In this document: positions 1 through 64,000 of the stretch, piece by piece | Numbering within the stretch: the first letter of the stretch is position 1 | Layout of the letters: the number at the start of each line of letters is the position of its first letter | From: a bacterium | GTDB taxonomy: Bacteria; SM23-31 | Assembly (NCBI GenBank): GCA_965249485.1 | Contig: OZ252239.1 | Coordinates: 770,445-834,444, forward strand | DNA: 64,000 nt | Reading direction: 5' to 3' | The notes under the pieces: generated by a model | What the model saw: only the letters and a program-made list of their open reading frames with translations | Told to the model about the DNA's origin: nothing | Databases searched by the model: none | Program-made: the position numbers and the translations under genes

Positions 1-110
1 TTGGCGCAACCATCCTTCAGGAACCGATGAAGGTGATGGAATATGGGGTATTGAGTGTTATTCAGGACCCCTCCGGAGCAGTGTTTGCAATGTGGAAAGC
101 GAACCAATAA
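1..110 (+). CDS. C-terminal fragment of a VOC/glyoxalase-family protein; the gene starts upstream of the window
   Basis: Open frame from the window edge to TAA at 108-110. The tail ...DPSGAVFAMWKANQ resembles glyoxalase/VOC C-termini. Confidence 0.4.
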   Translation, partial: GATILQEPMKVMEYGVLSVIQDPSGAVFAMWKANQ

Positions 111-122
111 TGTCAAGAAAGG

Positions 123-638
123 TTGAACATGAGTGCAAAACCAGCATCAAAATATCCGCATTATGACCGGATTCAGGCACACCACTGCGGGTTAGGTGAT
201 ATTCCGAAAAGCGATGACGGCTATTTTGAAAAAATGATCATGATAATATTCAGATCGGGTCTGAATTGGAGTGTAATCGAAAAAAAATGGCCCAACTTTG
301 TTGAGGCATTTGTCAACTTTTCTGTTGATAAAGTAGCAGAGTTCGATGTACCCGATATCGACAGGCTGATGGAGGATCAGGGAATTGTCAGAAACTACAG
401 GAAAATCGAAAGTACCGTGAAAAATGCCAGAGAATTTCAGGCGATTAAAAAGGAGTTCGGTTCATTCGGTGCTTATCTTGATTCCGTCAGCAAAGAAGGT
501 GAAGAGGAACTCTGTAAACAGATCAGTAAACGGTTTGCACATATGGGAAAATCGACATCCATGATGTTCCTCAAATCAGTCGGCCTCGAAATGCCTGAAA
601 TGACCCGTTACTGGATGGAAAAGCAGAGAATGGTATAG
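123..638 (+). CDS. DNA-3-methyladenine glycosylase I (Tag)-like protein
   Basis: 171-aa ORF. The central segment GLNWSVIEKKWPNFVEAFVNFSVDKVAEFDVPDIDRLMEDQGIVRNYRKI aligns to the Tag core GLSW...RENYR..F..FDP.KVA...E.DVERL..D.GIIR.R.KI. TAG stop. Confidence 0.6.
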   Translation: MNMSAKPASKYPHYDRIQAHHCGLGDIPKSDDGYFEKMIMIIFRSGLNWSVIEKKWPNFVEAFVNFSVDKVAEFDVPDIDRLMEDQGIVRNYRKIESTVKNAREFQAIKKEFGSFGAYLDSVSKEGEEELCKQISKRFAHMGKSTSMMFLKSVGLEMPEMTRYWMEKQRMV

Positions 639-698
639 CGTCCTCCCGAAAATAATTCAGATAGGTACACATCTTTTTTCTTGACAATGGGAAATTGA

Positions 699-1058
699 GT
701 GATTATATTTAACCATATGGTTAAATATTCTACCAACACACTCAATGCAACATTCGGAGCACTTGCCGATCCGACCCGGAGAGCAATACTGCAGCGTCTT
801 GCAGGCGGTGAACAAACCGTTATGGAACTTGCAGTACCGTTTGAAATGTCTCTCCCTGCTGTGTCCAAGCATCTCCGGGTTCTTGAACATGCCGGACTTT
901 TGATTCAGATAAAGGATGGCAGGATCCGTCGGTGCCGTCTTGTTGCGAAACCGATGAAAGAAGCGTCAAAATGGATTGAACACTACAAAACGTTCTGGGA
1001 AGCACAGTTCGATTCATTAGAGCAGTTCTTCATCAAAAACCAAAAAAAGGATAAATAA
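699..1058 (+). CDS. arsR: ArsR/SmtB-family metalloregulatory transcriptional repressor; alternative start at 717
   Basis: HTH signature LADPTRRAILQRLAGGEQTVMELAVPFEMSLPAVSKHLRVLEHAGLL. 119 aa. TAA stop. Confidence 0.85.
   Translation: MIIFNHMVKYSTNTLNATFGALADPTRRAILQRLAGGEQTVMELAVPFEMSLPAVSKHLRVLEHAGLLIQIKDGRIRRCRLVAKPMKEASKWIEHYKTFWEAQFDSLEQFFIKNQKKDK
705..728. promoter_or_regulatory. Perfect 24-bp palindrome ATATTTAACCAT|ATGGTTAAATAT overlapping the arsR start region; putative ArsR/SmtB operator for autoregulation
   Basis: 12+12 inverted repeat read directly from the sequence. It is centred on an in-frame ATG (717-719) of the ArsR ORF, about 10 bp downstream of a TTGACA motif at 683-688. 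Confidence 0.5.
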
Positions 1059-1059
1059 A

Positions 1060-1512
1060 ATGGACGCAACCATAAATATCTCCGATACATCACTCCAATT
1101 GAAGAGGACATTTCCGGTACCCTGCGAAAAAGTTTTTGATGCCTGGAAAGATCCCGAAAAACTCCGGCAATGGTTCGGCCCGAATAAATTTACTGTACCC
1201 GAAATTGAGGTCGATTTCCGTGTTGGTGGGTCCTATAGTGTTATTATGCAGTCACCTGAAGGTGAACAACACCATGTGGCCGGTTCATATCAGGAGATTA
1301 TCGAAAACAAAAAGATTGTCAAGACATGGATTTGGCAAAATGGTGCAATGGCAGGAGTAGAGACGACGGTTACGATTGAGTTTAATGCACTCGATGATAA
1401 TACCGAAGTTGTTCTGACACATGAAGGATTTCCGAATGAGGACGCTGCCGGCCATCACAATAAAGGCTGGACAAGTATTTATGATAATCTCGAACAGTTT
1501 TGCAAACAATGA
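1060..1512 (+). CDS. SRPBCC-family (Aha1/AhSA1-like) protein, commonly co-operonic with ArsR regulators
   Basis: KVFDAWKDPEKLRQWFGP ... VDFRVGGSYSV ... TWIW pattern typical of Aha1-domain SRPBCC proteins. Starts 2 nt after the arsR stop. Ends with TGA. Confidence 0.8.
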   Translation: MDATINISDTSLQLKRTFPVPCEKVFDAWKDPEKLRQWFGPNKFTVPEIEVDFRVGGSYSVIMQSPEGEQHHVAGSYQEIIENKKIVKTWIWQNGAMAGVETTVTIEFNALDDNTEVVLTHEGFPNEDAAGHHNKGWTSIYDNLEQFCKQ

Positions 1513-1515
1513 CAG

Positions 1516-1948
1516 GTGCAAATAATGCCGGAAATACTCCATAAGCTACTGATCAAAAGACCACCCGAAGTGGTATATGAAGCGATCACAACACAGGACG
1601 GTTTGGCCTCCTGGTGGACACGGGATTGTGTTGCTGTTCCCGAAGAAGGTTCGGTCGCTGAGTTCTATTTTGATAACAGATCTGATTTCGGAAAGATGAA
1701 AATTACGAAACTCGAAAAGGATACTTGCGTATCCTGTGGTCTGTATCGACAGTGTTGATGAGTGGAAAGGCACCACAATTGTTTTTAAATTGTCTTCTCA
1801 TACTAAAGGATCAATGCTTTTCTTTTCTCATAACGAGTGGAAATCAACCGAAGGAATATTCCCTAACTGTAATTATGACTGGGCACGGTATCTTCTAAGT
1901 CTAAAAAAATATTGTGAAACGGGGATTGGGGAACCACATCCAGGTTAA
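1516..1948 (+). pseudogene. Second tandem SRPBCC/Aha1-like gene, disrupted by frameshift(s) near 1700-1760
   Basis: N-terminal ORF (PEVVYEAITTQDGLASWWT) and C-terminal ORF (DEWKGTTIVFKLS...FSHNEW) lie in different overlapping frames (1516..1758 and 1736..1948). A third frame encodes RILWSV between them. Confidence 0.55.
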
Positions 1949-2043
1949 CTATAAACGAAAGATTATTTTATAGCAGTCATACCAATTAATCGATCATCAC
2001 TAAAACCGCGTTTAATACAATAAAACGATAGAGGAGGAATCCT

Positions 2044-2238
2044 ATGTATACTGTATCGTGTCGTGATTTAGGCGGAGACTGTGACCATACTGTCTCCGGT
2101 AACACAATTGATGAAACAAAACAGGCAATGTGGAAGCATGCACAGGAAGACCATGCCGATAAGATCGCTACGCTTTCCGATGATCAGAAAAATGGTATGG
2201 AAATGAAACTTACAAACATCCTGAGTGCACAATCCTGA
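2044..2238 (+). CDS. DUF1059-family small metal-binding protein
   Basis: MYTVSCRDLGGDCDHTVSGNTIDETKQAMWKHAQEDH matches DUF1059 (xFSCrDaGmDCdf...H..H). Strong RBS AGGAGGAAT 6 nt upstream. TGA stop. Confidence 0.75.
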   Translation: MYTVSCRDLGGDCDHTVSGNTIDETKQAMWKHAQEDHADKIATLSDDQKNGMEMKLTNILSAQS

Positions 2239-2607
2239 AACCATAAATTTATTCCGGTGCGAAACGGTCATAGAAGACTATTTCGCGCCGGTCAATTGTG
2301 TTCCATCGGGAACTCTGTTACTCAACGTTCTGTTATGATGATTAGAAACAATCGCGGGGCAGAGAGGACAAAAATGGCAGCACTCCTGAAAAAAATCCGA
2401 AAATCTTTCTTTTCAATCATAAAATTTCTGCGCCAGCCTGCAAAAATGCGGCACCAGTCCGATGACATATCCTGCGGATGCTGAGCATATTCATATAATA
2501 TATCTGCTAATTTCCTCTTGACTCTTATCAAAATAACCCGTAGCATAAAGCGTTTTTGATTCCATGCTGCAGACCACTGTCACTTTCACGCAACGATAGG
2601 AGGCACA

Positions 2608-2979
2608 ATGCAGGCATTAACAACAATAGTTGCAAGAATTCTTTACGGTCTGCCGATGATCATCTTCGGCATTTTTCATTTTATGGCCGTCGGCGACATG
2701 GCTGGAATGATTCCCATTCCGGGAGGCATATTCTGGGTTTATCTGACGGGAGTAGCGCTCATCCTCGCCGGAATAGCCATTATCATCAAAAACAGGGGAC
2801 GGCTTGCGTGCCTGCTTCTGGCGCTCATGATCGGAATTTTTACTCTCGCGATCCATATACCGGGCATTCTTGACCCCAACACAATGCAGATGGAGATGAT
2901 GAACGCTCTGAAAAATTTGATCATGATCGGCGGTGCATTGGGTTTTGCCCACATTTTTGAAGGAGAAAGTAAATCGTAG
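2608..2979 (+). CDS. DoxX-family membrane protein
   Basis: 123 aa with four predicted TM helices, DoxX-like. RBS AGGAGGCAC upstream. TAG stop. Confidence 0.75.
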   Translation: MQALTTIVARILYGLPMIIFGIFHFMAVGDMAGMIPIPGGIFWVYLTGVALILAGIAIIIKNRGRLACLLLALMIGIFTLAIHIPGILDPNTMQMEMMNALKNLIMIGGALGFAHIFEGESKS

Positions 2980-3011
2980 ATAGAGCAAATACTGGTGAAA
3001 GGTCTTACAAA

Positions 3012-3050
3012 TAAGGGGCGGTGTACAATGTACCGCCTCTTATTTATTAT
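3012..3050. terminator. Bidirectional rho-independent terminator between doxX (+) and copA (-)
   Basis: GGCGGTGTACA...TGTACCGCC hairpin followed by TCTTATTTATT. Confidence 0.5.
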
Positions 3051-3070
3051 TAATCAGTGTAAATATGTCG

Positions 3071-5506
3071 TTACATTTTGAATTGCTTCATCGATAGAGA
3101 ATTGCTCACCACCGATATTGAACTCATCGCCATCGCCGCCGCAGCGATCATCGGATTGAGAAGAAATCCGGTTAGAGGATAAAGGACTCCCGCAGCAACA
3201 GGAATACCAATAATATTGTAGATAAACGCAAAAAAAAGGTTTTGTTTGATTTTTTTCATAGTGTATGAACTCAAAGTGAGCGCACGGCCGACATCGGTTA
3301 CATTGTCTTTGATGAGAACAATATCCCCCGTTTCGATCGCAACATCAGTACCCGATCCGAGAGCTATGCCGACATCTGCCTGAGCCAGAGCCGGTGCATC
3401 ATTGATTCCGTCACCTGCCATAGCCACAGTGTGTCCCTTCTCCTGCAATTGCTTGATTACCTCCGCTTTCTCCTCAGGCAGCACTTCCGCAATGACCGTA
3501 TCGATTCCGACTTCACGGGCAATTGCGTTTACCGTCAGTTTATTGTCTCCCGACAATAGGACAACATCGATATTACTGTCACGCAGTATTTTGACAGCAA
3601 CTGCAGCATCGTCTTTGATGGTATCGGCAACCGCAATAATTCCGGCTGCTTCATTGTTAACACCGAGTACCATGACGGTTTTTCCGTCAGATTCTAACCG
3701 GGAAATCTCCGAATGAAGGACATTGGTATTCAACGTGTGCTGCTCCAGGAAATGATTATTGCCGAGCAAAATATCATTATCCTTATAATGTGCCTGTATT
3801 CCCATCCCCGGAACTGCGGTAAATTCAGATGCAGAACCAAATGTTATTCCTGATTGTTCTGCTTTTCTGACAACCGATTCTGCCAGCGGATGCTCAGAAT
3901 TTTTTTCGACAGCCGCTGCAATTTCCAACAGTTCATCCTCGGTCATTTCGTTTATCGGAATCAGATCGGTTACCTCCGGATGTCCCTGTGTCAGCGTCCC
4001 TGTTTTGTCAAAAACAACGGTTGTGATTTTATGTGCCGTTTCAAGCGCTTCACCATTTTTAACTTGTATTCCATACTCTGCTCCCTTGCCAGTACCTACC
4101 ATGATTGCTGTCGGTGTAGCGAGCCCAAGCGCACAGGGGCAGGCAATTATCAACACCGATACAAAATTAACGAGTGCAAAGATCAAAGATGGTTCCGGAC
4201 CAAACGTGTACCAAATAAGAAATGTCATTCCGGCGATTCCGAATACGACCGGAACAAAGATAGATGCAACTTTGTCCGACAGTCGCTGAATCGGTGCTTT
4301 GCTTCCCTGAGCTTGTTCAACGAGTTTGATGATCTGAGCAAGCAGTGTGTCGCTTCCGACTTTCAACGCCTTAACACGGAGAGCACCGTTCTTATTGATT
4401 GTGGCGGCGATAACGGAATCACCTTCGCTTTTTTCGACCGGAATCGGTTCACCTGTCACCATCGATTCATCCACTGTTGAACGGCCGCTCAGCACAATGC
4501 CATCCGCTGGGAACTTCTGTCCCGGCTTTACAAGAACAATATCATCAACCAGCACATTTTCAATTGGTACCAGCTGTTCCTTTCCGTCCCGCTCAACATA
4601 CGCTGTCTGTGCCTGCAGTCCCATAAGCTTTTTGATAGCTTCCGACGTTTTTCCTTTTGCTCGTGCTTCGAGGAATCTGCCGAATAAAATAAGCGTAATA
4701 ATAACCGCTGCCGTATCATAATAGACAGCCTGCGATACTTCAGGAATCCACTGCGGCACAAACGTCACAATCGTACTAAAAAAATATGCTGCACTTGTCC
4801 CGAATGCAATCAGAGTGTTCATATCGGCCCTACCATATTTGAAAAGGCTTCTGAGCCCACGATAAAAGCGCTTCCCGCCATAGAATTGCACCGGTGTTGT
4901 CAAAAGAAATAAAATGTATAATACAGTCTGCCGTTCAATGTCTGCAAGCAGGGGGATAAAGGTGTGAAAACTGAATAAGAGGATAATAACGGTCAAGATA
5001 CTACTAATAAGAAGGGTATTTTTAAGTGTGTTGATTTCACGATTTTGTGCTGTTTGTTGAGTGTTTTCGGATGAGTCGTATTCTATAGCCGTATACCCGG
5101 CTTCCTCAATCGCCTTTTTGATTTCGGTACTCGTTAGAACAATAGGTTCGTATTGTATGGTGGCTAAACTGTTACCGTATGATACCGAAACAGATTCAAT
5201 GCCAGGTAAGTCTTCGAGAGATCTGCGGATAACTCCTTCGCAGTGCGACGATTCCATGCCGATGATTTTGAAGGAGAGTTTTCCGGAAAGTAAATCAGAA
5301 GGTGCGGGAGTATATCCGGCATCTTTAATCGCTTTGACCAGTGTGGTCAGATCACATATTGTTTCATCGTAGCGAACCGTTGCCTTAACTGTCGCAAGAT
5401 TAACACTTGCCTCTTCCACACCGGGCACATTATTCAGTGCTTTTTCGATTACGGAAACACACGATGCGCAATGCATGTCCTGGATGACAAATTCCTGAAC
5501 AGCCAT
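3071..5506 (-). CDS. copA: Copper-translocating P1B-type ATPase with two N-terminal HMA domains
   Basis: 811 aa. [14 protein letters not shown] and [16 protein letters not shown] motifs, CPC transmembrane motif ([12 protein letters not shown]), DKTGTLT phosphorylation motif, [10 protein letters not shown] hinge. TAA stop. Confidence 0.95.
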
Positions 5507-5581
5507 AACGATCTCACAATTTATTATTAGAGTATCTCAAATAAATATAAGGAATTATTGACGATAATTAAACCGGATAAA

Positions 5582-5725
5582 TTATATTTTCCTACTGAAG
5601 GCAAATTCCTTGTCCATAGTGTAGATAACCGGTAGAACGATCAATGTCAGGATAGTCGGTGACACAATGCCGCCAGCCATCGGCACGGCGGTCCATTTTC
5701 AGACGTGCAATCCTGCCAATCTACT
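5582..5725 (-). pseudogene. Remnant 3' end (about 40 codons) of a second HME-RND (CzcA/CusA-like) pump gene
   Basis: Minus-strand translation KWTAVPMAGGIVSPTILTLIVLPVIYTMDKEFAFSRKI* aligns with the C-terminus of the intact pump at 7110-7230 (WKRIAAPMIGGIVTSTILTLVVIPVIYAIVRE...). About 75% nucleotide identity. Preceded by an in-frame TGA, with no upstream gene body. Confidence 0.6.
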
Positions 5726-6983
5726 TCACAAAGGTAACTTTTTTCGAAATTATTCGGTCTTGTGATTTTAAAACTATTAACTAGACCACTCCGGCAGCAA
5801 CGTTTCCCGAATCCGTTTTACCGTTCCACTTGACTGTGTGGATACCCTGTCCAAACTTATTCTCAGTTATTGTACTCACGAGCTGTCCGGTAACGTTAAA
5901 GATCTGTATAGAAACATCTGTCTGTTTTGCGAGAGAAAATTGTATTGAGACCGATGGATTAAACGGATTGGGGTACGCTTCGATAAGACCAAAATCTTCG
6001 GGAATAATAACATTTTCAGACTCATCTATATTGGTTACTAATCCTTTGAACACAGCTACATAATCATACACCTCGGAAGATACGAGAGAAAAATTATTTT
6101 TGTCACTATTGTGTTCAATAGAGCCATTGAACGGTATCCAAGCATTTGTATTCCCATCCCAATAGCAGAGAATCAATTCATCATCTTGTATAGACAGACT
6201 GTCGAGTAAGTTTTGACTGTAATGAAATCTTTGGGTTATACCCGTCTCAAAATCCATGTGACCGGAGCCCCAATGTCCCATATGACCTCCCATAATATGT
6301 CCACCTCAGTTACCATGCATCATATCATTGCCGGATTCATTGATAAATTCAAAATGATACCCGAGTACCATCTCACGGTCGGGACTTTCAGGCATGAGGT
6401 CTAATGGCAGCCTGTTCATATCGACAAAATATTTGTTTCCCCACATACCTCCAAAACCCATATGTCCCGGTGGAAAATTGATAAAACTTGCGCTATCAAC
6501 CGGACAATATATGTAAGTGGAATCAGTTATTACTCTATCAATCCAACTTCCCGACCAATGGTTCCCTTCGGAGAGATCCCGCCAAATAGCACCATTTAAC
6601 TCCTCGACGATAATAACCACGTAACCGTTAAATGAATCATGGACTTTGCCGGATACAGTTATTGATTCCCCATGATTGGGACAGTTAATCGTTTCTGGTG
6701 TATACCACCATGGTCCGAAAGCAAGCATGTAGTCGGTGTTTAAATCAAGATTTGTGTCGAGAAAATAGTGAGGCATAAATCCATTTTGCTCAATAATTAC
6801 GGATCCGGAAACAGTCGTATCCGGCAAGTTCTCTCCAAAGAAATAGTTATATCCATTTTCATGAATACCGCTGCTATGCTGTGGCTCAAAATGGTATTCA
6901 GACTCCTGAGCTCCAGCAGTAGTCGCTAATAAACAAATACAGATAACTGTAACAGATATGGCCCTTTGTATTGCGAGTAACAT
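5721..6983 (-). pseudogene. Secreted Met/His-rich putative copper-binding protein with a T9SS C-terminal sorting domain; the reading frame is interrupted by in-frame TGA (6306-6308) and TAG (5781-5783)
   Basis: ORFs 6306..6983 and 5781..6293 are in the same frame, separated only by TGA: ...GNDMMHGN*GGHIMGGHMGHWGSGHMDFE. The same frame continues past TAG at 5781 as LIVLKSQDRIISKKVTFVK*, the typical KK.hhhK end of T9SS CTDs. N-terminal signal peptide. CTD motif YPNPFNPSVSIQFSL. Confidence 0.55.
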
Positions 6984-7109
6984 TGTATTGCTCTTTCTTA
7001 AATAATAGACGTAAAGTCAAAGCCTCATAATAGTTTGATTCATCAAATTTAAATTAGTTACACACTTCAGAAAGATAAATTAACATATCTACTTGTGACA
7101 AATGAATTA

Positions 7110-10100
7110 TTACTTAGTTTTCATTAACGTACGTTTCAGGCTAATTTCTCTGACAATTGCATAGATGACCGGTATAACGACCAATGTCAGAATAGTCGAT
7201 GTCACTATGCCACCGATCATCGGTGCGGCAATCCGCTTCCAGACTTGGGATCCTGCTCCGGTACTCCACAGAATCGGAACGAGTGCAAATAAGGTTGTCG
7301 TGACCGTCATCATTTTCGGGCGGACTCTATCAACTGCTCCGGACATAACCGCCTGGTAGATATGAGAAATATTGAAATCCGTCCCTTTCTCTTTTTTCAG
7401 AGCGTCATACGCGTGATCGATATAAATAATCATCACAATTCCTGTTTCTGCTGCTAAACCTGCAAGTGCAATAAATCCAACCCACACCGCTACGCTCATG
7501 TTGTAATCGAGAAAATACATCAGCCAGATTCCACCGACGAGCGCAAAGGGAACAGAGAGCATGACTATGAGTGATTCCCACACATTTTTAAAATTGAGAT
7601 AGAGCAGTACGAAAATAATCAGCAGCGTGATGGGGACAACAAATTTCAGACGTTTACTCGCCCTCTCGATATATTCCCACTGTCCGCTCCAGATTAGGTT
7701 ATATCCGGATGGAATTGCAACACGGGACTCAATTATCGGCCGCGCCTGTTCAACATAGGTTCCAACATCGATATCCCGCAGATCGATATAGACCCAGACG
7801 TTCGGACGTGAATTTTCGCTTTTTATAACGGGAGGACCTTTTTTTATGTTGATCGACGCAAGCTGTGCAAGTGGAATCTGTTCACCCCGCGGTGTTGGAA
7901 TGAGAACCCGTTTCAACTTTTCAGGTGTATCGCGGAATTCTCTCCCATACCGGAGGTTGATCGGGTACCGTTCAAGCCCTTCGACACTCTGGGAAATATT
8001 CATACCGCCGATAGCAGTCTGAATAACATCCTGCACATCGCTGATCGAGAGTCCGTACCGGGCGATCTCATCCCGGTTTATATCGATATTGAGATAATTG
8101 CCTCCTACCGATTTTTCGGAATAAGCGCTTGCCGTACCGGGAATGTCCTTCGCAACGGCAGCGATTTGTCTACCGAGTTCTTCGAGAATCGCAAGGTCCT
8201 GTCCCGCAATTTTTATTCCGATTGGTGTCTTGATTCCTGTTGACAGCATATCGATTCGCGTCTTGATCGGCATTGTCCACGCATTGGCCAACCCCGGAAA
8301 CTGAATTGCAGCATCGAGCTCCTGAATCAATTTGTCCGGGGTCATTCCCGGACGCCACTGATCTTCAGGTTTCAGGGTGATGGTTGTCTCGATCATGCTG
8401 AGCGGAGCGGGATCAGTTGCAGTTTCAGCCCTGCCAATCTTCCCGAAAACCGTTTCAACCTCCGGAAAACTTTTTATGATTTTATCGGTTTGCTGGAGAA
8501 GTTCCCGCGCTTTGGTGATAGAAATACCCGGATCGGTTGTCGGCATGTAGAGCAAATCACCTTCATAGAGCGGTGGCATGAATTCAGTGCCGAGTTGATT
8601 ATACGGAAAAATTGTAACGAGCAGTATTACCATGGAGGCCAGAAGCGTTAATTTCTTGAATTTGAGAACCGTCTTTATTACCGGTCTGTATAGCCAGATT
8701 AATGCCCTGCTGATTGGATTTTTTGATTCAGGCCTAATGTTACCTCGAATCAGAAGCCCCAGCAAGACAGGAATCAATGTAATTGCCAGTATAGAAGATG
8801 ATCCCAATGCAAAGGTCTTCGTAAATGCCAGTGGTCTAAAAAGACGCCCCTCTTGGGCTTGTAAGGTAAATACTGGAAGAAACGAAAGGGTTACAATCAG
8901 TAACGAGTAAAACAGGGCGGGACCGACTTCTTTTGCAGAATCGGCAATAATCTTCCAGTGCTCTTTTTTCCCGGTATCCCGTTCAAGATGTTTATGAGCA
9001 TTCTCGATCATAACGACTGCAGCATCGACAAGCACACCGATTGAAATCGCTATGCCTCCCAGAGACATAATATTTGCATTAATATTCGTGTAATTCATAA
9101 TGATAAAAGAAATAAGAATACTTAACGGGAGTGAAAGAACCGCAACCAATGCACTACGGATATGGAGTAAAAAGAGTAAACAAACTATCGCGACAACGAT
9201 ACTTTCTTCCATCAATGTTCCGGTAAGTGTGTCGATAGCTCTACGGATAAGATTGGTCCTGTCATACACCGGTAATATTTCCACGCCTTCAGGCAGTCCG
9301 GTTTTTATCTCATCGAGTTTCTTTTTTACATTGTCTATCACAGTAAGAGCGTTTTCACCATACCGCATTACAACAATCCCGCCGACCGTCTCACCGATGC
9401 CATCCCGCTCTACAAGTCCTCTCCTGATTTCCGGTCCGAGGCCGACAGTCCCGAGTTGACGGAGCAGAATCGGAATACCATTTTGATCGACACTTACCGC
9501 GATGTTTTTCAAATCATCTATTGACTGAATATACCCGTTACTGCGAACCATGAATTCAGTTTCGGCAAGTTCCAGTAACCGACCGCCGACTTCGTTATTA
9601 TTCCGCTGGATCGCACGACGGACAGTACTCAGCGGCAGGCCGAAAGCCATGAGCTTATCGGGATCGACCTCAACCTGATACTGTTTTACAAATCCACCGA
9701 TGCTTGCTACTTCCGCAACACCGGGAACGGATGCGAGTTCATAGCGCAGAAACCAGTCCTGAATCGAGCGGAGTTCGGCAAGGTTATGCCTGTCACTTTC
9801 GACAACATATTCAAACGCCCATCCCACACCGGTTGCATCGGGCCCAAGCTGCGGAGTTACTCCTGCTGGCAGCCGGGTCGATACATAATTCAGATACTCA
9901 AGGACACGGCTCCGTGCCCAGTACATATCGGTCCCATCTTCGAAAATGATATAGACGAATGATATTCCGAAAAACGAGTATCCTCGGACAGTTTTCGCAA
10001 AAGGCACCGACAGCATCTGTGTTGTGAGCGGATAGGTGATCTGGTTTTCGACGATTTCCGGAGCCTGTCCGGGATATTCTGTCAGAATGATAACTTGAAC

Positions 10101-10232
10101 ATCACTCAAATCGGGAATCGCATCGAGAGGTATGTTAACCGCCGAATATATTCCGATAATTATTACAAAAAGAGCCGCTATAATAACCAGCAGTCTGTTT
10201 TTTATGGAAGCATCGATTATTTTCTCGAGCAT
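7110..10232 (-). CDS. cusA: Heavy-metal efflux RND transporter, CusA/CzcA (HME-RND) family
   Basis: 1040 aa, 12-TM RND architecture, high similarity to CusA/CzcA throughout. TAA stop. 4-nt gap to the upstream adaptor gene. Confidence 0.95.
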   Translation of the reverse strand: MLEKIIDASIKNRLLVIIAALFVIIIGIYSAVNIPLDAIPDLSDVQVIILTEYPGQAPEIVENQITYPLTTQMLSVPFAKTVRGYSFFGISFVYIIFEDGTDMYWARSRVLEYLNYVSTRLPAGVTPQLGPDATGVGWAFEYVVESDRHNLAELRSIQDWFLRYELASVPGVAEVASIGGFVKQYQVEVDPDKLMAFGLPLSTVRRAIQRNNNEVGGRLLELAETEFMVRSNGYIQSIDDLKNIAVSVDQNGIPILLRQLGTVGLGPEIRRGLVERDGIGETVGGIVVMRYGENALTVIDNVKKKLDEIKTGLPEGVEILPVYDRTNLIRRAIDTLTGTLMEESIVVAIVCLLFLLHIRSALVAVLSLPLSILISFIIMNYTNINANIMSLGGIAISIGVLVDAAVVMIENAHKHLERDTGKKEHWKIIADSAKEVGPALFYSLLIVTLSFLPVFTLQAQEGRLFRPLAFTKTFALGSSSILAITLIPVLLGLLIRGNIRPESKNPISRALIWLYRPVIKTVLKFKKLTLLASMVILLVTIFPYNQLGTEFMPPLYEGDLLYMPTTDPGISITKARELLQQTDKIIKSFPEVETVFGKIGRAETATDPAPLSMIETTITLKPEDQWRPGMTPDKLIQELDAAIQFPGLANAWTMPIKTRIDMLSTGIKTPIGIKIAGQDLAILEELGRQIAAVAKDIPGTASAYSEKSVGGNYLNIDINRDEIARYGLSISDVQDVIQTAIGGMNISQSVEGLERYPINLRYGREFRDTPEKLKRVLIPTPRGEQIPLAQLASINIKKGPPVIKSENSRPNVWVYIDLRDIDVGTYVEQARPIIESRVAIPSGYNLIWSGQWEYIERASKRLKFVVPITLLIIFVLLYLNFKNVWESLIVMLSVPFALVGGIWLMYFLDYNMSVAVWVGFIALAGLAAETGIVMIIYIDHAYDALKKEKGTDFNISHIYQAVMSGAVDRVRPKMMTVTTTLFALVPILWSTGAGSQVWKRIAAPMIGGIVTSTILTLVVIPVIYAIVREISLKRTLMKTK

Positions 10233-10235
10233 GAT

Positions 10236-12173
10236 TTACAGCCTCCCTTGTTCGATGGAAAAATCATCGGCTGAATCAACATAGAGGACTTCATGGCTGC
10301 TTTCGAACGATTGTAATTCTTCAGACTGGTTGTCCATTAACTCTTTGAGATTCATTCCGCATCGGGGACACGTTCCACCGGATGATGAAAACACCAGATC
10401 CTCTTCCATCGGACAGGTATGTGTTACAGCGCCATCACCTATCACCAGGACAGTTTTCTCTGTCCATGAAGCGTATTCGGTGAGCGGATTAATATCGACA
10501 TTCGTAAGGTCGGATATTCTTATAATATCGCGGCCGGCAATGAGGTTATCAACTTTTGCCGTCTCTTCCGGTTCCATAGCATAAAGCGGCATACCGCAGC
10601 GGGGGCAGAATCCCTCTCCGTCAGAAAAGACAAGGTCTTCTTCCATGATGCAAAAATGAGTTACGTGCCCTTCGCCGAGAATAATCGCCGATTGGTTGCC
10701 CATTTTCTGCGATGTTATTTCCTCATGAGTGTGCTCTCCAACTTCTTCCTGCACCGGTTTACGTGCGGATGTTTGCTTCGACAGCATTTTCATCTGTGCT
10801 TCACGCAGCCGGCTCTCGGAATCGATGAGAAACTGTGCCGAAGTGACGACCCGTTCGCCACCTTCCAGTCCTTCGACAACAGTATAATAGTCATCCGACT
10901 CAATTCCGGTGACTACTTCACGCGGTTCAAATTTTCCTCCTCCGAGATCGAGAATGACAACACTCCGTTCCCCTGATATAATGACCGAACTCACCGGGAT
11001 GATTAAATCCTCCCGCTCTGATTGTGATGCTATTTCAACGTTTACATACATATCAGGTTTCAGCAGCATATCCGGATTGTCAAATTCAATCCGGACCCTG
11101 ATCGTTCTGGTTTGTGCATCGAGATAGGGATAAATAAACGATATAGTACCAGTGAATTCTTTACCCGGATAATACGTTAGGGTCATGGTTGCCTGCTGAC
11201 CGATTTTTACCCAGGGAAGTTCGTATTCATAGATTTCCGCAAGCATCCAGACATGTGACAGGTCAGCAATTTCATACAAATGCGTATTCGGGATGATGCG
11301 TTCACCACCCGTAATCATTCTGTGTCTGACAATGCCGCTAATAGGAGAGAACAGGGTCATATTTTTAGTGGCCTGCTGCGTATCTTTGAGGTGAGCGATC
11401 TGCTCGGGAGTAATATCCCACAACTCAAGACGTTTCCGTGTCGATTCAAGCAGATCGTTCGATTGCTGAGCGACTTCGGAATATGCAGCTCCCTCAAAAT
11501 AGTCGGTGAATCTCAGCGCCTGCAGGTATTCCTCCTGTGTGGTGACGAGATCGGGACTATAAATATCGATCAGCGGATCGCCCTTGGTTACCTGTTGTCC
11601 CGCGAAGCCGACATACAATTTCTCAGCCCATCCCGATACTTTTGTGGTGACACCCATTATGCGGGTTTCGTCATAGACAATACGTCCGACAGCCCGAATA
11701 GTACGGGAAAGTTGTTTCCGCTCGACCGGAACAGATTGTACGCCAATATTCTGAACGGTAACAGGATCGATCGATATCTGACCGGGTGCAGGACTACTGG
11801 TAATATTTCTCCTCACAAGATTCATGTTGCAAATTGGGCATAATCCCGGCTCGGTTTCTTGGACATTCGGATGCATTCCGCAGGTATAGTAATAATCAAC
11901 ACCGGTAACGCCTTCAAGATTGAGTTGAGATGGTGCCTGAGCTCCGGGAAGTTCATCATCATACACCGGAACGAGGTCCATACCCATCGGTGATTTTCCG
12001 GGATTTTCAGATACATAAGCCGGGTCCATCGGTGCGACCCAGTAAGCAACTGTTCGTCCTTCTGCATTGTCACCGTCAGCACCCAAAAAATCATACCGGT
12101 GAAAAACCCACTGGACGGCAATCACAATTATCAGAATGGTGATCCATGTACTGGTGCGTAATTTTCGTGACAT
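10236..12173 (-). CDS. cusB: RND efflux periplasmic adaptor (CusB/CzcB family) with three CxxC heavy-metal-binding domains, one N-terminal and two tandem C-terminal
   Basis: 645 aa. Membrane-fusion core, N-terminal YYTCGMHPNV...GLCPICNMNL, and C-terminal repeats HFCIMEEDLVFSDGEGFCPRCGMPL and HTCPMEEDLVFSSSGGTCPRCGMNL. Confidence 0.9.
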   Translation of the reverse strand: MSRKLRTSTWITILIIVIAVQWVFHRYDFLGADGDNAEGRTVAYWVAPMDPAYVSENPGKSPMGMDLVPVYDDELPGAQAPSQLNLEGVTGVDYYYTCGMHPNVQETEPGLCPICNMNLVRRNITSSPAPGQISIDPVTVQNIGVQSVPVERKQLSRTIRAVGRIVYDETRIMGVTTKVSGWAEKLYVGFAGQQVTKGDPLIDIYSPDLVTTQEEYLQALRFTDYFEGAAYSEVAQQSNDLLESTRKRLELWDITPEQIAHLKDTQQATKNMTLFSPISGIVRHRMITGGERIIPNTHLYEIADLSHVWMLAEIYEYELPWVKIGQQATMTLTYYPGKEFTGTISFIYPYLDAQTRTIRVRIEFDNPDMLLKPDMYVNVEIASQSEREDLIIPVSSVIISGERSVVILDLGGGKFEPREVVTGIESDDYYTVVEGLEGGERVVTSAQFLIDSESRLREAQMKMLSKQTSARKPVQEEVGEHTHEEITSQKMGNQSAIILGEGHVTHFCIMEEDLVFSDGEGFCPRCGMPLYAMEPEETAKVDNLIAGRDIIRISDLTNVDINPLTEYASWTEKTVLVIGDGAVTHTCPMEEDLVFSSSGGTCPRCGMNLKELMDNQSEELQSFESSHEVLYVDSADDFSIEQGRL

Positions 12174-12211
12174 TGTACTTTCCTTAGATTAGTTGTTTTT
12201 ATTAAATATTA

Positions 12212-13534
12212 TTATAAACGCTGACCTGTCAGAAACTCCAGGTTTGCGATATTTTTCTTGTATTCCGTCAGCAATCGGTAATAATCGAGTTCAAATGTTA
12301 AGAGTGTAATCTGGTTGTTTAAAAGGGTCAGAAAATCGACCTTATTGACTTGATAACCAGAAATAGCTGAACTCAATGACTGTGTGGCCTGCGGAATAAT
12401 GACCTCATGAAGCAGTTGTATCCGTTCATCTGTCTCATCAAGTGAGGCGGTTACAACTGCGATTCGGGCGTCGTTCGAATTTTTCATATCCTTGTATGAA
12501 GATTCTGCCGCACGGACTTCTGCCAGTGCTTCTGAAACACCGTTGTCTTGTTTTCTACCGCTCCACAGCGGCAGATTTACCGAAAAATGTGCTGAAAGGA
12601 AATCCGGACGCTGTTGACGCTGCCCGTAGATTACGCCGAATGTCATGTCAGGCCAGTATTGTTTTCGTTTGAGTGATGATGCAATTTCTCTTCGGGCAAC
12701 CTCTTTTCGTGCTGCATTCAACATGGGCCGCCGTTCTGCCGATGTCTGCTGCAGTGTTGCAATATCGAGCGAAACGGAAGAATGAGTTAGTTCTTCTACA
12801 GGACCGATTAGTATGTCTATCGGCCTGTTCAGGAGTGCATTAAGTTCAGCAGTGGAGGCTTCACGATTGTTCCGGTAGCTTATCAGTTTGTCGAGCAGTT
12901 TACTCATCTCAACCTGCGCTTTCAGCACATCCTGTTGTAGCCCTTCACCGACTTCATATTTTTTCGATGCAATTGAAATAAAATCGTTTAGTATCTGCTT
13001 ATTTTTGAGCGTGATAGCAACCGATTTGTCAATCAGGTAGATATCAAAGAACGCCAACGAAATGTCTTTAATTACAGCGTTTCTCGTGTCGACAGCCGTT
13101 AGTCCCGCGATGTCGAATGCTTCCTCGGCTATCTGCTCTTTCAATGATGATATACCGGGAAAAGGGATAGTCTGCTTCAGGGAAATCTGTTTTTGCGTCA
13201 TAGGTTCTACTGTAAATCCTGCATCAGTCAAAGGGAAATTTGCGATGTTCAGGCTCAAGCTTGGATCAGGCCATGCGCCTGCCTGCGGAATGCGCAGTTG
13301 TGCCGATTCACTTTTTTGATCAGCGGCGAGTATCTCAGGATTATCACGGAGCGCAGCTTCAATCAGGCTTTCAAGTGCTACTACGGCACCATTGTTGTTT
13401 TCGACTGAATACGTTTTTGTCGTACCTGCTAAAGCAAAGTCGATAACAGCGTTATGCTGTTGAAATGCATAGCCGGTGCGGGTCAAAACGGAAACCAACA
13501 TGATAACGGCAGTCAAAACTTTTTTTGATCGCAT
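12212..13534 (-). CDS. cusC: TolC-family outer-membrane efflux protein (CusC-like)
   Basis: 440 aa, signal peptide, two TolC-type coiled-coil repeats. Immediately upstream of cusB on the same strand. Confidence 0.85.
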   Translation of the reverse strand: MRSKKVLTAVIMLVSVLTRTGYAFQQHNAVIDFALAGTTKTYSVENNNGAVVALESLIEAALRDNPEILAADQKSESAQLRIPQAGAWPDPSLSLNIANFPLTDAGFTVEPMTQKQISLKQTIPFPGISSLKEQIAEEAFDIAGLTAVDTRNAVIKDISLAFFDIYLIDKSVAITLKNKQILNDFISIASKKYEVGEGLQQDVLKAQVEMSKLLDKLISYRNNREASTAELNALLNRPIDILIGPVEELTHSSVSLDIATLQQTSAERRPMLNAARKEVARREIASSLKRKQYWPDMTFGVIYGQRQQRPDFLSAHFSVNLPLWSGRKQDNGVSEALAEVRAAESSYKDMKNSNDARIAVVTASLDETDERIQLLHEVIIPQATQSLSSAISGYQVNKVDFLTLLNNQITLLTFELDYYRLLTEYKKNIANLEFLTGQRL

Positions 13535-13702
13535 TGTATCTGTTCCTGGATATTATTAATGAATACTGGTTTCAACCGGGATATATACTACCGGTTGAGA
13601 GATATACACTATCAATACTCGCGCAGGGTAAATGAACAAACATTACTCCCGTACTTTCGTAGAGTAGGTATAATGGTGTAATAATAGAAAAGGGGGTGCC
13701 GC

Positions 13703-14179
13703 TTAAATCAGAAAAGCAGCATTAAGGAGAAAATATGGTGGTTGAGATGTCTGTATATTGTGAAAAACAGACGAATGTGTGATGCGTTGTTGAAAATCTT
13801 CGTGTTGATATGACGCTAATGAAGCGGAAAAAATCGTTTTTGTGGAATGGTACGTTTCAGTCCTGACAATGAGCTGATCAACATTGTCAGTATCGGAGAT
13901 AGTACTCAGTGACGCGCAGCAGCATGAACCGTCGTCAGCATAGTGGACTGTTGTAGAAAAATCGATCGGTTTTGTGTCCGGTTCGGTGCAGCATGAATCT
14001 TCAGCCGGTTCGGGAGCTTCCACCGGAATATCTGCGCAGTACCCGGCAGATTCGTTGATTTCCGAATGATCACTGCAGGCATTGCCGCTCACTCCACAGG
14101 GACAGACAGCTAATGCAAATCCGGAGCTTGCAAAACAGAGGACGAGTAAAACCGCTACTATTTTTTTCGACGTTTTCAT
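13703..14179 (-). CDS. Cys-rich small secreted protein of unknown function, first gene of the cus operon; start at MKTSKK (the ORF could extend to 14212)
   Basis: Signal peptide MKTSKKIVAVLLVLCFASSGFALA followed by CPCGVSGNACSDHSE...CADIP...DSCCTEPD...DGSCCCASL. No recognisable family. Confidence 0.45.
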   Translation of the reverse strand: MKTSKKIVAVLLVLCFASSGFALAVCPCGVSGNACSDHSEINESAGYCADIPVEAPEPAEDSCCTEPDTKPIDFSTTVHYADDGSCCCASLSTISDTDNVDQLIVRTETYHSTKTIFSASLASYQHEDFQQRITHSSVFHNIQTSQPPYFLLNAAFLI

Positions 14180-14768
14180 TTGTTTACTATTGTAAAACAA
14201 TTTCGAACACAAAAAAACTACAACAACCGTGCCATTGTCAAAATCGGCACATCGTGTGCGTAACTACAGGTTAGATGCCTCAAAATATAAAAGGTTACAA
14301 TTAAATTTGCAAGAACAATTATTATAAATAAGAATTTGTGTACGTTTTCTTCATTGATCGTTCACTGGTATGGTATAGTTCCCGTCTAGCACACCGAAGT
14401 CACTGCCCCAGCTTCATTGGTGATCTCAATTGTGTCTAATGATGTGGTCTCTTTAAATTAATTGTACAAATATGTAAGTAATTTAGTATTTCTTTATTAT
14501 TGAAAACTGAAAAAAGGCATAAATCGTTCCATTATTCAAAATATCATACAGTATTGGCCAACTGAAAAACGGAACTTGACAATGGGAAATATGTTTTGTC
14601 AGTAAGCGACATGCAAATCATTAATGATTATAATGCGAGTTCTTGTAAGAGGAAAATGTCCTTTTCATAAATAGTAGGCTTATCATCTCACGTTCTACCG
14701 TCAAGAAGTCTTCCTGCTTTCTTTTTATTGGTGCCGCCTCATTGCATAAAGAAAAATTATTACTCAAA

Positions 14769-16118
14769 TTAGTTTAAGCTGCAAAATTCCTTAACTACAT
14801 TGTAATAAACCTGTATCGCACTCTTGATACTCTTTTCACGCACCCGCTCGTCGTTCCCGTGGATTGTGCTATATTCTTCCATTGTGACGGGACCAGGGAA
14901 GAAGCCGTAACAGGTTGCCCCTTTGAGTCGGAAAAACCGCGAATCAGTTCCGTAAATGATGAGATGAGGCAGCGTAATCGAATTCGGATAGACCTTTTTA
15001 GTCTCCTGCTCGATGACACGGAACAGGTCGGTGTCGAACGGTGAAACCACTGATTCGCCCGGTGCATCGATGATATCAAACCTTATTCTCGGATCGTCGA
15101 TGATCTGTTTCAGTTCATCCATAAACGCCTCAACATTCTGGTCGGGAAGAAGACGGCAATCGAGCACCGCTTCGGCATGATCGGGAATAACATTCGATTT
15201 CGGCGGATCACCCACATAGCCCTGTATAACCGTCAACGAGATTGTATTCCGCCGGAGTGCATTGTTGTAGGGTGTATCGACAAGTTCTCCGAGACGTTTG
15301 ATCATTTCAGCAACGACCGGATTGATCTGTACAGGAGTTTGGTAAGTAGCCAGCCTTGCGAGTGCCTGTGACAGAATAAAATTTGCATTACTCTTCGGCG
15401 GCATCGAACCGTGTCCTTCGGTGCCATCCGCAATCAGTTTCAACCAGAGTACTTTCTTTTCTGCAACACCGACGGAAAAAATGAGCCGGTCATCATTGGT
15501 GAAAAAACCCTGTGTGCCGAAACCTCCCTCATCGAATACAAATTCAGCATCGATATCATCCCACAAATTCTCGGCGACCCATTCTGCGCCAAGCTTGCCG
15601 AGCATTTCCTCATCGGCAACAGCGGTTAAAACCACATCCCGGTCAAGCTGAATTTTATTACGCCCGAGCAATACCATCGTCATAAGCTGCATGATACCGA
15701 AATTTTTCATGTCGAGTGCACCCCTGCCGTAGAGATATCCATCCCTACTGACACCCGCAAAGGGATCAACCGACCACCCTGACCGGTCAACGGGAACCGT
15801 ATCGAGGTGGTTCAGCAACATAAGCGGCCGTTTATTCCCGGTACCTTTGATCCGAGCGACAACATTAACTTTACCGTTCGCTCGGTCTGTCCAGTGCAGG
15901 TCAGTTTCAATGCCGGCATGTTCAAGAACTGTCCGGTAAAATTCCGCCGCTCCCGACACGTCGCCCGGCGGATTAGCGGTATTGATCGAAAGGTATTCGC
16001 GAAACATACTGACTGTTTCATCGCCAACTGCCTCCCAGTCCTGACCCGCGGCAATATTCGTAAGCATTATCATTATGACGAAATTTGTGACAAAAGAAGT
16101 ACACAATAAACGTATCAT
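14769..16118 (-). CDS. M20/M25/M40-family metallopeptidase (dipeptidase/carboxypeptidase-like)
   Basis: 449 aa, signal peptide. LNHLDTVPV, GRGALDMK and dimerisation-domain motifs of the M20 family. Confidence 0.85.
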   Translation of the reverse strand: MIRLLCTSFVTNFVIMIMLTNIAAGQDWEAVGDETVSMFREYLSINTANPPGDVSGAAEFYRTVLEHAGIETDLHWTDRANGKVNVVARIKGTGNKRPLMLLNHLDTVPVDRSGWSVDPFAGVSRDGYLYGRGALDMKNFGIMQLMTMVLLGRNKIQLDRDVVLTAVADEEMLGKLGAEWVAENLWDDIDAEFVFDEGGFGTQGFFTNDDRLIFSVGVAEKKVLWLKLIADGTEGHGSMPPKSNANFILSQALARLATYQTPVQINPVVAEMIKRLGELVDTPYNNALRRNTISLTVIQGYVGDPPKSNVIPDHAEAVLDCRLLPDQNVEAFMDELKQIIDDPRIRFDIIDAPGESVVSPFDTDLFRVIEQETKKVYPNSITLPHLIIYGTDSRFFRLKGATCYGFFPGPVTMEEYSTIHGNDERVREKSIKSAIQVYYNVVKEFCSLN

Positions 16119-16431
16119 AGCTAATCCGATTTGTTTGAGGAATAAAAGTGGTTGTGCTTCATTTACAAAGCTGATATATTCTGTTTTGGATAAATTATTG
16201 AAGCATGTATTCAGAATAAAACGACTGCTTCAGCTTGCAAAAACAATTTATTGCTATAATGCAGAACGCTAAGAATGGATTCAATATAGTATAACGACTT
16301 TCGTAATGCAATATGAAAATCAAATAGGTGTATATTGCAGTAATATGAAAAGAAATACGTTGATTTTTATCTTAAAATTCTTAGTATTAATAGTAATTGA
16401 ACAATCTATTTTAAAGAGGAGGATTTGAGGT

Positions 16432-16902
16432 ATGAAAGGCGATAAAGCAGTAATAAAAGTTTTGAATGAAGCGCTTGCCGAAGAGCTGACAGCGGTTATG
16501 CAGTATTTTCTCCATGCGGAGATGTGCGAAAATTGGGGTTACGGAAAACTCTGTAACTTTATCAAGAAAAATTCGATCGGTGAAATGAAGCATGCAGAAG
16601 AACTAATTGAACGTATTCTATATCTCGAAGGAACACCCGATTTAGCCCCGCTGCCACTAAAAATTGGGAAAGATGTCCCGGATTTGCTTAAAAATGATTT
16701 TAAACTTGAACAGGGTGCGATCAAGATGTACAATGCAGGTATTAAACTTGCACGTGAAAAAGGTGATGATGGGAGTGCCGAGCTTCTCAAGAAATTACTT
16801 CTCGATGAAGAAGAGCATGAAGACTGGCTCGAAACACAGTTAGATCTTATCAAAGAGGTTGGTCTTGAAAATTACCTGGCATCCTGGATAGGTGACGAGT
16901 AG
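16432..16902 (+). CDS. bfr: Bacterioferritin
   Basis: MKGDKAVIKVLNEALAEELTAVMQYFLHAEMCENWGY... matches the Bfr consensus. RBS AGGAGGATTTGAGGT. TAG stop. Confidence 0.9.
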   Translation: MKGDKAVIKVLNEALAEELTAVMQYFLHAEMCENWGYGKLCNFIKKNSIGEMKHAEELIERILYLEGTPDLAPLPLKIGKDVPDLLKNDFKLEQGAIKMYNAGIKLAREKGDDGSAELLKKLLLDEEEHEDWLETQLDLIKEVGLENYLASWIGDE

Positions 16903-16949
16903 TAACAGAGGCGAATCAGCTCGTATTCTGTTCGATAAAAGTATCTCAA

Positions 16950-16981
16950 AACGGTGATGATTTTCCATCACCGTTTTTTTA
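16950..16981 (+). terminator. Rho-independent terminator of bfr
   Basis: ACGGTGATG-ATTTTC-CATCACCGT stem-loop followed by TTTTTTT. Confidence 0.65.
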
Positions 16982-17164
16982 TGGAAAAAATATAGAAAAC
17001 GGTAATTCGTGATAAATCCACTCATTGTCATTTCAGGTGTGAATCCTTGTGTAGTATCGGAACAGAATTGTGCAATCTCAATGTTTTGGTTTCAGTATAT
17101 AAAAAGAATAACAGGAGAAATGCTCTGCAGATTGAGGAATTATATGATAGTGTATTAAATGAAA

Positions 17165-18301
17165 CTAATTAAACTGTTTATTAAAGATTGGCAGAATCTG
17201 CAGACCTTTCGGGTTGCTTGCAATGTAGTTCAGGAGACCGATCTGAAGGCCGTCAACGCTGTCGGCATAATTAAAAATACCAAGCGTTACACCGTTGACG
17301 AGTCCCTGAATATAATTAACCGCACTCACAGAAAACCCTTCCATAACACCATTGTATTCCGGATTGCGGATAGTAACAAACAAGACAGATGCGGCTGCCC
17401 CTTTGATATGCCTGCCGCTTCCGACACCGATACCAGCAGCGCTGAGACCGGAAAGTTTATTTCCGGCGCCGACGAATAATCCGCCAAGACTGATACCGGT
17501 AATATCGTTTCCGGCACCAACAAAGAATCCTGAGTTGGCAAAACCGAGGATGTCGTTGCCTGCTCCAGTTGCAAATCATGATATTGCAATGCCTGTTAAA
17601 TCGTTTCCGCTCCCGATAGCGAACCCGGCAGTACCGTATCCCTTAAAATCGTTACCACTTCCAGCCGCAAATCCGGCAAGTGCAATTCCCTGAAAATCGC
17701 TTCCGCTGCCGGCAGCAAATCCCGCTAGCGCGACTCCCTCAAATAATTTTCCGCTTCCAACAGCAAACGGGGAAATTCCTAAGCCTCTAAAATTATTGCC
17801 ACTCCCGGTCGCTAACAGTGCACTTGATATTCCCGTAAACTGTTCTTCGGCTCCGCTTGCCAGCAAACCAAGTCCGATTCCGGTAAACCGCTCAGGTTGT
17901 TCAAGACCGATAACATTCAGCATGAGTCCTGACACGTCCTGGCCGCGCGTTCCGACACCACCGACGGTTATTCCCTTGATAATTCCTGCGTCCGGTGCCC
18001 AGATTCCTATCGCACCGCCTTTAATAATTGCATCTTCATTTTTTTTCGGCTTCCAGAGTGTAATATTCAGACCGGTCATCCGTTCGAGGCCATTATCACG
18101 GTAGTTGATTCGGAGTCCCGTGAATCGCAGTGAATTGCCGAAGCTAACCCCTTTACCGTTTACACCGATATCGACACTCTGCGAAGAGTCCTGCTCCTGT
18201 GCGTTTAAATTATCAGAGAAGGTAATATAACTCAATATAAACAAAGCAAGAATTATTACTGGTCGATTCACGATTACGGCTCCAATTTGATTTTTGATCA
18301 A
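17165..18301 (-). pseudogene. Gly-rich 16-residue-repeat secreted/outer-membrane protein with a C-terminal GLQIGLLNY module; interrupted by in-frame TGA at 17576-17578
   Basis: ORFs 17576..18301 and 17165..17383 share a frame. Repeats G.(A/S)..GF.(A/V)G(S/A)GNDF.G continue across the stop, and the TGA occupies the conserved Gly position of the repeat (GGA to TGA). Confidence 0.6.
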
Positions 18302-18525
18302 TCATATGTGAGACGCGGCATAATACATCATTCGTATTGATGAACGCTCTTAAACAGTTAATGTAATAGTTATCTATTGTAAATTCAATAATATTGTTGC
18401 CCCAATATAATTCATTGACGTAACAAATATATTACGGTGTCATTTCAAAGCGAAGTCCCGACTATATCACTATAATCAGGAATAAAGTGGCGTGATCTTA
18501 TTTTTTGAAAGTACGTTTTGAATTT

Positions 18526-20514
18526 TTACTTCGGCATTAAATATTTTCCCATCCATGCCTCTTCCTCCCGGTCGAGATGAAGCCGGTGGCGTGGTTCATC
18601 GACACCGTGGCCTTCACGCGGAAACCGAAGAAATTCTGTCGTTTTTCCCATTTTTTTCAGAAACCGGTAATACTGTTCTCCCTGAGTGATAGGAACGCGG
18701 CGATCTTCTTCACCGTGAACAACGAGGAGCGGAGTAGTAACGTTTTGAGCATATCGTGCTGCAGACATTCTGTCATAATTCTCCGGGTCATCCCACGGCT
18801 GGACACCGAACATATTGTCGAAATAGTGGAAAATGTCCGTCTGACCATAAAATGGAAAGAGATCGGCAATGGCGGCACTGCCAATCGCAGCTTTGAACCG
18901 GTTGGTTTGGCTGATTGCCCAGAAGGTCATATAACCGCCGTAGCTGCCACCCATGATCCCGAGCCGCTCCTGATCTGCAATACCCATCTCGATTATAGTA
19001 TCCACACCGTTCATCAAGTCGATGAAATCGTTCACACCCCAGTCATTATAAACACCTGCGCCATATTCAAAGGTATGGCCCGAACTGCCCCGCGGATTTG
19101 CACGGAGTACTGCGTATCCACGGGCCGCCCACTTTTGTGCTTCGGCCGTATAAGTATTGTAATAGGCACCATATGGCCCACCGTGCACATCGAGGATAAA
19201 AGGATACCGTTTCCGCTCTTTATAATCGATCGGATAGATAAGCATACCCTCGATATCCCAATCATTTGCCCCTTTCCAGTAGACAACTTCCTGACGTGAA
19301 ACTTCGTATGCTTCCATGTGGTTTGTCGGGCTAAGAATGTTTCTGGTCCGCCTGCCTCTCCTGTCGGTCAGGAAAACCTCGCCAGGTTCGGAAGCAGAGC
19401 TTCCCGTAAAGAGGATCGATATTCCGTCTTCAGACAGGGTGTAGGACCCGGTAACATACTCGTCACCCGAAATAACAAGTTCACGTTCGCCGCCATTCAC
19501 CGGGGAGCGGTAGATCTGCCGTGTCGGTGCCCGCTGGACAGAATAGTAAACGTAATCGTTGTCTTTAGACCACTGTACATTCGAAACCGAATAGTCAAGA
19601 TCGGCGGTCAGGTTGACCGGACTGCCGCCGCTAGCCGGAATGACCATTACCTGTTGCTGTATATACATGATGTTTTCGTGTAAACTTGCGGTATATGCGA
19701 TCCATTCTCCGTCCGGCGACCATGCAGGACTGCCGTCAGGTCCTGTGTTGAAAGTCAACTGCCGCACTTCACCGGAATCAGCGGAAACGATCCAGATGTT
19801 ACTGTTATCGCTATGATTGGGCAGGTTGGTACGTGTCCCGGTACGGTTTGAGCTGAATGCAATCCACTCTCCGTCCGGTGACCATGCGAGTCCATTATTG
19901 TTATAATCACCTTCTGTGATTTTCTTGCTCTCTTTTGCCTCGATATTATAGACCCAGATATGTGTGAACTGTTCATCCTGCTCCCAATAGTAACCGTCGT
20001 TTTTCAACACGACCTTCTTTTCCCACTCCTCTTTATCGGGACGTTCAGACTGTTTGGTATATGCGATTTTGGTATAATCGGGTGAGAAGACCCCGTTTGC
20101 CGGGGCGTCTTCATCGTTAAAAAATAGTTGCCCTTCACCGCCGCGGGTCGAAATGACATACACCTTTTCATCGCCGTCCCGTTCGGAGTTGAACAGGAGC
20201 CGCCCGTCCGGCAGCCACCGGGGGTTTTCCTCTCCGGCATCGGAGTAGGTGAGTTGCCATGTCTCGCCGCCACCCACCTCATAGAGCCATATGTGCGATG
20301 TAGATTCAAAATCCGACGTGTCGAGTGTTGTCTTCGTGAACGCAGTGAGCGATCCGTCGTGCGACAGAGCGTACCCGCCCCAGTTAGGCATCGTCAATTC
20401 CTCAAGCGCCGTCATTTTCTTCTTGCCCATCTCCTGAGCGGCCGTGCTGCTTGTCAGTATTGTAATGCAAAAAAGGCTCACAAGTACAATCAGATATTTA
20501 TTCATTCTCATCAT
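18526..20514 (-). CDS. S9-family serine peptidase (prolyl oligopeptidase/dipeptidyl-aminopeptidase-like) with an N-terminal beta-propeller
   Basis: 662 aa, signal peptide, WSPDGEWIAF-type propeller repeats. GGSYGGYMT nucleophile elbow and the catalytic D and H in the C-terminal alpha/beta-hydrolase domain. Confidence 0.9.
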   Translation of the reverse strand: MMRMNKYLIVLVSLFCITILTSSTAAQEMGKKKMTALEELTMPNWGGYALSHDGSLTAFTKTTLDTSDFESTSHIWLYEVGGGETWQLTYSDAGEENPRWLPDGRLLFNSERDGDEKVYVISTRGGEGQLFFNDEDAPANGVFSPDYTKIAYTKQSERPDKEEWEKKVVLKNDGYYWEQDEQFTHIWVYNIEAKESKKITEGDYNNNGLAWSPDGEWIAFSSNRTGTRTNLPNHSDNSNIWIVSADSGEVRQLTFNTGPDGSPAWSPDGEWIAYTASLHENIMYIQQQVMVIPASGGSPVNLTADLDYSVSNVQWSKDNDYVYYSVQRAPTRQIYRSPVNGGERELVISGDEYVTGSYTLSEDGISILFTGSSASEPGEVFLTDRRGRRTRNILSPTNHMEAYEVSRQEVVYWKGANDWDIEGMLIYPIDYKERKRYPFILDVHGGPYGAYYNTYTAEAQKWAARGYAVLRANPRGSSGHTFEYGAGVYNDWGVNDFIDLMNGVDTIIEMGIADQERLGIMGGSYGGYMTFWAISQTNRFKAAIGSAAIADLFPFYGQTDIFHYFDNMFGVQPWDDPENYDRMSAARYAQNVTTPLLVVHGEEDRRVPITQGEQYYRFLKKMGKTTEFLRFPREGHGVDEPRHRLHLDREEEAWMGKYLMPK

Positions 20515-20560
20515 TATTAATTCTTCCCATTTATAAAATTATTTATAGTTTGTACAACAC

Positions 20561-21742
20561 TTACGTCGTGTTTCGTAATCTATCAATATTTTCCAGAGCT
20601 AATTTTCCGGTTTCTCCATCTGAATCTAATGCAACAACTTTTTTATATTTTTTCAATGCTTCTTTAATTTTTCCTAATTTTTCTAATGCAATACTCCAAT
20701 TATAATAAGCTTTAACGTACTGTGGATCAAGCTCAATGGCTTTTATATATTTTTCAATGGTTTCATCATGCCTACCTAGATTACCCAGAGCAACACCCCA
20801 GTTATTATAGGCTTTGACATCCTGAGGATCAGTTTCAGTAACTTTTTTATATTTTTCAATTGCTTCATCATATCTACCTTGATTACCCAGTGTAACACCC
20901 CAATTATAAAGTGGTAAACAATAATTTGGATCCATATTCGCTGACATTTCAAACTGTTCAGTAGCCTTCGAAAGCACTCCTGCTTCAGATAACATTATAC
21001 CATAACTGTTTCGAATTGTAGGATGTGGATATAATGCAAGAGCAGTAGAATATTTTCCTTCTGCAATCGTAAATTGCTTTTCTGTCGCATGTTTGACCGC
21101 TTCATGCGCAAGTTGAAAAGCAAGTACTTGCTTTTCATTTTCTTTTTGGTCTAATTCACTTTTAAGTGTATCAATTTTTCTTTTGTAATCGTCAAGTTTT
21201 TCTAATTTATACACAGTAGGTTCTATACCATCAATCCACGTGCAGAGATCCTTTTCAAAAAGTTCTATCCAATGCTGTTCAGATTCATATGCACGGTATA
21301 GATAATTTTTTTCTATCTCTAATTTATTTCTGAACTCAAGCACTTGCTTTAATTGTTCGCCCGGATCTGCCATCATGTCGTCCGGTGTTTTTCGAAAATA
21401 AAACCATATATCTATTCCTGCCTTTTTCGCAACTTCATATTCCTCTTCAAATCCGGATGTGTATTTGCCTGATTTACTCGGTTTGGATCCCCATCTTTTC
21501 CATAACAGCATCACTGCTAAATCGCATGATTTTAAATCTTTATTTATGAGTTTTTGCGGCCTTCCCTTTCCCAATAGAGTATCTTCCCATCCGACAGGTT
21601 CCAATAGCAGGCTAATTGATTTTGCCTTAATATCATTAATTTTGTCTACAATGTTTCCGAATTGTTTTCGCTCGGGATTCAAATCGTTAGGAGATCCAAT
21701 GAAGATTCTTTTTCTTTCAAAATATATTGTTGATTTCGGCAT
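20561..21742 (-). CDS. DUF4062-like N-terminal domain, coiled-coil, and C-terminal TPR-repeat protein
   Basis: N-terminus IFIGSPNDLNPERKQF...SCDLAVMLLWKRWGS...SGFEEEYEVAKKAG resembles DUF4062 (vFiSS..DL..eR...cDi.v.ilg.rYG..tE.Ey.A). Central heptad coiled coil. Four or more TPR motifs (AYNNWGVALGNLGRHDETIEKYIKAIELDP...). Confidence 0.65.
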   Translation of the reverse strand: MPKSTIYFERKRIFIGSPNDLNPERKQFGNIVDKINDIKAKSISLLLEPVGWEDTLLGKGRPQKLINKDLKSCDLAVMLLWKRWGSKPSKSGKYTSGFEEEYEVAKKAGIDIWFYFRKTPDDMMADPGEQLKQVLEFRNKLEIEKNYLYRAYESEQHWIELFEKDLCTWIDGIEPTVYKLEKLDDYKRKIDTLKSELDQKENEKQVLAFQLAHEAVKHATEKQFTIAEGKYSTALALYPHPTIRNSYGIMLSEAGVLSKATEQFEMSANMDPNYCLPLYNWGVTLGNQGRYDEAIEKYKKVTETDPQDVKAYNNWGVALGNLGRHDETIEKYIKAIELDPQYVKAYYNWSIALEKLGKIKEALKKYKKVVALDSDGETGKLALENIDRLRNTT

Positions 21743-21794
21743 TTAAATTTTCCTTTGCCGTTGTGCAACCGGCATTTTTATAAGCAATATTGTG

Positions 21795-22035
21795 ATCTAC
21801 TAAAAACTATTTCAAATATATCTCCAACCAAGCAGCCTGTTCCTTATCATTGATAATCCTATGGAATGGTTCACGGATGCCCTGTCCTTCCAACGGAAAC
21901 CGGATAAATTTGACCGTTTTGCCGTGTTTTTCAAAGCTGTGTAGTACTCAATCGCCTGCGATACCGGCACAACAGGGTCGTCATCGCTGTTGATAATGAG
22001 CAGGGGAGTGGTCACGTTCGAAATAAGATTCACCG
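21795..22035 (-). pseudogene. Frameshifted C-terminal fragment of a second S9 peptidase paralogue
   Basis: VTTPLLIINSDDDPVVPVSQAIEYYTALKNTAK, then in another frame FIRFPLEGQGIREPFHRIINDKEQAAWLEIYLK*, matching the C-terminus of the intact S9 peptidase at 18526-18760. No upstream catalytic body. Confidence 0.6.
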
Positions 22036-22299
22036 GAGAATATTTATCTTACAAATTGAATGCACAAATATAATGAATAATAAAAGGTGAAACAACATTC
22101 ATAATACAAAAATATTTTATTCACCTTATCCTTACTTATTGGTAGTTTGGCGTGTGTGCATATTGGAAAAAGATTGGATAATTCTCCTCTGTACCCTCAC
22201 TTTAAAAAAAGTTTTTGCATTTATGCTTCTTTCTGATTACATTTTTTTTTCAAACCCACCCTTTGTAACGTAACCCGCCGTGAGCTTTGGAGGTAGATA

Positions 22300-23380
22300 A
22301 TGGCTTTGCAGAATTCAGAAGAACAAGCTGCAAAAACTGAAGAAAAAACTGCTCAGGATGTCCTGTATATAGGACTCGATCTTGGCACATCACAAAGTGC
22401 AGTAGCAACCAACACCGGAATTCTGGTTAACACTGCCAGTGTTGTTGGATGGCCAAAAGACCTGATATCTTACAAACTGCATCAGAAAGCAGTCCTGTTT
22501 GGTGACGAATGTGTACGAAACCGAATGTCGGTAGATGTTTTTTATCCGCTTGAGAAAGGTGTCATTTCCACATCGTCCAAGGGGAAAAAAACTGACGATT
22601 CCGAACGGAAAGATACTGCACCTGGTGAGTTTATTCGGCATATGATAACGCTTGCTGAACCGAATCAAAATCAGCAGAAATTTCTTGTTGTCGGTGTGCC
22701 TGCGGAAGCTTCTGTTGAGGATAAACAGGCCATTATCAATACCGCTGCTGGTCTGGTTGATTCTGTTCTTGTTGTTTCTCAGCCATTCCTCGTCGCGTAC
22801 GGTCTCGGTTTGTACGGTTTCTCACTTGTTGTCGATATCGGTGCCGGAACGACCGATATTTGCCGCATGCACGGAACAATACCTGAAGAATCCGATCAGA
22901 AAACCTCATTCAAAGCGGGTACTCACATCGATTCACTCCTATTTGATCTCCTCAGATCAAAATATCCGAAAGCCAACATCACAAAAATGATGGCGCAGCA
23001 TTTTAAAGAGAAATATGCGTTTGTCGGCAATATTAATGAACAGATTTCGGTTGAGCTCAACATTGGTGGAAAAAACAGGACACTACGATATTACAAAAGA
23101 AGTAAAAGATGCGTGTGAGAATATTGTACCTGACATTGTGGCGACGCTCAGGCACCTGGTATCAAGTTTCGATCCTGAATTTCAGGATGAGCTCAGAAAT
23201 AATGTGCTCTTTGCGGGATGCGGAAGCAGAATTCGCGGACTTTCTCAGTTGGTAGCATCAGAGCTTGCTGATCTTGGACCGATTAACACCCAAATCGTTG
23301 AAGACCCGGTTTATGCCGGCGCTTTCGGAGCGCTCCGGATTGGCCAGGACATGCCCCTCAGTGAATGGAAACATATGTAG
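22300..23380 (+). pseudogene. MamK-like actin-family ATPase (actin/MreB/ParM superfamily); frameshifted in an A6 run at 23070-23075
   Basis: YIGLDLGTSQSAV (phosphate-1), VVGVPAEAS, VDIGAGTTDI, FAGCGSRIRGL, and overall collinearity with MamK. ORF1 (22300..23118) and ORF2 (23015..23380) overlap in different frames. Deleting one A of GGAAAAAACAGG restores ...IGGKTGHYDITKEVK. Confidence 0.75.
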
Positions 23381-23462
23381 AACTAGATGATTATGATCGT
23401 CTTATAAAAAGATTTTCAGCACGATTGGCTATTAGTAATAAGAGTAGAGTTGAGAAAATTCC

Positions 23463-23666
23463 CTAACTCACTTCAAAAAACTGACTCTCATCACCGTCGG
23501 GGGAGATGTTGAGCGTTACTTTCTTAGCGCATTTCGGATACCAACCCACAAATGCATTGCGTTGTTTATTAAGGTAAATCCGGCTGTACACATTACAGCA
23601 CTTGAAATGGATACCAACAAATGGCCGGGATTCGGATTTTTCTTTGTTACTGTCGTGTTGTGTCAT
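23463..23666 (-). CDS. Small Cys-containing hypothetical protein, translationally coupled (ATGA overlap) to the macro-domain gene
   Basis: 67-aa ORF. Its ATG overlaps the TGA of the upstream gene (23663-23666). H21/C23/C24/C46 give a possible zinc site. No family recognised. Confidence 0.35.
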   Translation of the reverse strand: MTQHDSNKEKSESRPFVGIHFKCCNVYSRIYLNKQRNAFVGWYPKCAKKVTLNISPDGDESQFFEVS

Positions 23667-24193
23667 GCCGAAAAAGTCCTCCGCAGTTCGTTTTCGAACA
23701 CAGTAAAACTTTCATTTCCGAAAAGAACAAACCGGATCGTTTTAAGGTGTTTTGATTCGGTCAGAAATGTTATGGATTCATTGAGCATAATCTGAGCACA
23801 CAAATGTATCAGAAGTCCACCGACACCGGTACTTATTGCTGGGAAGGCAATCGATTCGAGTCGGTTCTCTTCAGCAAGCCGCAAGCTTGCCTTTGTAGTC
23901 TTCCGAACTTTTTCTTCGTCAGTCTTCAGGTCTTGACCCATACCAGCGGCATGGATAACATGTCGGGCAGTCAGCGTCCCCCCCGACGTGATAACAGCAC
24001 CGCCGACTTCGACCGGCCCCTGTTTGACCGCTTCAGTCTCGATTATCTGGCCGCCTTTTTTCTTGATCGCACCTGCAACTCCTGAACCCATCCAAAAATG
24101 GTTATTTGCAGCATTGACGACAGCATCGACATCCTGTTCTGTAATATCGCCTTCAACGACCTCAACCGATCCATGACCAATAGTTACTTTCAT
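23663..24193 (-). CDS. Macro-domain protein (O-acetyl-ADP-ribose deacetylase / ADP-ribose-binding, YmdB-like)
   Basis: VEVVEGDITEQDVDAVVNAANNHFWMGSGVAGAI...AFPAISTGVGG matches macro-domain motifs. Confidence 0.9.
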   Translation of the reverse strand: MKVTIGHGSVEVVEGDITEQDVDAVVNAANNHFWMGSGVAGAIKKKGGQIIETEAVKQGPVEVGGAVITSGGTLTARHVIHAAGMGQDLKTDEEKVRKTTKASLRLAEENRLESIAFPAISTGVGGLLIHLCAQIMLNESITFLTESKHLKTIRFVLFGNESFTVFENELRRTFSA

Positions 24194-24493
24194 ATTTCCC
24201 TACCTGTATAATGTGAACCCAGCTCGAAACAAATGGGAGAGACTTAGTTTTTGCATACAGATCACAAAAATTAAATAAAAAATCATAAAAAGACAAAAGA
24301 AAAGGTTATAGAGTCTAATAATATTCTCAAGATAAAGTGTTCGCAAGCTCACCGTGCGTCACATCAACCTCATTTTAACTTGATTTTATATGATATGCAT
24401 GTTATCTTCTAATCTAGTTAGCACGTCTAAAAGTATATAAAAACAACATCCTGTACAGGGTCATGAATGGAAGTACATTCCGGTTGAGATCAT

Positions 24494-25741
24494 ATGGAAA
24501 CAAAAAAATTATTTAATTGGGAAGTTGAAAAAAAGATTAAAGAGCTTGAAGGCGGCCTCCAGTTTAAGGAGGTCACTATGGTCGATCTGCAGGAGTTTGT
24601 ACTTCAACACAATTACTATAATGGGGAGAACGATGAGGTCTTTGTCTACCTCTGCAATGCATACTTCGATCGGTCAGAACAGGATAAAGCGGAAGAAGTT
24701 TTCGCGAAAATTTTTGAGAAATGGAAAATTGTCAGCAACAAATTTCCTCAAAACATACTGAAACTGAAGCATCTCGCCGATCTGATTATCAGTAAAATTA
24801 AATATGTTCCGGACAAAATGGTCGAGCACTTTAAACATCAGAATGAACAGGAATTGTCCCTGTTGATAGGGTATTGTATCGACCGGTATGTCACGTATGA
24901 AAGAGCAGAACTGCTCGGCCCGTTTCTCCAAAAACTACCTTACAAAGGAGATGATCCGCAGACGCTCTTTAACCTGATCAACGCTACTGTCGAAATCAAT
25001 TCCGATCTGGTCGATGATTATCTGAAACTGGCGCTGAAAGCAATAAAAGATCCGATTTCATTCCTGAATAACATCCAGTTCACATCGGAACTGTTCAGCG
25101 TTGTCCATCCTGACACACTGAAAGAGATCCTCGATTTGCCGGGTATCAATACGAAATTCCATCAGTTTATCAAATTTGAATCCTTTATGGAATCGCTCGA
25201 TAAAATTCCGTCGCTCGATGCACCGTTTTTTATTAAAATTTCGAACCAGCTCTACGAAAAAAACACCACTCTGGCGATCCAGTATGGCTTGCGTGCTATC
25301 AAAAAATCTGATTTTCAATTGAGCGAACATCTTAAGGAAATTAAATGCGCATGTGAAAACGATCCGCCTGAACAACCTTCTATTGCGGAGCAGATTATGC
25401 TCACCGCTCTCAAAGATGGAAATGCAAAAAAAATCTGGCTTGTTGTTAATAACAGCTATTTTGTTAATGCCACGAACATCACACAGTATGATGCAGCATT
25501 GAAGTACACCGCGGCCGCCGTGAAAATCAGCAAAGCGAACTCCGATATGATCTCACAACATATCCAGTTTCTCATGCGCCGAATGCGGTCGGTCGATGGT
25601 CCGGAAGGTATCCTCGAAAGGGACAGGTATAAACACAAAGCAGAGAATTCACAGTTCAGCCGCCAGATAGATATGTTCAGAGTCCTCTACCAGAAAAAAA
25701 TCAGGAAAGAAATTTCTGATTTAAAGCACGTATACCTGTAA
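24494..25741 (+). CDS. Hypothetical all-alpha protein (415 aa), no recognisable domain
   Basis: Long uninterrupted ORF flanked by AT-rich intergenic regions. Helix-rich composition. TAA stop. Confidence 0.55.
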   Translation: METKKLFNWEVEKKIKELEGGLQFKEVTMVDLQEFVLQHNYYNGENDEVFVYLCNAYFDRSEQDKAEEVFAKIFEKWKIVSNKFPQNILKLKHLADLIISKIKYVPDKMVEHFKHQNEQELSLLIGYCIDRYVTYERAELLGPFLQKLPYKGDDPQTLFNLINATVEINSDLVDDYLKLALKAIKDPISFLNNIQFTSELFSVVHPDTLKEILDLPGINTKFHQFIKFESFMESLDKIPSLDAPFFIKISNQLYEKNTTLAIQYGLRAIKKSDFQLSEHLKEIKCACENDPPEQPSIAEQIMLTALKDGNAKKIWLVVNNSYFVNATNITQYDAALKYTAAAVKISKANSDMISQHIQFLMRRMRSVDGPEGILERDRYKHKAENSQFSRQIDMFRVLYQKKIRKEISDLKHVYL

Positions 25742-25939
25742 CCGGCTTCTTGGAGCAAGACCGGATGAAAAACGATAGTTATATAAGCATCATTTTACGC
25801 AACCTGTTCATCAGATCCATTGCAATTTAGTATCTCCCTATACAAGGGTACAGCAGACTTTTTTCGTACACCAATCAACAACAATAATACTCACAGAATG
25901 CCCCGATCTAATCTATGCGGATTGTACATCCCTTGAAAG

Positions 25940-27247
25940 TTGAAAAAAATGGTTTGTCCAAAAAACTTTAATCGGATACTGTTTACCATTCTTGCTTTAG
26001 TGTTGCTGCCTCTGAGCTCATCATTTGGGCAAAACGAGACGGTAAAAGTTTTGACGGTGGAAAGTGCAATAACGCCAGTAAGTGCTGAATATATCATGAA
26101 AGCGATTGAGCAGGCAGAGTTGGAAAACGCCGAGTGCATCATCATTCAACTCGATACACCCGGCGGTCTGATGACTTCAATGGAAGATATCATCAAGAAA
26201 ATATTAGGATCACAAGTTCCCGTAATTGTTTATGTGGCCCCGAGCGGTGCAACCGCAGGTTCAGCCGGAGTGTTTATCACCATGTCTGCTCACATTGCAG
26301 CGATGGCGCCGGCAACGAACATCGGTGCAGCCCATCCAGTCAGTCTCGGATCTCCAGTCGATACGGCGAGTGTCATGGAAGAAAAAATCACCAATAACGC
26401 CGCGGCATATGCCCGCTCTATTGCCGAGAAAAGGGACAAAAATGCGGATTGGGCGGAAAAAGCAGTGCGCGAAAGTGTTTCGATTACGTCGAACGAAGCG
26501 CTCGAAATCGGTGTAATTGACCTCATTGTCCCGACAGTCGATTCTCTACTTTCCGCGATAGACGGCAGGGAAATTGAAGTAATTCTCGGCACCAAAACGC
26601 TCAAAACAAAAGAGGCGCGAATCGAAGAAATTGAACTCGGTTTGCGGTACAGGATACTCTCCCTGATTGTCGACCCGAATATAGCTTACATATTCATGAT
26701 GCTCGGTATGGCAGGTGTAATGCTTGAACTCTACAATCCAGGCTCGATTTTCCCTGGAGTCATTGGCGGTATTTCTCTTATTCTTGCCTTTTACGCGATG
26801 CAGACACTGCCCGTTAATTACGCTGGGCTCTTACTCATAATTCTTGCTGTTGTACTCTTTATTCTGGAGGTCAAAGTGACAAGTTTCGGAATGCTGACGG
26901 TCGGCGGCATTGTTGCGCTTACGTTAGGTTCGGTTATGCTGTTTGATTCCCCGGAAGCAATTCTGCGTGTTTCCTGGAAAGTGATAATCCCGACAGTGAT
27001 GTTGACGGCGTTATTCTTTAGCATCATTATCGGTCTTGCAATCAAAGCGCAAAAAAGACGTCCTTCCATCGGGAATGAAGCTTTAATCGGGGAAACGGGA
27101 GTCGCTCAGACTCGAATCAGGAAAGAAGGCCAGATATTGCTGCACGGCGAGATTTGGAAAGCAACAAGTGAGGATACAATAAAAAAAGGTGACTCGGTAA
27201 AGGCGATCAGCATTAAAAATCTCGAAGTGAAAGTGGAAAAAATTTGA
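25940..27247 (+). CDS. NfeD-family membrane-bound ClpP-class serine protease (stomatin operon partner)
   Basis: Signal peptide, ClpP-like domain (GGLMTSMEDI, SGATAGSAG), TM segments, C-terminal OB-fold. Followed by a stomatin gene. Confidence 0.9.
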   Translation: MKKMVCPKNFNRILFTILALVLLPLSSSFGQNETVKVLTVESAITPVSAEYIMKAIEQAELENAECIIIQLDTPGGLMTSMEDIIKKILGSQVPVIVYVAPSGATAGSAGVFITMSAHIAAMAPATNIGAAHPVSLGSPVDTASVMEEKITNNAAAYARSIAEKRDKNADWAEKAVRESVSITSNEALEIGVIDLIVPTVDSLLSAIDGREIEVILGTKTLKTKEARIEEIELGLRYRILSLIVDPNIAYIFMMLGMAGVMLELYNPGSIFPGVIGGISLILAFYAMQTLPVNYAGLLLIILAVVLFILEVKVTSFGMLTVGGIVALTLGSVMLFDSPEAILRVSWKVIIPTVMLTALFFSIIIGLAIKAQKRRPSIGNEALIGETGVAQTRIRKEGQILLHGEIWKATSEDTIKKGDSVKAISIKNLEVKVEKI

Positions 27248-27345
27248 TAGTCCGGGTACAATCTGAACATTACGTAAATATACCACATAGATTATAATAA
27301 CTCCATATTCAGCAGTACTATTCTCCAATGAGAAAGGAGTAAATC

Positions 27346-28110
27346 ATGCCTCCTGTTACATCTGGTTTTATTGTCGTCAGTATCATAGCGATATTCCTAT
27401 TAGCCAGTATGATCAAAATCCTCAGGGAATATGAGCGAGGTGTCATTTTCCGTTTGGGACGCTTGATCGGGGTAAAAGGGCCCGGCATTATCATTCTGAT
27501 CCCGTTGATCGATCGTATGGTCAAAATCAGTCTTCGTACTATCGTTATGGATGTTCCTCCACAGGATATCATAACAAAAGACAATGTCTCAGTCAAGGTG
27601 AATGCCGTGATCTATTTCAGGGTGTTGGGCGCTGATAAGGCAGTGGTGGAGGTGGAAAACTTTATGTTTGCAACATCACAGCTCGCACAGACGACACTCC
27701 GGAGCGTTCTCGGCCAGGCAGAGCTTGACGAACTCCTTTCCGAGCGCGATAAAATTAATCTGAAACTACAGCAGATCATAGACAGTCATACCGATCCGTG
27801 GGGTATCAAAGTCTCAATGGTCGAGGTAAAACACATCGACCTGCCGCAGGAGATGCAACGTGCAATGGCAAAACAAGCAGAAGCCGAACGTGAACGGCGC
27901 GCGAAAATCATCGCAGCGGAAGGTGAGTTTCAGGCAGCAACCAAGCTTGGCGAAGCTGCTGAGATCATCAGTAAGAATCCGAGTACGCTGCAGCTCCGTT
28001 ATCTCCAGACACTAGTCGAAATCTCAAGTGCAGGTACTTCTTCGACTATTATTCCTCTACCGATCGATCTGCTGAAGCCTATAATTGATAAATTGGGTGG
28101 CAGTAAATAG
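27346..28110 (+). CDS. SPFH/Band-7 stomatin-family protein
   Basis: N-terminal TM, then the SPFH core [21 protein letters not shown] and coiled-coil [27 protein letters not shown]. Confidence 0.9.
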
Positions 28111-28144
28111 TAATACACTCTGTGTAAAAGAGAACTCTCATAAA

Positions 28145-28180
28145 AAGGGTGCAGTCCGGTCTACTGCACCCTTTTTGTAA
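28145..28180 (+). terminator. Rho-independent terminator after the stomatin gene
   Basis: AAGGGTGCAG-TCCGGTCTA-CTGCACCCTT followed by TTTTG. Confidence 0.65.
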
Positions 28181-28302
28181 ACAAAATGTATTCGGTACCT
28201 GAAGTTTTTCACCCCCTATAATTGAGTGATTCGAGTTTTCAGCCGAAAATGAGTATAGAAGATCACACGCATTATATATAGTTGACACTGTAGGCACAAA
28301 CA

Positions 28303-28887
28303 ATGAATTTTTTTGTTATCATAACATCAATAGTGTTTCTAAGCGGAGCCTTTTCAATTGACGAAAGCTCTGCCCAATCGGTGCAGCAGAACACCATACC
28401 ATATGCAACATTTCCGTCAAAATTTCCACCATCCGCAGAAATAGTCTCTGCCCGATACTATCAAGAGTCCGCAAGCAGAGGTGGTATCATGATTGGACTG
28501 AAATCGCTCTTATTCGGACCGCGTATTGGGCTCGAAGCCAACGAAAGCGTGCCGATATCATTCATAGAAAAAGCGAATCTTTTCGTACCTCTTGCCCCAT
28601 TTCAAGCGTATTCGGAAAACGGTATCAAGGGATTCCTCACGAGCGCGTTTATCGGACCTCGTGTTGGGATGGAAATCAAAGAGCGAAAAATCCGAAGAAA
28701 AGAAAAGATCGGCCTGCTTATCATGGCCGGTATTACCTACCATCTCATGACTTCGAAACCCTCGTCAAGCGGTGTTATATCCGAGGTTATCCTCGGTGCG
28801 TTCCTGTCACGTTTATGGCCTGCGTATGAAGCCTACCGCGGCAAAACCATGACCGACATCGATATCACAGAAAACCTCCGCAAATAA
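28303..28887 (+). CDS. Hypothetical secreted/outer-membrane protein
   Basis: 194-aa ORF with an N-terminal signal-like hydrophobic segment. Alternating beta-like pattern. No family recognised. Confidence 0.4.
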   Translation: MNFFVIITSIVFLSGAFSIDESSAQSVQQNTIPYATFPSKFPPSAEIVSARYYQESASRGGIMIGLKSLLFGPRIGLEANESVPISFIEKANLFVPLAPFQAYSENGIKGFLTSAFIGPRVGMEIKERKIRRKEKIGLLIMAGITYHLMTSKPSSSGVISEVILGAFLSRLWPAYEAYRGKTMTDIDITENLRK

Positions 28888-29321
28888 GTAATGATTTCCT
28901 GAAAGTCAACAATTTTCATATACATTCTGATAATTATTTTCTGATTCCTCAAAACACTATAATCAAACTGTCACTCCAGCTGGAATTCTAACAATCTACC
29001 GGGACGAAATGGAGAAATCTCAACATTAATGATTATTTTATAAAAAGTCATTCGAGATCATCATTCTGTAAGGGGCCGAGCATCTGACGAGGAGTTTATA
29101 ATTTAAAGAAAAGAGCTATATTCTAAATAATTAAGAAAACAAGTCCATAATGATTAGATATATGTTTTAAACACGGGTCTGAAAACTTTAAAACGAGTAG
29201 TATTAAAAAAAAACGTGCAAATATAATAAAAACCTCACTATATTTTATAAAGCACATATATCATTCCTTACATTATAGACATTTTCTTACTCCTGACTAT
29301 CCCGAGAAAGGAGATAATATC

Positions 29322-29959
29322 ATGGGTATGTGGTCTACATTTGTCGATGTAATCCAGAACGGTATCCTTGTATTTACCAATGTCTTCGGGGGGAGCATGG
29401 GTACGGCGATCATTGCTGTCTCACTGCTCATTCGCATGGCATTGTTCCCGCTCACACTAAAGCTCGCACATCGTTCTTTCATTCGTAACAATATGCTCAT
29501 AAAACTGAAACCAGAACTTGACACGTTGAAGATACATTTCAAGAATCAACCGGACCGGTTAACCCGCGAGACCATGAAAGTTTTCAACCGCAACGGGATC
29601 AAAATGGTTGATACGAGCAACTTGTTTGGTGGCCTGATTCAGGCCCCAGTTTTTGTGGTCTCTTCTCGGCAATACGAAATATTATCACTGGAGGCGGTCG
29701 ATTTGTCTGGATAAAAGATATAGCAAAACCCGACTTTTTGCTGACACTCTGTGTCACGTCTATAGCAGTATTTGCCGCTTCTCTCAACCCGAATCTTGCT
29801 GAACACAACCGGATGCTGCTTATTATGCTACCAGCTGTAGGGACACTCTTTTTTCTCTGGTACAACTCTGCAGGAATCGCTCTCTATTGGGGTACGACAA
29901 GTTTTGTTACCATTATTCAAAATGGTATCATCATGCATAAAGCAAAACATACGAAATAA
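29322..29959 (+). pseudogene. yidC: Short YidC/Oxa1-family membrane insertase, frameshifted near a T5 run at 29650-29654
   Basis: ORF1 ...LIRMALFPLTLK...LIQAPVF, then in the -1 frame ...GLFSAIRNIITGGGRFVWIKDIAKPDF (the FLWIKDLS motif), continuing into ORF2 29738..29959 (LYWGTTSFVTIIQ). Adding one T restores a single ORF. Confidence 0.7.
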
Positions 29960-29984
29960 ACATATATATTATCCAAAATAGTGT

Positions 29985-30022
29985 TTGAGCTCTGCTGTTA
30001 TTAATGACGGTAGAGCTTTTTT
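29985..30022 (+). terminator. Rho-independent terminator after yidC
   Basis: AGCTCT...AGAGCT hairpin followed by TTTTTTTG. Confidence 0.5.
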
Positions 30023-30117
30023 TGTTTGTACCGGTTAAAATATTTTCGTGGAAATTGAACATGTACGTTCGTACATTTATACAAGTGGTTGCAGTAAATA
30101 TCATGTAATTATATTAA

Positions 30118-30470
30118 ACCCGGAGCGTGGAAAGATGGCCGCGTTTCCCGATTATTTGGGAGATGAGGAAAGTCCGAACTCCACAGGGCAGGATGCCCCG
30201 TGAAAACGGGGTCGTTCCGGTTCACCGGAATGCAGGAAAGTGCCGCAGAAAATATACCGCCCCGTTCCTCGGAATGGGGTAAGGGTGAAAAGGCGAGGTA
30301 AGAGCTCACCGCGTTTTCGGTAACGGAAACGGCAGGGTAAACCCCATCCGGAGCGAGACCAAATAGAGGAGAAGAGGCTGCCCGTCTCATTTGACTCCCG
30401 GGTAGGTCGCATCAGATAAATGGCCATCCGCGACAGAATTCGGCTTACCGAGCGCTTCGGGTTTAGTATA
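30118..30470 (+). ncRNA. rnpB: RNase P RNA (bacterial type A)
   Basis: Conserved blocks GAGGAAAGTCCG, AGGGTGAAAAGG...GGTAAGAGCTCACC, GGTAAACCCCATCCGGAGC...CAAATAG, ACAGAATTCGGCTTAC, all in canonical order. No credible ORF across it. Confidence 0.85.
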
Positions 30471-30492
30471 ATTTATTGTCTTATCAGCCATC

Positions 30493-31608
30493 ATGAATAA
30501 TAAATCCTTATTCTCATACATTGTAGCATTATTCGTGCTATTTTTTTGCATATCATGCAACCGCGACGTCAATCCCGATACACAACAGAAAATCGATGAA
30601 TTGTCAGCACAGATGCCCGATCTTATGCGAGGCTATTATGTGTCTGGTGTTAGCGTGGCGGTTGTCAACAATTTTGAACTCGAATGGACTCAGACTTATG
30701 GTGTTACCGATATAATCTCCAACGCACCGGTAACCGACCGGACACTGTTTCAGGCCTCTTCCGTTAGTCAGAGTTTCACCGCTATGGCGGTGTTAAAACT
30801 TGTGCAAGACGGAAAACTTGACCTTAACACCGCTATCAATGAATATCTTGAGTCGTGGTCGGTTCCGGTAAGTAGCACAGGAACAATGCCCCGTCTCTCT
30901 CTGAAAAGCCTGTTAAGCAGGTCACTTGGCGCCTCAAGTAAAAAGGTAAAGGGTTATGTGTTGACAGAACCGGTTCCTTCTGCTGTTGGATTTCTCGATG
31001 CAGCTTACCGGGGTAATCCTGAACAGAATAGCCCACTGATCAACAACAGTTCACTTGTTGAAGATTATACAATTGTGCAGCTTGTGGTGTCTGATATTTC
31101 CAAGAATCCGTTTCACTCGTTCATGCGTTCAACAATCCTCTCTCCTTTACGGATGGACTATTCCACGTTTGATCAACCACTACCCGAAAGTCTTCTACAG
31201 TTTGCCGCTCTGGGTCATTATGAAAACGGTTCCCTGCTTGAGGAGGGGATGAATGTATTTCCACATACCGCTGCAGCCGGTCTCTGGACGACACCGCACG
31301 ATCTCTCCCGGTTCATCATCGAAATTCAGAAAACGATTCGAGGAGAATCGGAACAAGTTCTTACTCAGGAAATGGTTCAGACTATGCTGACTCCGGCATC
31401 GTCAGGAAAATTTGCACTTGGAAATGTCATATCACAAAAAAATGGCGGCAGTTATTTTGGTCACAGTGGAGCAAATGAAGGGTATACCTGTGAATATTTC
31501 GCCTCCCGAGACGGTGGATATGGTGTTGTCGTCATGACAAACGGCGGTAGAGGTGTCCGACTTGGAAGAGATATTATTCAAAAAATATTCAATCTCTATG
31601 AATGGTAA
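30493..31608 (+). CDS. Serine hydrolase of the beta-lactamase/transpeptidase family (class C-like)
   Basis: Signal peptide, S-x-x-K motif (ASSVSQSFTAM) and a YxN-like motif. 371 aa. Confidence 0.85.
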   Translation: MNNKSLFSYIVALFVLFFCISCNRDVNPDTQQKIDELSAQMPDLMRGYYVSGVSVAVVNNFELEWTQTYGVTDIISNAPVTDRTLFQASSVSQSFTAMAVLKLVQDGKLDLNTAINEYLESWSVPVSSTGTMPRLSLKSLLSRSLGASSKKVKGYVLTEPVPSAVGFLDAAYRGNPEQNSPLINNSSLVEDYTIVQLVVSDISKNPFHSFMRSTILSPLRMDYSTFDQPLPESLLQFAALGHYENGSLLEEGMNVFPHTAAAGLWTTPHDLSRFIIEIQKTIRGESEQVLTQEMVQTMLTPASSGKFALGNVISQKNGGSYFGHSGANEGYTCEYFASRDGGYGVVVMTNGGRGVRLGRDIIQKIFNLYEW

Positions 31609-31639
31609 TAATATGTTTGCAAAAGCGAGGAGCAGCACC

Positions 31640-32367
31640 ATGAATAAGCTAATAAATTTCTTTCTATCTATTTTCCTCTGCCTGATTTTTACGGACAATC
31701 TCAGTGCACAGTACGGATCAGACATAATAGAAACTTCAGATAGTGATTTGGAAGTTACATTTTTGGGACACGGTTCACTTCTGTTTGAGTATGACGGTCT
31801 CATAATATATGTTGATCCATCGGGATTACAGAGTACTGAAAATCTCCCGAAAGCAGACCTGATACTTATAACTCATGAGCACGGTGATCATTTTCGTCCG
31901 GAACTCATTGATGAACTGCGGAATCATTCAGCCATTGTGATTACAAATGAACGATGTGCTGAACGTGTTGACGGTGCAATGATTATGAAAAATGGTGATA
32001 CACGTACCATTATGGGACTTTCTATCGAAGCGGTACCGTCATATAATCTTGTGCATAAAAATGAGTCGGGTGTGTTTTTCCATCCAAAAGGGCGGGATAA
32101 TGGTTATGTTATAACTTTCGGTGATACATGAGTTTATTGTGCAGGAGATTCCGAAAAATGAAGGCGCTCAAGGAAATTGATGTTGCTTTTCTTCCAATGA
32201 ATCTGCCCTATACAATGACTCCCGAGATGGTTGCAGATGCTGCTCAGAATTTCAAACCCTCAATTCTCTATCTCTACCATTACAGAAATGGTGATACGGA
32301 AACATTAGAGCAATTGATGGAAAATGTGAAAGGTGTAGAACTTCGTATCAGGAAAATGTACAACTAA
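31640..32367 (+). pseudogene. MBL-fold metallo-hydrolase (secreted), disrupted by in-frame TGA (32129-32131) and a one-base deletion in an A run (32154-32158)
   Basis: ILITHEHGDHF metal-binding motif. ...GYVITFGDT*VYCAGDSEK, then a frame shift to MKALKEIDVAFLPMN... (compare the paralogue's TTVYHAGDT...[10 protein letters not shown]). An A6 run in place of A5 would give GDSEKMKALKEID. Start at RBS GAGGAG plus ATG 31640. Confidence 0.7.
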
Positions 32368-32391
32368 CACGAAGCTATTTGTCAGGTGCTG

Positions 32392-32859
32392 TTAGTAATC
32401 CTCATCGGGGATCGTCAGTTCCGAATTGTCTCCCCTCGGCCGAAAGCGGTAAAGCCAGAATCCGACTATGACAAACCCGATTGCGATCATTATGAATGGC
32501 CCTGTCCAGGCGAAAATATTAAAACCTTCGGTTGTCGGTTTGATCAGGATGCGTTCACCATATTCCGCAACTAAAGTTGCAGTGATCTCTTCAAACGTTT
32601 TTCCTTCGTCAAGCATCGTGCTTATCTCGGTACGCACTTCTCCGGCTATACCGGACCGATGCAATCCGACTGCTTCTCTGTAGCAACATGGTGAAACGAA
32701 TTCCTGCTCAAGCTGTTCCTGAAGAACAAGCTTTGACGGTTTTTCGATATCCTGAAATGAATAACCGGGTGAAGTAATTCCGAAAAATAATACAACTATC
32801 GCAACTAATATCCGTATAAATATATGGTACATGTAATACCTCTTGTTCGTTTCAGGCAC
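32392..32859 (-). CDS. CcmH/CycL/NrfF-family cytochrome c-type biogenesis protein
   Basis: FVSPCCYREAVGLHRSGIAGEVRTEI...LVAEYGERILIKP resembles CcmH (L.CP.C...sl.dS.a..A.dlR..I..GdfvlY.P). C-terminal TM helix. TAA stop. Confidence 0.6.
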   Translation of the reverse strand: MPETNKRYYMYHIFIRILVAIVVLFFGITSPGYSFQDIEKPSKLVLQEQLEQEFVSPCCYREAVGLHRSGIAGEVRTEISTMLDEGKTFEEITATLVAEYGERILIKPTTEGFNIFAWTGPFIMIAIGFVIVGFWLYRFRPRGDNSELTIPDEDY

Positions 32860-33019
32860 ATACTGTTTCGATTGATTCTGCTAATATACAAAATAATAAC
32901 ACCATGCAAAAGAGAAACACTTCTGGTATCACAGAGAACACTATGATACGCAATAAAGTTCAATATTCGAATATACCATTGATTTTATTTCCGGCCTGCA
33001 TTACCTTACGTTCAGGTAT

Positions 33020-33307
33020 ATGATAAAAAAATCGAAAACCCCAGACTTCATCCTGCCGGGAAAATCATATTTTCTTAAAAATCCCGACGGCTTTGTCTTT
33101 ACCTATCTCTTTGCCTCCGGGGCATCACAGGATACGTTTGTAACACTCCTAAAAAAAGATATATCATTCACACCGGTCTCGGTCCAGATCGCACCGATGA
33201 AGCACATCCATTCAATGGGGAAATGTATCGTCTCGACGGTGCAATTCCCGTCAGTATTTCCAGGCACGTTGGTATCGATTTCACCTTCAAACTCCATTAA
33301 AAAATGA
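33020..33307 (+). CDS. Hypothetical protein, translationally coupled (ATGA) to the downstream gene
   Basis: 95-aa ORF. Its stop overlaps the ATG at 33304. Confidence 0.35.
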   Translation: MIKKSKTPDFILPGKSYFLKNPDGFVFTYLFASGASQDTFVTLLKKDISFTPVSVQIAPMKHIHSMGKCIVSTVQFPSVFPGTLVSISPSNSIKK

Positions 33308-34185
33308 CTGCTAAAACCGGTATTACTTTTGAGGAACTACTGCATACTATTTGTGAATCAATTGCACCCAATCTGTCGAAACTTATCGATACATCAATTC
33401 CGCCACTCTCAATATCAAGTAAATATGCCGACACGTCTAAATATCCAGTCAGTGAGCCGGAAAACTGCCTCTGGATAAAAAATCACTGGGAAATAGCCGA
33501 TGGGGGAAACTTCATTTCCCTGCAATGTATATCACATACTCTGCTTTCGTCGTTCTGCACAGCAATGCTTGGCGAAGAGCTATCGGAGCATGTAGATGAT
33601 CCCGAATCACTTCTTGGTTTAATTCGAAAACTTAATAAGCGGTTTCAAGAGTGGTTGTTTTCATCCATATCGTTGGAGACGTCGGGCACGGTCGCTCTGG
33701 AAAGCGAAAAAAAGACCGACGAAAAACCTGTAAAACTAAACCTTGAAGAACTTCGGATTGTGGACGACAGAACAATCAGAGCTATCATAGAAGAGGCTAC
33801 ACGGAATCAACTCCCTTTCAAGACATTTGTCGTATCAATATCTGTGATGAGCGATGAACTCAGAAAACGGTTTCTTTACAACATGTCGAAGAACCGGCGT
33901 GCGGATGTCAGGGATGAATTAAAACGCATCGATCAATCATCCGAAGATGCGATGGAGGCCCAGAGAGATTTCGCCTGGGTTTTGATCGAGTTAGTAAACA
34001 AGAGTGAAATAACCATCGATAAACGTTTGAAAAAACGGCTCACTGCAATTGTTAACGCGATGGACGCCACGCTCAGAAAGCGAGCTGAAGAGTATATCAA
34101 ATCAAATCAATTTGGAGAATCGATTGCAGCCGTTAATTATGTCCTGCTCCAGCTATTGCTCAGGCGTGTACCAAAAAACTGCTAA
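33304..34185 (+). CDS. FliG C-terminal / MgtE N-terminal-like domain protein
   Basis: RTIRAIIEEATRNQLPFKTFVVSISVMSDELRKRFLYNMSKNRRADVRDELKRIDQSSEDAMEAQRDF matches the FliG_C/MgtE_N helical repeat (..MSkRaaemlreDle...). The N-terminal 150 aa is unrelated to FliG. Confidence 0.5.
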   Translation: MTAKTGITFEELLHTICESIAPNLSKLIDTSIPPLSISSKYADTSKYPVSEPENCLWIKNHWEIADGGNFISLQCISHTLLSSFCTAMLGEELSEHVDDPESLLGLIRKLNKRFQEWLFSSISLETSGTVALESEKKTDEKPVKLNLEELRIVDDRTIRAIIEEATRNQLPFKTFVVSISVMSDELRKRFLYNMSKNRRADVRDELKRIDQSSEDAMEAQRDFAWVLIELVNKSEITIDKRLKKRLTAIVNAMDATLRKRAEEYIKSNQFGESIAAVNYVLLQLLLRRVPKNC

Positions 34186-34199
34186 TTTCGGCACTCTCG

Positions 34200-34400
34200 A
34201 TGGTCCGGGAGGAAACATTCAAAAAAATTGAAAGAAATATGACGCCTGTCTCTCTCGAACTTCTGCAGGAAGATGTAGATCACTGGAACCGGGCGGTTCA
34301 GGACGAAACGCAAAAAGTAACCGCAACCGCTTCCGCTCAAAAAACAATGATCAGAACCGCAATAAAACTCAAGAAAGAATTCTCCCGCGGTGTGATTTGA
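34200..34400 (+). CDS. Small hypothetical protein
   Basis: 66-aa ORF directly downstream of the FliG-like gene. Confidence 0.3.
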   Translation: MVREETFKKIERNMTPVSLELLQEDVDHWNRAVQDETQKVTATASAQKTMIRTAIKLKKEFSRGVI

Positions 34401-34886
34401 TATCAAATGGGTTTAATAAGATATGATTTCACAGCCAATTCCTCTACCACATTAATCATCCTTAGAAGATTCCATGCTTGTTTAAGCGCCTGCTCAGATT
34501 ATAATATAGCGAACAGGAGCCAATAAATGTTACAGAATGTCATGTTGAGCGACGTGACAATTTATGGCTACATTACTTCAGCAGTGATTCTTTCAATTCC
34601 TCACAAATACATCATGGTGCATACATTTAATCATGTTTGTTGAATTCTGGTCAATTATAAAAATTATACGGAATAAATATTCTGCACTTTTGTTTCATAA
34701 ATAGAAAGATTTTGTACAAAATGTTGTTAAAAATCAAAAGGTTACCGATACTTAAAATAGAGGGACATTTTTTATTGTGAAGATGTATACTTCTTGGTAT
34801 GGTAGTTGCCTTTTCCGTCAGTAAAGATCGTGATGTTTTAATTTTAGTACTTTAGGTTTTATGAATCACTTGATTTTGGGGGAATT

Positions 34887-35009
34887 ATGACGTACTACCA
34901 AAAAAGAGTCTATTACTTAAAGACTCGGATTAAAAATGGTATAATCGGATTTGTCAGTTTGACTGTCTTCTTTCTCATAATGATGCTGTTATTCAACCGG
35001 GTTACCTGA
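34887..35009 (+). CDS. Possible small (40 aa) single-TM peptide within a 1.1-kb non-coding region
   Basis: GGGGGA 5 nt upstream of ATG. Hydrophobic core GIIGFVSLTVFFLIMMLLF. Not in the ORF track because it is under 60 aa. Confidence 0.2.
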   Translation: MTYYQKRVYYLKTRIKNGIIGFVSLTVFFLIMMLLFNRVT

Positions 35010-35507
35010 TGTTGTCATATTTATTCCGTATTTCTTAGAAAATCCTGTATTTTAAGATTAATTCGTTTTTTCATCGTTAGAATTCAGAATAATCCTACCA
35101 AAGAATTTACTTTCATTAACGTGTTATCAATTCATTCTCCGTAAGTTTATAGATCCTTTATGATTAATTCATCTGGAGTCATTTCCAATCATTATCCTCA
35201 AACAGAATATCACTATCCTGATCGGGATGTTCTTTGTGTTCATGAAACCATTGGTCAGAATATCGAATTGAATTCCTTTTGGAAAGGCAGTGCATACAAA
35301 TTCCCTTTCCCTTTTTCAATTGACTTTGCTCCTGCCATTAAATATATTTTTGACACTTTATATTCTGAACCAAAACAACACTGAATGGATCGGTTAACCG
35401 GAGTTTCAATATTATTTAAAACAAAGCGCAGAAAACTTAATATAATTAACTGAGTTTTGCTACTATAACCTGATATTTTTCATTATCATTACTATCCTTT
35501 AACCACT

Positions 35508-36527
35508 ATGAAAACGTCATTGATACCTGAACAAATCTGGGGACAGCTTGAATCGGTTATCCAAGACAACACATCATTCACCATCACGTCACATGTCAAT
35601 CCGGATGGAGATGCCGTCGGATCGGAACTTGCACTCTATAACTTTCTGACAAAAAAGCGTAAAAGAGTCAGAATAATAAATTGTAACTCTCTTCCGGTAG
35701 TCTATCACTTTCTCACAGAATCTCAGGAACTGTATCGTGAATTTTCAGAAGCAGATAACGACTGGATAAACGGATGTGATGTCATTTTTATACTCGATAT
35801 CAGCAATAAAGACCGACTGAGCTGAATGCAGCCGATTATATCGGGGAGTCCGGCTTACAAAATCTGCATTGACCATCATGAGGACAACAATCTTGATGCC
35901 GAATTAAAAATCACCTCCGAATCGGCGAGTGCTACTGCTGTGTTAATATATGATCTGTTAATAAACTTGAAAGCTGCCATCGACCAGGAGACGGCAATGG
36001 CACTTTACGTCGGAATATTGACCGACACAAATTCATTTTCCGAGCCGAATACAACATCCCGGGCGCATGAAGTTGCCTCCGAATTGATGCAGTACGGTAT
36101 CCGGTCTGAGGAGATATACCGGAAAATATTTCACATCAACAGCTGGAATCGAACAGAATTATTTAAAGATACACTTGCAACGTTGTCGAGCAGCTGCGGA
36201 GGGAAGCTCGCATGGATGAAAATAACCAGAGAAATGGTTGAAAAGAGTGGAGCGCTCCGTGAGGAAATCGAGGGATTCGTGGACTATCCGCTCACCATTG
36301 ACGGAGTGCAGATTGCCATTCTATTTCTTGAAATTCCGGGAACGGGTACAAAAATCAGTCTCCGGGCAATAAACTCACTCAATGTTCACGAGCTCACCCA
36401 AAGGTTCGGGGGAGGTGGTCACCGTCATGCTGCGGGGATTCGGCTTTACGAAGTATCTATTGACAAAGCGATAACACAGGTACTTGATGAAGCATGTCGC
36501 TACTTTAACAGTCAGAAAAGTCAATAG
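35508..36527 (+). pseudogene. nrnA: Bifunctional oligoribonuclease/pAp-phosphatase NrnA (DHH-DHHA1), interrupted by in-frame TGA at 35823-35825
   Basis: DHH motifs HVNPDGDAVGS and ICIDHHEDN, DHHA1 GGGH. ORF1 ends ...ILDISNKDRLS*, and the next codon is the ATG of ORF2 (MQPIISGSPAYKICIDHH) in the same frame. Collinear with intact NrnA. Confidence 0.8.
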
Positions 36528-36604
36528 TAATAAATTTAAAACCGGTCTGTGTCGTAATAAACCCCGGGTGCTTGTATCGGTCCCGGTGTCAACAGGAGCT
36601 CACT

Positions 36605-37525
36605 ATGGACATATCGGATGTCATAGCGAAGTACCGGGATTTACTCGAAAAAAAAAGTAATCAGACACGCAACACCCGCAGGGCAAAATTGTCTGATCTG
36701 AACCATTTTGGCAGGTTCTTTGAGGAGAGGGAATTAGAATCTGTCACCGAACATGATGTCCGAGATTATTTTGATACACTTCGGGAAGAAGCTCACTATT
36801 CAATTTCCACAATCGTTAGAATATGGTCGACCGTCCGGACATTCTTTGATTTTTGTGTTGAGGAGAAAATTTGCGGAAATAATCCTACTGCGGGGATTAA
36901 AGCGCCGCCCAGGCCGGAACCTCGAGTACCGGAAATCCTAACAAAAGGGGAGCTGCGAAGACTGCTTGCCGCTCCGCAGAAAGAACAAAAAAAACTCGAA
37001 TTACGAAAGAAGAAACAGGCGGGTGACGACAATGCCCGTATCGATGAACAGATATATAACTCAGTGCGGAACCATGCGCTCGTTGAACTCCTTTTTGCAT
37101 CGGGAATGCGTCCTGGGGAAATAGTGAAAGTCAAGCAACACGACATAAATCTCGGTGCGCGTACTGTTACCATATATAATCATAAAGGTATAGCACGTAT
37201 AGGCTATTTCCCATCAGAGGATGTGTGCCGAATAATGCATCACTATATAAAAAGGACGTTGGAACAGCAGAAAAACCAAGTTGATGATTCGAAAAAATTG
37301 CCACCTCCAGAAGAAATGGTACGAGATTACCCGCTCTTCACCTATAAAAACGGATCATCTTTGTCGGAAGACGTTGTCAGAAAAATAGTTCACCGGTATG
37401 CTGAACTAGCGGGCATAAAAAAGACGGTTACCCCCTTTACCTTGCGCCATACAATGGCTGTGATTTTGAGAAAGTCTGGCACCGATGACCACGCTGTCAA
37501 TAGACTGCTCGGAATTGTATCATAA
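36605..37525 (+). CDS. Tyrosine site-specific recombinase (XerC/XerD-like) with a Lys/Glu-rich low-complexity insertion
   Basis: Catalytic-domain motifs ...ASGMRPGEI..., HTLRHTMAV, LLG; R-H-R-Y family. RBS AGGAG 8 nt before ATG 36605. The ORF could extend to 36572. Confidence 0.8.
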   Translation: MDISDVIAKYRDLLEKKSNQTRNTRRAKLSDLNHFGRFFEERELESVTEHDVRDYFDTLREEAHYSISTIVRIWSTVRTFFDFCVEEKICGNNPTAGIKAPPRPEPRVPEILTKGELRRLLAAPQKEQKKLELRKKKQAGDDNARIDEQIYNSVRNHALVELLFASGMRPGEIVKVKQHDINLGARTVTIYNHKGIARIGYFPSEDVCRIMHHYIKRTLEQQKNQVDDSKKLPPPEEMVRDYPLFTYKNGSSLSEDVVRKIVHRYAELAGIKKTVTPFTLRHTMAVILRKSGTDDHAVNRLLGIVS

Positions 37526-37564
37526 AACCACAAAGAGTTAATACTCCCGTAATCATGCATAATA

Positions 37565-38296
37565 ATGAATGAGAATAAACTAAAAGATACCGGTGAACGG
37601 ATGATCCAGCCCGGAAAGGATGAGGTCAGTTTTGTCTTTGCACGGCACCAGTTTGCATACGAATACGCAGCTCAGTATGTTGCGGGGAAAACTGTACTCG
37701 ATGTAGGATGTGGGACGGGATACGGCTGTGAACTGTTCAGCAGCACAGCAGCATTTGTATGTGGTATTGATAAAGACCGGTCGGCCGCTTTATACAGCAG
37801 CAAACAATATGGCAATGATCACGCAGCTTTTTGCTGTATGGATGCTTCCGGATTGGCAGTAAAAAGGCAATTTGACGTTACAGTATCGTTTCAGGTTATT
37901 GAACATGTCAATGACTTCGGGATATATATAAGAGAACTCAAACGAATTACGAAAAGAGACGGTTTGATACTAATCAGTACACCGAATGTCATAAAACCGT
38001 CGAATAAAACAGAGAAAAATCCGTTTCACACGATCGAGTTTAATTTTCAAACGTTCAGCGATCTGATCAACACCCATTTTTCATCATATTCTTTATCAGG
38101 TGTTGTTTATTCGGATAATAACATTCTGAGAACAATCATAGATACCTTTCCGATTTATAGATTGGGAAAATGGCTCAATCGGAAGAGTGCAGTTAAAAAA
38201 TATGCGGATAAAACACTCAAATTAACGCGGTTTGCAATGTCGAAATCACAGCCTGGAAAATTTCATGATCTCTTTGCGATGTGCGAAAACCGCTGA
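37565..38296 (+). CDS. Class I SAM-dependent methyltransferase
   Basis: Motif I VLDVGCGTGYG and a post-I acidic residue; Methyltransf_11-like. TGA stop. Confidence 0.8.
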   Translation: MNENKLKDTGERMIQPGKDEVSFVFARHQFAYEYAAQYVAGKTVLDVGCGTGYGCELFSSTAAFVCGIDKDRSAALYSSKQYGNDHAAFCCMDASGLAVKRQFDVTVSFQVIEHVNDFGIYIRELKRITKRDGLILISTPNVIKPSNKTEKNPFHTIEFNFQTFSDLINTHFSSYSLSGVVYSDNNILRTIIDTFPIYRLGKWLNRKSAVKKYADKTLKLTRFAMSKSQPGKFHDLFAMCENR

Positions 38297-38487
38297 TTGT
38301 TGAGTCTGAGACACACAGACTGCCAATCAGGCTTGAACATTATGAGCCTGAGAATGCTACGTTTTTACTTGCGAAATAATCATCGAGTTAGTACTTTACT
38401 ATTTAAAGCATTGAAATTAAAACGGTTAGCACTAAATGTGGCGCCGGACTGATTGCTGATGATGAAGTAATTTTCGATCTGTACAAC

Positions 38488-39183
38488 TTGTCAATTGTGC
38501 AGTGGAAAGAACTCATGAACATAGAGTTTTGCGGACATTCCTGTTTTCTCTTGAGTGAGGGAAGACATTCGGTTATCATCGACCCATTTTTGTCCGGAAA
38601 TCCAGTAGCAGTGCGAAAACCGGAAGAGGTCAGCGTTGAGGCTGTTCTGCTGACACATGGCCACGGCGATCATATTGGCGATGCCATAGCAATTGCACAG
38701 AGAAACAATGCAACGATTATAGCACCATACGAACTTGCGACGTACAGCGAAAAAAAAGGAGCGCAAGTTCATCCGATGCATATAGGTGGTGGGCATGATT
38801 TTCCGTTCTGTCGGGTGAAACTGACGCAGGCATGGCACGGATCTGCTGTATTTGGTGACGGTGATATTCCAATTTACACGGGAAATCCGTGCGGAGTTAT
38901 CCTGTGACTATGGGCAGCACAACAGTCTATCATGCAGGAGATACAGGATTATTCGGAGATATGAAACTGATTGGCGACAGGAACGAAATCGATTGTGCAA
39001 TTCTGCCGATTGGTGACAATTTTACGATGGGAATCGATGATGCGCTTTACGCGCTTTAATTATTACAACCGAAAAAAGTGATTCCTATGCATTATGACAC
39101 GTTTCCGGTCATTGAAGTCGAGGTAAGTGATTTTACGGATGGGGCGAAGCAGAAGGGATATGATTGTATCGTGCTGAAACCGG
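38488..39183 (+). pseudogene. MBL-fold metal-dependent hydrolase (UPF0173-like), disrupted by a frameshift at about 38905 and an in-frame TAA at 39057-39059
   Basis: LLTHGHGDHIGD motif. After ...GNPCGVIL the homologous sequence continues in the -1 frame ([50 protein letters not shown]). TAA then follows in-frame: LLQPKKVIPMHYDTFPVIEVE...VLKPGESTAL*. Confidence 0.75.
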
Positions 39184-39386
39184 GCGAGTCAACAGCACTC
39201 TGACATTCTATGCTGTAGCGTAGTATTGTTCGTTCACGTTTTATAAAACATCTATCAATCCGTGGTAATGGTAATGCAAACACATAAGATTTTTCAATAA
39301 GGTCATTGCGTCTTCATGACCTTTTTGCATTTTTGAGAGGGCAATGTGTTGACATTATTCCCGTGATTTCTGAAGAAAAGACTGTT

Positions 39387-40343
39387 ATGAACCGAGAGGA
39401 ACAATACAATGATTTGATGAATCTGTTTCCCGGTCTGATCCTGAGGGATGAGCCGATGAGCAATCATACAACATTGCGTATCGGTGGTACAGCCGATCTC
39501 TATTGCGAAATCCAGTTGCCGAGCAAGCTCATTCCGGTATTGCAGGCAGCACAAGAACGTTCGATTCCGGTTTTCTTACTGGGCAGCGGCAGTAACATCC
39601 TCATTGACGATGCAGGATTCAGGGGATTAATAATAAAATTTATAAATACCGATCCGCCTCGTCTCGATTTTCCCCATGTGACAGTCCCGGCTGGAAGTTC
39701 TTTGAAGGATCTGCTGGAATTTGCGGCAAAAAACGCTTTGAGCGGACTTGAGTTTCTTGCGGGAATTCCCGGAACGCTCGGTGGTGCGCTCTACATGAAT
39801 GCCGGTGCCTATGGGATGACAATCGGAGAATTATGTGTCAGTGCAGAGATTATCGATGACAATATGGAAATTAAAACTGTCGATGTAGATTTTTTTCAAT
39901 TCCGGTACCGGGGGTCTGTTCTGCAAGAGAAACCTTCTACGGTAGTGTCGGTTGTTCTTACCGTGAATAGAGGAGATGAACAATCGATTCGTGCCGAATA
40001 TAGCCGAATATTATCGATCAGAGCAGAAAAACATCCGAGACATGATGTGCCGTGTGCTGGAAGTTACTTCAAGAATCTCCCGCCGGAAAATCCGGGAGAG
40101 CACAGGCGCCCGGCAGGATATTTTTTAGAGCAGGCAGGTGTGAAATCGCTCTCAGTCGGCGGTGCAGAAGTCTATAGCGGGCATGCAAACATTATTATTA
40201 ATACCGGAGGTGCAACAGCACGAGACATTATAGAATTGGCTCGCAAGATGAAACAGGCTGTTTTGGAGAAATTCAATATTGTACTTGAAGAGGAAGTTAA
40301 ATATCTCAGTTCAGTTAAGGGCATTGGTCGTGCAGATGATTGA
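39387..40343 (+). CDS. murB: UDP-N-acetylenolpyruvoylglucosamine reductase
   Basis: MNREEQYNDLMNLFPG...TTLRIGG...LLGSGSNIL FAD-binding N-terminus and MurB C-terminal domain. The ORF track starts at 39306, but the homologous start is M at 39387. Confidence 0.9.
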   Translation: MNREEQYNDLMNLFPGLILRDEPMSNHTTLRIGGTADLYCEIQLPSKLIPVLQAAQERSIPVFLLGSGSNILIDDAGFRGLIIKFINTDPPRLDFPHVTVPAGSSLKDLLEFAAKNALSGLEFLAGIPGTLGGALYMNAGAYGMTIGELCVSAEIIDDNMEIKTVDVDFFQFRYRGSVLQEKPSTVVSVVLTVNRGDEQSIRAEYSRILSIRAEKHPRHDVPCAGSYFKNLPPENPGEHRRPAGYFLEQAGVKSLSVGGAEVYSGHANIIINTGGATARDIIELARKMKQAVLEKFNIVLEEEVKYLSSVKGIGRADD

Positions 40344-40471
40344 TATCTTGTTTAAAATGCAGGAGTTAAGGCAGAGATTGCTTGATTTTACCTTAATAAT
40401 TTTGTATGCTTTAGTCTCTTTTATATTGGGTAATTATGTAAAAAAATCAAAGTGGAAATTGTGACGATGAA

Positions 40472-42283
40472 ATGAAACGTTTGAATAAATTTCGAAGTGA
40501 AGTGGGTGCGTGGGCTGTTCGGAATCCAAAAATAGTGCTTGTTATTCTGGCGTTATGTGTTCTTTACGGTTATTTTCATTTCGGATTAGAGAATTCGTCC
40601 TGGATGGTTACGGCATGGCGTGTCGTAACGCTGCTCGGAATTGTAGTGCTTGTTGTATCCCCGTATGACAGGATAAAAGCGGTTAGGATTGAGCAGAAAA
40701 CAGCCGAACCACACGAAGAGATAATCTCGGTTGACAAAGAGGCCGACAGTTTATCATTTCCTGGTTTGTCAGATACATATTTCTTTCAAAACAGGCGTAA
40801 TATCGAGAAAGATTACAATCTCTTTCTATCAAAAATTCTGACGGTAATCAAAAGGACATTTGCAGGACATACGGCGGCATTTTATCTCTATGATGTCAAT
40901 ACCGATTCGCTGAATGCGAAAAGTATTGTCTCCGAGGATGAGCATACCATACAAAGTGGTGACATAGGATCTGAAGAGAAAATATTCGGGAAAATATTCC
41001 AACGGAACAGTCCGTATTATTCGAATGAAAGAGATGAAGTTCAGAATCTCCAGCCGTTTTACACAAACGGAAATTCGGTATCGTCTCTTGTAGCGGCACC
41101 GGTAGTAATTGAGGATGAAATCCGGGGAGTTGTCGTAATCGACTGTGTTGAAAAAAATGCCTACTCGGATGAAGACATGCCGCTGATTGAATCGTATGCA
41201 GGCATTATTGCGGAAACAATTGTTAATTATAATAGTCTGTCCGAGTTTGAACTTTCTGCACAGTTGTTTTCATATTTTTACGAAGTCAGCAGAGGCCTGA
41301 TTTCAAATTTGAAATTCAATGAGATTCTCGATCTTTTGGTTTCTGTTATGAAGGATGTAATCGACTACGACAGACTTACGATATCAGAGTATACTACCGA
41401 TAGTGATGAGGCAAAGATTATCCGGGTGAGTGGGCAAATTGATGATTTTCCCGAAAATACTGTTTTCCCTCTTGATGAAGGGTTGACCGGGTGGATTATC
41501 CGGAATAAAAAAACAAAACTGATGGCAGATATCGAACAGAATGAATATTTTCTACCCCGGTACCATTCAAATGAGAAAACGAACTATAATCTCAGGTCGT
41601 TTCTCGGTGTGCCGGTTAGTTACCATAAAGTCTGTTTTGGAACGATTACAGTTGAGAGTGCTAAACCCGATAAATATTCAGTACGGGATGAGAAAATTCT
41701 AACAATTCTCGCAAACAACTTTGGTGTTGCGCTTGAACGGGGACATGCATTACAGCAGCTCGAACTGCAGGCAACAACTGACGGACTAACCCAACTTTAT
41801 AACTATCGGATGTTCATGCAGCGGATAGCAAACGAAGTTGAGCGGTCCGTACGTTATGATCAGAAATTCACCCTGCTAATGGTCGATATCGACCATTTTA
41901 AGCAGGTCAACGACACCTACGGGCATCGTGCCGGCGATAAAGTCTTGATGCAGGTTGCATCGACGATCAAAAAAAGCTCAAGAAATGTCGACTTTGTATC
42001 CAGGTATGGCGGGGAAGAATTTGCTGTAATCTTAGTAGAAACCTCGCTTAAGGACGCATTATATACTGCCGAACGTATCCGGGAAAATATCGCAAACTTG
42101 AATACAACGTATGAGAAGAATGTTCTGGATGTAACGGTCAGCATCGGTGCTGTTGAATTCCCGAATAATTCGAAAGAGGGTGAAACGCTGATTCATGAGG
42201 CTGACATGGCGTTATATGAAGCGAAATCAAAAGGACGGAACAGAATTGTAACAGTTGATTCGGTAAAACACTCTATTTCCTAA
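40472..42283 (+). CDS. Membrane-anchored GAF-domain diguanylate cyclase (GGDEF)
   Basis: Two N-terminal TM helices, two GAF-like regions. GGDEF domain with RYGGEEF active site and RxxD I-site-like motif. Confidence 0.9.
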   Translation: MKRLNKFRSEVGAWAVRNPKIVLVILALCVLYGYFHFGLENSSWMVTAWRVVTLLGIVVLVVSPYDRIKAVRIEQKTAEPHEEIISVDKEADSLSFPGLSDTYFFQNRRNIEKDYNLFLSKILTVIKRTFAGHTAAFYLYDVNTDSLNAKSIVSEDEHTIQSGDIGSEEKIFGKIFQRNSPYYSNERDEVQNLQPFYTNGNSVSSLVAAPVVIEDEIRGVVVIDCVEKNAYSDEDMPLIESYAGIIAETIVNYNSLSEFELSAQLFSYFYEVSRGLISNLKFNEILDLLVSVMKDVIDYDRLTISEYTTDSDEAKIIRVSGQIDDFPENTVFPLDEGLTGWIIRNKKTKLMADIEQNEYFLPRYHSNEKTNYNLRSFLGVPVSYHKVCFGTITVESAKPDKYSVRDEKILTILANNFGVALERGHALQQLELQATTDGLTQLYNYRMFMQRIANEVERSVRYDQKFTLLMVDIDHFKQVNDTYGHRAGDKVLMQVASTIKKSSRNVDFVSRYGGEEFAVILVETSLKDALYTAERIRENIANLNTTYEKNVLDVTVSIGAVEFPNNSKEGETLIHEADMALYEAKSKGRNRIVTVDSVKHSIS

Positions 42284-42294
42284 TTTAACAACAC

Positions 42295-43331
42295 ATGATA
42301 CACAATATATTACATAGATTACGAATTTCCGGCTTACTTACCGTCGGAATAGTTATTGTGCTGTCGAACATTGCTCCGGCAAATGCACAAGAGGGATTGA
42401 ATCACGAAAAAGAAAGCAGTATATCAATTACAACTGCTGCATATGAAGAATTTGATGCCAACCTGATTCCGTCACCGCTCTTGAAAGTAAATACAGCAAA
42501 AATCAGCCATTTTCTGCTCGTCGACAAATCGAAGCAAGATCTGTATCTTTATAAATATGACGGACGATTCCACAGGATTAAGACATACGATTGTACAACC
42601 GGAGCAAATCTCGGTGATAAACGGGAAACCGGTGACTTGAAAACCCCTGAAGGTATTTACTTTTTTACCGATGTTTGGGAAGAAACCGATCTTATCAGGC
42701 GGTATGGAAAAATGGAAGCAGCACAGTATGGTGTCCGCGCATTCAATACCAACTATCCGAATGTGATTGATAAACAGAACAATAAGAACGGTTATGGCAT
42801 CTGGCTCCATGCATCAGATAAACCAGAACGGATAAAACAACCGTACGACACAATAAAGGATGCATTGTTGTCCGTAACGGAGATATGGACGATCTCACAT
42901 CCTATATCTCACTTGAAGAGACACCGATCATTATCGTGAAAAAACTTGATTTTCTTCGGGAAGATGCAGTTGAGCAGGAGCAGGAGCGGATACTGCAATA
43001 TATCGAAGCATGGCGTTCGAGCTGGGAGTCGGCAGAAATTGAGTGGTACCGAGAGTTTTATTCGCACCAATTTCTTAGTAATGACCGTACTTATGACGAA
43101 TGGGTTGACTACAAACAGTTGATTTTTCCAAACTATTCGTGGATAAAGATTGCACTCTCCGATTTTCAAATTCTCAAATTTGATGACTATTATTTGGTTG
43201 AATTTCATCAAAACTTTCAATTGGATATTTATACAGATTCGGGTAAGAAAAAGCTTTATATCAATAATGACGGTGAGAATCTGACGATAATTTCTGAACT
43301 TTGGGATGCCGGTGGCGCCGGTATAAATTAA
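42295..43331 (+). pseudogene. L,D-transpeptidase (YkuD family) with a C-terminal NTF2-like domain; frameshifted between His and Cys of the catalytic motif (A-run at about 42834)
   Basis: Signal peptide. ...YGIWLHAS in ORF1, and the catalytic NKGCIVVRNGDMDDL only in the -1 frame leading into ORF 42885..43331. Inserting one A in GATAAAACAACC restores ...ERIKTTVRHNKGCIVV. Confidence 0.7.
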
Positions 43332-43383
43332 TCGCCCTGAATAGGGTCGATACCATATGTTTAATTTATTTTGAGGCTTTAAA

Positions 43384-44137
43384 ATGTCAGAAGAAAACAT
43401 TACCGTAATGATTCTAAATGGTGTCAAACGGGTCCGCAGTATCAAGGTGAACCGGAAAAGGATCCGGTTTGCGGTATGGGGTGGGTCAGTATTTGCATTC
43501 CTTTTTGCAATCTCCATCAGCCTCAATGTGTATCAATATGTATTTTTAAATGGGGCTGAACAATTTGCCCGGACCGATACCGGGGAAGCTGAGCCTGCCG
43601 GTGAAGTGCAAGCTGCTATCGGAACCAATGGAAATAGTCAGGATAGATTTACGGCAAATGGCAGTGGGCAGAAAGCAAGTAATGGTACAAATCACAGCAC
43701 AGCTGATAATGGTAATCCTCTTTTCGAAGAGGCTGATTATTTTGCCGGCGATAAATCTTCAACTGTTGTTAGGATTGGTAGACCTGAAAGAATCGGTTAA
43801 GCTCAACGGTGCTGAACTGAATTTTACTTTCAGTATTTACAAGAAGGATATTCCACAGGAAGCTGTTTCAGGCAGGTTTGTGGTTCTTGCGAAAACATCG
43901 GATGCAAGCAATCCGTTCCTGAGCTATCCGCAGGTTGACGTCAATCCCGACGGATCGATTAAGAACTTTGTGAACGGGGAAAGTTTTTTTATGCGCAATC
44001 TGACAATCAAAGAAGGACAAATTCTCCTCGTTGACAGAACATCGGAATTCAAATATTACAGAATTCTTATCTACTCTAATACAGGTGAGCTTCTCCTCGG
44101 ACAAACCACGCTAATCGACAATAATATGATCAATTAA
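43384..44137 (+). CDS. Hypothetical single-TM protein, possibly frameshifted near 43760-43800
   Basis: Two overlapping ORFs (43384..43800 and 43550..44137) in different frames. TM segment FAVWGGSVFAFLFAISISL. No family recognised. Confidence 0.3.
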
Positions 44138-44218
44138 ATTGGATGTGAATAACTGAGTTCGGAGAGCTGAGACAATCATTATTTTCATCAGAATTGCCTT
44201 ATCAGTATTAAAATCAAA

Positions 44219-46074
44219 GTGATGCTTATAAAATCCACATATGACCTGATCTTTCTTGCAAGGAGAATATTCACAATTATCGGATTGTGTGCAGGCATGA
44301 TAACAATAGTGTCATCACTGCAAGCGAATACGTTGCTGGAAGTGTATTTCAAAAACACGGAGTATGAACTCAATATTTACCGGATTTCCGGTACTGAGCC
44401 CGGTCCCACGATACTTATTATCGGCGGTATCCATAATGAGCCGGGTGGGTACCTTACGGCAGACTCATACGTTGATATAGCACTTAAGCGAGGAAATCTT
44501 ATTGTTGTGCCGCGCGCAAACTTTCAAACAATTATCGAAGATGTGCGGGGTGTTTTGGGAGACATGAACCGGCTGTTCAATCTTGATGAACCGCGATTCG
44601 AAAACGACCATGCAATGGAAATAGTTGAAATTCTCAAAGGACTTATTGCCGAAAGTGATATGATGCTCAACCTGCACGACGGATGGGGGTTCTATAGAGA
44701 TGATTATATCGACGAAATGCACAATCCACTGAGGCTTGGTCAGTCTATTATTGCCGATACTGATGTTTATACCATTCCGGGATCAGATCAGCAAATTCAG
44801 CTTCGAAGTATCAGCGAAAAAATATGTACAACAGTAAATTCTCAGATTGAAAACGGAGAACACACATTTCGATTTAATAACCACAACACCTACTCGGAAG
44901 AGAGTGCACACACAGACCAGCGGGGTCTGCCACATTCTACGCGCTTTCGAGTCATCATATTCCGGCATTCGGTATTGAGACATCAAAAAACATAACAGAT
45001 GTTGAATTGCTTGTCCGGTATCAGACAATTGTTGTCAATGCATTTTTCGAGGAATTCGGCGTTATTCGCGATGTTGTCCGCAAACCGATTACGGAACCGC
45101 GACTGCTATTCATCGCAGCATCGATCAACGGTCATCAGCCCAGGTTGTTTCTCAATAATGAAACAGTGTATCTGAAACGTGGTGACACGGTTAATATTGA
45201 ACATATCGAAGCAAATTATGAGCGCGGTGTTTTTGCAGATATTGAACATTATGGCAATACGAACGATCTGGGGAACGATTTAGCGATTTTCAGTAATGCG
45301 TCAATTCTTGTTAAAAAAGATAATGCAACATTCGGCACAGTAAATATAGAAATATCCGAAAACGGTACGGAAGCAATTGGTGCAACGAACGGACACAATT
45401 CAGTACCCGTCGTGGAGCGGTTTATCGTCGATGTTAACGGGTTCATACAGGACATTCCGGCTTCGGGAACACTCACTATAGTAAAAGGGGATGTGGTGCG
45501 GCTGATCGATACAAGCCCGGCTATGGAAATATTTCCAAATGCGTATGTCAATCTTTTTGGATTCTGGTCAAAGGAGCAGCAGAAAAACACAGGTGACGAC
45601 CGGAATCTCCTGATTAACACATCGACCGATCTGGATTCGAAATATTCAGTGAGAGAACAGGGTGTAGAATATGAAATTCGATTGGAAAACGACTCGGAAG
45701 TGTTCTCGAAAATGCGGCTAAAATTGATCGAACCCGAGTTAAAACATCTTGTACTGAAATTTGATAACGGAAATATGGGGTATTTGAAAAACGGTGAAAC
45801 TTATACATTCTCCAATGAACATATATTTGAAATTGTAGATGTAAAAACAACAATACCTAACAACAGTAGTGTCCGAGTGAAAATCAACGGATTTGTTGGG
45901 AACGGTGTGGGAAGTGATATGTACACACCGATCGATATAGCAATGGAGCTTCTTCCTGAATATTCAGTCGATAAACATGGAAGGACCTTTGTGGTAGAAG
46001 TGCTCTACCGGGGAGAACAGATCGGAACAGCATATCTTATCCTCAGTAATGAAGTATACGAAAATAATAGATAA
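44219..46074 (+). pseudogene. M14/AstE-AspA-like zinc carboxypeptidase domain fused to a long beta-rich repeat region; frameshifted at a G4 run (about 44921-44924)
   Basis: GGIHNEPGG (HxxE zinc motif), and ...ATFYALSSHHIPAFGIETSKN (the sfTlE motif of M14) present only in the -1 frame continuing into ORF 45007..46074. Adding one G restores ...DQRGSATFYAL.... C-terminal region with three repeated about 50-aa modules. Confidence 0.65.
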
Positions 46075-46216
46075 CTAAAATACATACTACTATTAAGGCT
46101 GATCTGAATTGATTAGACTGCTTTGTAATATGCTTCATCGGGAATTAAAGAGTGCTCGATAGAATGAAGTTTACATGCTGAATAATTAAATTGGAAGGCT
46201 GAGAAAAGGAAGTAAC

Positions 46217-46414
46217 GTGGCAAAAAAAACAAAAACATTTGCAGAAAAAGCGGCTGGCGGAAAATCTTTCAGCCAAGTCTGTCCCGAATGCGGAACCGCT
46301 TTTACAGCTATACTTGTTGTTGATTCTGAAAAAAATGAAGCGACAGGAGCATGGAAATTTACGAATACTCAAACAAAAGTGTGCAATTGCAACGAATCAA
46401 AGGTCTACGCCTAA
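46217..46414 (+). CDS. Small zinc-ribbon protein
   Basis: 65 aa, GTG start with RBS GAAAAGGAAG. CPECG...CNCN Cys pairs. Confidence 0.4.
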   Translation: MAKKTKTFAEKAAGGKSFSQVCPECGTAFTAILVVDSEKNEATGAWKFTNTQTKVCNCNESKVYA

Positions 46415-46546
46415 AAAAACAATGTTCTTTAGAACAATGAAGTAAGCAGACTTTCCTCAGAGTCGGGAAATACTCTGCCGATAATTGATGCCGGAATGAC
46501 ATAGATCGTAACTTGATCCAAAGAGCGAAACAGGTACTTTACATCC

Positions 46547-47605
46547 ATGGACATAACAGAACTTCTGACGTTTACGAATCAGGCGGGAGGATCCGATCTC
46601 CATATTAGTGCCGGATCACCACCTATGATCCGTGTACACGGTGAAATGCGGAAACTGAAAATCCAGATGCTCACCAATGAAGATATTCATCATTTCATTT
46701 ACGATATAATGAATGATGAACAGAAGAAAATCTTCGAAGAGCATAAGGAGCTCGATTTCTCTCGCCAGCTTGGTAATATTGCCCGGTTCCGGGTTAATGT
46801 CTTTTACAACCAGAATGGCGAAGCAGAAGTTTTTCGGACAATTCCGACAAAAATATTAACTGCCGAAGAACTGAATCTTCCGCCGGTCCTGATAGATCTT
46901 GCTAAAAAGGAAAAAGGTGTTGTTCTCGTGACCGGTCCGACAGGAAGCGGAAAATCGACTACACTCGCAGCGCTGATTGACTACATCAATAAGAACATGC
47001 GAGGTCATATTCTGACGATCGAAGATCCGATCGAGTTCCAGCACGAAAGTAAAATGTGTTTGGTAAATCAACGGGAAGTAGGACCGCATACTAAATCGTT
47101 TTCCAACGCACTGAGAAGCGCTCTGCGTGAGGATCCTGATATTATTCTCGTCGGTGAGATGCGCGATCTAGAAACAATTTCGCTTGCCATCACTGCCGCC
47201 GAAACTGGCCATCTCATTTTCGGAACACTCCACACTTCGAGTGCTGCAAAAACAGTAGACCGTATTATCAATGTTTTCCCGCCCGACCAACAGGCACAGA
47301 TCGGATCAATGTTTGCAGAATCGGTCGAAGGTGTTGTAGCGCAGAAGCTTGTCCCTCGGAAGGATGGTAAATGGCGGGTAGCGGCAATGGAAATCATGAT
47401 CGGCACAACAGCTGTGCGCAATCTGATCCGTGAAGGAAAGACCTTTCAAATTCCGTCAATTATCCAGACCGGACAGGAACAGGGTATGCAGAGTATGGAC
47501 AGCGCATTGAAAAAGCTTGTCAATGACGGTATTGTCGATCCGGAGGTTGCTTTAATTTATGCATTCGACAAAAAAAGCTTCAAAGCTGGTGTCGGAATGA
47601 TGTAA
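46547..47605 (+). CDS. pilT: Type IV pilus retraction ATPase PilT
   Basis: Walker A GPTGSGKSTT, Asp and His boxes, and collinearity with PilT including the N-terminal GGSDLHI motif. Confidence 0.95.
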   Translation: MDITELLTFTNQAGGSDLHISAGSPPMIRVHGEMRKLKIQMLTNEDIHHFIYDIMNDEQKKIFEEHKELDFSRQLGNIARFRVNVFYNQNGEAEVFRTIPTKILTAEELNLPPVLIDLAKKEKGVVLVTGPTGSGKSTTLAALIDYINKNMRGHILTIEDPIEFQHESKMCLVNQREVGPHTKSFSNALRSALREDPDIILVGEMRDLETISLAITAAETGHLIFGTLHTSSAAKTVDRIINVFPPDQQAQIGSMFAESVEGVVAQKLVPRKDGKWRVAAMEIMIGTTAVRNLIREGKTFQIPSIIQTGQEQGMQSMDSALKKLVNDGIVDPEVALIYAFDKKSFKAGVGMM

Positions 47606-47716
47606 ATATTTGTATCTAAATTATCAATTAATAAAAGATTAGTGAATCCCACATTCTTGTGTTGTGCTTTGTAGTCAATTAAAAAATAAACATACTTAAA
47701 GAATTTTTCCCGCTGA

Positions 47717-48331
47717 ATGTCTGTCGTAATTCATAAATTATTGGTAGCAACCGGAAATAAGGGGAAACTTAAAGAAATTACAGCACTCCTCAACGGAGCG
47801 GTAGCGACGTTCCTTACATTGGGCGATCTGAGTGAATCTGAAGATGTGGAAGAGACCGGTTCAACGTTCGAAGAGAATGCTGTCCTCAAGGCGGAACATT
47901 TTTTTAATCTGACAGGAATAGTCACTTGTGCCGACGATTCCGGACTTGAAGTAGATGCTTTAAACGGCAGACCGGGCGTTTACTCTGCCCGTTATGCAGG
48001 AGAACAGGTTTCAGATGAAGATAATAATAGAAAACTGCTTGCAGAATTGGGCACAGTGCCGGAGGGAAGGCGGACCGCACGGTTTGTCTGTGCTGTGGCA
48101 TTTGCCGCGCAAGGCAACACTAAAATATTCAGGGGTGTAGTTGAAGGGGCAATAGCGCGTGAAGCACTGGGCATTCACGGATTTGGATACGATCCTTTGT
48201 TTATTCCTGACGGATATAACAAATCATTTGCAGAGCTCGGCGCAGAAATCAAGAATACCATGAGCCACCGCTTTCGTGCACTAAAAAAACTGCAAGAATA
48301 TGTGATGGCATTTGCTAATAAACCAATTTAA
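47717..48331 (+). CDS. rdgB: Non-canonical purine NTP pyrophosphatase (RdgB/HAM1, XTP/dITP diphosphatase)
   Basis: LLVATGNKGKLKEI..., SGLEVDALNGRPGVYSARYAG, FGYDPLFIP and other family motifs. Confidence 0.9.
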   Translation: MSVVIHKLLVATGNKGKLKEITALLNGAVATFLTLGDLSESEDVEETGSTFEENAVLKAEHFFNLTGIVTCADDSGLEVDALNGRPGVYSARYAGEQVSDEDNNRKLLAELGTVPEGRRTARFVCAVAFAAQGNTKIFRGVVEGAIAREALGIHGFGYDPLFIPDGYNKSFAELGAEIKNTMSHRFRALKKLQEYVMAFANKPI

Positions 48332-48434
48332 TTTGTATACAGTAAATATATTGTCACGTTAACCGGAATCTTGACTTGAATTTTACATTCGAGAAGAAGT
48401 GGAGAAAACACAGAAGGTAATATTACATTAAGAT

Positions 48435-49181
48435 TTGAGAAATAGGAATAAACCACATTTCTGGAAAAACCATGGGAAAAAAATCGATCCGATCACCTTT
48501 ACGTATACATTCCGTTTCGATAATGGGGACAATAAGGAATTTTCTGTTCAACTTGAGCGTAAGACATTGAATCTCATCAAGGACAAGCCAAAATCTCCGC
48601 CGGAATGGACCGATCTTGACCACTATAAGTGTCCTAACTGTCCGCTAAAAAAAGAATCTCATCCCCATTGCCCGGTCGCTTTGAATATTGTCGAACTCAT
48701 TGATTTTTTTAAAGAGGGCCACTCCTATGATGAAGTACAGGTGATTGTTGAAACAGAATCAAGGACATTTTCAAAGAAAACATCGCTCCAATATGGGGTG
48801 AGTTCTATTCTCGGAATCTTCATGGTAACGAGTGGGTGCCCCATTTTGAACAAAATTCGGCCAAAGGTCCGGTATCACCTCCCCTTTACAACGCTCGATG
48901 AAGGTGCGTTTCGGATTTTGTCGATTTATCTTCTTGCACAATATTTTAATAAGCAGAAAGGGAAAGATCCGGACTGGGATTTAAAAAAACTGACAAAAAT
49001 TTACGAAGATATCCACCTTGTTAACAAAAGTTTCTGGCAGCGCCTCTCACACATTAAAATGAAGGATGTCAGCCTCAATGCTCTCGTCATTCTCGACAGT
49101 TTTGCCGGGCACCTGACTTTTAAACTCGATGAGCAACAGTTGTCTGATATTGAGCTCCTCTGCGAAACATACTTTGATTAA
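48435..49181 (+). CDS. Hypothetical protein with a CPxCP...HPHCP metal-binding-like motif
   Basis: 248-aa ORF with YKCPNCPLKKESHPHCPVA. No family recognised. Start uncertain. Confidence 0.45.
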   Translation: MRNRNKPHFWKNHGKKIDPITFTYTFRFDNGDNKEFSVQLERKTLNLIKDKPKSPPEWTDLDHYKCPNCPLKKESHPHCPVALNIVELIDFFKEGHSYDEVQVIVETESRTFSKKTSLQYGVSSILGIFMVTSGCPILNKIRPKVRYHLPFTTLDEGAFRILSIYLLAQYFNKQKGKDPDWDLKKLTKIYEDIHLVNKSFWQRLSHIKMKDVSLNALVILDSFAGHLTFKLDEQQLSDIELLCETYFD

Positions 49182-49190
49182 TTCGTACAT

Positions 49191-49901
49191 TTGAACTTAC
49201 ACACTGTATCCATGAAATCTGTTCAGACTATTCTTAACCGACTCCATTTCCTCGCAGATCCAAAAAATGTCAAAGGGATGGCGCGATATGGAATCAGCAC
49301 ACGTTCGACGCTTGGTGTTCCTGTTCCAGAATTGAGAAACCTTGCGAGGGAAATCGGTACGAATCATACATTTGCGGTAGAGCTCTGGGATTCAGGTATA
49401 CATGAGGCACAAATTCTCGCTTCTATCATCGACGACCCTGCGGACGTCAGCGGAGACCAGCTTGAGCAATGGGTGCTCAAAATCGATTCGTGGGATGTGT
49501 GTGACCAGCTTTGCGGCAACCTGATCGAAAAAACACTTTATGCCTATAATAAAGCCTCCGAATGGAGTCTGCGGGAAGAAGAGTTTGTGAAGCGGGCGGG
49601 ATTTTCACTTATGGCGCGCCTTACCGTCTCCGATAAAAAGGCACCGGATGAAACGTTTCATCCGTTCTTGCGGCGCATCATTGAAGAAGCGGATGATGAG
49701 CGGAATTATGTAAAAAAAGCGGTGAGCTGGGCACTTCGGAATATCGGAAAGCGGAATCTTACACTTCACAAAAAAGCACTCAGCACAGCCGAACGGATCC
49801 TCCGGAAAGATTCAAAATCCGCCCGTTGGATCGCTCGCGATGCCATCCGTGAACTCACGAGTGAGAAAACCATCAGCTTAATTCGTCGAAAAAATAAATA
49901 G
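49191..49901 (+). CDS. DNA alkylation repair enzyme (AlkD/AlkC-like HEAT-repeat glycosylase family)
   Basis: LADPKNVKGMARYGI...VPVPELRNLAREIG...WDVCDQLC...YVKKAVSWALRNIGKRN match the DNA_alkylation family. Confidence 0.8.
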   Translation: MNLHTVSMKSVQTILNRLHFLADPKNVKGMARYGISTRSTLGVPVPELRNLAREIGTNHTFAVELWDSGIHEAQILASIIDDPADVSGDQLEQWVLKIDSWDVCDQLCGNLIEKTLYAYNKASEWSLREEEFVKRAGFSLMARLTVSDKKAPDETFHPFLRRIIEEADDERNYVKKAVSWALRNIGKRNLTLHKKALSTAERILRKDSKSARWIARDAIRELTSEKTISLIRRKNK

Positions 49902-50147
49902 TATGCCAATCCGGGATTGTGCAGAAAACTTTTAAATAATTGTAATGTTACTGATTGTTTAAAAATGCAATGCAGAGATTGCAACGTTGCAATTTCTGGG
50001 ACTAAATAATTAACGTATGTTCAAATCCCGCTTTTAGAAATTGCTGTACAAATAACTTGCTATTATAAACAGCAAATAGTATATTATAGTAATAATCGAC
50101 ACAAGGAAAGCACTATAAGAAAAATTTAATATAGATATAAAAAGAGC

Positions 50148-50222
50148 GCATTACGGGGTGGTTTTAGAAACCTGAGATTAAACCCTTTGAACCTGATCTG
50201 GGTAATTCCAGCGGAGGAAAAT
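50148..50222 (+). promoter_or_regulatory. TPP (thiamine pyrophosphate) riboswitch aptamer
   Basis: ACGGGGTGG...CTGAGA...ACCCTTTGAACCTGATCTGGGTAATTCCAGCGGAGGAAA matches THI-box conserved blocks (GGGGUGC, CUGAGA, ACCC..GAACCUGAUCUGGnUAAUACCAGCGnAGGGAA). Confidence 0.85.
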
Positions 50223-50249
50223 GCACATTGCACATTTTTTCAGGAATCG

Positions 50250-50287
50250 TAACCGCTTTTTATTTACAAGAGCGGTTTTTTTATTGC
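50250..50287 (+). terminator. Riboswitch expression-platform terminator hairpin
   Basis: AACCGCT...AGCGGTT stem followed by TTTTTTT, 35 nt upstream of the receptor RBS. Confidence 0.6.
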
Positions 50288-50320
50288 ACTATTTAACAGT
50301 ATCTTAAAGGAGGTTTTGTA

Positions 50321-52705
50321 ATGAAATTTAGTGTGTCATTTTATTGTTTTCTCTTCATATCCATTTTTTCTTTTAACCACATATTTGCCCAATCTGCCAT
50401 TAGGGTAACCGGAACTGTGATTGACAGTGAAACAGGGGTTCCGCTCAGCGGAGCAAATATTCTTGTCGAAGAGGCGAAAATCGGTGCAGCAAGCGATGCA
50501 GACGGCTCATTTACAATCCGTAACATCCCGCAGGGCAACTACACGCTTAGTGCAAGTTATGTTGGTTACGATGTCAGAAAAGAGAGAATTATCCTGAACG
50601 ATAGAGCGCTAAATATAAAGTTCATTTTAACACCAAAAATAACCGAAACATCGGAAGTTATTGTAACGTCGACACGGGCCCGCAAACGGGAAACACCGAT
50701 TGCATTCTCAAACCTTTCGAAAGAAGATATACAGCAGAGGTATCGTGCACAGGATGTCCCTTTTTTTTTGACAGAGCTGCCAGGAATCAATGCCTATTCG
50801 ACCAACGGAAATGGTATCGGTTACTCATACATCACTGTGCGCGGATTCAACCAGAGCAGAGTCGCTGTTCTCATTAACGGCATACCGCAGAATGATCCGG
50901 AAACGCACGACGTTTACTGGATCGATCTGCCCGATATTCTGGCAAGTGTGGAGGATGTACAAGTACAGCGCGGTGTCGGCAGTTCGCTCTACGGCGGATA
51001 CGGAATCGGCGGTACGATCAATCTCGAGACCAATAATTTCACCCATAACAGGGAAATCGATATCAAGTCGAGTGTCGGCAGCTTTAACACAAGAAAGTTC
51101 ACTCTCTCATTCAACTCGGGACTTATCGATAATTCATGGGCAATGAATACCCGGTTTTCGCGAATTCTGAGTGATGGCTACCGAGATCAGTCATGGGTAG
51201 ACCTCTGGTCTTACTATATCAGTGCTGTCCGGTACGGAGTTTCGACCACAACACGAGTCAATCTTTACGGGGGCCCGGAAAAAACTCATTTTGCTTTTTT
51301 TGGCGCTACACAGGCGGAACTGCAGCAGAATAGAAAATTTAATCCATCTGTTTTTAAAGACGACACGGATGATTTCAACCAGCCCCATTATGAGATTATA
51401 CATGATTGGGACATCAATGAAAATACCCGGTTGTCAAATACTGTCTTTTATATCAAAGGAGATGGTCATTTCCTGTTTCGTGCCCCCCGTCCATTTGACC
51501 CGACATTTGAAGATGTTGTCCAGAAAGACCTCCTCGATATTAAACAATATGGCTGGCTTCCCCGGTTTGAGCTAGAACATAAGGACGGCACGTTTATGAT
51601 CGGTGGTGAAGCCCGTTACAACTGGACTCGCCACTGGAAAGAGATTCAGACAAGTTTTCAAGCGCCGACTAACTTTTCGGATAATAGTTACGATGTGCCA
51701 TACGACTACATCGGGAAAAAATGGATGTACACCCTTTATGCCCACGAACTCTACAACCTAACACCACGTCTGACAGCAATGGTCGGTCTCCAGTTCATGT
51801 ACCACCGGTACGATGTTGGTGAAGACAAGGTACGGAACGTGGCATTCGATGTCGATTATTCGTTTCTGACTCCCCGACTTGGCCTAAACTATAACGCCAC
51901 AGATAATCTTAATGTATTTGGAAACTACTCTCAGGCGCGTCGGGAACCGTCAATGCGCGATTTGTGGGACCCGAGCGGTGTGTTCAATTTTCCGACGGCA
52001 ACACCATTTGCATTTAACACAATTGACGAAGCAAAGGGTATTTGGAAAGATCCATTTATTGTTCCCGAAGAACTCAGTGACTGGGAGCTCGGTGTCGGCT
52101 ATCAAAGACCGGGACTGCAGGCATCGGTCAACGGTTATATTATGGATTTTGAGAATGAGATCGTGAACAGCGGGTATATCGGTGTGAGCGGTGAAGCGAT
52201 CCGGAGTAACGCGGCGCGTACAATGCACAGAGGATTAGAGATGTCGCTCCGCTATGCACCGGTTACCATGATCGATTTTTCTTCCAATGTGACGATCAGC
52301 GAAAACTTTTTCAAATCAGGATCGCTGTTTGATTTTACAAATCAGCCGGTTAATGTACAAGATAAGACAATAGCCAACTTCCCCGAATTCATGTCAAATA
52401 ATCGTATTACTGTCCGGCACGATGATGCTTCGGTGTCATTCTATGTCCGTCATGTTGGCAAGCAGTATCTCGACAACACCCAGAATGAAAACCGCATCAT
52501 CGATCCATATACAGTAAGCTCTCTGTCACTGGCATACGGGCTGCGAAATATCGGTGAACTGCAGAAAATCGAGCTACTGCTCGATTTTTACAATCTTTTC
52601 GACACCGAATACGAGACCTATGGTCATATTGATTTCTTCGGAAATCCTGCATGGATACCAGGCGCCGAGCGCCACTTCTTATTTACTATTCGGGGAGTCT
52701 TATAG
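50321..52705 (+). CDS. TonB-dependent outer-membrane receptor with an N-terminal CarboxypepD_reg domain; probably a thiamine/TPP transporter
   Basis: 794 aa, signal peptide, plug domain, beta-barrel with a C-terminal aromatic-rich strand. RBS AAGGAGG. Directly downstream of a TPP riboswitch. Confidence 0.9.
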   Translation: MKFSVSFYCFLFISIFSFNHIFAQSAIRVTGTVIDSETGVPLSGANILVEEAKIGAASDADGSFTIRNIPQGNYTLSASYVGYDVRKERIILNDRALNIKFILTPKITETSEVIVTSTRARKRETPIAFSNLSKEDIQQRYRAQDVPFFLTELPGINAYSTNGNGIGYSYITVRGFNQSRVAVLINGIPQNDPETHDVYWIDLPDILASVEDVQVQRGVGSSLYGGYGIGGTINLETNNFTHNREIDIKSSVGSFNTRKFTLSFNSGLIDNSWAMNTRFSRILSDGYRDQSWVDLWSYYISAVRYGVSTTTRVNLYGGPEKTHFAFFGATQAELQQNRKFNPSVFKDDTDDFNQPHYEIIHDWDINENTRLSNTVFYIKGDGHFLFRAPRPFDPTFEDVVQKDLLDIKQYGWLPRFELEHKDGTFMIGGEARYNWTRHWKEIQTSFQAPTNFSDNSYDVPYDYIGKKWMYTLYAHELYNLTPRLTAMVGLQFMYHRYDVGEDKVRNVAFDVDYSFLTPRLGLNYNATDNLNVFGNYSQARREPSMRDLWDPSGVFNFPTATPFAFNTIDEAKGIWKDPFIVPEELSDWELGVGYQRPGLQASVNGYIMDFENEIVNSGYIGVSGEAIRSNAARTMHRGLEMSLRYAPVTMIDFSSNVTISENFFKSGSLFDFTNQPVNVQDKTIANFPEFMSNNRITVRHDDASVSFYVRHVGKQYLDNTQNENRIIDPYTVSSLSLAYGLRNIGELQKIELLLDFYNLFDTEYETYGHIDFFGNPAWIPGAERHFLFTIRGVL

Positions 52706-53047
52706 GTAAATAAAGTTCGATTGTTAAGTAAGGAATGTATTTATAGTCGTTTATTGGATGTGCAAAATGTTATTCCATTATCAAATAGATGTATAATGTA
52801 GTTTCAGTTAACGAAGCTGGAGAACTGGCAGAACCGGAAGGAATGGTTCTTTCAGTGTAAGCATAGCGATTCTGACTTCGGATGAATACCGAGAAGCACA
52901 GCTCGAAGCACGATTTCTGGAAAAATGGAAATCACAACTTGGTGGGTGTTATTGAAAAGAGGGCAGATTTACTCTGCCTCCTGATGTATAAAAGTGGTGC
53001 AGACTGACATGGTGACTTGGTAAATCACGTGAATAATGCCGGTCATG

Positions 53048-54052
53048 CTATTTTGACCCGCCGCCGATATTCTGCAGGTTATCCTGCGATTTACCATTGA
53101 CTTCAATAATCCGAAGGTTATTCTGTTCGGACTCCGCAATAAAATCCATTGGATCAGTAGGCTCATCGTCAACCCATATCTGATAATGCAAATGGGGTCC
53201 TGTCGATCTACCCGTGCTTCCCACTGTTCCGATAATATCGCCCCCTTTGACCATGTCTCCCTTCTTAACAAGGATTGAATTGAGGTGGCCGTATTGCGTG
53301 AGTACCTCGTACTTGTGATCGATAATGATGGTATTACCCCATAACCGTTTCTCCCCTGCAAAGGATATGACACCGTCACCGGGAACCACAATTGGGGTAT
53401 TCTTTTTATTGACAATATCTATTCCACCGTGAATTGCAACAGTCTCGGTAAAAGGGGATTGTCTCAGTCCGAATTGTGAAGCAAGCCGGCCTGTTAAAGG
53501 CAGACCTTCCGGGACTGACGCTAATCTGTCTAACATCGTATCAAAGCTTTGTGATGTAGTTGTCAAATCGTTCATGATTTTAGAAAGATATGACGAAATA
53601 ATCAGGGGAGACTCGGGAAAATTGTCAATTGAATGATCAAACGATGGTTTACCATAAACGTTCTGATGCGATTTGTCAAAATCACCGTTTCTATAACCGC
53701 CAGATGTTTGGAAATAAGGGAGAGTATGTGACAAGTCACTGATAAGATGATTAATTGTCCGTACTGTTTCAGATACGAGTTCCGTGCAATTGCCTATCTT
53801 ATCCATACGTGAAAATAACAGAGTTTCTTCTTTCTGGTATAGTCTGAGCGAATCCTGATACGACCGATATGAGTTAAGTATTGTAGCCGCAAATCCAATT
53901 GACGAAATAACCACGATGGTTACTACTGAAAACAGTATCGATCTGGATATATGAATGGATTTTATATCGCTCTCCTCAGAGAAAAGAGTCAAAGAAATAT
54001 AATCCTGACGCAACAGATTAATAAGAAAACGCATCTTTGGAATATCCTTCAC
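53048..54052 (-). CDS. M23-family peptidoglycan metalloendopeptidase
   Basis: N-terminal TM and coiled-coil. C-terminal LytM domain with HxxxD and HLHYQI motifs. Confidence 0.9.
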   Translation of the reverse strand: MKDIPKMRFLINLLRQDYISLTLFSEESDIKSIHISRSILFSVVTIVVISSIGFAATILNSYRSYQDSLRLYQKEETLLFSRMDKIGNCTELVSETVRTINHLISDLSHTLPYFQTSGGYRNGDFDKSHQNVYGKPSFDHSIDNFPESPLIISSYLSKIMNDLTTTSQSFDTMLDRLASVPEGLPLTGRLASQFGLRQSPFTETVAIHGGIDIVNKKNTPIVVPGDGVISFAGEKRLWGNTIIIDHKYEVLTQYGHLNSILVKKGDMVKGGDIIGTVGSTGRSTGPHLHYQIWVDDEPTDPMDFIAESEQNNLRIIEVNGKSQDNLQNIGGGSK

Positions 54053-54389
54053 GTTTTTGAGTCGAATCTAGCAAACTTCGAGTAATTTCGTTTTCGTCAC
54101 ACGTTGAAAACAGGCTGTCTTCAACAATAGAAATCGTCATAAGCCCCCGCTCAATTTCAGTACGAAGCAGTAATAGTGTACTTTTGTTAGAATCATAGAG
54201 ATACGCTTTCTCCTGAAAATACGAATTTACCCGCCAAGTCAGAGTGAATATTACCGACACAGACAGCATTAAAATTGAGAACCATAGAAAAAACCGTTTC
54301 CCGCTGACAGGAATTGTATAACTTTGAGAATCTCTTGACAAAGATATGAGAAGACGTTTGTGTAAACTATTATAGAAAAATATTCGCAT
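54018..54389 (-). CDS. Hypothetical small membrane protein upstream of and overlapping the M23 peptidase gene
   Basis: 123-aa ORF with one TM segment. No family recognised. Confidence 0.3.
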   Translation of the reverse strand: MRIFFYNSLHKRLLISLSRDSQSYTIPVSGKRFFLWFSILMLSVSVIFTLTWRVNSYFQEKAYLYDSNKSTLLLLRTEIERGLMTISIVEDSLFSTCDENEITRSLLDSTQKREGYSKDAFSY

Positions 54390-54765
54390 TATTAATCTTT
54401 TTCATTGTAAGGTTCGGTATCAGCGAAAAAAGGTGCCCCGTTTTAAACACTATGTGCAAATATGGACAGCCCGGTATGCATTATTACACATACCCGAATG
54501 TGATAATTAGTTATATTTGATTTGCGTAAGCATGAACTGGCTTCAATATAACCGATTGATTCATTGGGATGTAATACAATCGCAAAATAGATACCAGGAA
54601 ATTTCTCATGTTGTATCCCGGAAAAACTTTGCGATGGATAAACAATATTTTGTCATGTTGTTCGCAATACCGGGTGATTGTTGTAAACTTTTTTGATTGA
54701 TTTTTTTGAAAGAAATATTTATATTCTGTGTCTCTTAATATGTGCCTGAGCACTTCGGGGTGTAG

Positions 54766-54843
54766 CGCAGTCCGGTTAGCGCACCTGCTTTGGGAGCAGG
54801 GGGTCGGAGGTTCAAATCCTCTCACCCCGACCAGCGTTCACAG
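54766..54843 (+). tRNA. tRNA-Pro (anticodon TGG), CCA encoded
   Basis: Manual cloverleaf: acceptor CGGGGTG/CACCCCG, D-stem GCGC, anticodon stem CCTGC/GCAGG with loop TTTGGGA, T-arm GGAGG-TTCAAAT-CCTCT. Confidence 0.85.
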
Positions 54844-54893
54844 TCTGGATGAAATGAAAACCGCGCTCACGAATGCTAAGGGACTCGATGGAT

Positions 54894-54967
54894 GCGCCAG
54901 TAGCTCAACTGGACAGAGCAACGGCCTTCTAAGCCGTAGGTTGAAGGTTCGAGTCCTTCCTGGCGTA
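54894..54967 (+). tRNA. tRNA-Arg (anticodon TCT)
   Basis: Acceptor GCGCCAG/CTGGCGT, D-stem GCTC/GAGC, anticodon stem ACGGC/GCCGT with loop CTTCTAA, T-arm GAAGG-TTCGAGT-CCTTC. Confidence 0.85.
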
Positions 54968-55027
54968 CACTTTTAAACACGCCAAAGCACATTAAGGGGA
55001 ATGAGTTTCTGCCGAGTAAGATTTTAC

Positions 55028-55102
55028 GGTGGGAGTAGCTCAGTTGGTTAGAGCACTGGATTGTGGTTCCAGGGGTCGCGGGTTCGATTCCCGTCTTCCA
55101 CC
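55028..55102 (+). tRNA. tRNA-His (anticodon GTG) with G-1
   Basis: G-1 plus acceptor GTGGGAG/CTTCCAC, discriminator C, anticodon stem CTGGA/TCCAG with loop TTGTGGT, T-arm GCGGG-TTCGATT-CCCGT. Confidence 0.85.
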
Positions 55103-55147
55103 CTAAAGGCAGATCGGTCATCCCCACCCAACATACAAAGCTTACAT

Positions 55148-55219
55148 GTCCCCTTCGTCTAGTGGTTAGGACTCATGGTTTTCGACCATGCAACAGGGGT
55201 TCGACTCCCCTAGGGGACG
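55148..55219 (+). tRNA. tRNA-Glu (anticodon TTC)
   Basis: Acceptor GTCCCCT/AGGGGAC, anticodon stem CATGG/CCATG with loop TTTTCGA, T-arm AGGGG-TTCGACT-CCCCT. Confidence 0.85.
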
Positions 55220-55225
55220 CACAGG

Positions 55226-55262
55226 AAAAAGGCCTTCTTGAACCATCAAGAAGGCCTTTTGT
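55226..55262 (+). terminator. Rho-independent terminator after the tRNA cluster
   Basis: AAGGCCTTCTTGA-ACCA-TCAAGAAGGCCTT perfect 13-bp stem followed by TTGTGTT. Confidence 0.7.
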
Positions 55263-55417
55263 GTTATTACTTTATAAACGTAGGGATTTATTAAAAGTAA
55301 CGAGATTTCCTCAATATAAAAACCAGTGGTTAAACTTCACGAGAAAAACATTCGTTGAGTAAAGGTCGAACAGGTCGTGGACGCCATCATTTCCTAACAT
55401 GTAAACAAAGTTTACAT

Positions 55418-55491
55418 GTTCCCTTCGTCTAGTGGTTAGGACTTAAGGGTTTTCAACATTGCAACAGAGGTTCAAATCCTCGGGGAGACCC
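55418..55491 (+). pseudogene. Degenerate tRNA-Glu-like pseudo-tRNA
   Basis: The 5' acceptor and D-arm plus about 25 nt of upstream leader are near-identical to tRNA-Glu at 55148. The T-arm AGAGG-TTCAAAT-CCTCG and acceptor are imperfect. The anticodon stem cannot pair (TAAGG versus ACATT around loop GTTTTCA). Confidence 0.45.
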
Positions 55492-55672
55492 AAGTATTTG
55501 TTAATATACGACTTGTAAATCTTCTTACATGTATTGAGGATTATGTTGTAAGAAAAGAGCAATGAATATAGAATATAGGATAATGAAGATATTAATGAAT
55601 TGACAAACTTAAATTATGTCATAAAATATCGGGGCTAGTCATCGCTTAAGAAATTTTAAACCAAGATGAAAA

Positions 55673-56272
55673 TCAGGAGGATTGTTCTCGTAAAAGGGAG
55701 GCGACATCCTGAGATAAAATCTCCACTTCATTCTTGTCGGTACCTTCGTAATATCCTCGAATACGAGCCTGTCTGTCGATTAGCACGAACTTTGTGCTAT
55801 GAAATACCGGTTCTTCTATCGAACCAATCTTAAATCCTTTGACTGCCAGAGCATGTATGTTCTCTCGTAATCCCGTGAGAAAATACCAGTAATCCGTATC
55901 AGCACCATAGCGGGCTGCGTATTCAGCCATCACTGGAGGCGAATCGTATTCCGGATTGACGGAAATCGAGACTAAACGGACATTATCTTCAAGCTTATAG
56001 GATCGATGAAGAGATGCCATTTGCTTGCTCATGACGGGGCAGGGTCCCGCGCAGGTGGTAAAAATAAAATTCACAATCCAAATCTTTTCCTTCAGATGGT
56101 GTAGAGTAACCTCTTCCGTACTACTGTTTATCAGTGAAAATTCGGGCACCTTACCAAGCACCGGTAACGGATTTTGCCGAGAACTCTGGTCAATATATCC
56201 CGGAATCATTATGATGCTGACAATGACCGAAAGTACAAGCAGGGCAATGAATAATACTATAATTTTTTTCAT
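55673..56272 (-). CDS. SCO1/SenC-family copper chaperone for cytochrome c oxidase
   Basis: Thioredoxin-like fold with the CxxxC copper motif (TCAGPCPVM) and a downstream His. N-terminal TM. Start taken at MKKIIVLFIALL (the ORF track extends to 56323). Confidence 0.8.
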   Translation of the reverse strand: MKKIIVLFIALLVLSVIVSIIMIPGYIDQSSRQNPLPVLGKVPEFSLINSSTEEVTLHHLKEKIWIVNFIFTTCAGPCPVMSKQMASLHRSYKLEDNVRLVSISVNPEYDSPPVMAEYAARYGADTDYWYFLTGLRENIHALAVKGFKIGSIEEPVFHSTKFVLIDRQARIRGYYEGTDKNEVEILSQDVASLLREQSS

Positions 56273-56411
56273 ATAGATTGTATTCCAGACTTTATTGAGA
56301 AGATAAACGTGGTAAAATATCAAAGCTCAATCCGTTGAGTATCTAGCTTATCCGAGACATTCACAATGTCAGACGTAACAATTTCTGAACCTGATTCAAG
56401 GGGTACCTGAA

Positions 56412-57179
56412 TTACCACACTTCCCCAGAACCCTCTTCTTCAAGGAGCTGCTGTTGTTCATCCATCCACACCTGGTATTCTTCCTGAGTATGGACGGTCA
56501 GAAATCCAATCATCCGATAATGGCCAAGACCGCATAGTTGTGCACACCCGATCTGAAATTTACCTGTCTCAACTGGAATAAACCATGTCGGTATCTCCAT
56601 CCCCGGAATTGCATCCTGTTTGACTCGCATAGCGTTGAGAGAAAAACTATGGATAACATCCTTCGAAGAAACATAGATGATAACCGGTTTGTCTACGGGT
56701 AGATGCATCTGATTCAGGGTTATCACGTCGTCGGCAGCAAACAGATCTTTTCTGTCTAATCCCAGCGGATTGACCGCCGTATCAACCAGGTCAATATCCC
56801 TTTTGCCAAATATGCCGTCCGGTCCGGGATAATGGATATTCCATGCGAACTGCTCTCCTACCACCTTTATCACCGTTGACTGAGACTCGTCAGGAAACTC
56901 ATTCACTCGCATTGCCCAGAGGGGAATGGCGAAAGCGAGGAGTAAAACAGCTTCAATTAACGTGACAACACCCTCGAGATACGTGGAGGCATGGCTCTTG
57001 ACGCCGGCGTAGTTCGCTCGTTTATTCTTTGATGCTCGAAAGCGGATCAGGGTATAGATAAAAAATGTTCCCCACCCAACGAACAAAATGAGCATCAACC
57101 AGTGAACGATCCCAATTATATTATCTATGTCAGGCCCATGGGCTGAAGCGCTAGAAGTCATTCCTAAATATTTTTCCAT
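56412..57179 (-). CDS. coxB: Cytochrome c oxidase subunit II
   Basis: Two N-terminal TM helices. CuA site HSFSL...CAQLCGLGHYRM. Confidence 0.9.
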   Translation of the reverse strand: MEKYLGMTSSASAHGPDIDNIIGIVHWLMLILFVGWGTFFIYTLIRFRASKNKRANYAGVKSHASTYLEGVVTLIEAVLLLAFAIPLWAMRVNEFPDESQSTVIKVVGEQFAWNIHYPGPDGIFGKRDIDLVDTAVNPLGLDRKDLFAADDVITLNQMHLPVDKPVIIYVSSKDVIHSFSLNAMRVKQDAIPGMEIPTWFIPVETGKFQIGCAQLCGLGHYRMIGFLTVHTQEEYQVWMDEQQQLLEEEGSGEVW

Positions 57180-57219
57180 GGTACTCCCGGTTCTTCATTT
57201 ATTCGATGATACGTTTCTA

Positions 57220-57459
57220 CTATCCCTGCTTCAACATCCTCTTCGCTCTATTCCGCAAATAAATCATGAAAGTTATAATGCTTCCCAGGACACTGCCGGT
57301 CACACCCAACATCAGAAATATCGCCATATTCATTCCGGCCGTCATCGGATCATCAGGTGCACCATAACAGGTTGCACAAGCCCGGGCTAAATTTGGGATT
57401 ATCAAAAGCGAGAAAGCCACAGTCAACTTTACAACAAAGACGTCAATATTAGTTTTCAT
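57220..57459 (-). CDS. Small membrane protein with a CxxC motif in the cox operon
   Basis: 79 aa. ACATCYGAPDDPM followed by a TM helix. Positioned between coxB and coxIV-like genes. Confidence 0.4.
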   Translation of the reverse strand: MKTNIDVFVVKLTVAFSLLIIPNLARACATCYGAPDDPMTAGMNMAIFLMLGVTGSVLGSIITFMIYLRNRAKRMLKQG

Positions 57460-57465
57460 ACCACC

Positions 57466-57663
57466 TCACATATTCTTAAATTTTTTAAGTATTTTAATCT
57501 CGTAAATTACCAATCCGGCTCCTCCAATTAAGGAACCTATTCCGAGGACAAAATAATTTATATTACCCTGGGTTACGTGATAAAAGATTCCCCAGGCTCC
57601 AAATGCCACTGCTCCGATTATTGAAACAGTAATAAAAAAGATATGGAAATATTTTAAAGACAT
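57466..57663 (-). CDS. Small two-TM membrane protein in the cox operon
   Basis: 65-aa ORF with two hydrophobic helices. 6-nt spacing from the neighbouring ORF. Confidence 0.4.
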   Translation of the reverse strand: MSLKYFHIFFITVSIIGAVAFGAWGIFYHVTQGNINYFVLGIGSLIGGAGLVIYEIKILKKFKNM

Positions 57664-57676
57664 AACTTCATCCCCC

Positions 57677-57982
57677 TTAATTTATTGTTATGGTATCGTA
57701 GTAAGCGATAAGCGGCAATACCATCATCACGATAAGGAATATAGCTGTCAAAATGAGAATAAAATATATGATCGGTTTTTCTCCGGTAAGGTGCATAAAA
57801 TTGATTGCCACCAGGCTTCCTTTGACAGTAGCAATAATCAGAGCGATGATAATTCCCGCAACAACGGTCGTCTTGAGACTAGCCACCGCAACGGTAATAA
57901 CGGTAAGAATTGCCAACGCAACAAACGTTATTACATAAACTTTCAAATGTTTACGCACATGATCTGCGCTCGGGACTGCCAT
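57677..57982 (-). CDS. Prokaryotic cytochrome c oxidase subunit IV-like protein
   Basis: HVRKHLKVYVITFVALAILTVITVAV... resembles COX4_pro. Start taken at MAVPS, preceded by AGGAGG 8 nt downstream of the coxC stop (the ORF track extends to 58102, overlapping coxC). Confidence 0.65.
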   Translation of the reverse strand: MAVPSADHVRKHLKVYVITFVALAILTVITVAVASLKTTVVAGIIIALIIATVKGSLVAINFMHLTGEKPIIYFILILTAIFLIVMMVLPLIAYYDTITIN

Positions 57983-57990
57983 AACTCCTC

Positions 57991-58581
57991 CTATAAAAGA
58001 TAGAATACTGGAAACAGAAATATCCAGATCAAATCGACAAAATGCCAGTATAAACCTGTTACTTCCATCCGATTGGTGAAGCGATCGGGTTCTGTTTCCC
58101 ACATGCGTTTCCCCCGGAAAAGGAAATAGCCGAAAACGACCATACCTCCGATGATGTGCAGCCCATGCAAACCAGTCATCGTAAAATAAATAGCCATATA
58201 GGTACTTTCGCTGGGATAAGTGTTATGGGAAAACTTGGCTCCGTATTCAAGGCCTTTGACAATCAAAAACCCGATTCCCAGAAGCAGGGTAGCACTCATA
58301 TAAATTTTGAATTTGCCAAACTCCTTCATTTTCAAAGAGGCCCAGGACATCACGACAGTGATACTCGATGTGATCAGAATTATTGTGTTCAATGTCCCAA
58401 GAGGAACGTCTTGATGATCGATGCCCTGAGGCCATTCCACCGCACCAACCCTCAATAGGACATACGACGAAAACAGGGCGCCGAACAGCATGATTTCCGA
58501 CGCTAAGAACAGCCACATACCAAGCTTGGCGTTATAGAGCCCTGTATCGGGCCGCGCAGTAGTTGTATAGGGAATTTCCAT
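57991..58581 (-). CDS. coxC: Cytochrome c oxidase subunit III
   Basis: 196 aa, 5 TM. Conserved ...LFLASEIMLFGALF...HVTHG-like blocks of COX3. Confidence 0.9.
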   Translation of the reverse strand: MEIPYTTTARPDTGLYNAKLGMWLFLASEIMLFGALFSSYVLLRVGAVEWPQGIDHQDVPLGTLNTIILITSSITVVMSWASLKMKEFGKFKIYMSATLLLGIGFLIVKGLEYGAKFSHNTYPSESTYMAIYFTMTGLHGLHIIGGMVVFGYFLFRGKRMWETEPDRFTNRMEVTGLYWHFVDLIWIFLFPVFYLL

Positions 58582-58589
58582 GCAGATTA

Positions 58590-60332
58590 CTAAGCCTCCG
58601 GTGATTTATTTTGGGGTACGAAATCCTCAGCTTGTCCCGGAACGCTGTATTCATAGGGCTCACGATAGACCGTGGGAGTAACGGTAAAATTGCCGTGGGG
58701 TGGTGGTGAGGGTGCCGACCATTCGAGAGTCGTGGCCCGCCAGGGATTATTGTCGACCTTCTTGCCTTTTCTTATACTGACAAAGAGATTATAGATAAAC
58801 GGGAGTTGAAACAGTAGCAAGATCCAGGCTGAATACGATATAATCACATTCCAATATGCTACTGGCTCCCCAAACGTATATCCAATGCCCCCGTCCCACA
58901 ATCGACGCGACACTCCTGCCATGCCCTGAATGAACATCGGCATGAATATACCGTTCATACAAATAAAAGACCCCCAAAAATGTATTTTCCCCAATTTTTC
59001 GTTCATCCGCCTTCCGGTAATTTTCGGAAACCAGTAATAGACACCTGCAAACATAGCGAAGATTGTTCCCGGTGCCACCACGTAGTGAAAATGTCCTATG
59101 ACGTAGTAGGTATCGTGCAGATAAATATCCGCAGGCGCCAAACCAAGTGGGAGACCAGTCAATCCACCGATGCCAAACATGGGGATAAAAGCCAGGGCAA
59201 ACAGCATGGGGGTATTAAAACGTATTGATCCGCCATAGAGCGAAATGAACAATGACGTCAATATAACGATCGAGGGTATAGAAATAATCATGGTCGTCGT
59301 CTGGAAAAAATTACTGATGACCGTCCCCATTCCGGTCAGAAACATGTGATGTGCCCATACGATAAATGACATGAAACCAAGAAAAATAGTGGCGTAAACC
59401 ATTGACCGGTAACCCCAGAGCGGTTTTCTTGTATTATTGGCAACAATTTCCGCAACAATTCCCATTGCAGGTAAGATCAGGACATAAACTTCAGGATGAG
59501 CCAGAAACCAGAACAGGTGCTGCCAAAGGAGCGGACTTCCCCCGCCGCTTACGTCCAATGCCTCTCCGCTAATTAACAGACCGCTTGGTATGAAAAAACT
59601 CGTGTCTGCCACACGGTCCATGAGTTGCATGATTCCGGCAACTTCCAAAGGAGGAAAAGCGAGCAGCAGTAAAAAAGACGTTACCAACTGTGCCCAAACA
59701 AAAAAAGGCAGCCGCATAAAAGTCAGTCCCTCTGCTCTCAGCTGAAGTATTGTCACGATAAAGTTTATGGAGCCCAACAGGGAAGAGGTGATGATGAATA
59801 TCATTCCAATCAACCATACTGTCTGACCTGTAGTGGCAATGACCGACAGGGGCGGGTAGGACGTCCAACCAGAATTTGCCGCTCCCCCCGGTACAAAAAA
59901 GCTGACAAGCATAGTCACGCCCCCAAGAAAATATACCCAGTAGCTTGCCATATTGAGCTTTGGAAACGCCATGTCCGGCGCACCAATCTGTAGCGGCATG
60001 ACATAATTACCAAAAGCGCCTACTGCAAGCGGCACTATTCCCAGAAAGACCATGATCGTCCCGTGCATCGCTCCGAGTTGATTGTAAAACTCAGGAAGCA
60101 TGATACCTTGAGGCATCCTTTCTTCACCAAACCATCCTCCAATAATGGGAATTGCCTGTTCAGGATACGCTAGCTGCCACCGCATGAGCATCATTATCGA
60201 AAATCCAAACAGGAGAAAAAGTAAACTGGTGAATCCGTATTGAATCCCAATTACCTTATGGTCTGTGGAGAAAACATAATTTTGCCAGTAACCCTTAGAA
60301 CCGTGATGTGCCGTATGACCGGATTGCTCCAT
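58590..60332 (-). CDS. coxA: Cytochrome c oxidase subunit I (heme-copper oxidase, A-type)
   Basis: 580 aa, 12+ TM. Conserved WFFGHPEVY-like FLAHPEVYVLILP, His ligands, and the HDTYYVIGHFHYV motif. Confidence 0.95.
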   Translation of the reverse strand: MEQSGHTAHHGSKGYWQNYVFSTDHKVIGIQYGFTSLLFLLFGFSIMMLMRWQLAYPEQAIPIIGGWFGEERMPQGIMLPEFYNQLGAMHGTIMVFLGIVPLAVGAFGNYVMPLQIGAPDMAFPKLNMASYWVYFLGGVTMLVSFFVPGGAANSGWTSYPPLSVIATTGQTVWLIGMIFIITSSLLGSINFIVTILQLRAEGLTFMRLPFFVWAQLVTSFLLLLAFPPLEVAGIMQLMDRVADTSFFIPSGLLISGEALDVSGGGSPLLWQHLFWFLAHPEVYVLILPAMGIVAEIVANNTRKPLWGYRSMVYATIFLGFMSFIVWAHHMFLTGMGTVISNFFQTTTMIISIPSIVILTSLFISLYGGSIRFNTPMLFALAFIPMFGIGGLTGLPLGLAPADIYLHDTYYVIGHFHYVVAPGTIFAMFAGVYYWFPKITGRRMNEKLGKIHFWGSFICMNGIFMPMFIQGMAGVSRRLWDGGIGYTFGEPVAYWNVIISYSAWILLLFQLPFIYNLFVSIRKGKKVDNNPWRATTLEWSAPSPPPHGNFTVTPTVYREPYEYSVPGQAEDFVPQNKSPEA

Positions 60333-61196
60333 TAAATCTCCTCTGCCCGTTTGTTCACTGTCAATATCACTATTTGATTCATTCTTTTTGTTTCATTTAT
60401 CATATTTATCAATTCCCAAACATGTGTCAAGCTTCATAGGGTAATAAACAGCTTTTGTTATATGCGATCTTTAGGTCACGAAGGTTGATTAACAACGGTT
60501 GAATTGACTGTTTGCAGAACTGTCATCTGCGTCAAAATTACGGCTCATAATTCCGACATTTATCCTGTCTTAAAGAGGACTGAACTCCAATAGTAAGATT
60601 TGTCATAGCAGAATAACAGATATTTGACATAAAAGGCTCAGACACTAATATTCCCCTGGAGAAAAGAAGCTCGGTAATGGCATCCTCTCATTTCACAGCT
60701 CGTAGCCGGCATCAATTGTATAATACAATGAATACGATTGACCAGATTCCCAGGTGAGGTATGAACACGCATACAGAATACAATCTCAATATCTGTGAGA
60801 ACCGATTTTCGGAGGTTATCCTCTGATGATACAGGATCTGTCCTTCGACGCTAATAAATGGCGATAGTATATTGAGATATTATTTTAAATGCAAGAGTAA
60901 TTTTACTTTCCCGGTTACTTCCCACTTTATTAGTAAATACTCCCTTACGGTTCAAACTGTGCTCCATTACTTATTTCAGGAATAAAATGCAAGAGAAAAA
61001 GGTCTATTTGAGCAAAAATGACTTGATTAAAGGGATGAAAAAGTTTATCTTTTGCTGCTTTAACTTATATATTATGATTAATAAAATAACTCTCGTTTCA
61101 TGATGTGATATGAGAGACACGGATTAATATATTTTGCCGATGCCCGACACCTTTCAGAGTTCGTCTATGATGCTTTATGTGTAGGAAGGTCTTTTA

Positions 61197-61970
61197 ATGC
61201 TAATCGTGATACCAGCTCTGACATGTGTGATATTTGGTAGCGCTTATCCGCTTTTTTTCTGGGTAATCTACAAAAAAACGGTGAATCAGAGCTTCTACCG
61301 ATTTAACCTTGGTCTGGCAACGATTATTGGGAGTGTGGGATTATTCTTTATATGGTACCTCAATCTGTCGATAAATACAAAGATCAGTGCCGGAATCTGG
61401 GTTGTTCTTCTGATGGCCGTTACGGCGTATTTTTGGAACAAAACAAGTATCCGTGAGTGGATTGTTAGCCTTCCATCTCTCCTCGGAGGAATTGTCTTTT
61501 TCCTGATATTAGAGCAATTAGTAATGCTGGATTGGAGTATGCGGATAGTCAGTATCTTGAGTGGCTTAATTATTTGCAATGCTCTTTTTGCTATGATTCT
61601 TGGACACTGGTATTTGAACGTCGCCAAGTTACCCATCAGATATCTTCAACGGGTAACAAACGTCATGCTAATCCTACTGTCGCTCCGGCTGGTGTGGGAC
61701 CTGTATGCAGTTATTGCAGTAGATGTGACTATCATGGGCACGATGGTGCCTTTAGTTAACTTTTTGCATCTTATTGAGGGAGTCTTTATTTATCTTGCAT
61801 TCTTTTTTGGCGCTCTATTCCCATTGGTTATAACATTTATGGCCCTAAGATCATTGAAGGTGAGTGCAACTCAATCGGCGACAGGTTTATTGTATATAGG
61901 GGTGATATCAGTTGCTATGGGTGATTTAATTTATAAATATTATCTTTTGCAGTATGGGCTGGTATTGTAA
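61197..61970 (+). CDS. Hypothetical polytopic membrane protein (about 8 TM)
   Basis: 257-aa ORF, highly hydrophobic. Its stop overlaps the next gene's ATG (TAATG). Confidence 0.55.
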   Translation: MLIVIPALTCVIFGSAYPLFFWVIYKKTVNQSFYRFNLGLATIIGSVGLFFIWYLNLSINTKISAGIWVVLLMAVTAYFWNKTSIREWIVSLPSLLGGIVFFLILEQLVMLDWSMRIVSILSGLIICNALFAMILGHWYLNVAKLPIRYLQRVTNVMLILLSLRLVWDLYAVIAVDVTIMGTMVPLVNFLHLIEGVFIYLAFFFGALFPLVITFMALRSLKVSATQSATGLLYIGVISVAMGDLIYKYYLLQYGLVL

Positions 61971-62377
61971 TGCCTTCCATAACAGGGACGTGCGAAAACT
62001 GTAATGAGCCGTTTAACATAGAAGCATCGAGTATAACACAATTATCCTGTACACGTTGCGGTGATCGCACATGGAACATTACACCAGAACTGGACGTATT
62101 TACCCAATGTCCCTTTTGCGGCTGTGAGCACTTTTATAAACAGAAAGACTTTAACAAAGTAATCGGGTGTGGATTAGTTTTTATTGGTGCGGTTTTAGTA
62201 CCTTTTACATATGGATTAAGTTTATTGGTGCTGGCGATTTTTGACTGGATAATGTATCAGCGTTTACCGCAAATGGCTATCTGCTATCGCTGCCGAACAG
62301 AATACCGGGGTTATGACCTTCCTGAGAACATTCAGGGATTCAATCACTGGACGGGATGGGCAACCGAAAAGAACTGA
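61970..62377 (+). CDS. Zinc-ribbon-containing membrane protein
   Basis: CENC...CTRCG, CPFCGC and CYRC Cys pairs flanking a TM helix. Translationally coupled to the upstream gene. Confidence 0.5.
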   Translation: MPSITGTCENCNEPFNIEASSITQLSCTRCGDRTWNITPELDVFTQCPFCGCEHFYKQKDFNKVIGCGLVFIGAVLVPFTYGLSLLVLAIFDWIMYQRLPQMAICYRCRTEYRGYDLPENIQGFNHWTGWATEKN

Positions 62378-62448
62378 AACATGAGCTGTTCGCTTTATAA
62401 AATGTGACCAGTCGGATATCAAAATTATCTATTAATATAGGAGGAATA

Positions 62449-63186
62449 ATGTTGAAAACATCTGTCTGCCTTGTAGTGTCTCTTGCAGCATTTCTTTTGA
62501 TAACAGCCGTGGCTCCCAATGAAGGTGCAACAGCCGCAGCTCCCTATGAAGGTGCAACCATTACAGGCACAATCAATTTCGAGGGAGAGGTACCAACACT
62601 AAGAATCCTGGCGATGAATGCTGATGCGGTATGTGAAATGAAGCACACCGAACCGGTCAAATCGGAAGCCCTTGTATTGGGGGAAGGAAACACGATGGCA
62701 AACGTTTTCGTCCGTGTTGTGAGTGGCTTAACGAAAAAAAATTACCCGGTACCGGAAGAGCCGGCAGTTCTCGATCAGAATGGTTGTGTATACAAACCAC
62801 ATGTCATGGGTATAAGAGTTAATCAGGAGCTCAAAATCCTGAATTCCGACGGCATATTACACAATATTCATCCGCTGCCGAAAGTTAACGATGAGTTCAA
62901 TATGGCGATGCCTAAATTTCGGAAAGAAGCCATAAGAAAATTTGAAGAAGAAGAATTCATTATCCCGGTAAAATGTGATGTGCATCCTTGGATGCAGAGC
63001 TACATTGCGGTATTATCTCATCCTTTCTTCGCCATATCCAACATTGATGGAAAGTTTTCTATCGACGGCCTGGATCCTGGGACATACGAAATTGAAGCAT
63101 GGCACGAGCGAATGGGTGTCCAGAAAGCTACCGTGGTAATCGCCGCCGATGAGACCAAAACCGTCGACTTTACATACAAGCGATAA
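62449..63186 (+). CDS. Secreted cupredoxin-like protein with a putative type-1 copper site
   Basis: Signal peptide MLKTSVCLVVSLAAFLLITAVA. CDVHPWM (C-x2-H-x2-M as in amicyanin CTPHPFM) with upstream His candidates (LHNIHPL). The ORF track starts at 62404. Confidence 0.45.
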   Translation: MLKTSVCLVVSLAAFLLITAVAPNEGATAAAPYEGATITGTINFEGEVPTLRILAMNADAVCEMKHTEPVKSEALVLGEGNTMANVFVRVVSGLTKKNYPVPEEPAVLDQNGCVYKPHVMGIRVNQELKILNSDGILHNIHPLPKVNDEFNMAMPKFRKEAIRKFEEEEFIIPVKCDVHPWMQSYIAVLSHPFFAISNIDGKFSIDGLDPGTYEIEAWHERMGVQKATVVIAADETKTVDFTYKR

Positions 63187-63361
63187 AACCGGTTTGCGGA
63201 ATATCATATAAGACCCAGTATGCTGGATTAGGAAAAAGTATGAATTATTTTACAAATTGATAAGGCTGTATGGTGCTTTACTTCGCTATTCCGAATACCG
63301 ATTATAATAAAGCTAACTGGTCATAACCTGACATCATTCACAATTCGTTAAAAAGAAGATA

Positions 63362-63691
63362 ATGGCAAAAAAAGCATATGATCATTACAAAACGGTGCCT
63401 GAATTACCCGATAAGTTTGGTGTAAAAAAGAAAAAGCCCAGATTAATGGCGGTAGTTGACGAAGATAGCTGCACCGGATGTGGGGTATGTATCCCTTTTT
63501 GTCCGATTGATTGCATCGAAACCGTTCCAAAGGAAAAATACAACATTCCGATACCTCCCGTCCAGATAATTTTTAACGAATGTACCGGCTGTCAAATATG
63601 TGCCAAGGTCTGCACGAAACTGACTTGGGATGCCATCCGTATGCTCCCCACTGAGAAATTTGAGGAGATTTACGGTATTGAGATTGACTAA
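63362..63691 (+). CDS. 2x[4Fe-4S] ferredoxin
   Basis: CTGCGVCIPFCP and CTGCQICAKVCT cluster motifs. Confidence 0.85.
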   Translation: MAKKAYDHYKTVPELPDKFGVKKKKPRLMAVVDEDSCTGCGVCIPFCPIDCIETVPKEKYNIPIPPVQIIFNECTGCQICAKVCTKLTWDAIRMLPTEKFEEIYGIEID

Positions 63692-63775
63692 GGAGTTTGA
63701 TAGGGTCTCTACGGGAGAATCTTGCCCTTTACTTTCACCCATTTAACTATTGAAGTATAGTAAGGTAAAGCCGTC

Positions 63776-64000
63776 ATGTGGTTTTTTATGTTTGCTTGTT
63801 ATCTACTGACGCTCGTTTCAGTTATCTTATTGGCAGTAGTTGGCTGTCAGGGCTATTTTCACTTCCAGGTAATGGGTTTGAACCATCCTTCTTTTGCGCT
63901 TTTTACGACGATTATTTATCTTTTCACGGAAACTCTAGTGATGTTCTTCTTTGTAGGTACCGGTATTAGTATAAAAGAATATGTAAAGGAACAAGAAAAG
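63776..64000 (+). CDS. Partial hypothetical membrane protein (continues beyond the window)
   Basis: Open frame from ATG 63776 to the window end, MWFFMFACYLLTLVSVILLAVVGCQGYF..., hydrophobic. Confidence 0.3.
   Translation, partial: MWFFMFACYLLTLVSVILLAVVGCQGYFHFQVMGLNHPSFALFTTIIYLFTETLVMFFFVGTGISIKEYVKEQEK

Follow-up and report, generated by a model that had tools for sequence, protein, structure and literature searches.

Widespread gene disruption in a KSB1-like bacterial genome probably reflects ongoing decay

Many genes in a 64,000-nucleotide stretch of bacterial DNA, hereafter the window, are split across adjacent reading frames. We conclude, at a probability of roughly 0.8, that these lesions are genuine pseudogenes and that genome decay is ongoing in the window's lineage and clade. 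Between 12 and 14 of about 54 genes are disrupted, a density well above normal; intact ORFs account for 57.6% of the window's length and disrupted genes for 20.7%. Many non-essential genes bear inactivating point mutations and small indels and, judged from sequence comparison, the mutation spectrum looks natural, comprising nonsense substitutions and indels of 10 bp, 2 bp and 1 bp that mostly lie off runs. An earlier note on this DNA had offered long-read error and massive pseudogenisation as alternatives. Our evidence favors the second; the first could still hold for individual 1-bp events, because a search for a second assembly of the window's own strain found none.

Genomes compared

The window comes from an uncultivated KSB1-like bacterium with a genome of about 3.8 Mb and about 43% GC. 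Among named groups, its closest relatives belong to 'candidate division KSB1'. All proteins of the strain trace to a single contig of 3,779,686 bp. Lesions were polarized against strains of a sister species (e.g., L002), a related contig at 2.17x coverage (L013) and an outgroup. The sister species shares about 90% nucleotide identity with the window and is represented by at least three separate multi-megabase assemblies, as well as by independent Logan contigs. Sister assemblies L002 and L004, from different samples, differ by 12 mismatches and no indels across 21 kb, and 100% identity was found between L003 and an independent Logan contig (19.6 kb) and between L008 and another (13.9 kb).

In-frame stop codons

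All six of the in-frame stops previously claimed are present at the positions given, and the orthologous codon is a sense codon wherever relatives exist. On the minus strand, a secreted protein rich in His and Met that bears a C-terminal T9SS sorting domain (5700–6983) is interrupted in frame by TAG at 5781–5783 and TGA at 6306–6308. Seven homologues of ~400 aa run contiguously over both sites, and their alignment places the TAG at the conserved Tyr of a G-x-Y motif. We looked for this gene between cusA and copA in the sister species, where it is absent. The second minus-strand case, a Gly-rich repeat protein (17168–18301), has TGA at 17576–17578 where L013 has GGC.

The remaining three stops lie in plus-strand genes. 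MBL-fold hydrolase 1 (MBL-1, 31640–32367) has undergone a CGA-to-TGA change at 32129–32131, the site being CGA in L013 and CAA in L002. L013 and the outgroup have an intact copy of this gene, whereas in the sister species it is independently broken by 62-bp and 4-bp deletions and an 8-bp insertion. A DHH/DHHA1 (nrnA-like) gene (35508–36527) reads TGA instead of AGA at 35823–35825; its sister copy has lost 182, 5 and 56 bp in separate deletions, with a further 82-bp deletion found only in L002 and L004. In MBL-fold hydrolase 2 (MBL-2, 38515–39203), GAA has become TAA at 39057–39059. The outgroup and three sister strains have an intact orthologue of 228 aa, and two further sister strains a shortened one; its length among sister strains is 228, 196 or 81 aa. 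The six nonsense codons stem from four different sense codons.

Frameshifts and run lengths

Frameshifts had been proposed in eight named genes, one of them with a 'possibly', and all eight are frameshifted, with Pfam domains split over adjacent ORFs. Their attribution to homopolymers was mostly wrong: measured against relatives, the events are of 10, 2, 2 and 1 bp and mostly fall outside runs, and only one of eight polarized frameshift events is a clear change of run length. That event, in an actin-like gene of the MreB/Mbl family ('mamK-like'; 22300–23380, plus strand), is a +1 shift at 23070–23075, where A6 in the window corresponds to A5 in L013 and to no run in the outgroup.

What had been read as an A5 event at 32154 in MBL-1 is the loss of 10 bp between 32155 and 32156, and the run event placed at about 38905 in MBL-2 is a 2-bp (TG) insertion at 38903–38904. 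In the L,D-transpeptidase gene ldt (YkuD plus Cds6_C; 42295–43331, plus strand), the supposed A4 event at about 42834 is a 2-bp insertion at 42853–42854; the sister copy is broken at another site. A 251-aa conserved hypothetical gene (43384–44137, plus strand), intact in the sister species and the outgroup, has gained one T at 43769 within a TT dinucleotide. For the Peptidase_M99 gene (a Csd4-like carboxypeptidase, previously called 'M14'; 44219–46074, plus strand), the shift does adjoin the G4 run reported at about 44921, with one base lost between 44925 and 44926, but the length of that run is unchanged. At least five more lesions are present in the sister species' copy.

Two of the eight genes could not be polarized because no orthologue was available. 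A short, 212-aa YidC/Oxa1-family copy (29322–29959, plus strand) shifts frame by -1 close to the T5 run at 29650–29654 and sits in a 1.05-kb segment (about 28934–29988) missing from L002 and L013. The second SRPBCC/AHSA1-like gene (SRPBCC-2; 1516–1948, plus strand), for which no sister orthologue was found, shifts near 1716–1740: its first ORF matches positions 2–47 of the 125-position AHSA1 profile before the reading continues in the next frame. A paralogue at 1060–1512 is intact.

Three cases are additional to those listed previously. A FliG_C-like gene (33304–34400, plus strand) has a -1 frameshift at 34172/34173, and an S9/tricorn-type peptidase relic, the C-terminus of a second copy lying in two frames (21810–22048, minus strand), was recovered by tblastn with the outgroup S9 protein. 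The third, a XerC/D-like recombinase gene (36572–37525, plus strand), ends in LLGIVS followed by a stop, its Pfam match reaching profile position 155 of 172; the product lacks the catalytic-Tyr segment and is therefore probably truncated. The gene is heavily frameshifted in the sister species.

Repair in silico restored full-length Pfam domains: MreB_Mbl (4–320/327), 60KD_IMP (1–162/163), Lactamase_B_3 (1–156/160), DHH (2–125/125), Lactamase_B_2 (2–200/200) and YkuD (3–146/146). Intact ORFs, 36.9 kb in total, contain 82 homopolymers of at least 6 nt and 39 of at least 7 nt, every one of them in frame; the longest runs are thus not the most affected. Between the window and the sister species we counted 73 indels in 23 kb. 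Among these, 28 are of 1 bp, of which 23 lie in runs no longer than 3; another 15 are of 2 bp, and 23 are of at least 4 bp with a length that is not a multiple of three.

Distribution of lesions and comparison with a sister species

Genes of at least 560 aa make up 33% of coding length and contain 1 of 16 events (p = 0.014). The last 18 kb (46–64 kb), where M23, a TonB receptor and the cox operon lie, contain none of 15 events (p about 0.013). The RNase P RNA is intact, with no indels, and the window retains cytochrome oxidase, efflux and TonB genes.

Comparison of orthologous loci, which had been proposed as a check, showed that the interrupted genes are full length in at least one relative, as orthologue or homologue, where relatives are available, and that the sister species decays independently. 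In many of the genes disrupted in the window it carries its own, different and often larger lesions, which are the same across samples with 0 indels. MBL-1, the nrnA-like gene, ldt and the M99 gene are broken at different sites in the two lineages. Only the sister species has lesions in Tag, DUF6901, a PilT-like ATPase and a beta-lactamase-like gene; conversely, the 251-aa gene is broken in the window and intact in the sister, as is MBL-2, though shortened in two sister strains. The overlap between the two sets of disrupted genes is about 5 against about 3 expected, a difference that may be no more than chance. The earlier argument that housekeeping genes (nrnA, yidC) are hit is weak: the sister species' nrnA-like gene carries many deletions and the short yidC copy lies in a segment that two relatives lack, so both genes look dispensable. 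Loci of both the sister species and the outgroup contain copies of IS1595; the window ORFs that were scanned yielded no transposase.

Amino-acid replacements polarized with the outgroup accumulate on the branch that bears the lesions. Genes broken only in the window have 18 replacements on the window branch and 12 on the sister branch, and genes broken only in the sister species have 15 and 39, respectively (Fisher p = 0.005). A second proposed check, pairwise dN/dS, did not separate disrupted from intact genes (0.228 vs 0.204, with a bootstrap 95% CI of -0.03 to +0.08 for the difference), which means either that the lesions are recent or that the test is powerless. Genes intact in both lineages have dN/dS of about 0.20 at dS of about 0.2. 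By the standards of free-living bacteria this value is high, consistent with weak selection.

Discussion

When a protein is truncated in a long-read metagenome assembly, the usual verdict is error (PMC13087279; PMC9262707), and indel errors that fragment genes do occur in such assemblies (PMC9262707, PMC12007338, PMC13087279). The window resembles those cases in that adjacent ORF pairs are pieces of one gene, the contigs are megabase-scale with long-read-style names and coverage tags, and the window's strain has one data set. The low-coverage contig L013 shows error-like 1-bp G-run insertions inside genes intact elsewhere, which shows that errors from this assembly source can arise when depth is low. 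Single-base indels account for at most six window events, and two of these (A6, T5) fall at or near runs. Consensus errors could account for individual events: the actin-like A5-to-A6 change, the yidC and SRPBCC-2 shifts, and the three polarized 1-bp events in the 251-aa, M99 and FliG_C-like genes. That errors produced the stops and shifts throughout, with the real genes intact, is unlikely. The 10-bp deletion, the two 2-bp insertions and the six nonsense substitutions match no known platform error type, most events are not run-length changes, and long homopolymers in intact ORFs are untouched. Events are placed non-randomly, sparing large, essential and RNA genes, and replacements are in excess on the branch with the lesions. 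The sister assemblies share the window's source and repeat their lesions across samples and assemblers, with the agreement among samples and with Logan contigs given above.

The contig might instead be a consensus of a mixed population, with lesions that are real but confined to minor or defective sub-populations while the dominant cells are intact. Sister strains do vary in the nrnA 82-bp deletion and in MBL-2 length, and in one sample the cus region is on a separate 338-kb contig. We consider this quite improbable, given that every sister strain has many fixed lesions common to several samples, that consensus callers follow the majority allele, and that the replacement asymmetry suggests long-term relaxed evolution of the disrupted copies. 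It is scarcely credible that the genes remain functional through TGA reassignment, selenocysteine, suppression or programmed frameshifting. TGA makes up four of the six stops, and in-frame TGA in conserved genes is also what genetic codes 4 and 25 produce. However, the orthologous residues differ (Arg/Gln, Arg and Gly, from CGA/CAA, AGA and GGC), TAA and TAG occur too, and 7 of 34 intact ORFs end in TGA while none needs read-through; we therefore rejected reassignment (code 4/25) and selenocysteine. The frameshifts, moreover, are 10-bp, 2-bp and 1-bp events in unrelated contexts, and the sister species carries large deletions in the same genes.

Under the favored reading, that of genuine pseudogenes, purifying selection would have been relaxed on a set of genes turned dispensable, and selection was probably weakened genome-wide through small effective population size. 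Ordinary mutations, namely nonsense substitutions, short duplications or deletions and occasional slippage, would consequently become fixed. Larger deletions, as the sister species suggests, may later erode the disrupted genes, whose remains would then be cleared by the general deletion bias of bacteria. The same genes are struck independently in related lineages.

Pseudogene-rich genomes in early or mid decay include those of Mycobacterium leprae, Sodalis glossinidius, Serratia symbiotica, 'Nostoc azollae' and the luminous symbionts of anglerfish and flashlight fish (e.g., PMC6020299, PMC6125246). The window shares several features with them: about 20–25% of genes disrupted and about 58% intact coding, several lesions in some genes, deletional erosion that comes after nonsense mutations and small indels, dN/dS raised even in intact genes, and an IS element in sister loci. 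It differs in that the lineage gives no evidence of a host, still has a genome of about 3.4–3.8 Mb with 43% GC and keeps aerobic respiration, efflux, TonB uptake and T9SS cargo; IS expansion is not visible in this window. Parallel pseudogenization is also familiar from recently niche-restricted pathogens such as Salmonella Typhi and Paratyphi A, Shigella, Yersinia pestis and Bordetella pertussis. The independent inactivation of MBL-1, the nrnA-like gene, ldt and the M99 gene at different sites in sister lineages is similar, but the gene-set overlap here may not exceed chance. Our literature search found no reported case of genome decay in this phylum.

The split ORFs of the window should be annotated as pseudogenes, with no silent 'repair' and no metabolic inference drawn from them. 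Completeness estimates are biased for such MAGs, and pipelines that call every truncated protein in long-read metagenome assemblies a sequencing error warrant caution. A broader proposal, to which we give slightly less than even odds, is that a whole KSB1-related clade of at least three species-level lineages, with partly circularized genomes of 3.4–3.8 Mb, is in early, active decay, with at least 20% pseudogenes, ~58% intact coding and parallel loss. If decay is genome-wide, it would provide a natural case of early genome erosion outside the insect-symbiont and pathogen models, and several close, near-complete genomes would let the order and rate of gene loss be reconstructed. The phylum has so far been regarded as free-living; clade-wide decay, if true, would imply a recent and drastic change of lifestyle or population, for example an unrecognized host association or repeated bottlenecks.

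Relatives of the window strain

Queries with the window's MurB, CusA and S9 peptidase all retrieved one and the same set of relatives, and the closest named proteins came from 'candidate division KSB1'. The 100% match was a single 3,779,686-bp contig, the window's own source; cluster look-ups traced every window protein fragment to one contig, and an exact-protein look-up of three window proteins returned no recorded contig. Three separate assemblies contain a sister species (89-94% protein identity to the window), on contigs of 3.42, 3.78 and 3.83 Mb, and two Logan contigs carry it as well (loci L002-L006 and L008-L011 in all). A third lineage was represented by a 36-kb contig at 2.17x coverage (L013), and an outgroup by two loci (L007 and L014) on a 4.05-Mb contig. 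The three lineages are approximately equidistant pairwise. Among GTDB species representatives the XerC-like query matched only Faecousia, at 22% identity, and the window genome was absent.

Window and sister share 90-92% nucleotide identity over 27.6-50.4 kb, compared with ~85% over the cus/cop cluster (2000-14460; sister loci L008-L011), where the third lineage and the sister are 91% identical; this pattern is suggestive of allele exchange, or of a separate history of the island. At the site of the window's SRPBCC pair (833-1993), the sister (L008, 16000-21600) has ~5 kb of other sequence, an IS1595-family transposase gene among it; an IS1595 copy is also present in the outgroup locus L007. 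The sister sample ERZ25067264 (loci L002 and L009) has a main contig of 3.42 Mb tagged circular at 34x, with the cus region on a separate linear 338-kb contig at 32x with different upstream genes, which indicates a structural variant or premature circularisation.

Gene content

GC content is 42-47% across the window, and genes lie mostly on the minus strand to ~22 kb and on the plus strand thereafter. Pfam annotation identified an ArsR-SRPBCC pair, copA and cusCBA; an M20 peptidase, a ferritin and an S9 peptidase; a TPR protein, an actin-like MreB/Mbl protein, Macro, NfeD and Band_7; a beta-lactamase-like protein, two MBL-fold hydrolases (MBL-1 and MBL-2), CcmH and a FliG_C-like protein; a DHH/DHHA1 (nrnA-like) protein, a XerC-like recombinase, a methyltransferase, MurB and a GAF-GGDEF protein; a YkuD L,D-transpeptidase (ldt), Peptidase_M99, a PilT-like ATPase, Ham1, DUF6901 and a DNA-alkylation repair protein; and a TonB receptor, M23, SCO1 and the cox operon. 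There are four tRNAs, and Rfam searches added an intact RNase P RNA and a TPP riboswitch. The RNase P RNA, of bacterial class A, is full-length (30121-30463, plus strand, 241 bits), and a 190-nt stretch (30275-30464) is identical in four sequences, the window and three sister loci. Because this RNA occupies the same DNA, the minus-strand ORFs at 30109-30390 and 30152-30427 are spurious. The TPP riboswitch (50143-50236, plus strand) lies immediately 5' of the TonB-dependent receptor gene (50321-52705), an arrangement that suggests a thiamine-regulated outer-membrane transporter.

Close to the cumulative GC-skew minimum lies a non-coding stretch of ~1.1 kb with 31% GC (34500-35500). Tested as a candidate oriC, this AT-rich gap showed just one DnaA-box-like site, which does not support an origin there. 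It differs from the sister by many indels, including a 178-bp insertion in the latter, and may consist of fully eroded gene remnants.

Disrupted reading frames

All six in-frame stops listed in the earlier note were found in place, and several Pfam domains were split over adjacent ORFs: MreB_Mbl (profile positions 4-226 and 239-320), 60KD_IMP (1-81 and 108-162) and DHH (2-52 and 67-125). The YkuD match was cut at position 111 of 146, and the T9SS tail domain at 41 of 75. Reading through the stops or reversing the indel gave one full-length domain match in each case, with a higher score. No close orthologue of the doubly stopped T9SS-tail protein (5700-6983, minus strand) was found, and an exhaustive HMMER search returned homologues of ~400 aa that are unbroken over both stop sites; in the alignment, the TAG falls on the conserved Tyr of a C-terminal G-x-Y motif. 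Given the full-length domains on repair and these contiguous homologues, the observation of widespread gene disruption stands. The same protein, encoded between cusA and copA, has many His/Met/Gly motifs (HMGGHMGHWGSGHM) and may be secreted and bind copper. The cusA-copA gap of the sister measures only 77 nt.

The direction of change was established for most events from nucleotide alignments with the relatives, and for most of the frameshifts these did not bear out the earlier note's description as homopolymer slips. What had been read as an A5 slip in MBL-1 is in fact a 10-bp deletion, accompanied by a CGA to TGA change; MBL-2 carries a 2-bp TG duplication and a GAA to TAA change, and ldt an insertion of 2 bp. 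The 251-aa gene starting at 43384 gained one T within a TT dinucleotide, the M99 gene lost one base adjoining a G4 run that was not itself hit, and the FliG_C-like gene has a -1 frameshift that had gone unlisted. The nrnA-like gene changed from AGA to TGA; in the Gly-repeat gene, GGC to TGA required two substitutions. The actin-like gene went from A5 to A6, and the yidC and SRPBCC-2 frameshifts adjoin T5 and A4 runs, though these two, having no orthologue, could not be polarised. Two further cases are an S9 peptidase relic and the XerC-like gene, which misses the catalytic-Tyr segment and is probably truncated.

Two other candidate frameshifts were discarded. Between ORFs 33020-33307 and 33304-34185, window and sister have the identical TAA followed by ATG, and these are probably two genes; the one suspected at 54018-54052, upstream of M23, was dropped because the 334-aa ORF has its own start and a transmembrane helix. 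An in-frame stop likewise interrupts the outgroup's FliG_C-like gene (L007, ~7599-7606), which is called as pieces of 102 and 143 aa; either the outgroup, too, has some decay or this is an error at 9x coverage.

Assembly error, recoding or gene loss

The lesion spectrum is unlike that of a platform artefact. Over 23 kb, window and sister differ by 73 indels, of which 28 are of 1 bp (23 of these in runs of at most 3 bases), 15 are of 2 bp and 23 are of at least 4 bp with a length not divisible by three; the three longest measure 182, 221 and 1049 bp. The intact ORFs (36.9 kb) hold 82 homopolymers of at least 6 nt and 39 of at least 7 nt, none out of frame. Sister loci L002 and L004, from different samples, differ by 12 substitutions and no indels over 21 kb, and Logan contigs built independently match L003 (over 19.6 kb) and L008 (over 13.9 kb) at 100% identity; this perfect agreement with k-mer-based contigs suggests accurate reads. 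On the side of error, the third-lineage contig has error-like 1-bp insertions in G runs, which shows that, where depth is very low, 1-bp run errors can occur in contigs of this source. Because of these insertions and its 2.17x coverage, we used it solely for substitutions and multi-base events. A few single-base events in the window, whose strain is represented by one contig, could be artefacts, leaving the overall picture unchanged.

These sister sequences themselves contain many broken genes. The sister's nrnA-like gene has deletions of 182, 5 and 56 bp, and a further one of 82 bp in one strain, its M99 gene has at least five lesions, and its PilT-like ATPase, DUF6901, XerC, beta-lactamase-like and Tag genes are also broken. 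Several genes are broken in both species at different sites, some solely in the sister, and MBL-2, the 251-aa gene and the FliG_C-like gene in the window only; MBL-2 is also shortened in two other sister strains. Outgroup-polarised amino-acid replacements on the window and sister branches numbered 18 vs 12 in genes broken only in the window, 15 vs 39 in those broken only in the sister (Fisher p = 0.005 between these two sets) and 23 vs 38 in genes intact in both. Lesions were also unevenly placed: large genes, 33% of the coding length, had 1 of 16 lesion events (p = 0.014), the final 18 kb, which include the cox operon, had none (p ~0.013), and the RNase P RNA was spared. Multiple hits per gene showed no significant clustering (p = 0.13). 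Pairwise dN/dS did not differ significantly between disrupted and intact genes (0.228 vs 0.204); the lesions may be young on the scale of a dS of ~0.2, or else selection is weak everywhere. A dN/dS of ~0.2 in intact genes such as murB is high for bacteria.

Recoding of TGA was rejected, as the orthologous codons specify Arg/Gln, Arg and Gly, the in-frame stops include TAA and TAG, and 7 of 34 intact ORFs terminate in TGA. Programmed frameshifting does not fit events that vary in size and context, alongside large deletions in the sister. We therefore consider it likely (roughly 80%) that the window lesions are real pseudogenes, and the interpretation that the evidence favours most is genome decay, still ongoing and common to a small clade.

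Probable decay of accessory genes

Under ongoing decay, a set of accessory genes would have lost selective value: the two MBL hydrolases, an extra YidC copy, the DHH phosphoesterase, the YkuD and M99 proteins of cell-wall remodelling, the actin-like protein, and secreted or repeat proteins. Inactivation of such genes would occur separately in each lineage, with deletions eroding them afterwards. The underlying cause may be host restriction, population bottlenecks or a mutator background. The argument that housekeeping genes are hit is not strong, since this yidC is a short copy in a 1.05-kb segment absent from two relatives, and the sister can clearly dispense with the nrnA-like gene. The yidC segment (28934-29988) is missing from L002 (sister) and L013 (third lineage) with nearly identical boundaries; either the window lineage acquired it by insertion, or the other two lost it through a shared deletion or in parallel. 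The Tag-like methyladenine glycosylase gene (123-638, plus strand) is intact in the window and frameshifted in the sister (L008, reverse strand, ~900-1400), which would deprive a decaying lineage of a DNA-repair gene.

We found no report of pseudogene-rich KSB1 genomes in the literature, and searches for Zhuqueibacterota and the sample accessions likewise gave nothing relevant. If the decay is genome-wide and tied to an unrecognised lifestyle, the finding would gain interest.

Follow-up and report, generated by a model that had tools for sequence, protein, structure and literature searches.

A gene interrupted by two stop codons between cusA and copA points to a family of predicted T9SS cargo linked to copper-silver efflux islands

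The 64-kb stretch of bacterial DNA analyzed here (the window) carries, on its minus strand at positions 5721-6983, a gene (hereafter X) that is interrupted by two in-frame stop codons. On balance, X appears to be a pseudogenized copy of a family of probable cell-surface Cu(I)/Ag(I)-binding cargo proteins of the T9SS. Where intact, members of the family are encoded by accessory genes within Cus/CopA copper-silver efflux islands of FCB-group bacteria (Cytophagia and Neomarinimicrobiota). The linkage of the family to cus/cop islands is the best-supported result of this study, and we regard it as nearly certain.

X was read as a single frame of 421 codons running from 6983 to 5721, whose translation (MLLAIQ...NDMMHGN-stop-GGHIMGGHMGHWGSGHM...AAGVV-stop-LIVLKSQDRIISKKVTFVK-stop) comprises, in this order, a signal peptide, a Met/His/Gly-rich loop and a T9SS type A C-terminal domain (CTD). 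The frame and its internal TGA and TAG are exactly as quoted in the preliminary description, which had also placed X between cusA and copA and had noticed a CTD with its terminal K-motif past the TAG. Both of the latter claims hold as well: the three genes lie on the minus strand, cusA and copA with Pfam support and X standing 126 bp past cusA and upstream of copA (Table 1), and the CTD (residues 337-416), which spans the TAG, exceeded both curated thresholds, with 34.9 bits for TIGR04183 (cut-off 23) and 31.9 bits for PF18962 (cut-off 27), when the translation was scored with both stops masked. The CTD of X also scored 69 bits against an HMM made from the CTDs of the family, and no other CTD protein was found in the 64-kb window. 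Public gene calls cut X into proteins of 225 and 170 aa, recorded as P0025 and P0077, and X contains no uninterrupted ORF that encodes a signal peptide, a passenger and a complete CTD. A scan for promoters and terminators around X returned nothing exceeding the shuffled background.

The TGA ends the protein at residue 225, ahead of half of the beta-sandwich and of the entire CTD. It falls in an alignment column where 27 of 47 aligned family members have a gap and the remainder have G, M, F, W or N, no Cys being conserved there, and it adjoins a 10-residue Gly/His/Met expansion that is found in the window copy only. The TAG occupies a column that is Tyr in 91/91 family CTDs and is therefore one third-position change away from TAY; it directly follows an extra Val codon, again found in the window copy only, and costs the CTD its last 20 residues, including KKVTFVK. 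The largest product that X could give is a periplasmic fragment of 225 residues that lacks the sorting domain and half of the sandwich. Given the TGA, the TAG and the lineage-specific insertion described below, X is therefore not a working surface protein, and is non-functional as T9SS cargo, unless both stops are assembly errors.

Table 1. Positions of X, its parts and the surrounding genes in the window.
Feature	Position	Strand	Support or remark
cusC-cusB-cusA operon, upstream of X	7110-13534	-	Pfam
cusC	12212-13534	-	Pfam OEP; intact
cusB	10236-12173	-	Pfam HlyD_D23 + HMBD; intact
cusA	7110-10232	-	Pfam ACR_tran, 807 bits; intact
Direct-repeat copy 1, functional cusA 3' region	7162-7270	-	aligns to 3' end of relatives' cusA
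Putative inserted DNA, about 1.45 kb (new 17-codon cusA tail, 126-bp AT-rich spacer, X)	5716-7165	-	absent from L086-L090
X, whole frame	5721-6983	-	translation; 32% identity over 88% of its length to intact 399-aa P0001
Predicted Sec signal peptide (MLLAIQRAISVTVICICLLATTAGA/QE)	6906-6983	-	inspection: n-region Arg, 17-residue hydrophobic core, AGA-Q cleavage motif
Domain A, predicted small beta-barrel with OB-fold-like topology	6591-6824	-	AF2 model, pLDDT mostly 80-95
Domain B/C, predicted beta-sandwich with both Met-rich loops, TGA inside	6042-6548	-	AF2 model
Met-rich loop 1 (PGHMGFGGMWGNKYF)	6426-6470	-	14% Met on average, 47 members
Met/His/Gly-rich loop 2 (DMMHGN-stop-GGHIMGGHMGHWGSGHMDF)	6252-6329	-	includes window-only 10-residue expansion GHIMGGHMGH
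In-frame TGA	6306-6308	-	after residue 225, variable loop column
T9SS type A C-terminal sorting domain, broken by TAG	5736-5975	-	TIGR04183, PF18962, family CTD HMM
In-frame TAG	5781-5783	-	invariant Tyr of CTD 'SG[VI]Y' motif
Final TAG	5721-5723	-	translation
Direct-repeat copy 2, displaced resident cusA 3' remnant (...PMAGGIVSPTILTLIVLPVIYTMDKEFAFSRKI-stop)	5582-5730	-	internal stop; 79% nt identity to copy 1
copA, P1B-type ATPase, two HMA domains	3071-5506	-	Pfam E1-E2_ATPase + 2 HMA; intact

The window uses the standard genetic code, with TGA and TAG serving as ordinary stops: of its 38 long ORFs, 20 terminate in TAA, 11 in TGA and 7 in TAG. An alternative code, with TGA read as Gly or Trp or with TAG as a sense codon, was excluded, as both codons terminate many long ORFs in the window. 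We consider with good confidence that both stops in X are real, because the flanking cusC, cusB, cusA and copA genes, with 2,936 codons in total, are all intact, compared to two stops in the 421 codons of X. At a uniform assembly-error rate equal to that of X, about 14 stops would be expected in these 2,936 codons, while neither a stop nor a frameshift was found in them, which argues against such a rate. The alternative that the stops arose as errors in the consensus of a long-read assembly of low coverage, and that the real gene is intact and encodes a working T9SS cargo protein of 420 residues, is therefore unlikely, despite several observations in its favor. The source sequence is one 3.78-Mb contig, apparently from a long-read metagenome assembly, and was found once; each 90% protein cluster of the pieces of X has a single member from one contig; the names of sister assemblies imply 3-32x coverage, with many split genes in the 3x one; the neighboring SRPBCC gene in the window carries a frameshift; and X looks well preserved besides its stops. 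Long-read sequencing errors are, however, mostly indels, and X is free of them. Also at odds with assembly error are the unique extra codon in an invariant CTD motif and the fact that, besides X, no gene of the window was found to have an in-frame stop across which homology extends.

It is far less probable still that the TGA is decoded, either as selenocysteine or by programmed read-through, to give a longer product. Among the stop codons, UGA is the leakiest, and a few homologues have Cys in the same loop, in GGCGG-like contexts. The RNA 3' of the UGA, however, forms no stable hairpin (-15 kcal/mol, compared to -16.8 kcal/mol for shuffled sequences; z = 0.71), neither a tRNA-Sec nor an Rfam SECIS match was found in the 64-kb window, TGA ends 11 long ORFs there, and the aligned column consists mostly of gaps. 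Even if the TGA were read through, the TAG at the invariant Tyr would still cut the sorting domain short. X as a selenoprotein was excluded by the absence of the hairpin, of a tRNA-Sec in the window and of a conserved Cys column. With the stops read as real, X departs from the family at 4 of the 30 columns with a conservation of 80% or more, while intact members depart at 0-7; these few departures point to a recent inactivation.

The signal peptide of X was assigned by eye, and the N-termini of the homologues are laid out alike. An AlphaFold2 model, run with a 20-sequence alignment, is all-beta and confident (pLDDT 79.6, pTM 0.67). Domain A in this model, which holds the family motifs PHYFLD and FGPWWYTP, matched the OB folds of RPA32, Stn1, ExoVII and the LysRS N-domain in Foldseek, all weakly (E of about 1e-2), and CusF was not among these matches. 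The best PDB match of domain B/C in Foldseek was a ZU5 domain (E = 5e-4, TM 0.65 on the target). Neither the OB nor the ZU5 matches, which are weak, are metal-specific. Loop 2 is predicted to be disordered (pLDDT below 50). No Pfam (E<=1) or NCBIfam match was found in residues 1-330 of X, nor did a PDB profile search find any related sequence outside the CTD at E<=10; the search for a known metal-binding domain in X was thus empty outside the CTD.

One full-length homologue of X, P0001 (399 aa, intact), was found with 32% identity at E=5.9e-56 in a word-indexed search whose other matches covered the CTD only. A profile built from the N-terminal regions of X and P0001 and searched against 1.84 billion cluster representatives identified 230 representatives at E<=1e-3; 70 of them reached E<=1e-30. 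Their lengths are typically about 400 aa or 500-600 aa, and they share a layout of a signal peptide, a linker rich in His, Gly and Met, between one and three copies of domain A (about 100 residues, with the motifs HY[FY]LD, FGPxWYxP and then WRD), a domain B/C of about 170 residues and a T9SS CTD that ends K-x-M-x-L-x-K. X agrees with this family at 26/30 of the highly conserved columns. As judged from these comparisons, X is a member of a real family that has no annotation beyond its sorting domain; no Pfam family was found in the N-terminal region of 20 members. The CTD, whose loss of function in all orthologues would have spoken against the proposal of the preliminary description, is intact in nearly all full-length homologues. 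Pairs of domain A are also found in large T9SS proteins of CarboxypepD_reg arrays with no metal context. Fusions of domain A to copper enzymes were not found, the larger proteins being these CarboxypepD_reg arrays.

Met is concentrated in two loops of the family. Across 47 aligned members, its mean content is 14% in loop 1 and 18.5% in loop 2, compared to 3.1% elsewhere, and the loops follow the patterns PGxMMGGGMMxPDS and GxxMMxGxxGMMxF. Several positions are conserved among the 47 members, such as M222 and H254 (38/47 each), M243 (29/47) and M221 (24/47); some family members are Met-poor, with about 1% Met. Because the homologous loop is Met-rich across the 47 members, the Met/His segment of X is not chance low complexity. 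The preliminary description had taken this segment for a metal-binding motif, a suggestion that the conserved Met-rich loops support at the level of the family; the quoted stretch itself lies in a variable loop that is predicted to be disordered, and part of the stretch is found only in the window.

Family loci were retrieved by N-terminal peptide patterns only, and the sampling was therefore independent of metal genes. Species-representative genomes contributed four loci (one in a Cytophagia MAG, two in Neomarinimicrobiota MAGs and one in an unclassified bacterium) and metagenomes 80; 71 were left after near-duplicates were dropped, and 31 of these had at least 10 kb of total flank. Homologues of CusA, CusB, CusC or CopA were found within +-10 kb in 22 of these 31 informative loci and were absent within 10 kb in the other 9 (about 30%), while at least one recurrent island gene was present in 29/31. 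By our own estimate, the chance of a random gene lying this near such loci is no more than a few percent. In many loci the family gene immediately follows cusA or copA in the same orientation, with gaps of 9-22 bp in two loci (L005 and L012). In addition to the efflux genes, recurrent neighbors included a 171-aa secreted and extremely Met-rich protein, a 300-aa Met-rich protein that resembles an outer-membrane protein, P-II, DUF302, DUF2231 and HMBD proteins, and a two-component pair of a sigma54 response regulator and a histidine kinase. The preliminary description had staked its proposal beforehand on synteny of orthologues with metal genes, and on this point the proposal is upheld.

X itself very probably results from a recent, lineage-specific insertion into the 3' end of cusA, as suggested by comparison with related loci. 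Five relatives' loci (L086-L090; CusA 94% identical in aa and about 85% in nt) have the arrangement cusC-cusB-cusA, 76 bp, copA, with no X, and X is also missing after cusA in the outgroups L091 and L092/L093 (CusA 84-85%). The last ~110 bp of the relatives' cusA align twice in the window, at 7270-7162 and at 5730-5622. The remnant at 5730-5622 runs into a resident tail (...PVIYTMDKEFAFSRKI-stop) that matches the tail in the relatives (...PVIYTLVKEFAYKRKI-stop), and copA begins 75 bp after the second repeat copy, which is similar to the arrangement in the relatives. The cusA of the window is 90-95% identical to those of the relatives, with identity collapsing in the last ~55 nt, where a foreign tail (AIVREISLKRTLMKTK-stop) starts. 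The GC content of X is 40.3%, compared to 45-47.5% for the cus genes. We propose that a piece of ~1.45 kb, consisting of a cusA 3' end, the spacer and X, recombined into the resident cusA 3' end via homology, with the old cusA tail being pushed downstream by the incoming piece. A single crossover with a circular intermediate would fit the reciprocal mosaic of the two repeats. The two nonsense codons may have been gained after the arrival of X or may have been carried already. Conversely, a deletion between the repeats could have removed X from the relatives, with no gain here, which is less parsimonious because the two further outgroups are also without X after cusA. The relatives encode CTD proteins of 952-1131 aa beside the cus operon. 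One protein of the window, a PilT, shares 82% identity with proteins that bear the name candidate division KSB1.

The known accessory copper-binding proteins of Gram-negative resistance islands, among them CusF, PcoC, PcoE and SilE, have their place of action in the periplasm. CusF, the periplasmic Cu(I)/Ag(I) metallochaperone of the cusCFBA operon, is a small, secreted protein with an OB-type beta-barrel and with Met and His as metal ligands. X resembles CusF in its predicted OB-like domain, its Met/His-rich loops and its position directly after cusA. However, CusF has no sequence match to the first 330 residues of X or to 20 family members, the conserved Met residues of X lie in the loops of the beta-sandwich and outside the OB-like domain A, and X is 3-5 times larger and has a T9SS CTD; its predicted destination is therefore the cell surface and not the periplasm. 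The likeness to CopB, PcoC or CusF drawn in the preliminary description is thus compositional only, as no Pfam family is found in the first 330 residues. SilE and PcoE, the periplasmic Met/His-rich metal sponges of sil/pco islands, have Met/His-rich segments that are disordered without metal. Like X, they are encoded by accessory genes of copper/silver islands, and loop 2 of X is predicted to be disordered, but they are small, almost wholly disordered and without sequence similarity to X, for which the model predicts several folded beta domains (pLDDT 79.6) and which has a CTD.

CopM of Synechocystis, a Met/His-rich copper-binding protein, occurs both in the periplasm and extracellularly. It shares with X the idea of Met/His-rich copper binding outside the cell within a resistance system; it differs in its helical fold, is not known to be exported by a T9SS and is not homologous to X. 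The Met-rich inserts of CueO and PcoA/CopA-MCO are Gly/Met/His loops (MGGM, MHGM) on a beta-sandwich, to which both loop patterns of the family are similar, but X has neither a cupredoxin domain nor copper-centre ligand motifs, and no oxidase activity is therefore expected of X. None of CusF, SilE/PcoE, CopM and the CueO/PcoA inserts is homologous to X, has its combination of folds or is known to be exported by a T9SS. With generic T9SS type A cargo (Por_Secre_tail/TIGR04183), X shares a signal peptide, an Ig-like CTD of ~80 residues and a K-x-x-hydrophobic-K end, while differing in that its CTD is truncated. The T9SS cargo proteins described so far are proteases, glycanases, adhesins and gliding proteins. 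In Cytophaga hutchinsonii, a link between the T9SS and the acquisition of Ca2+/Mg2+ has been described (PMC7906972, PMC11611037). In our literature search, no paper was found that connects T9SS cargo with cus/cop genes, in agreement with the earlier view that such a function is undescribed for T9SS cargo. The family may be a previously undescribed, accessory metal-binding type of copper-island protein.

Intact members would be carried across the inner membrane by Sec and then across the outer membrane by the T9SS, after which the CTD would be cleaved off and the passenger attached to the cell surface or released; attachment or release once the CTD is cleaved is established for T9SS cargo. The thioether-rich loops would then bind Cu(I)/Ag(I) at the cell surface, where the family protein may serve, alongside CopA, as an extracellular buffer for metal that comes from CusCBA or from outside. 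Met-rich Cu(I) sites are known from CusF, PcoE/SilE and the CueO insert, and the loops of the family resemble them. We consider the case for Cu(I)/Ag(I) binding by the family, which draws on composition, loop conservation and synteny, to be evenly poised. The surface copper-sequestering role that the preliminary description had suggested for X may thus apply to the family, given its CTD, Met-rich loops and synteny, and not to X itself, which is truncated and inserted.

Alternatively, the family may be linked to copper islands without sequestering metal and may function as a surface adhesin, a shield or a co-regulated, sacrificial Met-rich oxidant sink. This reading concerns the function of the family and is compatible with X being a pseudogene. 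It is consistent with the occurrence of domain A in large generic T9SS surface proteins, with the OB and ZU5-like folds being general binding scaffolds, with the Met-poor members and with the long loci that have no Cus/CopA nearby (about 30%). The concentration of Met in two fixed loops, the positional conservation of Met and His, and the neighbors, which are mostly metal exporters and other Met-rich or HMBD proteins, make it the less probable reading, and we consider a non-sequestering role rather unlikely. The full proposal, to which we give a little short of even weight, is that the intact members form a widespread and unrecognized extracellular arm of Cus/CopA islands, exported by the T9SS and attached to the surface, with Met loops that capture Cu(I)/Ag(I), and that the window represents horizontal capture of such a gene via a cusA-homologous flank, followed by loss of function.

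P0025 and P0077, two public gene calls, would accordingly be fragments of one dead gene, and the locus would show how an accessory gene can insert through homology with a neighboring pump gene. If the proposal for the intact members is true, the T9SS would gain a role in metal defence, and the family would be a new functional class among T9SS cargo, one that its conserved Met positions make easy to test.

The gene inserted between cusA and copA, a probably pseudogenised member of an unannotated T9SS-cargo family, had a copy of the 3' end of cusA on each side. These two direct repeats were imperfect, sharing 79% identity with each other. Compared with the corresponding sequences of the close relatives, the two repeats formed a reciprocal mosaic, in which copy 1 was relative-like and then continued into a foreign tail, while copy 2 was diverged and then continued into a tail of the relatives' type. 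The reciprocal mosaic fits the integration of a circular piece consisting of the cusA 3' end and the inserted gene via a single crossover, with the microhomology GTG[GA]AGTA at the right junction.

In the close relatives (L086-L089, about 100-5200 of each locus), about 5 kb separated the M20 peptidase gene from the cus operon. This segment, which was missing from the window, encoded a PMT_2 glycosyltransferase and a 952-1131-aa protein with a T9SS C-terminal sorting domain (CTD), which shows that T9SS-CTD cargo is present in this clade.

Features identified in the window
Feature	Position	Strand	Description
SRPBCC/AHSA1-like gene	1516-1948	+	Broken into 80-aa and 70-aa ORFs
cusA 3'-end repeat, copy 2	5582-5730		Flanks inserted gene
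cusA 3'-end repeat, copy 1	7162-7270		Flanks inserted gene
CusB	10236-12173	-	645 aa, unusually long
Cys-rich ORF	13703-14212	-	169 aa; hydrophobic N-terminus; no Pfam match
RNase P RNA	30121-30463	+	Class A
TPP riboswitch and TonB-dependent receptor gene	50143-52705	+	Riboswitch 65.6 bits
tRNA cluster	54756-55220	+	Pro, Arg, His, Glu

Within the cus operon, CusB contained an N-terminal HMBD and two additional C-terminal modules with the sequence of HxCxMEEDLVFS...CPRCGM. The Cys-rich ORF, whose Cys motifs were CPCG..., SCCTEPD and GSCCCAS, was kept in all the relatives as a gene of ~158 aa immediately upstream of cusC. Its product is a possible partner of the cus operon, with a role in metal binding or regulation.

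Elsewhere in the window, the SRPBCC/AHSA1-like gene was split by a 1-nt insertion near 1745, as judged against its 141-aa orthologue in the relative L086, which had two compensating indels of its own; the split could reflect either decay or a long-read assembly error. As the TPP riboswitch lay immediately 5' of the TonB-dependent receptor gene, thiamine-regulated uptake is suggested for this receptor. The RNase P RNA and the tRNA cluster are ordinary chromosomal context.

The OB-like domain A of the family is also employed in generic surface-protein stalks, given that the representative proteins P0096-P0129 (640-1190 aa) had paired copies of it between long CarboxypepD_reg arrays and the T9SS CTD. 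At eight loci carrying a family gene (L013, L021, L031, L044, L046, L050, L066 and L073), we noticed two recurrent neighbours, neither of which matched any Pfam family: a secreted 171-aa protein composed mostly of M-x-x-M repeats and a 300-aa protein with GGMMGNNGMMG loops and the appearance of an outer-membrane protein. Both are candidates for further copper-binding genes of the island.

Follow-up and report, generated by a model that had tools for sequence, protein, structure and literature searches.

The leader gene and the operon it heads

A small gene for an exported, acidic and Cys-rich protein of 158 aa lies on the minus strand at 13703..14179 of the window, that is, of the whole 64 kb stretch of DNA that was analysed, with its ATG at 14179 and its TAA at 13703-13705. 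It is followed on the same strand by genes for an outer-membrane factor of the OEP/TolC family (12212..13534; PF02321, 157 bits), a CusB-type periplasmic adaptor with three Cys-based HMBD domains (10236..12173; HlyD_D23 268 bits, HMBD three times; CusB PRK09783 201 bits) and a heavy-metal RND pump of the CusA/CzcA family (7110..10232; ACR_tran 807 bits; TIGR00914 1262 bits, cut-off 701). The gene order is leader-OEP-CusB-CusA, so that the small gene, hereafter the leader, is the first gene of the operon, and the first-pass annotation was right in placing it upstream of tolC-cusB-cusA. A copper-translocating P1B-type ATPase with two HMA domains is encoded at 3071..5506, also on the minus strand (TIGR01511 621 bits, cut-off 397), and two extra ORFs are present between the pump gene and the ATPase gene. 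No match to CusF was obtained with Pfam within the window's operon.

The N-terminus of the leader consists of MKTSKK and IVAVLLVLCFASSGFALA followed by an A-L-A|V cleavage-type site. By inspection these are the parts of a signal peptide, with a basic n-region, a 19-residue hydrophobic core and the ALA|V site, and this agrees with the earlier view that the protein is secreted. The signal peptide codons (residues 1-24, MKTSKKIVAVLLVLCFASSGFALA) lie at 14108..14179 on the minus strand, cleavage being predicted at ALA|VC, again by inspection, and this is the only hydrophobic stretch found in the protein. With V or M at position -1 the N-terminus lacks a lipobox, and a lipoprotein reading was rejected on this ground. 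It had been proposed that the protein carries about 12 Cys in 60 residues. The protein is indeed rich in Cys and the motifs quoted for it (CPCGVSGNACSDHSE, CADIP, DSCCTEPD and DGSCCCASL) are all present, but the count is lower, 10 Cys in total, with C15 in the signal peptide and nine in mature residues 26-88 (C26, C28, C35, C48, C63, C64 and C86-C88). Cys makes up about 14% of residues 26-88, the figure for long ORFs across the window being 0.78%.

Three Cys motifs stand out on the minus strand. C26-P-C28 (14096..14104), predicted to be mature residues 2-4, is invariant in 4/4 family members; C63-C64 (13988..13993) is invariant across the family; and C86-C87-C88 (13916..13924) is part of an invariant DG-x-CCC-x-SL block, 73 residues from the C-terminus. 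The C-terminal tail, P147 to I158 (13706..13741, minus strand), combines a PP motif with a hydrophobic end and reads PPYFLLNAAFLI-stop, P147 and P148 being the twelfth and eleventh residues counted from the C-terminus. Acidic residues outnumber basic ones in the chain (19 D+E, 7 K+R), Trp is absent and there is no Met besides the initiator. AF2 applied to the leader family gave a pLDDT of 33 and no usable fold, a model of such low confidence that it cannot exclude one.

The leader gene is real and conserved, and is not merely an ORF that arose by chance. Its sequence family is very small: only 4 clusters were found when 5.8 billion proteins were searched by word index, both with the sequence alone and with a profile, and a full HMMER scan of 1.84 billion representatives likewise gave 4 clusters only. 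All four occupy the same operon position ahead of OEP-CusB-CusA, and the members are 158, 158, 156 and 155 aa long. Homologues at 83% and 32% identity were found at this position in three other lineages, and at 32% identity the reading frame, length, signal peptide, Cys motifs and tail are all kept. The leader's own sequence family is restricted to one lineage, in agreement with its description as lineage-specific. Overall dN/dS of the leader is 0.26-0.43 and falls to 0.14 in codons 25-64, the Cys-rich part, where purifying selection on the gene is strongest. Its dS, 0.18 against 0.45 for cusA, is unusually low next to the neighbouring genes.

A sigma-54-type promoter with -24/-12 elements, TGGCACGGTTGTTGT, is predicted at 14220..14234 on the minus strand, 41-55 nt upstream of the ATG. 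It is the sole match to this motif on both strands of the 64 kb window, where 0.14 is expected, and is conserved in the related loci L167 and L003 and, with one mismatch, in L001. Such a promoter is evidence of transcriptional control that does not depend on the leader. A generic scan for sigma-70 promoters and terminators gave results at chance level, and Rfam had no match in the leader region. The 168 nt that separate the leader stop codon from the start of OEP (13535..13702, minus strand) form a spacer that is C-rich and G-poor over its first 80 nt and carries an SD-like AGGAA 9 nt before the ATG. Spacer length is kept at 165-173 nt in all lineages, and RNAalifold gave a weak, unconvincing consensus for it. 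The last codons of the leader, UUUCUGAUU, are complementary to the SD region of the OEP gene, AAUCAGGAA, and are its best partner in 2/4 lineages; the p values of this pairing are 0.007 in L003, 0.043 in L167, 0.135 in L001 and 0.30 in the window (rank 31/200). When tested within the leader's family, a 5'-3' clamp was not significant (window z -0.8).

Likeness to HYC_CC_PP and to other cus leaders

The leader had been described as belonging to no recognisable family, and at curated thresholds this holds. Neither the whole protein, its halves nor its relatives gave anything at threshold with Pfam, where the whole protein had no match, or at the curated threshold with NCBIfam, and a profile search of the PDB with the leader returned no match. 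The sole NCBIfam match below threshold was to HYC_CC_PP (NF047658/PF26622), with 15.4 bits and E 0.02 over residues 82-152, the cut-off being 28 bits; the same model gives true members 46.7 and 63.3 bits, and the relatives P0002, P0003 and P0004 have no match to it. When the leader family was compared with HYC_CC_PP by hhalign, residues 1-71 aligned at E 3e-6 to 3e-5 with a probability of 74-88%. In this alignment the leader's signal peptide is matched with the hydrophobic segment and the SSxG motif at the N-terminus of HYC_CC_PP, and C26 and C28 with the invariant His and invariant Cys of its 'H-x-C' motif. The leader was nevertheless not filed as a HYC_CC_PP member, because the profile-profile homology is lost once the signal peptide is removed (17.5 against shuffled controls of up to 16.5, i.e. 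control level). An HMM of HYC_CC_PP tails alone did not recover the leader either. Among 11,473 ORFs, the best non-self matches of the family profile are almost all HYC_CC_PP genes.

In organisation the two have much in common. Both are proteins of about 140-160 aa with a hydrophobic N-terminal segment ending SSxG, after which comes a two-residue-spaced thiol/imidazole motif; in both a CC motif stands 69-75 residues from the C-terminus, and both end in a PP motif and a hydrophobic tail closing with FL[IL]-stop. Each gene opens an operon for a heavy-metal RND system and is followed by a spacer of 100-200 nt. There are also clear differences. The leader has CPC in place of HxC, so that the 'HYC' motif rule does not hold for it, and it has an extra CC motif and an acidic Pro-rich linker that HYC_CC_PP lacks. 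The HYC_CC_PP tail reads SPPLxxRDIPVLVQSFL[IL]-stop in comparison with PPYFLLNAAFLI-stop, its PP being 17 residues from the end against 12 in the leader. A second hydrophobic stretch, modelled by AF2 as a helix at 97-112 of HYC_CC_PP, is missing from the leader. AF2 on 54 HYC_CC_PP proteins gave a pLDDT of 60, a pTM of 0.23 and no usable fold. The gene downstream is OEP for the leader and CusA for HYC_CC_PP, which lies directly upstream of a CusA-type gene at 78/80 loci.

HYC_CC_PP loci further differ from the leader's locus in showing an intergenic RNA clamp, which is not evident at the latter. At 33/37 of them the bases immediately following the leader stop codon pair with those immediately preceding the start of cusA, with 10.8 closing pairs against 4.7 in shuffles (Wilcoxon p 4e-7) and 18 different arm sequences. 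This result is based on folds of each sequence compared with its shuffles, 16 of the spacers being unalignable with MAFFT for RNAalifold. Such a clamp is what a ribosome-controlled switch needs. No mention of HYC_CC_PP was found in the literature; we take it to be the Bacteroidota branch of the class of leader proteins discussed below.

Conservation upstream of related cus operons, which had been suggested as a check on the leader, is seen beyond its own homologues. A leader-type ORF stands upstream of OEP in 21/51 related cus loci, and unannotated metagenomic leaders were found ahead of OEP-CusB-CusA at L087/88, L090, L091, L101, L106 and L111. They share with the leader the operon position, a signal peptide, Cys clusters including CC(C), a span of 70-74 residues from CC to the C-terminus and tails such as SPPLYLLNAVFII. 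On the other hand, alignment with the leader is confined to the motifs and the tail, the leader's own profile did not recover these proteins, and His and Met are more abundant in many of them. The tails themselves can be related to each other: the leader tail matches that of L091 by BLASTP at E 4e-4, and with a tail HMM built from six other leaders the window's leader is the first non-training match among 11,473 ORFs (E 0.011).

Of the dimensions compared in these proteins, the span between the last CC and the C-terminus varies least. It is 70-75 residues in nine unalignable leader lineages, with an sd of 1.75, as compared to 11.7 for N-terminus to CC, 4.0 for CC to PP and 3.7 for PP to the end. 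Indels therefore compensate each other. The value is 73 in the window's leader, 70 in P0004 and 73.3 +/- 1.3 in HYC_CC_PP, and the exceptions are L120 at 84, L125 at 91 and L112 at 103. AF2 gave no folded domain to which the constancy of this length might instead be ascribed.

Comparison with CutF-like proteins, CzcI and CusF

CutF-like proteins are recognised by a signal peptide, a Cys motif, PP within the last 15 residues, a length of <150 aa and a same-strand metal-efflux gene <1000 nt downstream, OEP being the commonest such neighbour (PMC9973294). The leader agrees with these rules except in length, 158 aa against <150, the signal peptide being assigned by inspection. Its same-strand neighbour, OEP, begins after 168 nt, well within the limit, and in the relative P0004 the PP is formed by residues 15 and 14 from the end, still inside the last 15. 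The leader shares several features with CutF of Rhodobacter capsulatus and CutF-like proteins: a signal peptide of the Sec type, a Cys metal motif, a Pro motif within 15 residues of the end, and a gene placed immediately ahead of a metal-homeostasis gene and read in the same direction. The motifs themselves are different, CPC/CC/CCC in the leader and CxxxC in CutF-like proteins, and the motif is about 72 residues from the C-terminus in comparison with about 45 in CutF. The spacer of 168 nt is longer than the <100 nt of most CutF-like genes, but that of CruR is 162 nt and works through Rho. The leader had no match to DUF2946 (PF11162) at E up to 10; CzcI itself scores 15.7 bits with this model against a cut-off of 23.7.

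CzcI of Cupriavidus metallidurans (czcICBA) is likewise a small exported Cys/His protein encoded by the first gene of an OEP-adaptor-RND heavy-metal operon. Its role is in regulation and not in transport, and it acts in trans on the pump. BLASTP of the leader against CzcI gave E 2.5, i.e. no similarity, and CzcI is without the C-terminal PP motif and tail, both of which the leader has. CusF (PF11604), the Cu(I)/Ag(I) chaperone of cusCFBA, is also a small periplasmic protein of a cus operon. The leader differs from it in having no PF11604 match, no predicted OB fold and no Met/His/Trp site, because its sole Met is the initiator and Trp is absent. At the related locus L161 a true CusF (PF11604, 77 bits) is encoded in the same upstream position.

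Taken by its architecture, the leader looks like a member of the class formed by CutF, CopL, CruR and CzcI ('CutF-like'/DUF2946; HYC_CC_PP in Bacteroidota). It is in this respect that the description of the protein as having no recognisable family falls short. It appears to be a lineage-restricted and highly diverged version, with Cys in place of His (CPC for HxC) and, in addition, a second CC motif.

Probable role of the leader and rival explanations

Control of heavy-metal RND pumps is generally ascribed to regulators of the two-component or MerR type. A second layer, recognised in recent years, is formed by small leader proteins that are exported, and few of these (CutF, CruR, CopL and CzcI) have been studied. 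The most likely job of the leader, judged from the comparisons made above, would be to sense periplasmic Cu(I)/Ag(I) and to tune the amount or activity of the pump. For the regulatory reading as a whole, including an effect on downstream expression by some other route, we put the probability at about one half. Its narrower, co-translational version is favoured as a mechanism but is held tentatively, the odds being somewhat against it. Metal binding, sensing and action in cis are what we infer for the leader.

The favoured mechanism would be of the CutF type. CutF, CopL and CruR act in cis through the nascent exported chain, and CzcI regulates CzcCBA (PMC9973294, PMC10127602). The leader would be exported co-translationally, and with the ribosome at the conserved tail (PPYFLLNAAFLI-stop), CCC, ~72 residues back, would have just come out on the periplasmic side. 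A span of ~72 residues is roughly that of the ribosome tunnel and SecYEG together. Metal bound at CCC and at the N-terminal CPC could then alter the dwell of the ribosome at the end of the leader ORF, and ribosome occupancy at this point would set the expression of OEP-CusB-CusA, 168 nt downstream. A wider proposal, rather doubtful at present, is that the leader, HYC_CC_PP and the unannotated cus leaders form one class of co-translational periplasmic metal sensors. These would share a CC-to-stop ruler of ~72 residues and a dwell at the tail that gates the RND genes; the RNA clamp would be the gate in HYC_CC_PP, and the leader would be an all-thiol variant (CPC/CC/CCC).

The locus extends the layer of exported leaders to lineages in which no model detects such proteins, and the comparison yields two regularities of the class that are open to test, the fixed CC-to-stop distance and the RNA clamp at HYC_CC_PP loci. 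If both hold, such leaders could be annotated by architecture and not by sequence, and co-translational sensing could be tested on efflux operons. A putative metal-sensing cus-operon leader would be a better annotation for the gene than hypothetical protein or novel chaperone.

The first-pass annotation had seen in the protein a periplasmic metallochaperone or thiol-rich sponge in place of CusF, and its nine Cys in 63 residues could bind Cu(I)/Ag(I) and buffer it or pass it on to CusB/CusA. That the protein is conserved, exported and rich in thiols holds. The chain is acidic with no predicted fold, the window's operon is without CusF where L161 has a true one in the leader position, the three HMBD domains of CusB could accept the metal, and the codons under strongest purifying selection (omega 0.14) are those rich in Cys. 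On the other hand, only seven of the nine Cys of the mature protein are retained at the 32% level of identity, the sequence does not resemble CusF, and a metal sponge or chaperone needs neither a PP...FLI tail beside the stop nor a distance from CC to the C-terminus that is kept fixed by compensating indels. The proteins of this architecture that have been characterised are, moreover, regulators and not chaperones, and are rapidly degraded after export (PMC9973294, PMC10127602). Carrying or soaking up metal is accordingly less likely than sensing and tuning, and we consider it an unlikely role for the leader. It could also be that the leader modulates the pump in trans, the metal-bound protein docking on OEP-CusB-CusA and restraining or releasing efflux in the manner of CzcI. 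CzcI is reported to quench CzcCBA for Zn/Co (PMC10127602), so a leader of this class can act in trans, and it is placed among the CutF-like proteins despite having no C-terminal Pro motif (PMC9973294). The operon position is that of czcI in czcICBA, the conserved hydrophobic tail could serve as a docking peptide, and the window itself shows no convincing cis RNA element. The lack of sequence similarity to CzcI speaks against such a role, as does the retention of a PP motif and tail typical of the cis-acting members, and the fixed distance to the stop together with the HYC_CC_PP clamp points to a function linked to translation; action in trans is in our view improbable.

The last reading to be weighed, and a very improbable one, is that the ORF is non-functional, whether by chance or through decay within a long 5' leader, or that it encodes a Cys-rich RiPP precursor unrelated to the pump. 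It would account for the want of a family match and of a predicted fold, and the low dS could reflect constraint on the RNA; against it are the frame, length, signal peptide, Cys motifs and tail kept at 32% identity and a dN/dS below 1 that is lowest in the Cys-rich part. A B12-binding radical-SAM gene stands immediately ahead of the leader in the L003/L168 lineage and is absent in the window, L001 and L167. The reading of the leader as a RiPP or radical-SAM substrate was rejected because this neighbour exists in a single lineage; a Sec signal peptide, besides, is no RiPP leader.

The leader gene, its operon and its promoter

The leader ORF runs on the minus strand from an ATG at 14179 to a TAA at 13703-13705 and codes for 158 aa. 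Its N-terminus (MKTSKK-IVAVLLVLCFASSGFALA/VCPCG) is likely, as judged by inspection, to be a Sec signal peptide, because it holds the sole hydrophobic stretch of the protein, which ends in an A-L-A site. Every motif described in the first-pass annotation was found in the translation; the cysteines, put there at about 12, number ten, with C15 in the signal peptide and nine in mature residues 26-88. Cysteine is thus about 18 times as frequent as in the long ORFs of the window. The mature chain is acidic (19 D+E against 7 K+R). The gene order proposed earlier was borne out, as genes for an OEP/TolC-family protein, a CusB-type adaptor and a CusA/CzcA-family RND pump (TIGR00914, 1262 bits) lie 3' of the leader on the same strand, followed by two extra ORFs and then a copper P1B-ATPase. 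Of the three HMBD domains in the adaptor (10236-12173, minus strand), one is N-terminal and the other two lie in an extension of about 150 residues at the C-terminus. Cu/Ag is the probable metal, to judge from the pump family, the HMBD domains and the copper ATPase next to them. In the lineage of L003, a relative whose leader is 32% identical, CusB, at 476 aa, has a single HMBD, and cusA is followed by a gene for a further, free-standing HMBD protein of 193 aa.

Protein searches (5.8 billion and 1.84 billion proteins) returned only four leader clusters: that of the window protein itself, two whose identity to it is 83%, and one with 32%. All four directly adjoin OEP-CusB-CusA on its upstream side. 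At 32% identity the signal peptide, C26-x-C28, H38, C63-C64, the DG-x-CCC-x-SL block, VRT and the tail P..FLL..AFLI-stop are retained, and C35 and C48 are lost. The dN/dS of the leader is 0.26-0.43 among close relatives and 0.14 in codons 25-64 (cusA 0.06, cusB 0.26), which indicates a gene that is translated and under selection. Its dS against L001, a close relative, is 0.18, below that of cusA (0.45) and the ATPase (0.48), with particularly low values in codons 1-24, 65-100 and 141-158, perhaps owing to RNA-level constraint or to small numbers.

At 14220-14234 on the minus strand, 41-55 nt before the leader ATG, is a sigma-54-type promoter, TGGCACGGTTGTTGT. The window has no other match, against 0.14 expected, and the promoter is kept in L003 and in the relative L167. 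The start at 14179 agrees with this promoter, with which the 5' UTR would be about 30 nt and an upstream TTG would be ruled out as the start. No enhancer-binding protein with a GAFTGA motif is encoded among the window genes. In two related metagenomic cus loci (L135 and L157) a sigma-54 activator stands directly upstream in place of the leader.

Probable kinship with other efflux-operon leaders

The first-pass annotation regarded the protein as novel and of no recognisable family. Pfam gave no match to the leader and nothing in NCBIfam reached threshold, but there was one sub-threshold match in NCBIfam, to the Bacteroidota family HYC_CC_PP (NF047658; 15.4 bits, E 0.02, residues 82-152); true members on Bacteroidota plasmids score 46.7 and 63.3 bits. 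The comparison set comprised 184 HYC_CC_PP proteins and 80 genome loci. Of these loci, 78 have the start of a CusA-type gene 84-217 nt 3' of the HYC_CC_PP gene and on its strand, which makes HYC_CC_PP, too, a leader of heavy-metal RND operons. When the target profile was run against 11,473 six-frame ORFs from all fetched loci, the best non-self matches were nearly all HYC_CC_PP (best E 0.002). Profile-profile comparison gave a probability of 74-88% (E 3e-6 to 3e-5, residues 1-71), setting the SSG....C26-P-C28 of the target onto SSTG....H-x-C of HYC_CC_PP. Without the signal peptide this score drops to the level of shuffled controls, and for this reason the target was not assigned to HYC_CC_PP; a distant relationship is probable, with sequence statistics that fall short of proof.

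Metagenome contigs were also scanned with the window's CusA, giving 80 loci with 57-70% identity; in almost all of them the order is OEP-CusB-CusA. The region upstream of OEP was readable in 51, and 21 of these carry a leader-type ORF there, by programmatic criteria of 95-190 aa in length, strong hydrophobicity at the N-terminus, at least 3 Cys and at least 8 Cys+His+Met. In other related loci this position is taken by a repressor of CsoR type, a kinase or sigma-54 activator, or DUF3347, and in one by a true CusF. The leaders show two tail types. One resembles the target (SPPLYLLNAVFII, PPPLRALFCTYLI, ...QALLATFLI, APLYTLHCTFLI); the other has RPP-type motifs typical of DUF2946/CopL, and one such leader matches CopL (29 bits) and another DUF2946 (17 bits). 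The target tail matches that of the L091 leader with E 4e-4, and an HMM built from the CC-to-end segments of six related leaders found the window protein as its top non-training match (E 0.011 among the 11,473 ORFs).

CutF-like proteins, the class that includes CutF, CopL, CruR and CzcI, have been defined as proteins below 150 aa that have a signal peptide and PP within the last 15 residues, with a same-strand downstream gene at most 1000 nt away; 5,334 are listed, 55% from Pseudomonadota and 40% from Bacteroidota after normalisation to proteome number, and the commonest downstream genes code for OEP, CusA-type, CusB-type and CusF proteins (Ozturk et al., mBio 2023, PMC9973294). The target agrees with all these rules except for its length of 158 aa. 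To judge from its sequence and setting, it is not a new kind of protein: it belongs to the exported leaders with metal motifs that head efflux operons, as a version that has diverged strongly and is confined to one lineage.

Spacing, RNA pairing and the likely role of the leader

The distance from the last CC to the C-terminus, compared in the window, L004, L087-L111 and L006-L085, is nearly fixed. It is 73 residues in the window (13916-13924 to 13706), 70 in the target's homologue P0004, 74, 72 and 74 in L091, L088 and L090, 71, 70 and 71 in L101, L106 and L111, 75 in the HYC_CC_PP protein of Haliscomenobacter and 73.3 +/- 1.3 in 33 others of that family. Over nine divergent lineages its sd is 1.75 residues, against 11.7 for total length and for N-terminus to CC. 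The CC-to-PP (sd 4.0) and PP-to-end (sd 3.7) distances offset each other, so that their sum stays constant in otherwise unalignable leaders. Outliers are L120 (84), L125 (91) and L112 (103), and RPP-type leaders have 46-56. A set domain size is not an obvious explanation, because AF2 gave no confident fold for the target family or HYC_CC_PP (pLDDT 33 and 60), though models this weak leave room for it. An estimated 72 residues or so are needed to span the tunnel of the ribosome plus the SecYEG channel. Similar reasoning was applied to the 45-residue spacing in CutF (PMC9973294).

In HYC_CC_PP loci the two ends of the folded spacer, one next to the leader stop and the other next to the cusA start codon, pair with each other; the median distances are 5 nt from the stop to the beginning of the 5' arm and 1 nt from the end of the 3' arm to the start. 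This clamp has at least 6 pairs in 33 of 37 loci, with a mean of 10.8 against 4.7 in shuffles (Wilcoxon p 4e-7) and 18 different arm sequences, and a duplex test was significant for 17 of the 37 loci taken singly. Such a layout is what would be expected if a ribosome at the leader end opens the cusA start site. The stop codon of these leaders is TAA in 70 of 78 loci. In the target's own family a clamp of this type was unsupported. There all lineages end the leader ORF with the same three sense codons, UUU CUG AUU, which are complementary to an SD-like AAUCAGGAA ahead of the OEP gene. Among the partners of the start region, this pairing ranks first in L003 (p 0.007) and 2 of 197 in L167 (p 0.043); it is weaker in L001 (p 0.135) and is weak in the window (rank 31 of 200, p 0.30), where an extra C breaks it. 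The leader-OEP spacer keeps a length of 165-173 nt. Over its first 80 nt it is rich in C and poor in G, a composition that would be compatible with Rho-dependent control like that of CruR as well.

We infer both metal binding by the target and any regulatory effect, and put the probability of a sensing or regulatory role at about 0.5. The likeliest regulatory type, still a tentative choice, is a co-translational, cis-acting regulator. In CutF it is the nascent chain, during export, that senses periplasmic copper; it prolongs a stalling-like state, upon which a stem-loop over the cutO ribosome-binding site opens; CruR acts via Rho and CopL likewise in cis (PMC9973294). Two other readings are serious, each of them rather unlikely. 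The leader could be a trans-acting regulator resembling CzcI, the first gene of czcICBA and a reported quencher of the CzcCBA pump (PMC10127602), which is counted as CutF-like despite missing the Pro motif (PMC9973294); the target shows no similarity to CzcI, nor to DUF2946. Alternatively, the cysteine-rich chain could serve as a metal chaperone or sponge.

Other features of the window and its relatives

The OEP gene (12212-13534) is only about 60% identical to that of L001 (10645-12000 there), with dN 0.28 and saturated dS, whereas the flanking genes are far closer (leader 83% in protein, cusB 86%, cusA 94%), which suggests that the outer-membrane factor was replaced by recombination. The two ORFs between cusA and the copper ATPase (5781-6983, minus strand) have no family matches; the second carries a T9SS C-terminal sorting domain. 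Both are missing from L001, where the ATPase directly follows cusA. In L003 and L168-L172 (about 1.1-2.6 kb of locus), a 65-aa ORF and a radical-SAM gene of the B12-binding type (DUF4070) lie just upstream of the leader; neither occurs in the window, L001 or L167, so both are probably unrelated. At 699-1512 on the plus strand, about 1.5 kb past the copper ATPase and opposite to it in direction, lie two genes assigned by inspection: one of ArsR type with an HTH and, 3' of it, an ORF of 150 aa taken from its sequence to be SRPBCC/AHSA1-like. Rfam placed on the plus strand a class A RNase P RNA (30121-30463, 241 bits), a TPP riboswitch ahead of a 794-aa ORF (50143-50236, 65.6 bits) and a cluster of four tRNA genes (54756-55219).

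Follow-up and report, generated by a model that had tools for sequence, protein, structure and literature searches.

The closest described counterparts of the repeat protein analyzed here come from two bacteria, and neither has a known function. LA_2272 of Leptospira interrogans (LIC11665) is only listed as a predicted OMP or hypothetical protein (PMC5348505). VC2662 of Vibrio cholerae is likewise a hypothetical protein, which showed enrichment in the proteome of a delta-ompU mutant and whose deletion gave no phenotype (PMC10865864). Both LA_2272 and the protein described below are exported and without a known function, and the C-terminal motif of the latter is a borderline match to the LA_2272 repeat model. 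The likeness to VC2662 is weak and extends over the repeats; VC2662 proteins have about 187 amino acids, whereas members of the family described here have about 280-460.

The gene for this protein is interrupted by an in-frame TGA, and two kinds of known phenomena offer themselves for comparison. In genetic code 25 (Absconditabacteria/SR1 and Gracilibacteria), UGA is found in frame where Gly is expected, as it is in this gene. Low-coverage long-read (Nanopore/CLR) assemblies, on the other hand, contain single-base homopolymer indels that frameshift conserved genes, and also premature stops, and both are present in the DNA considered here, within otherwise intact genes of a single-contig MAG of 3.78 Mb. 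Homopolymer indels are the classic long-read consensus error, with about 40x coverage needed (PMC9262707), and premature stops that result from long-read consensus errors have been documented as well (PMC12007338).

The gene was analyzed together with the whole 64-kb stretch of bacterial DNA that surrounds it, hereafter called the window. Overall, the data suggest that the TGA is probably a consensus error in an intact gene, and that the gene belongs to a large family of exported repeat proteins. Coordinates of the gene, its parts and the other broken genes in the window are collected in Table 1.

Table 1. Positions of the repeat gene, of its parts and of other broken genes in the window
Feature	Positions	Strand	Remarks
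Stop-to-stop frame of the Gly-rich repeat protein	17165-18301	-	378 sense positions, counting the internal TGA; ends with TAG 17165-17167
In-frame TGA, codon 242	17576-17578	-	Repeat position 6; a GGA Gly codon is expected
Likely true start, GTG 18271-18269	18269-18283	-	GGAG at 18283-18280 upstream, 8-nt spacer; predicted from sequence
Sec-type signal peptide (MNRPVIILALFILSYITFSDNLNA / QEQ)	18200-18271	-	From sequence; cleavage site predicted
Conserved N-terminal region with degenerate repeats, residues 41-140	17882-18181	-	Homologue alignment
Ten regular 16-residue repeats, residues 141-300	17402-17881	-	Exact register, 48-nt period
C-terminal cap, most conserved part of the family	17168-17401	-	N344, G351, Q353, G355, N358 and P371 invariant
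T9SS-sorted secreted protein	5724-7016	-	TGA 6306-6308 and TAG 5781-5783; a single HSP with homologue P0341 covers both and extends to the end of its C-terminal sorting domain
MreB-like gene	22297-23380	+	Frameshift at ~23072-23091, A6 run in GGAAAAAAC; L001 orthologue residues 1-267 in frame +1, 263-363 in frame +2
yidC (60KD_IMP)	29154-29959	+	Frameshift at ~29650, GTGGTC versus expected GTGGGTC; Pfam positions 1-81 and 78-162 in successive frames
MBL-fold hydrolase	31538-32367	+	TGA 32129-32131; frameshift ~25 nt later (~32155), A5 run
nrnA (DHH/DHHA1)	35469-36527	+	In-frame TGA 35823-35825
UPF0173 metal-dependent hydrolase	38500-39200	+	Frameshift at ~38905; TAA 39057-39059
YkuD L,D-transpeptidase fused to Cds6_C	42289-43331	+	Frameshift at ~42860
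Peptidase_M99	~44900		Frameshift, probable only

The repeat protein and its family

Translation of the minus strand from 18301 to 17165 gave one frame of 378 codons, interrupted by just one stop. Although the first start-type codon past the upstream stop is the TTG at 18301, the product more likely begins with MNRPVIILALF..., from the GTG at 18271-18269. No lipobox Cys was found in the signal peptide; the N-termini of homologues are likewise hydrophobic and end in ...AQS or ...GQS. Residues that are invariant across the family within the N-terminal region are G51, S53, G55, S57, G62, R64, N66, G77 and N79.

The regular repeats follow the pattern G-x-x-x-x-G/x-F/L-x-x-G-x-G-x-x-x-x. Units 1-6 are GIGLGLLASGAEEQFT, GISSALLATGSGNNFR, GLGISPFAVGSGKLFE, GVALAGFAAGSGSDFQ, GIALAGFAAGSGNDFK and GYGTAGFAIGSGNDLT, and units 7-10 are GIAIS*FATGAGNDIL, in which the asterisk is the TGA, GFANSGFFVGAGNDIT, GISLGGLFVGAGNKLS and GLSAAGIGVGSGRHIK. 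Tandem repeat detection with TRF picks up only the two most similar copies. A preliminary description of this DNA had proposed a signal peptide, Gly-rich repeats of 16 residues and a C-terminal NYADSVDGLQIGLLNY module; all three are present, and the module is conserved. The repeat array that it put at about 12 units is better described as ten regular units with about 4-6 degenerate ones, which flank the regular array on both sides.

Searches of the protein against family models bear out the earlier characterization of an uncharacterized surface-repeat family. No Pfam family matched the repeat protein at E <= 1, and none of 76 homologues carries a precomputed Pfam domain. In NCBIfam, the LA_2272_repeat model (NF047436), which is 30 residues long, matched the ...VDGLQIGLLNY... 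segment of the read-through protein with 25.2 bits against a cut-off of 25, which is borderline; the match covers residues 351-369 (17195-17251), within the C-terminal cap. The same model gave 23.0 bits on the orthologue P0002, and 44 of 60 homologues matched it at E <= 1e-3. It spans about 20 residues here and leaves out the bulk of the protein, with its N-terminal region and its G-x-G repeats of 16 residues. The VC2662 model (NF047437) matched the repeat region with 36.4 bits (E = 3e-9), far from its equivalog cut-off of 140, so the protein is not a member. Fifty-one of the 60 homologues matched this model weakly as well, the best at E = 1.3e-13 and also far under the cut-off.

For the orthologue P0002, which is 55% identical to the target, the AlphaFold2 model reaches a pLDDT of 84.6 on average and of more than 90 in the repeats and the C-terminal region. 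Its strands are alternately 8 and 4 residues long, with a 16-residue period, and the repeat family is confidently predicted to fold as a beta-solenoid with 16 residues per turn. A Foldseek search of the model against PDB gave a best E of 2, the weak matches being other beta-helices; known folds of that kind include LbH acyltransferases, TpsA/haemolysin and ice-binding solenoids. A profile of the 60 homologues matched 8,773 representatives of clusters at 50% identity with E <= 1e-3, the weak end of the range, which Gly-rich composition may inflate; 3,988 representatives matched at E <= 1e-10 and 485 at E <= 1e-30. The family is thus large and has no Pfam model, solved structure or known function, and it may merit a family description of its own.

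The in-frame TGA and the reading of UGA

On the plus strand the TGA reads TCA, and the suspect base is the A at 17578. Codons at repeat position 6 are GGA, GGA and GGG in the three units before the stop and GGA, GGA and GGT in the three after it, i.e., Gly in every case, and the interrupted unit has TCA TGA TTT where the next unit has TCA GGA TTC. In the homologue alignment, Gly stands in the column of the stop in the closest homologues (P0001-P0003); P0008 lacks Gly there, and a gap is found in most of the remaining aligned homologues. The codons of neighboring repeats and the P0001-P0003 column agree that the TGA occupies the position of a Gly (GGA) codon, as had been suggested. That this Gly is invariant, however, was too strong a statement: six of the ten regular repeats have Gly at position 6, the first three have L, L and P, and the truly invariant glycines of the unit are those at positions 1, 10 and 12. 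One G-to-T change of GGA (C to A on the plus strand at 17578) would account for the TGA and is its obvious origin, judging from these codons.

In tblastn, the orthologue from the related sequence L001 matches 18283 to 17168 through the stop in a single frame with 55% identity. No decay is seen in the 136 codons that lie 3' of the TGA, and over the C-terminal 35 residues the protein is almost the same as P0001 and P0002.

A UGA that is decoded would yield the full-length protein, with Gly inserted as in code 25, Trp inserted by near-cognate readthrough, or selenocysteine. That the stop falls exactly on a Gly position favors such decoding, and the TGA at 6306 also lies opposite Gly, in the sole homologue and within a low-complexity stretch. 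Two of the four in-frame TGAs, however, lie opposite Arg in the nearest homologues (Arg or Lys at 32129, mostly Arg at 35823). Four in-frame TGAs per 64 kb are a mild excess over TAA and TAG, but these four occur in about 20,000 codons, the genes of 600-1040 codons in the window have no in-frame TGA, and TAA and TAG are found in frame as well. Moreover, TGA ends ordinary genes: a TGA-TAG tandem at 27245-27250 closes a gene of 436 codons (25937-27247), and other TGA stops in the window are followed by non-coding sequence. No UCA-anticodon tRNA is present in the window, whose four tRNAs are those for Pro, Arg, His and Glu. The base that follows the UGA at 17576-17578 is U, and in E. coli this base makes for strong termination at UGA. 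Considering this evidence, we regard decoding of this UGA as very improbable, and tests within the window gave no support for readthrough or recoding.

Two specific forms of decoding were rejected. A code 25-like assignment of UGA to Gly was ruled out since TGA is a normal terminator and in-frame TGAs are very rare and not consistently opposite Gly; in code 25, by contrast, UGA is not the working stop that it is here. The bacterium also differs from the small CPR genomes that use code 25 in its size (about 3.8 Mb), its GC content of 43%, its T9SS cargo and its KSB1-like homologues; the nearest named homologues of its nrnA are from candidate division KSB1. Selenocysteine was ruled out by the lack of both a hairpin after the UGA and Cys in homologues. 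The 76 nucleotides from the UGA fold with -19.1 kcal/mol (z = -0.51 versus shuffled sequences) and form no SECIS-like hairpin, Rfam gave no match within the repeat gene, and no homologue has Cys at the UGA site.

It is conceivable, if barely so, that the bacterium tolerates or decodes in-frame UGA at a low level, in which case the four TGAs would be genuine and the full-length repeat protein would be produced, with Gly or Trp at codon 242. This would be sense decoding of UGA outside CPR and Mollicutes, alongside termination at UGA. The locus would bear on stop-codon reassignment only if several of the TGAs were real and translated.

Gene-breaking defects across the window

The preliminary description held that the TGA, unless it is an error, cleanly exemplifies a nonsense mutation or a site of readthrough. 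This characterization is not supported by its surroundings, as the same 64 kb contain five more in-frame stops and at least five frameshifts. Confirmed gene-breaking defects number 11, spread over eight genes; with the probable frameshift in Peptidase_M99 the count becomes 12 in nine genes. With the total number of genes in the window put, very roughly, at 55-60, about 15% of them (about 1 in 7) are broken. Apart from its defect, each of these genes is intact, with conserved sequence on either side, and the defects must therefore be extremely recent or not real. They cannot all be biological, because they affect yidC, which is essential, and the housekeeping gene nrnA.

Individual cases illustrate the preservation of these genes. 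In the MBL-fold hydrolase, an alignment with a homologue in PDB (3kl7) spans both defects and places Arg at the TGA. The UPF0173 hydrolase, once repaired, matches TM_1162 (3x2z) end to end with E = 1.6e-71. In the YkuD protein, model positions 3-111 of 146 are found in the first frame, and the catalytic KGCIVV motif and Cds6_C in the next. In nrnA, the column of the TGA is occupied by Arg in 5 of 20 aligned homologues, including four of the six closest (three of which read DRLSRM), and by G, W, A, S, I, D or N in others.

The in-frame stops comprise TGAs at 17576 (Gly expected), 6306 (possibly Gly), 32129 (Arg) and 35823 (Arg or variable), a TAA at 39057 (Val or variable) and a TAG at 5781 (Ile/Tyr). 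Since TGA, TAA and TAG are each found in frame and the residues expected at them differ, no single recoding rule fits. The TAA and the TAG, identified by a coding-potential scan and homologue alignment, also rule out a pattern of TGA only. Among the confirmed frameshifts, three of five affect short homopolymers of A or G (A6, A5, and GGG to GG).

Five further stops and at least five frameshifts in conserved genes point to a noisy consensus, and sequencing error, which had been raised earlier as an alternative, is now the leading explanation, with many gene-breaking defects in the window. We infer that the plus-strand A at 17578 is itself probably erroneous, and that the window's own assembly is probably a low-coverage long-read assembly. 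In this scenario, a single-base error in a noisy long-read metagenome assembly would have placed an A for a C on the plus strand at 17578, and the true codon would be GGA. The intact gene would then encode an exported protein of about 368 residues, with a Sec signal peptide, the conserved N-terminal region, a solenoid of about 14-16 Gly-rich turns of 16 residues each, and a cap with a G-x-Q-x-G-L-x-N motif of the LA_2272 type.

The mix of defects differs from typical long-read errors in that stops of the substitution type (six) are about as common in the window as detected frameshifts (5-6). TGA accounts for four of the six stops (P ~0.02), whereas uniform random substitution on the codon usage of the window predicts 21% TGA, 43% TAA and 36% TAG. 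This excess is mild, and a biased error spectrum, e.g., C to T at CGA for the two Arg sites, could explain it. No shared motif, such as a methylation motif that leads to systematic miscalls, was evident around the four TGAs.

Six stops would correspond to some 150 substitutions over the approximately 50 kb of coding sequence, or about 0.3%. The two related genomes (OZ244870.1 and OZ251221.1) are single-chromosome MAGs, and the names of the relatives' contigs in ENA bear the strings "_9x_" and "_3x_". Between the 9x and 3x sister contigs we counted 96 substitutions and nine indel columns in 21 kb (0.45% substitutions, plus homopolymer indels), including a change in the length of an A run that splits an S9 peptidase; at one site a TGG of the 9x contig is a TGA in the 3x contig. 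The estimate of about 0.3% for the window is similar to the difference between these contigs and would be plausible for such data. At conserved columns of NrnA and of the repeat family, private substitutions in the window, taken as a measure of substitution noise, were not distinguishable from those in controls.

These observations call for caution with MAGs, in which in-frame stops should not be read as nonsense mutations or recoding before the quality of the surrounding consensus has been checked.

The locus in related genomes

The order S9 peptidase, repeat protein, bacterioferritin and M20 peptidase is shared by the window and two related contigs. In the closest relative (L003, about 90% nucleotide identity), about 5.8 kb of different sequence replaces about 1.5 kb of the window, and no copy of the gene was found at the syntenic site; L003 was therefore ruled out as a witness of the ancestral codon. 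Judged by this comparison, the repeat gene evidently lies in a variable region and is dispensable in the lineage. The window also holds a C-terminal fragment of an S9 peptidase at 21810-22048 and a DUF5131 fragment at 14631-14756.

Because the gene seems dispensable and is absent from the syntenic site of L003, the prior for a genuine loss-of-function allele is higher here than it would otherwise be. The TGA could then be a very recent, real GGA-to-TGA mutation in this strain, with a product that ends at residue 241 of 378 and lacks four repeats and the C-terminal cap, and one would be dealing with a pseudogene of recent origin or with a loss-of-function allele that is segregating. The locus is variable in other ways, too: the number of repeats differs by three units (48 amino acids) between two strains that are 99.5% identical. 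True gene remnants do exist in the window (the S9 peptidase and DUF5131 fragments), but the share of broken genes estimated for the window far exceeds the rate at which true pseudogenes occur as background. Nothing sets the TGA at 17576 apart from the ten or more defects nearby, and since these strike essential and housekeeping genes, they must mostly be artifacts. The lack of decay past the stop and the near-identity of the last 35 residues to P0001 and P0002 also argue against a genuine mutation, which we consider unlikely. Should the TGA nevertheless be real, it would mark an ordinary young pseudogene at a variable surface-protein locus.

The preferred reading, a consensus error, was also considered in the light of public sequences. 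No second copy of the TGA allele was found among public proteins, in which the best match is 60% identical, or by an exact-pattern scan of metagenome contigs. For nrnA, a public protein fragment (P0077), recorded from a single contig of 3,779,686 bp, is 100% identical to the part of the gene that follows the TGA.

Defects in conserved genes and excess of TGA

The strongest sign that assembly errors lie behind the defects of the window is that yidC, an essential gene, is broken. A frameshift near position 29650 splits it, the sequence having GG where GGG is expected. Other genes carrying frameshifts or in-frame stops are listed in the table, together with structural RNAs and gene remnants.

Features of the window and the defects found in them
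Feature	Position	Strand	Observation
Two adjacent SRPBCC/AHSA1-like genes	1021-1758	+	one frame, TGA between them
T9SS-sorted secreted protein	5724-7016	-	two in-frame stops
DUF5131 protein remnant	14631-14756	-	last ~40 residues
Second S9 peptidase remnant	21810-22048	-	C-terminal ~80 residues, in two frames
MreB-like gene	22297-23380	+	one frameshift
yidC (60KD_IMP)	29154-29959	+	frameshift
RNase P RNA class A	30121-30463	+	241 bits
MBL hydrolase	31538-32367	+	TGA and frameshift in A-run
nrnA	35469-36527	+	TGA in gene
UPF0173 hydrolase	38500-39200	+	frameshift and TAA
YkuD-Cds6_C	42289-43331	+	one frameshift
Peptidase_M99	~44171-46074	+	probable frameshift
TPP riboswitch	50143-50236	+	upstream of 803-codon gene (50297-52705)
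tRNA cluster (Pro-Arg-His-Glu)	54756-55220	+	four tRNAs

TGA makes up four of the six in-frame stops of the window, against a share of 21% predicted by uniform substitution (P about 0.02). This excess may stem from a bias in the error spectrum, or it may mean that some of the stops are genuine; no sequence motif was common to the surroundings of the four in-frame TGA codons in the window.

The T9SS-sorted protein consists of a signal peptide, a His/Gly/Met-rich middle part and a Por_Secre_tail domain. Its gene is interrupted in frame by TGA (6306-6308) and TAG (5781-5783), and the alignment with a homologue of this protein, P0341, spans both stops and reaches the C-terminus of P0341. In the SRPBCC/AHSA1-like pair, the second gene encodes only about 75 residues and may have been cut short by yet another defect.

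Comparison with related contigs

Two related contigs that carry an orthologue of the repeat protein, L001 (labelled 9x) and L002 (labelled 3x), were compared. In the gene for a B12-binding radical SAM protein, L002 has TGA (16068-16070) where L001 has TGG (15927-15929). This gene appears to be split in both contigs, with overlapping calls in L001, and is intact in the window (447 aa, 12212-13552). The repeat-protein orthologues differ by exactly three 16-residue repeats (L001 10614-10620 versus L002 10620-10758), i.e., by 48 aa (lengths of 386 and 434 aa), and outside this difference the two contigs are 99.5% identical. Either repeat-number variation or collapse of repeats in assembly could account for this.

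At the syntenic site, the closest relative (L003, from OZ244870.1, ~90% nucleotide identity) does not have the repeat gene. About 5.8 kb (L003 3336-9160) are found in its place and code for a TolB-like beta-propeller protein and for an SMC/AAA-like ATPase that is split into parts of 446 and 358 aa, and only fragments remain of the adjoining S9 peptidase. Relatives carry complete versions of the second S9 peptidase and DUF5131 genes, and the remnants of these genes in the window seem to be products of true gene decay or of rearrangement in a variable region.

Start of the repeat gene

On the reverse strand (18280-18305), the TTG at 18301 is preceded, 4 nt upstream, by an ATG in another frame, which is followed by an A5 run. 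If this run were one base too long, the repeat gene would begin at the ATG (MIDQNQIG...). A simpler start than this ATG is the GTG at 18271, which has a GGAG Shine-Dalgarno sequence.
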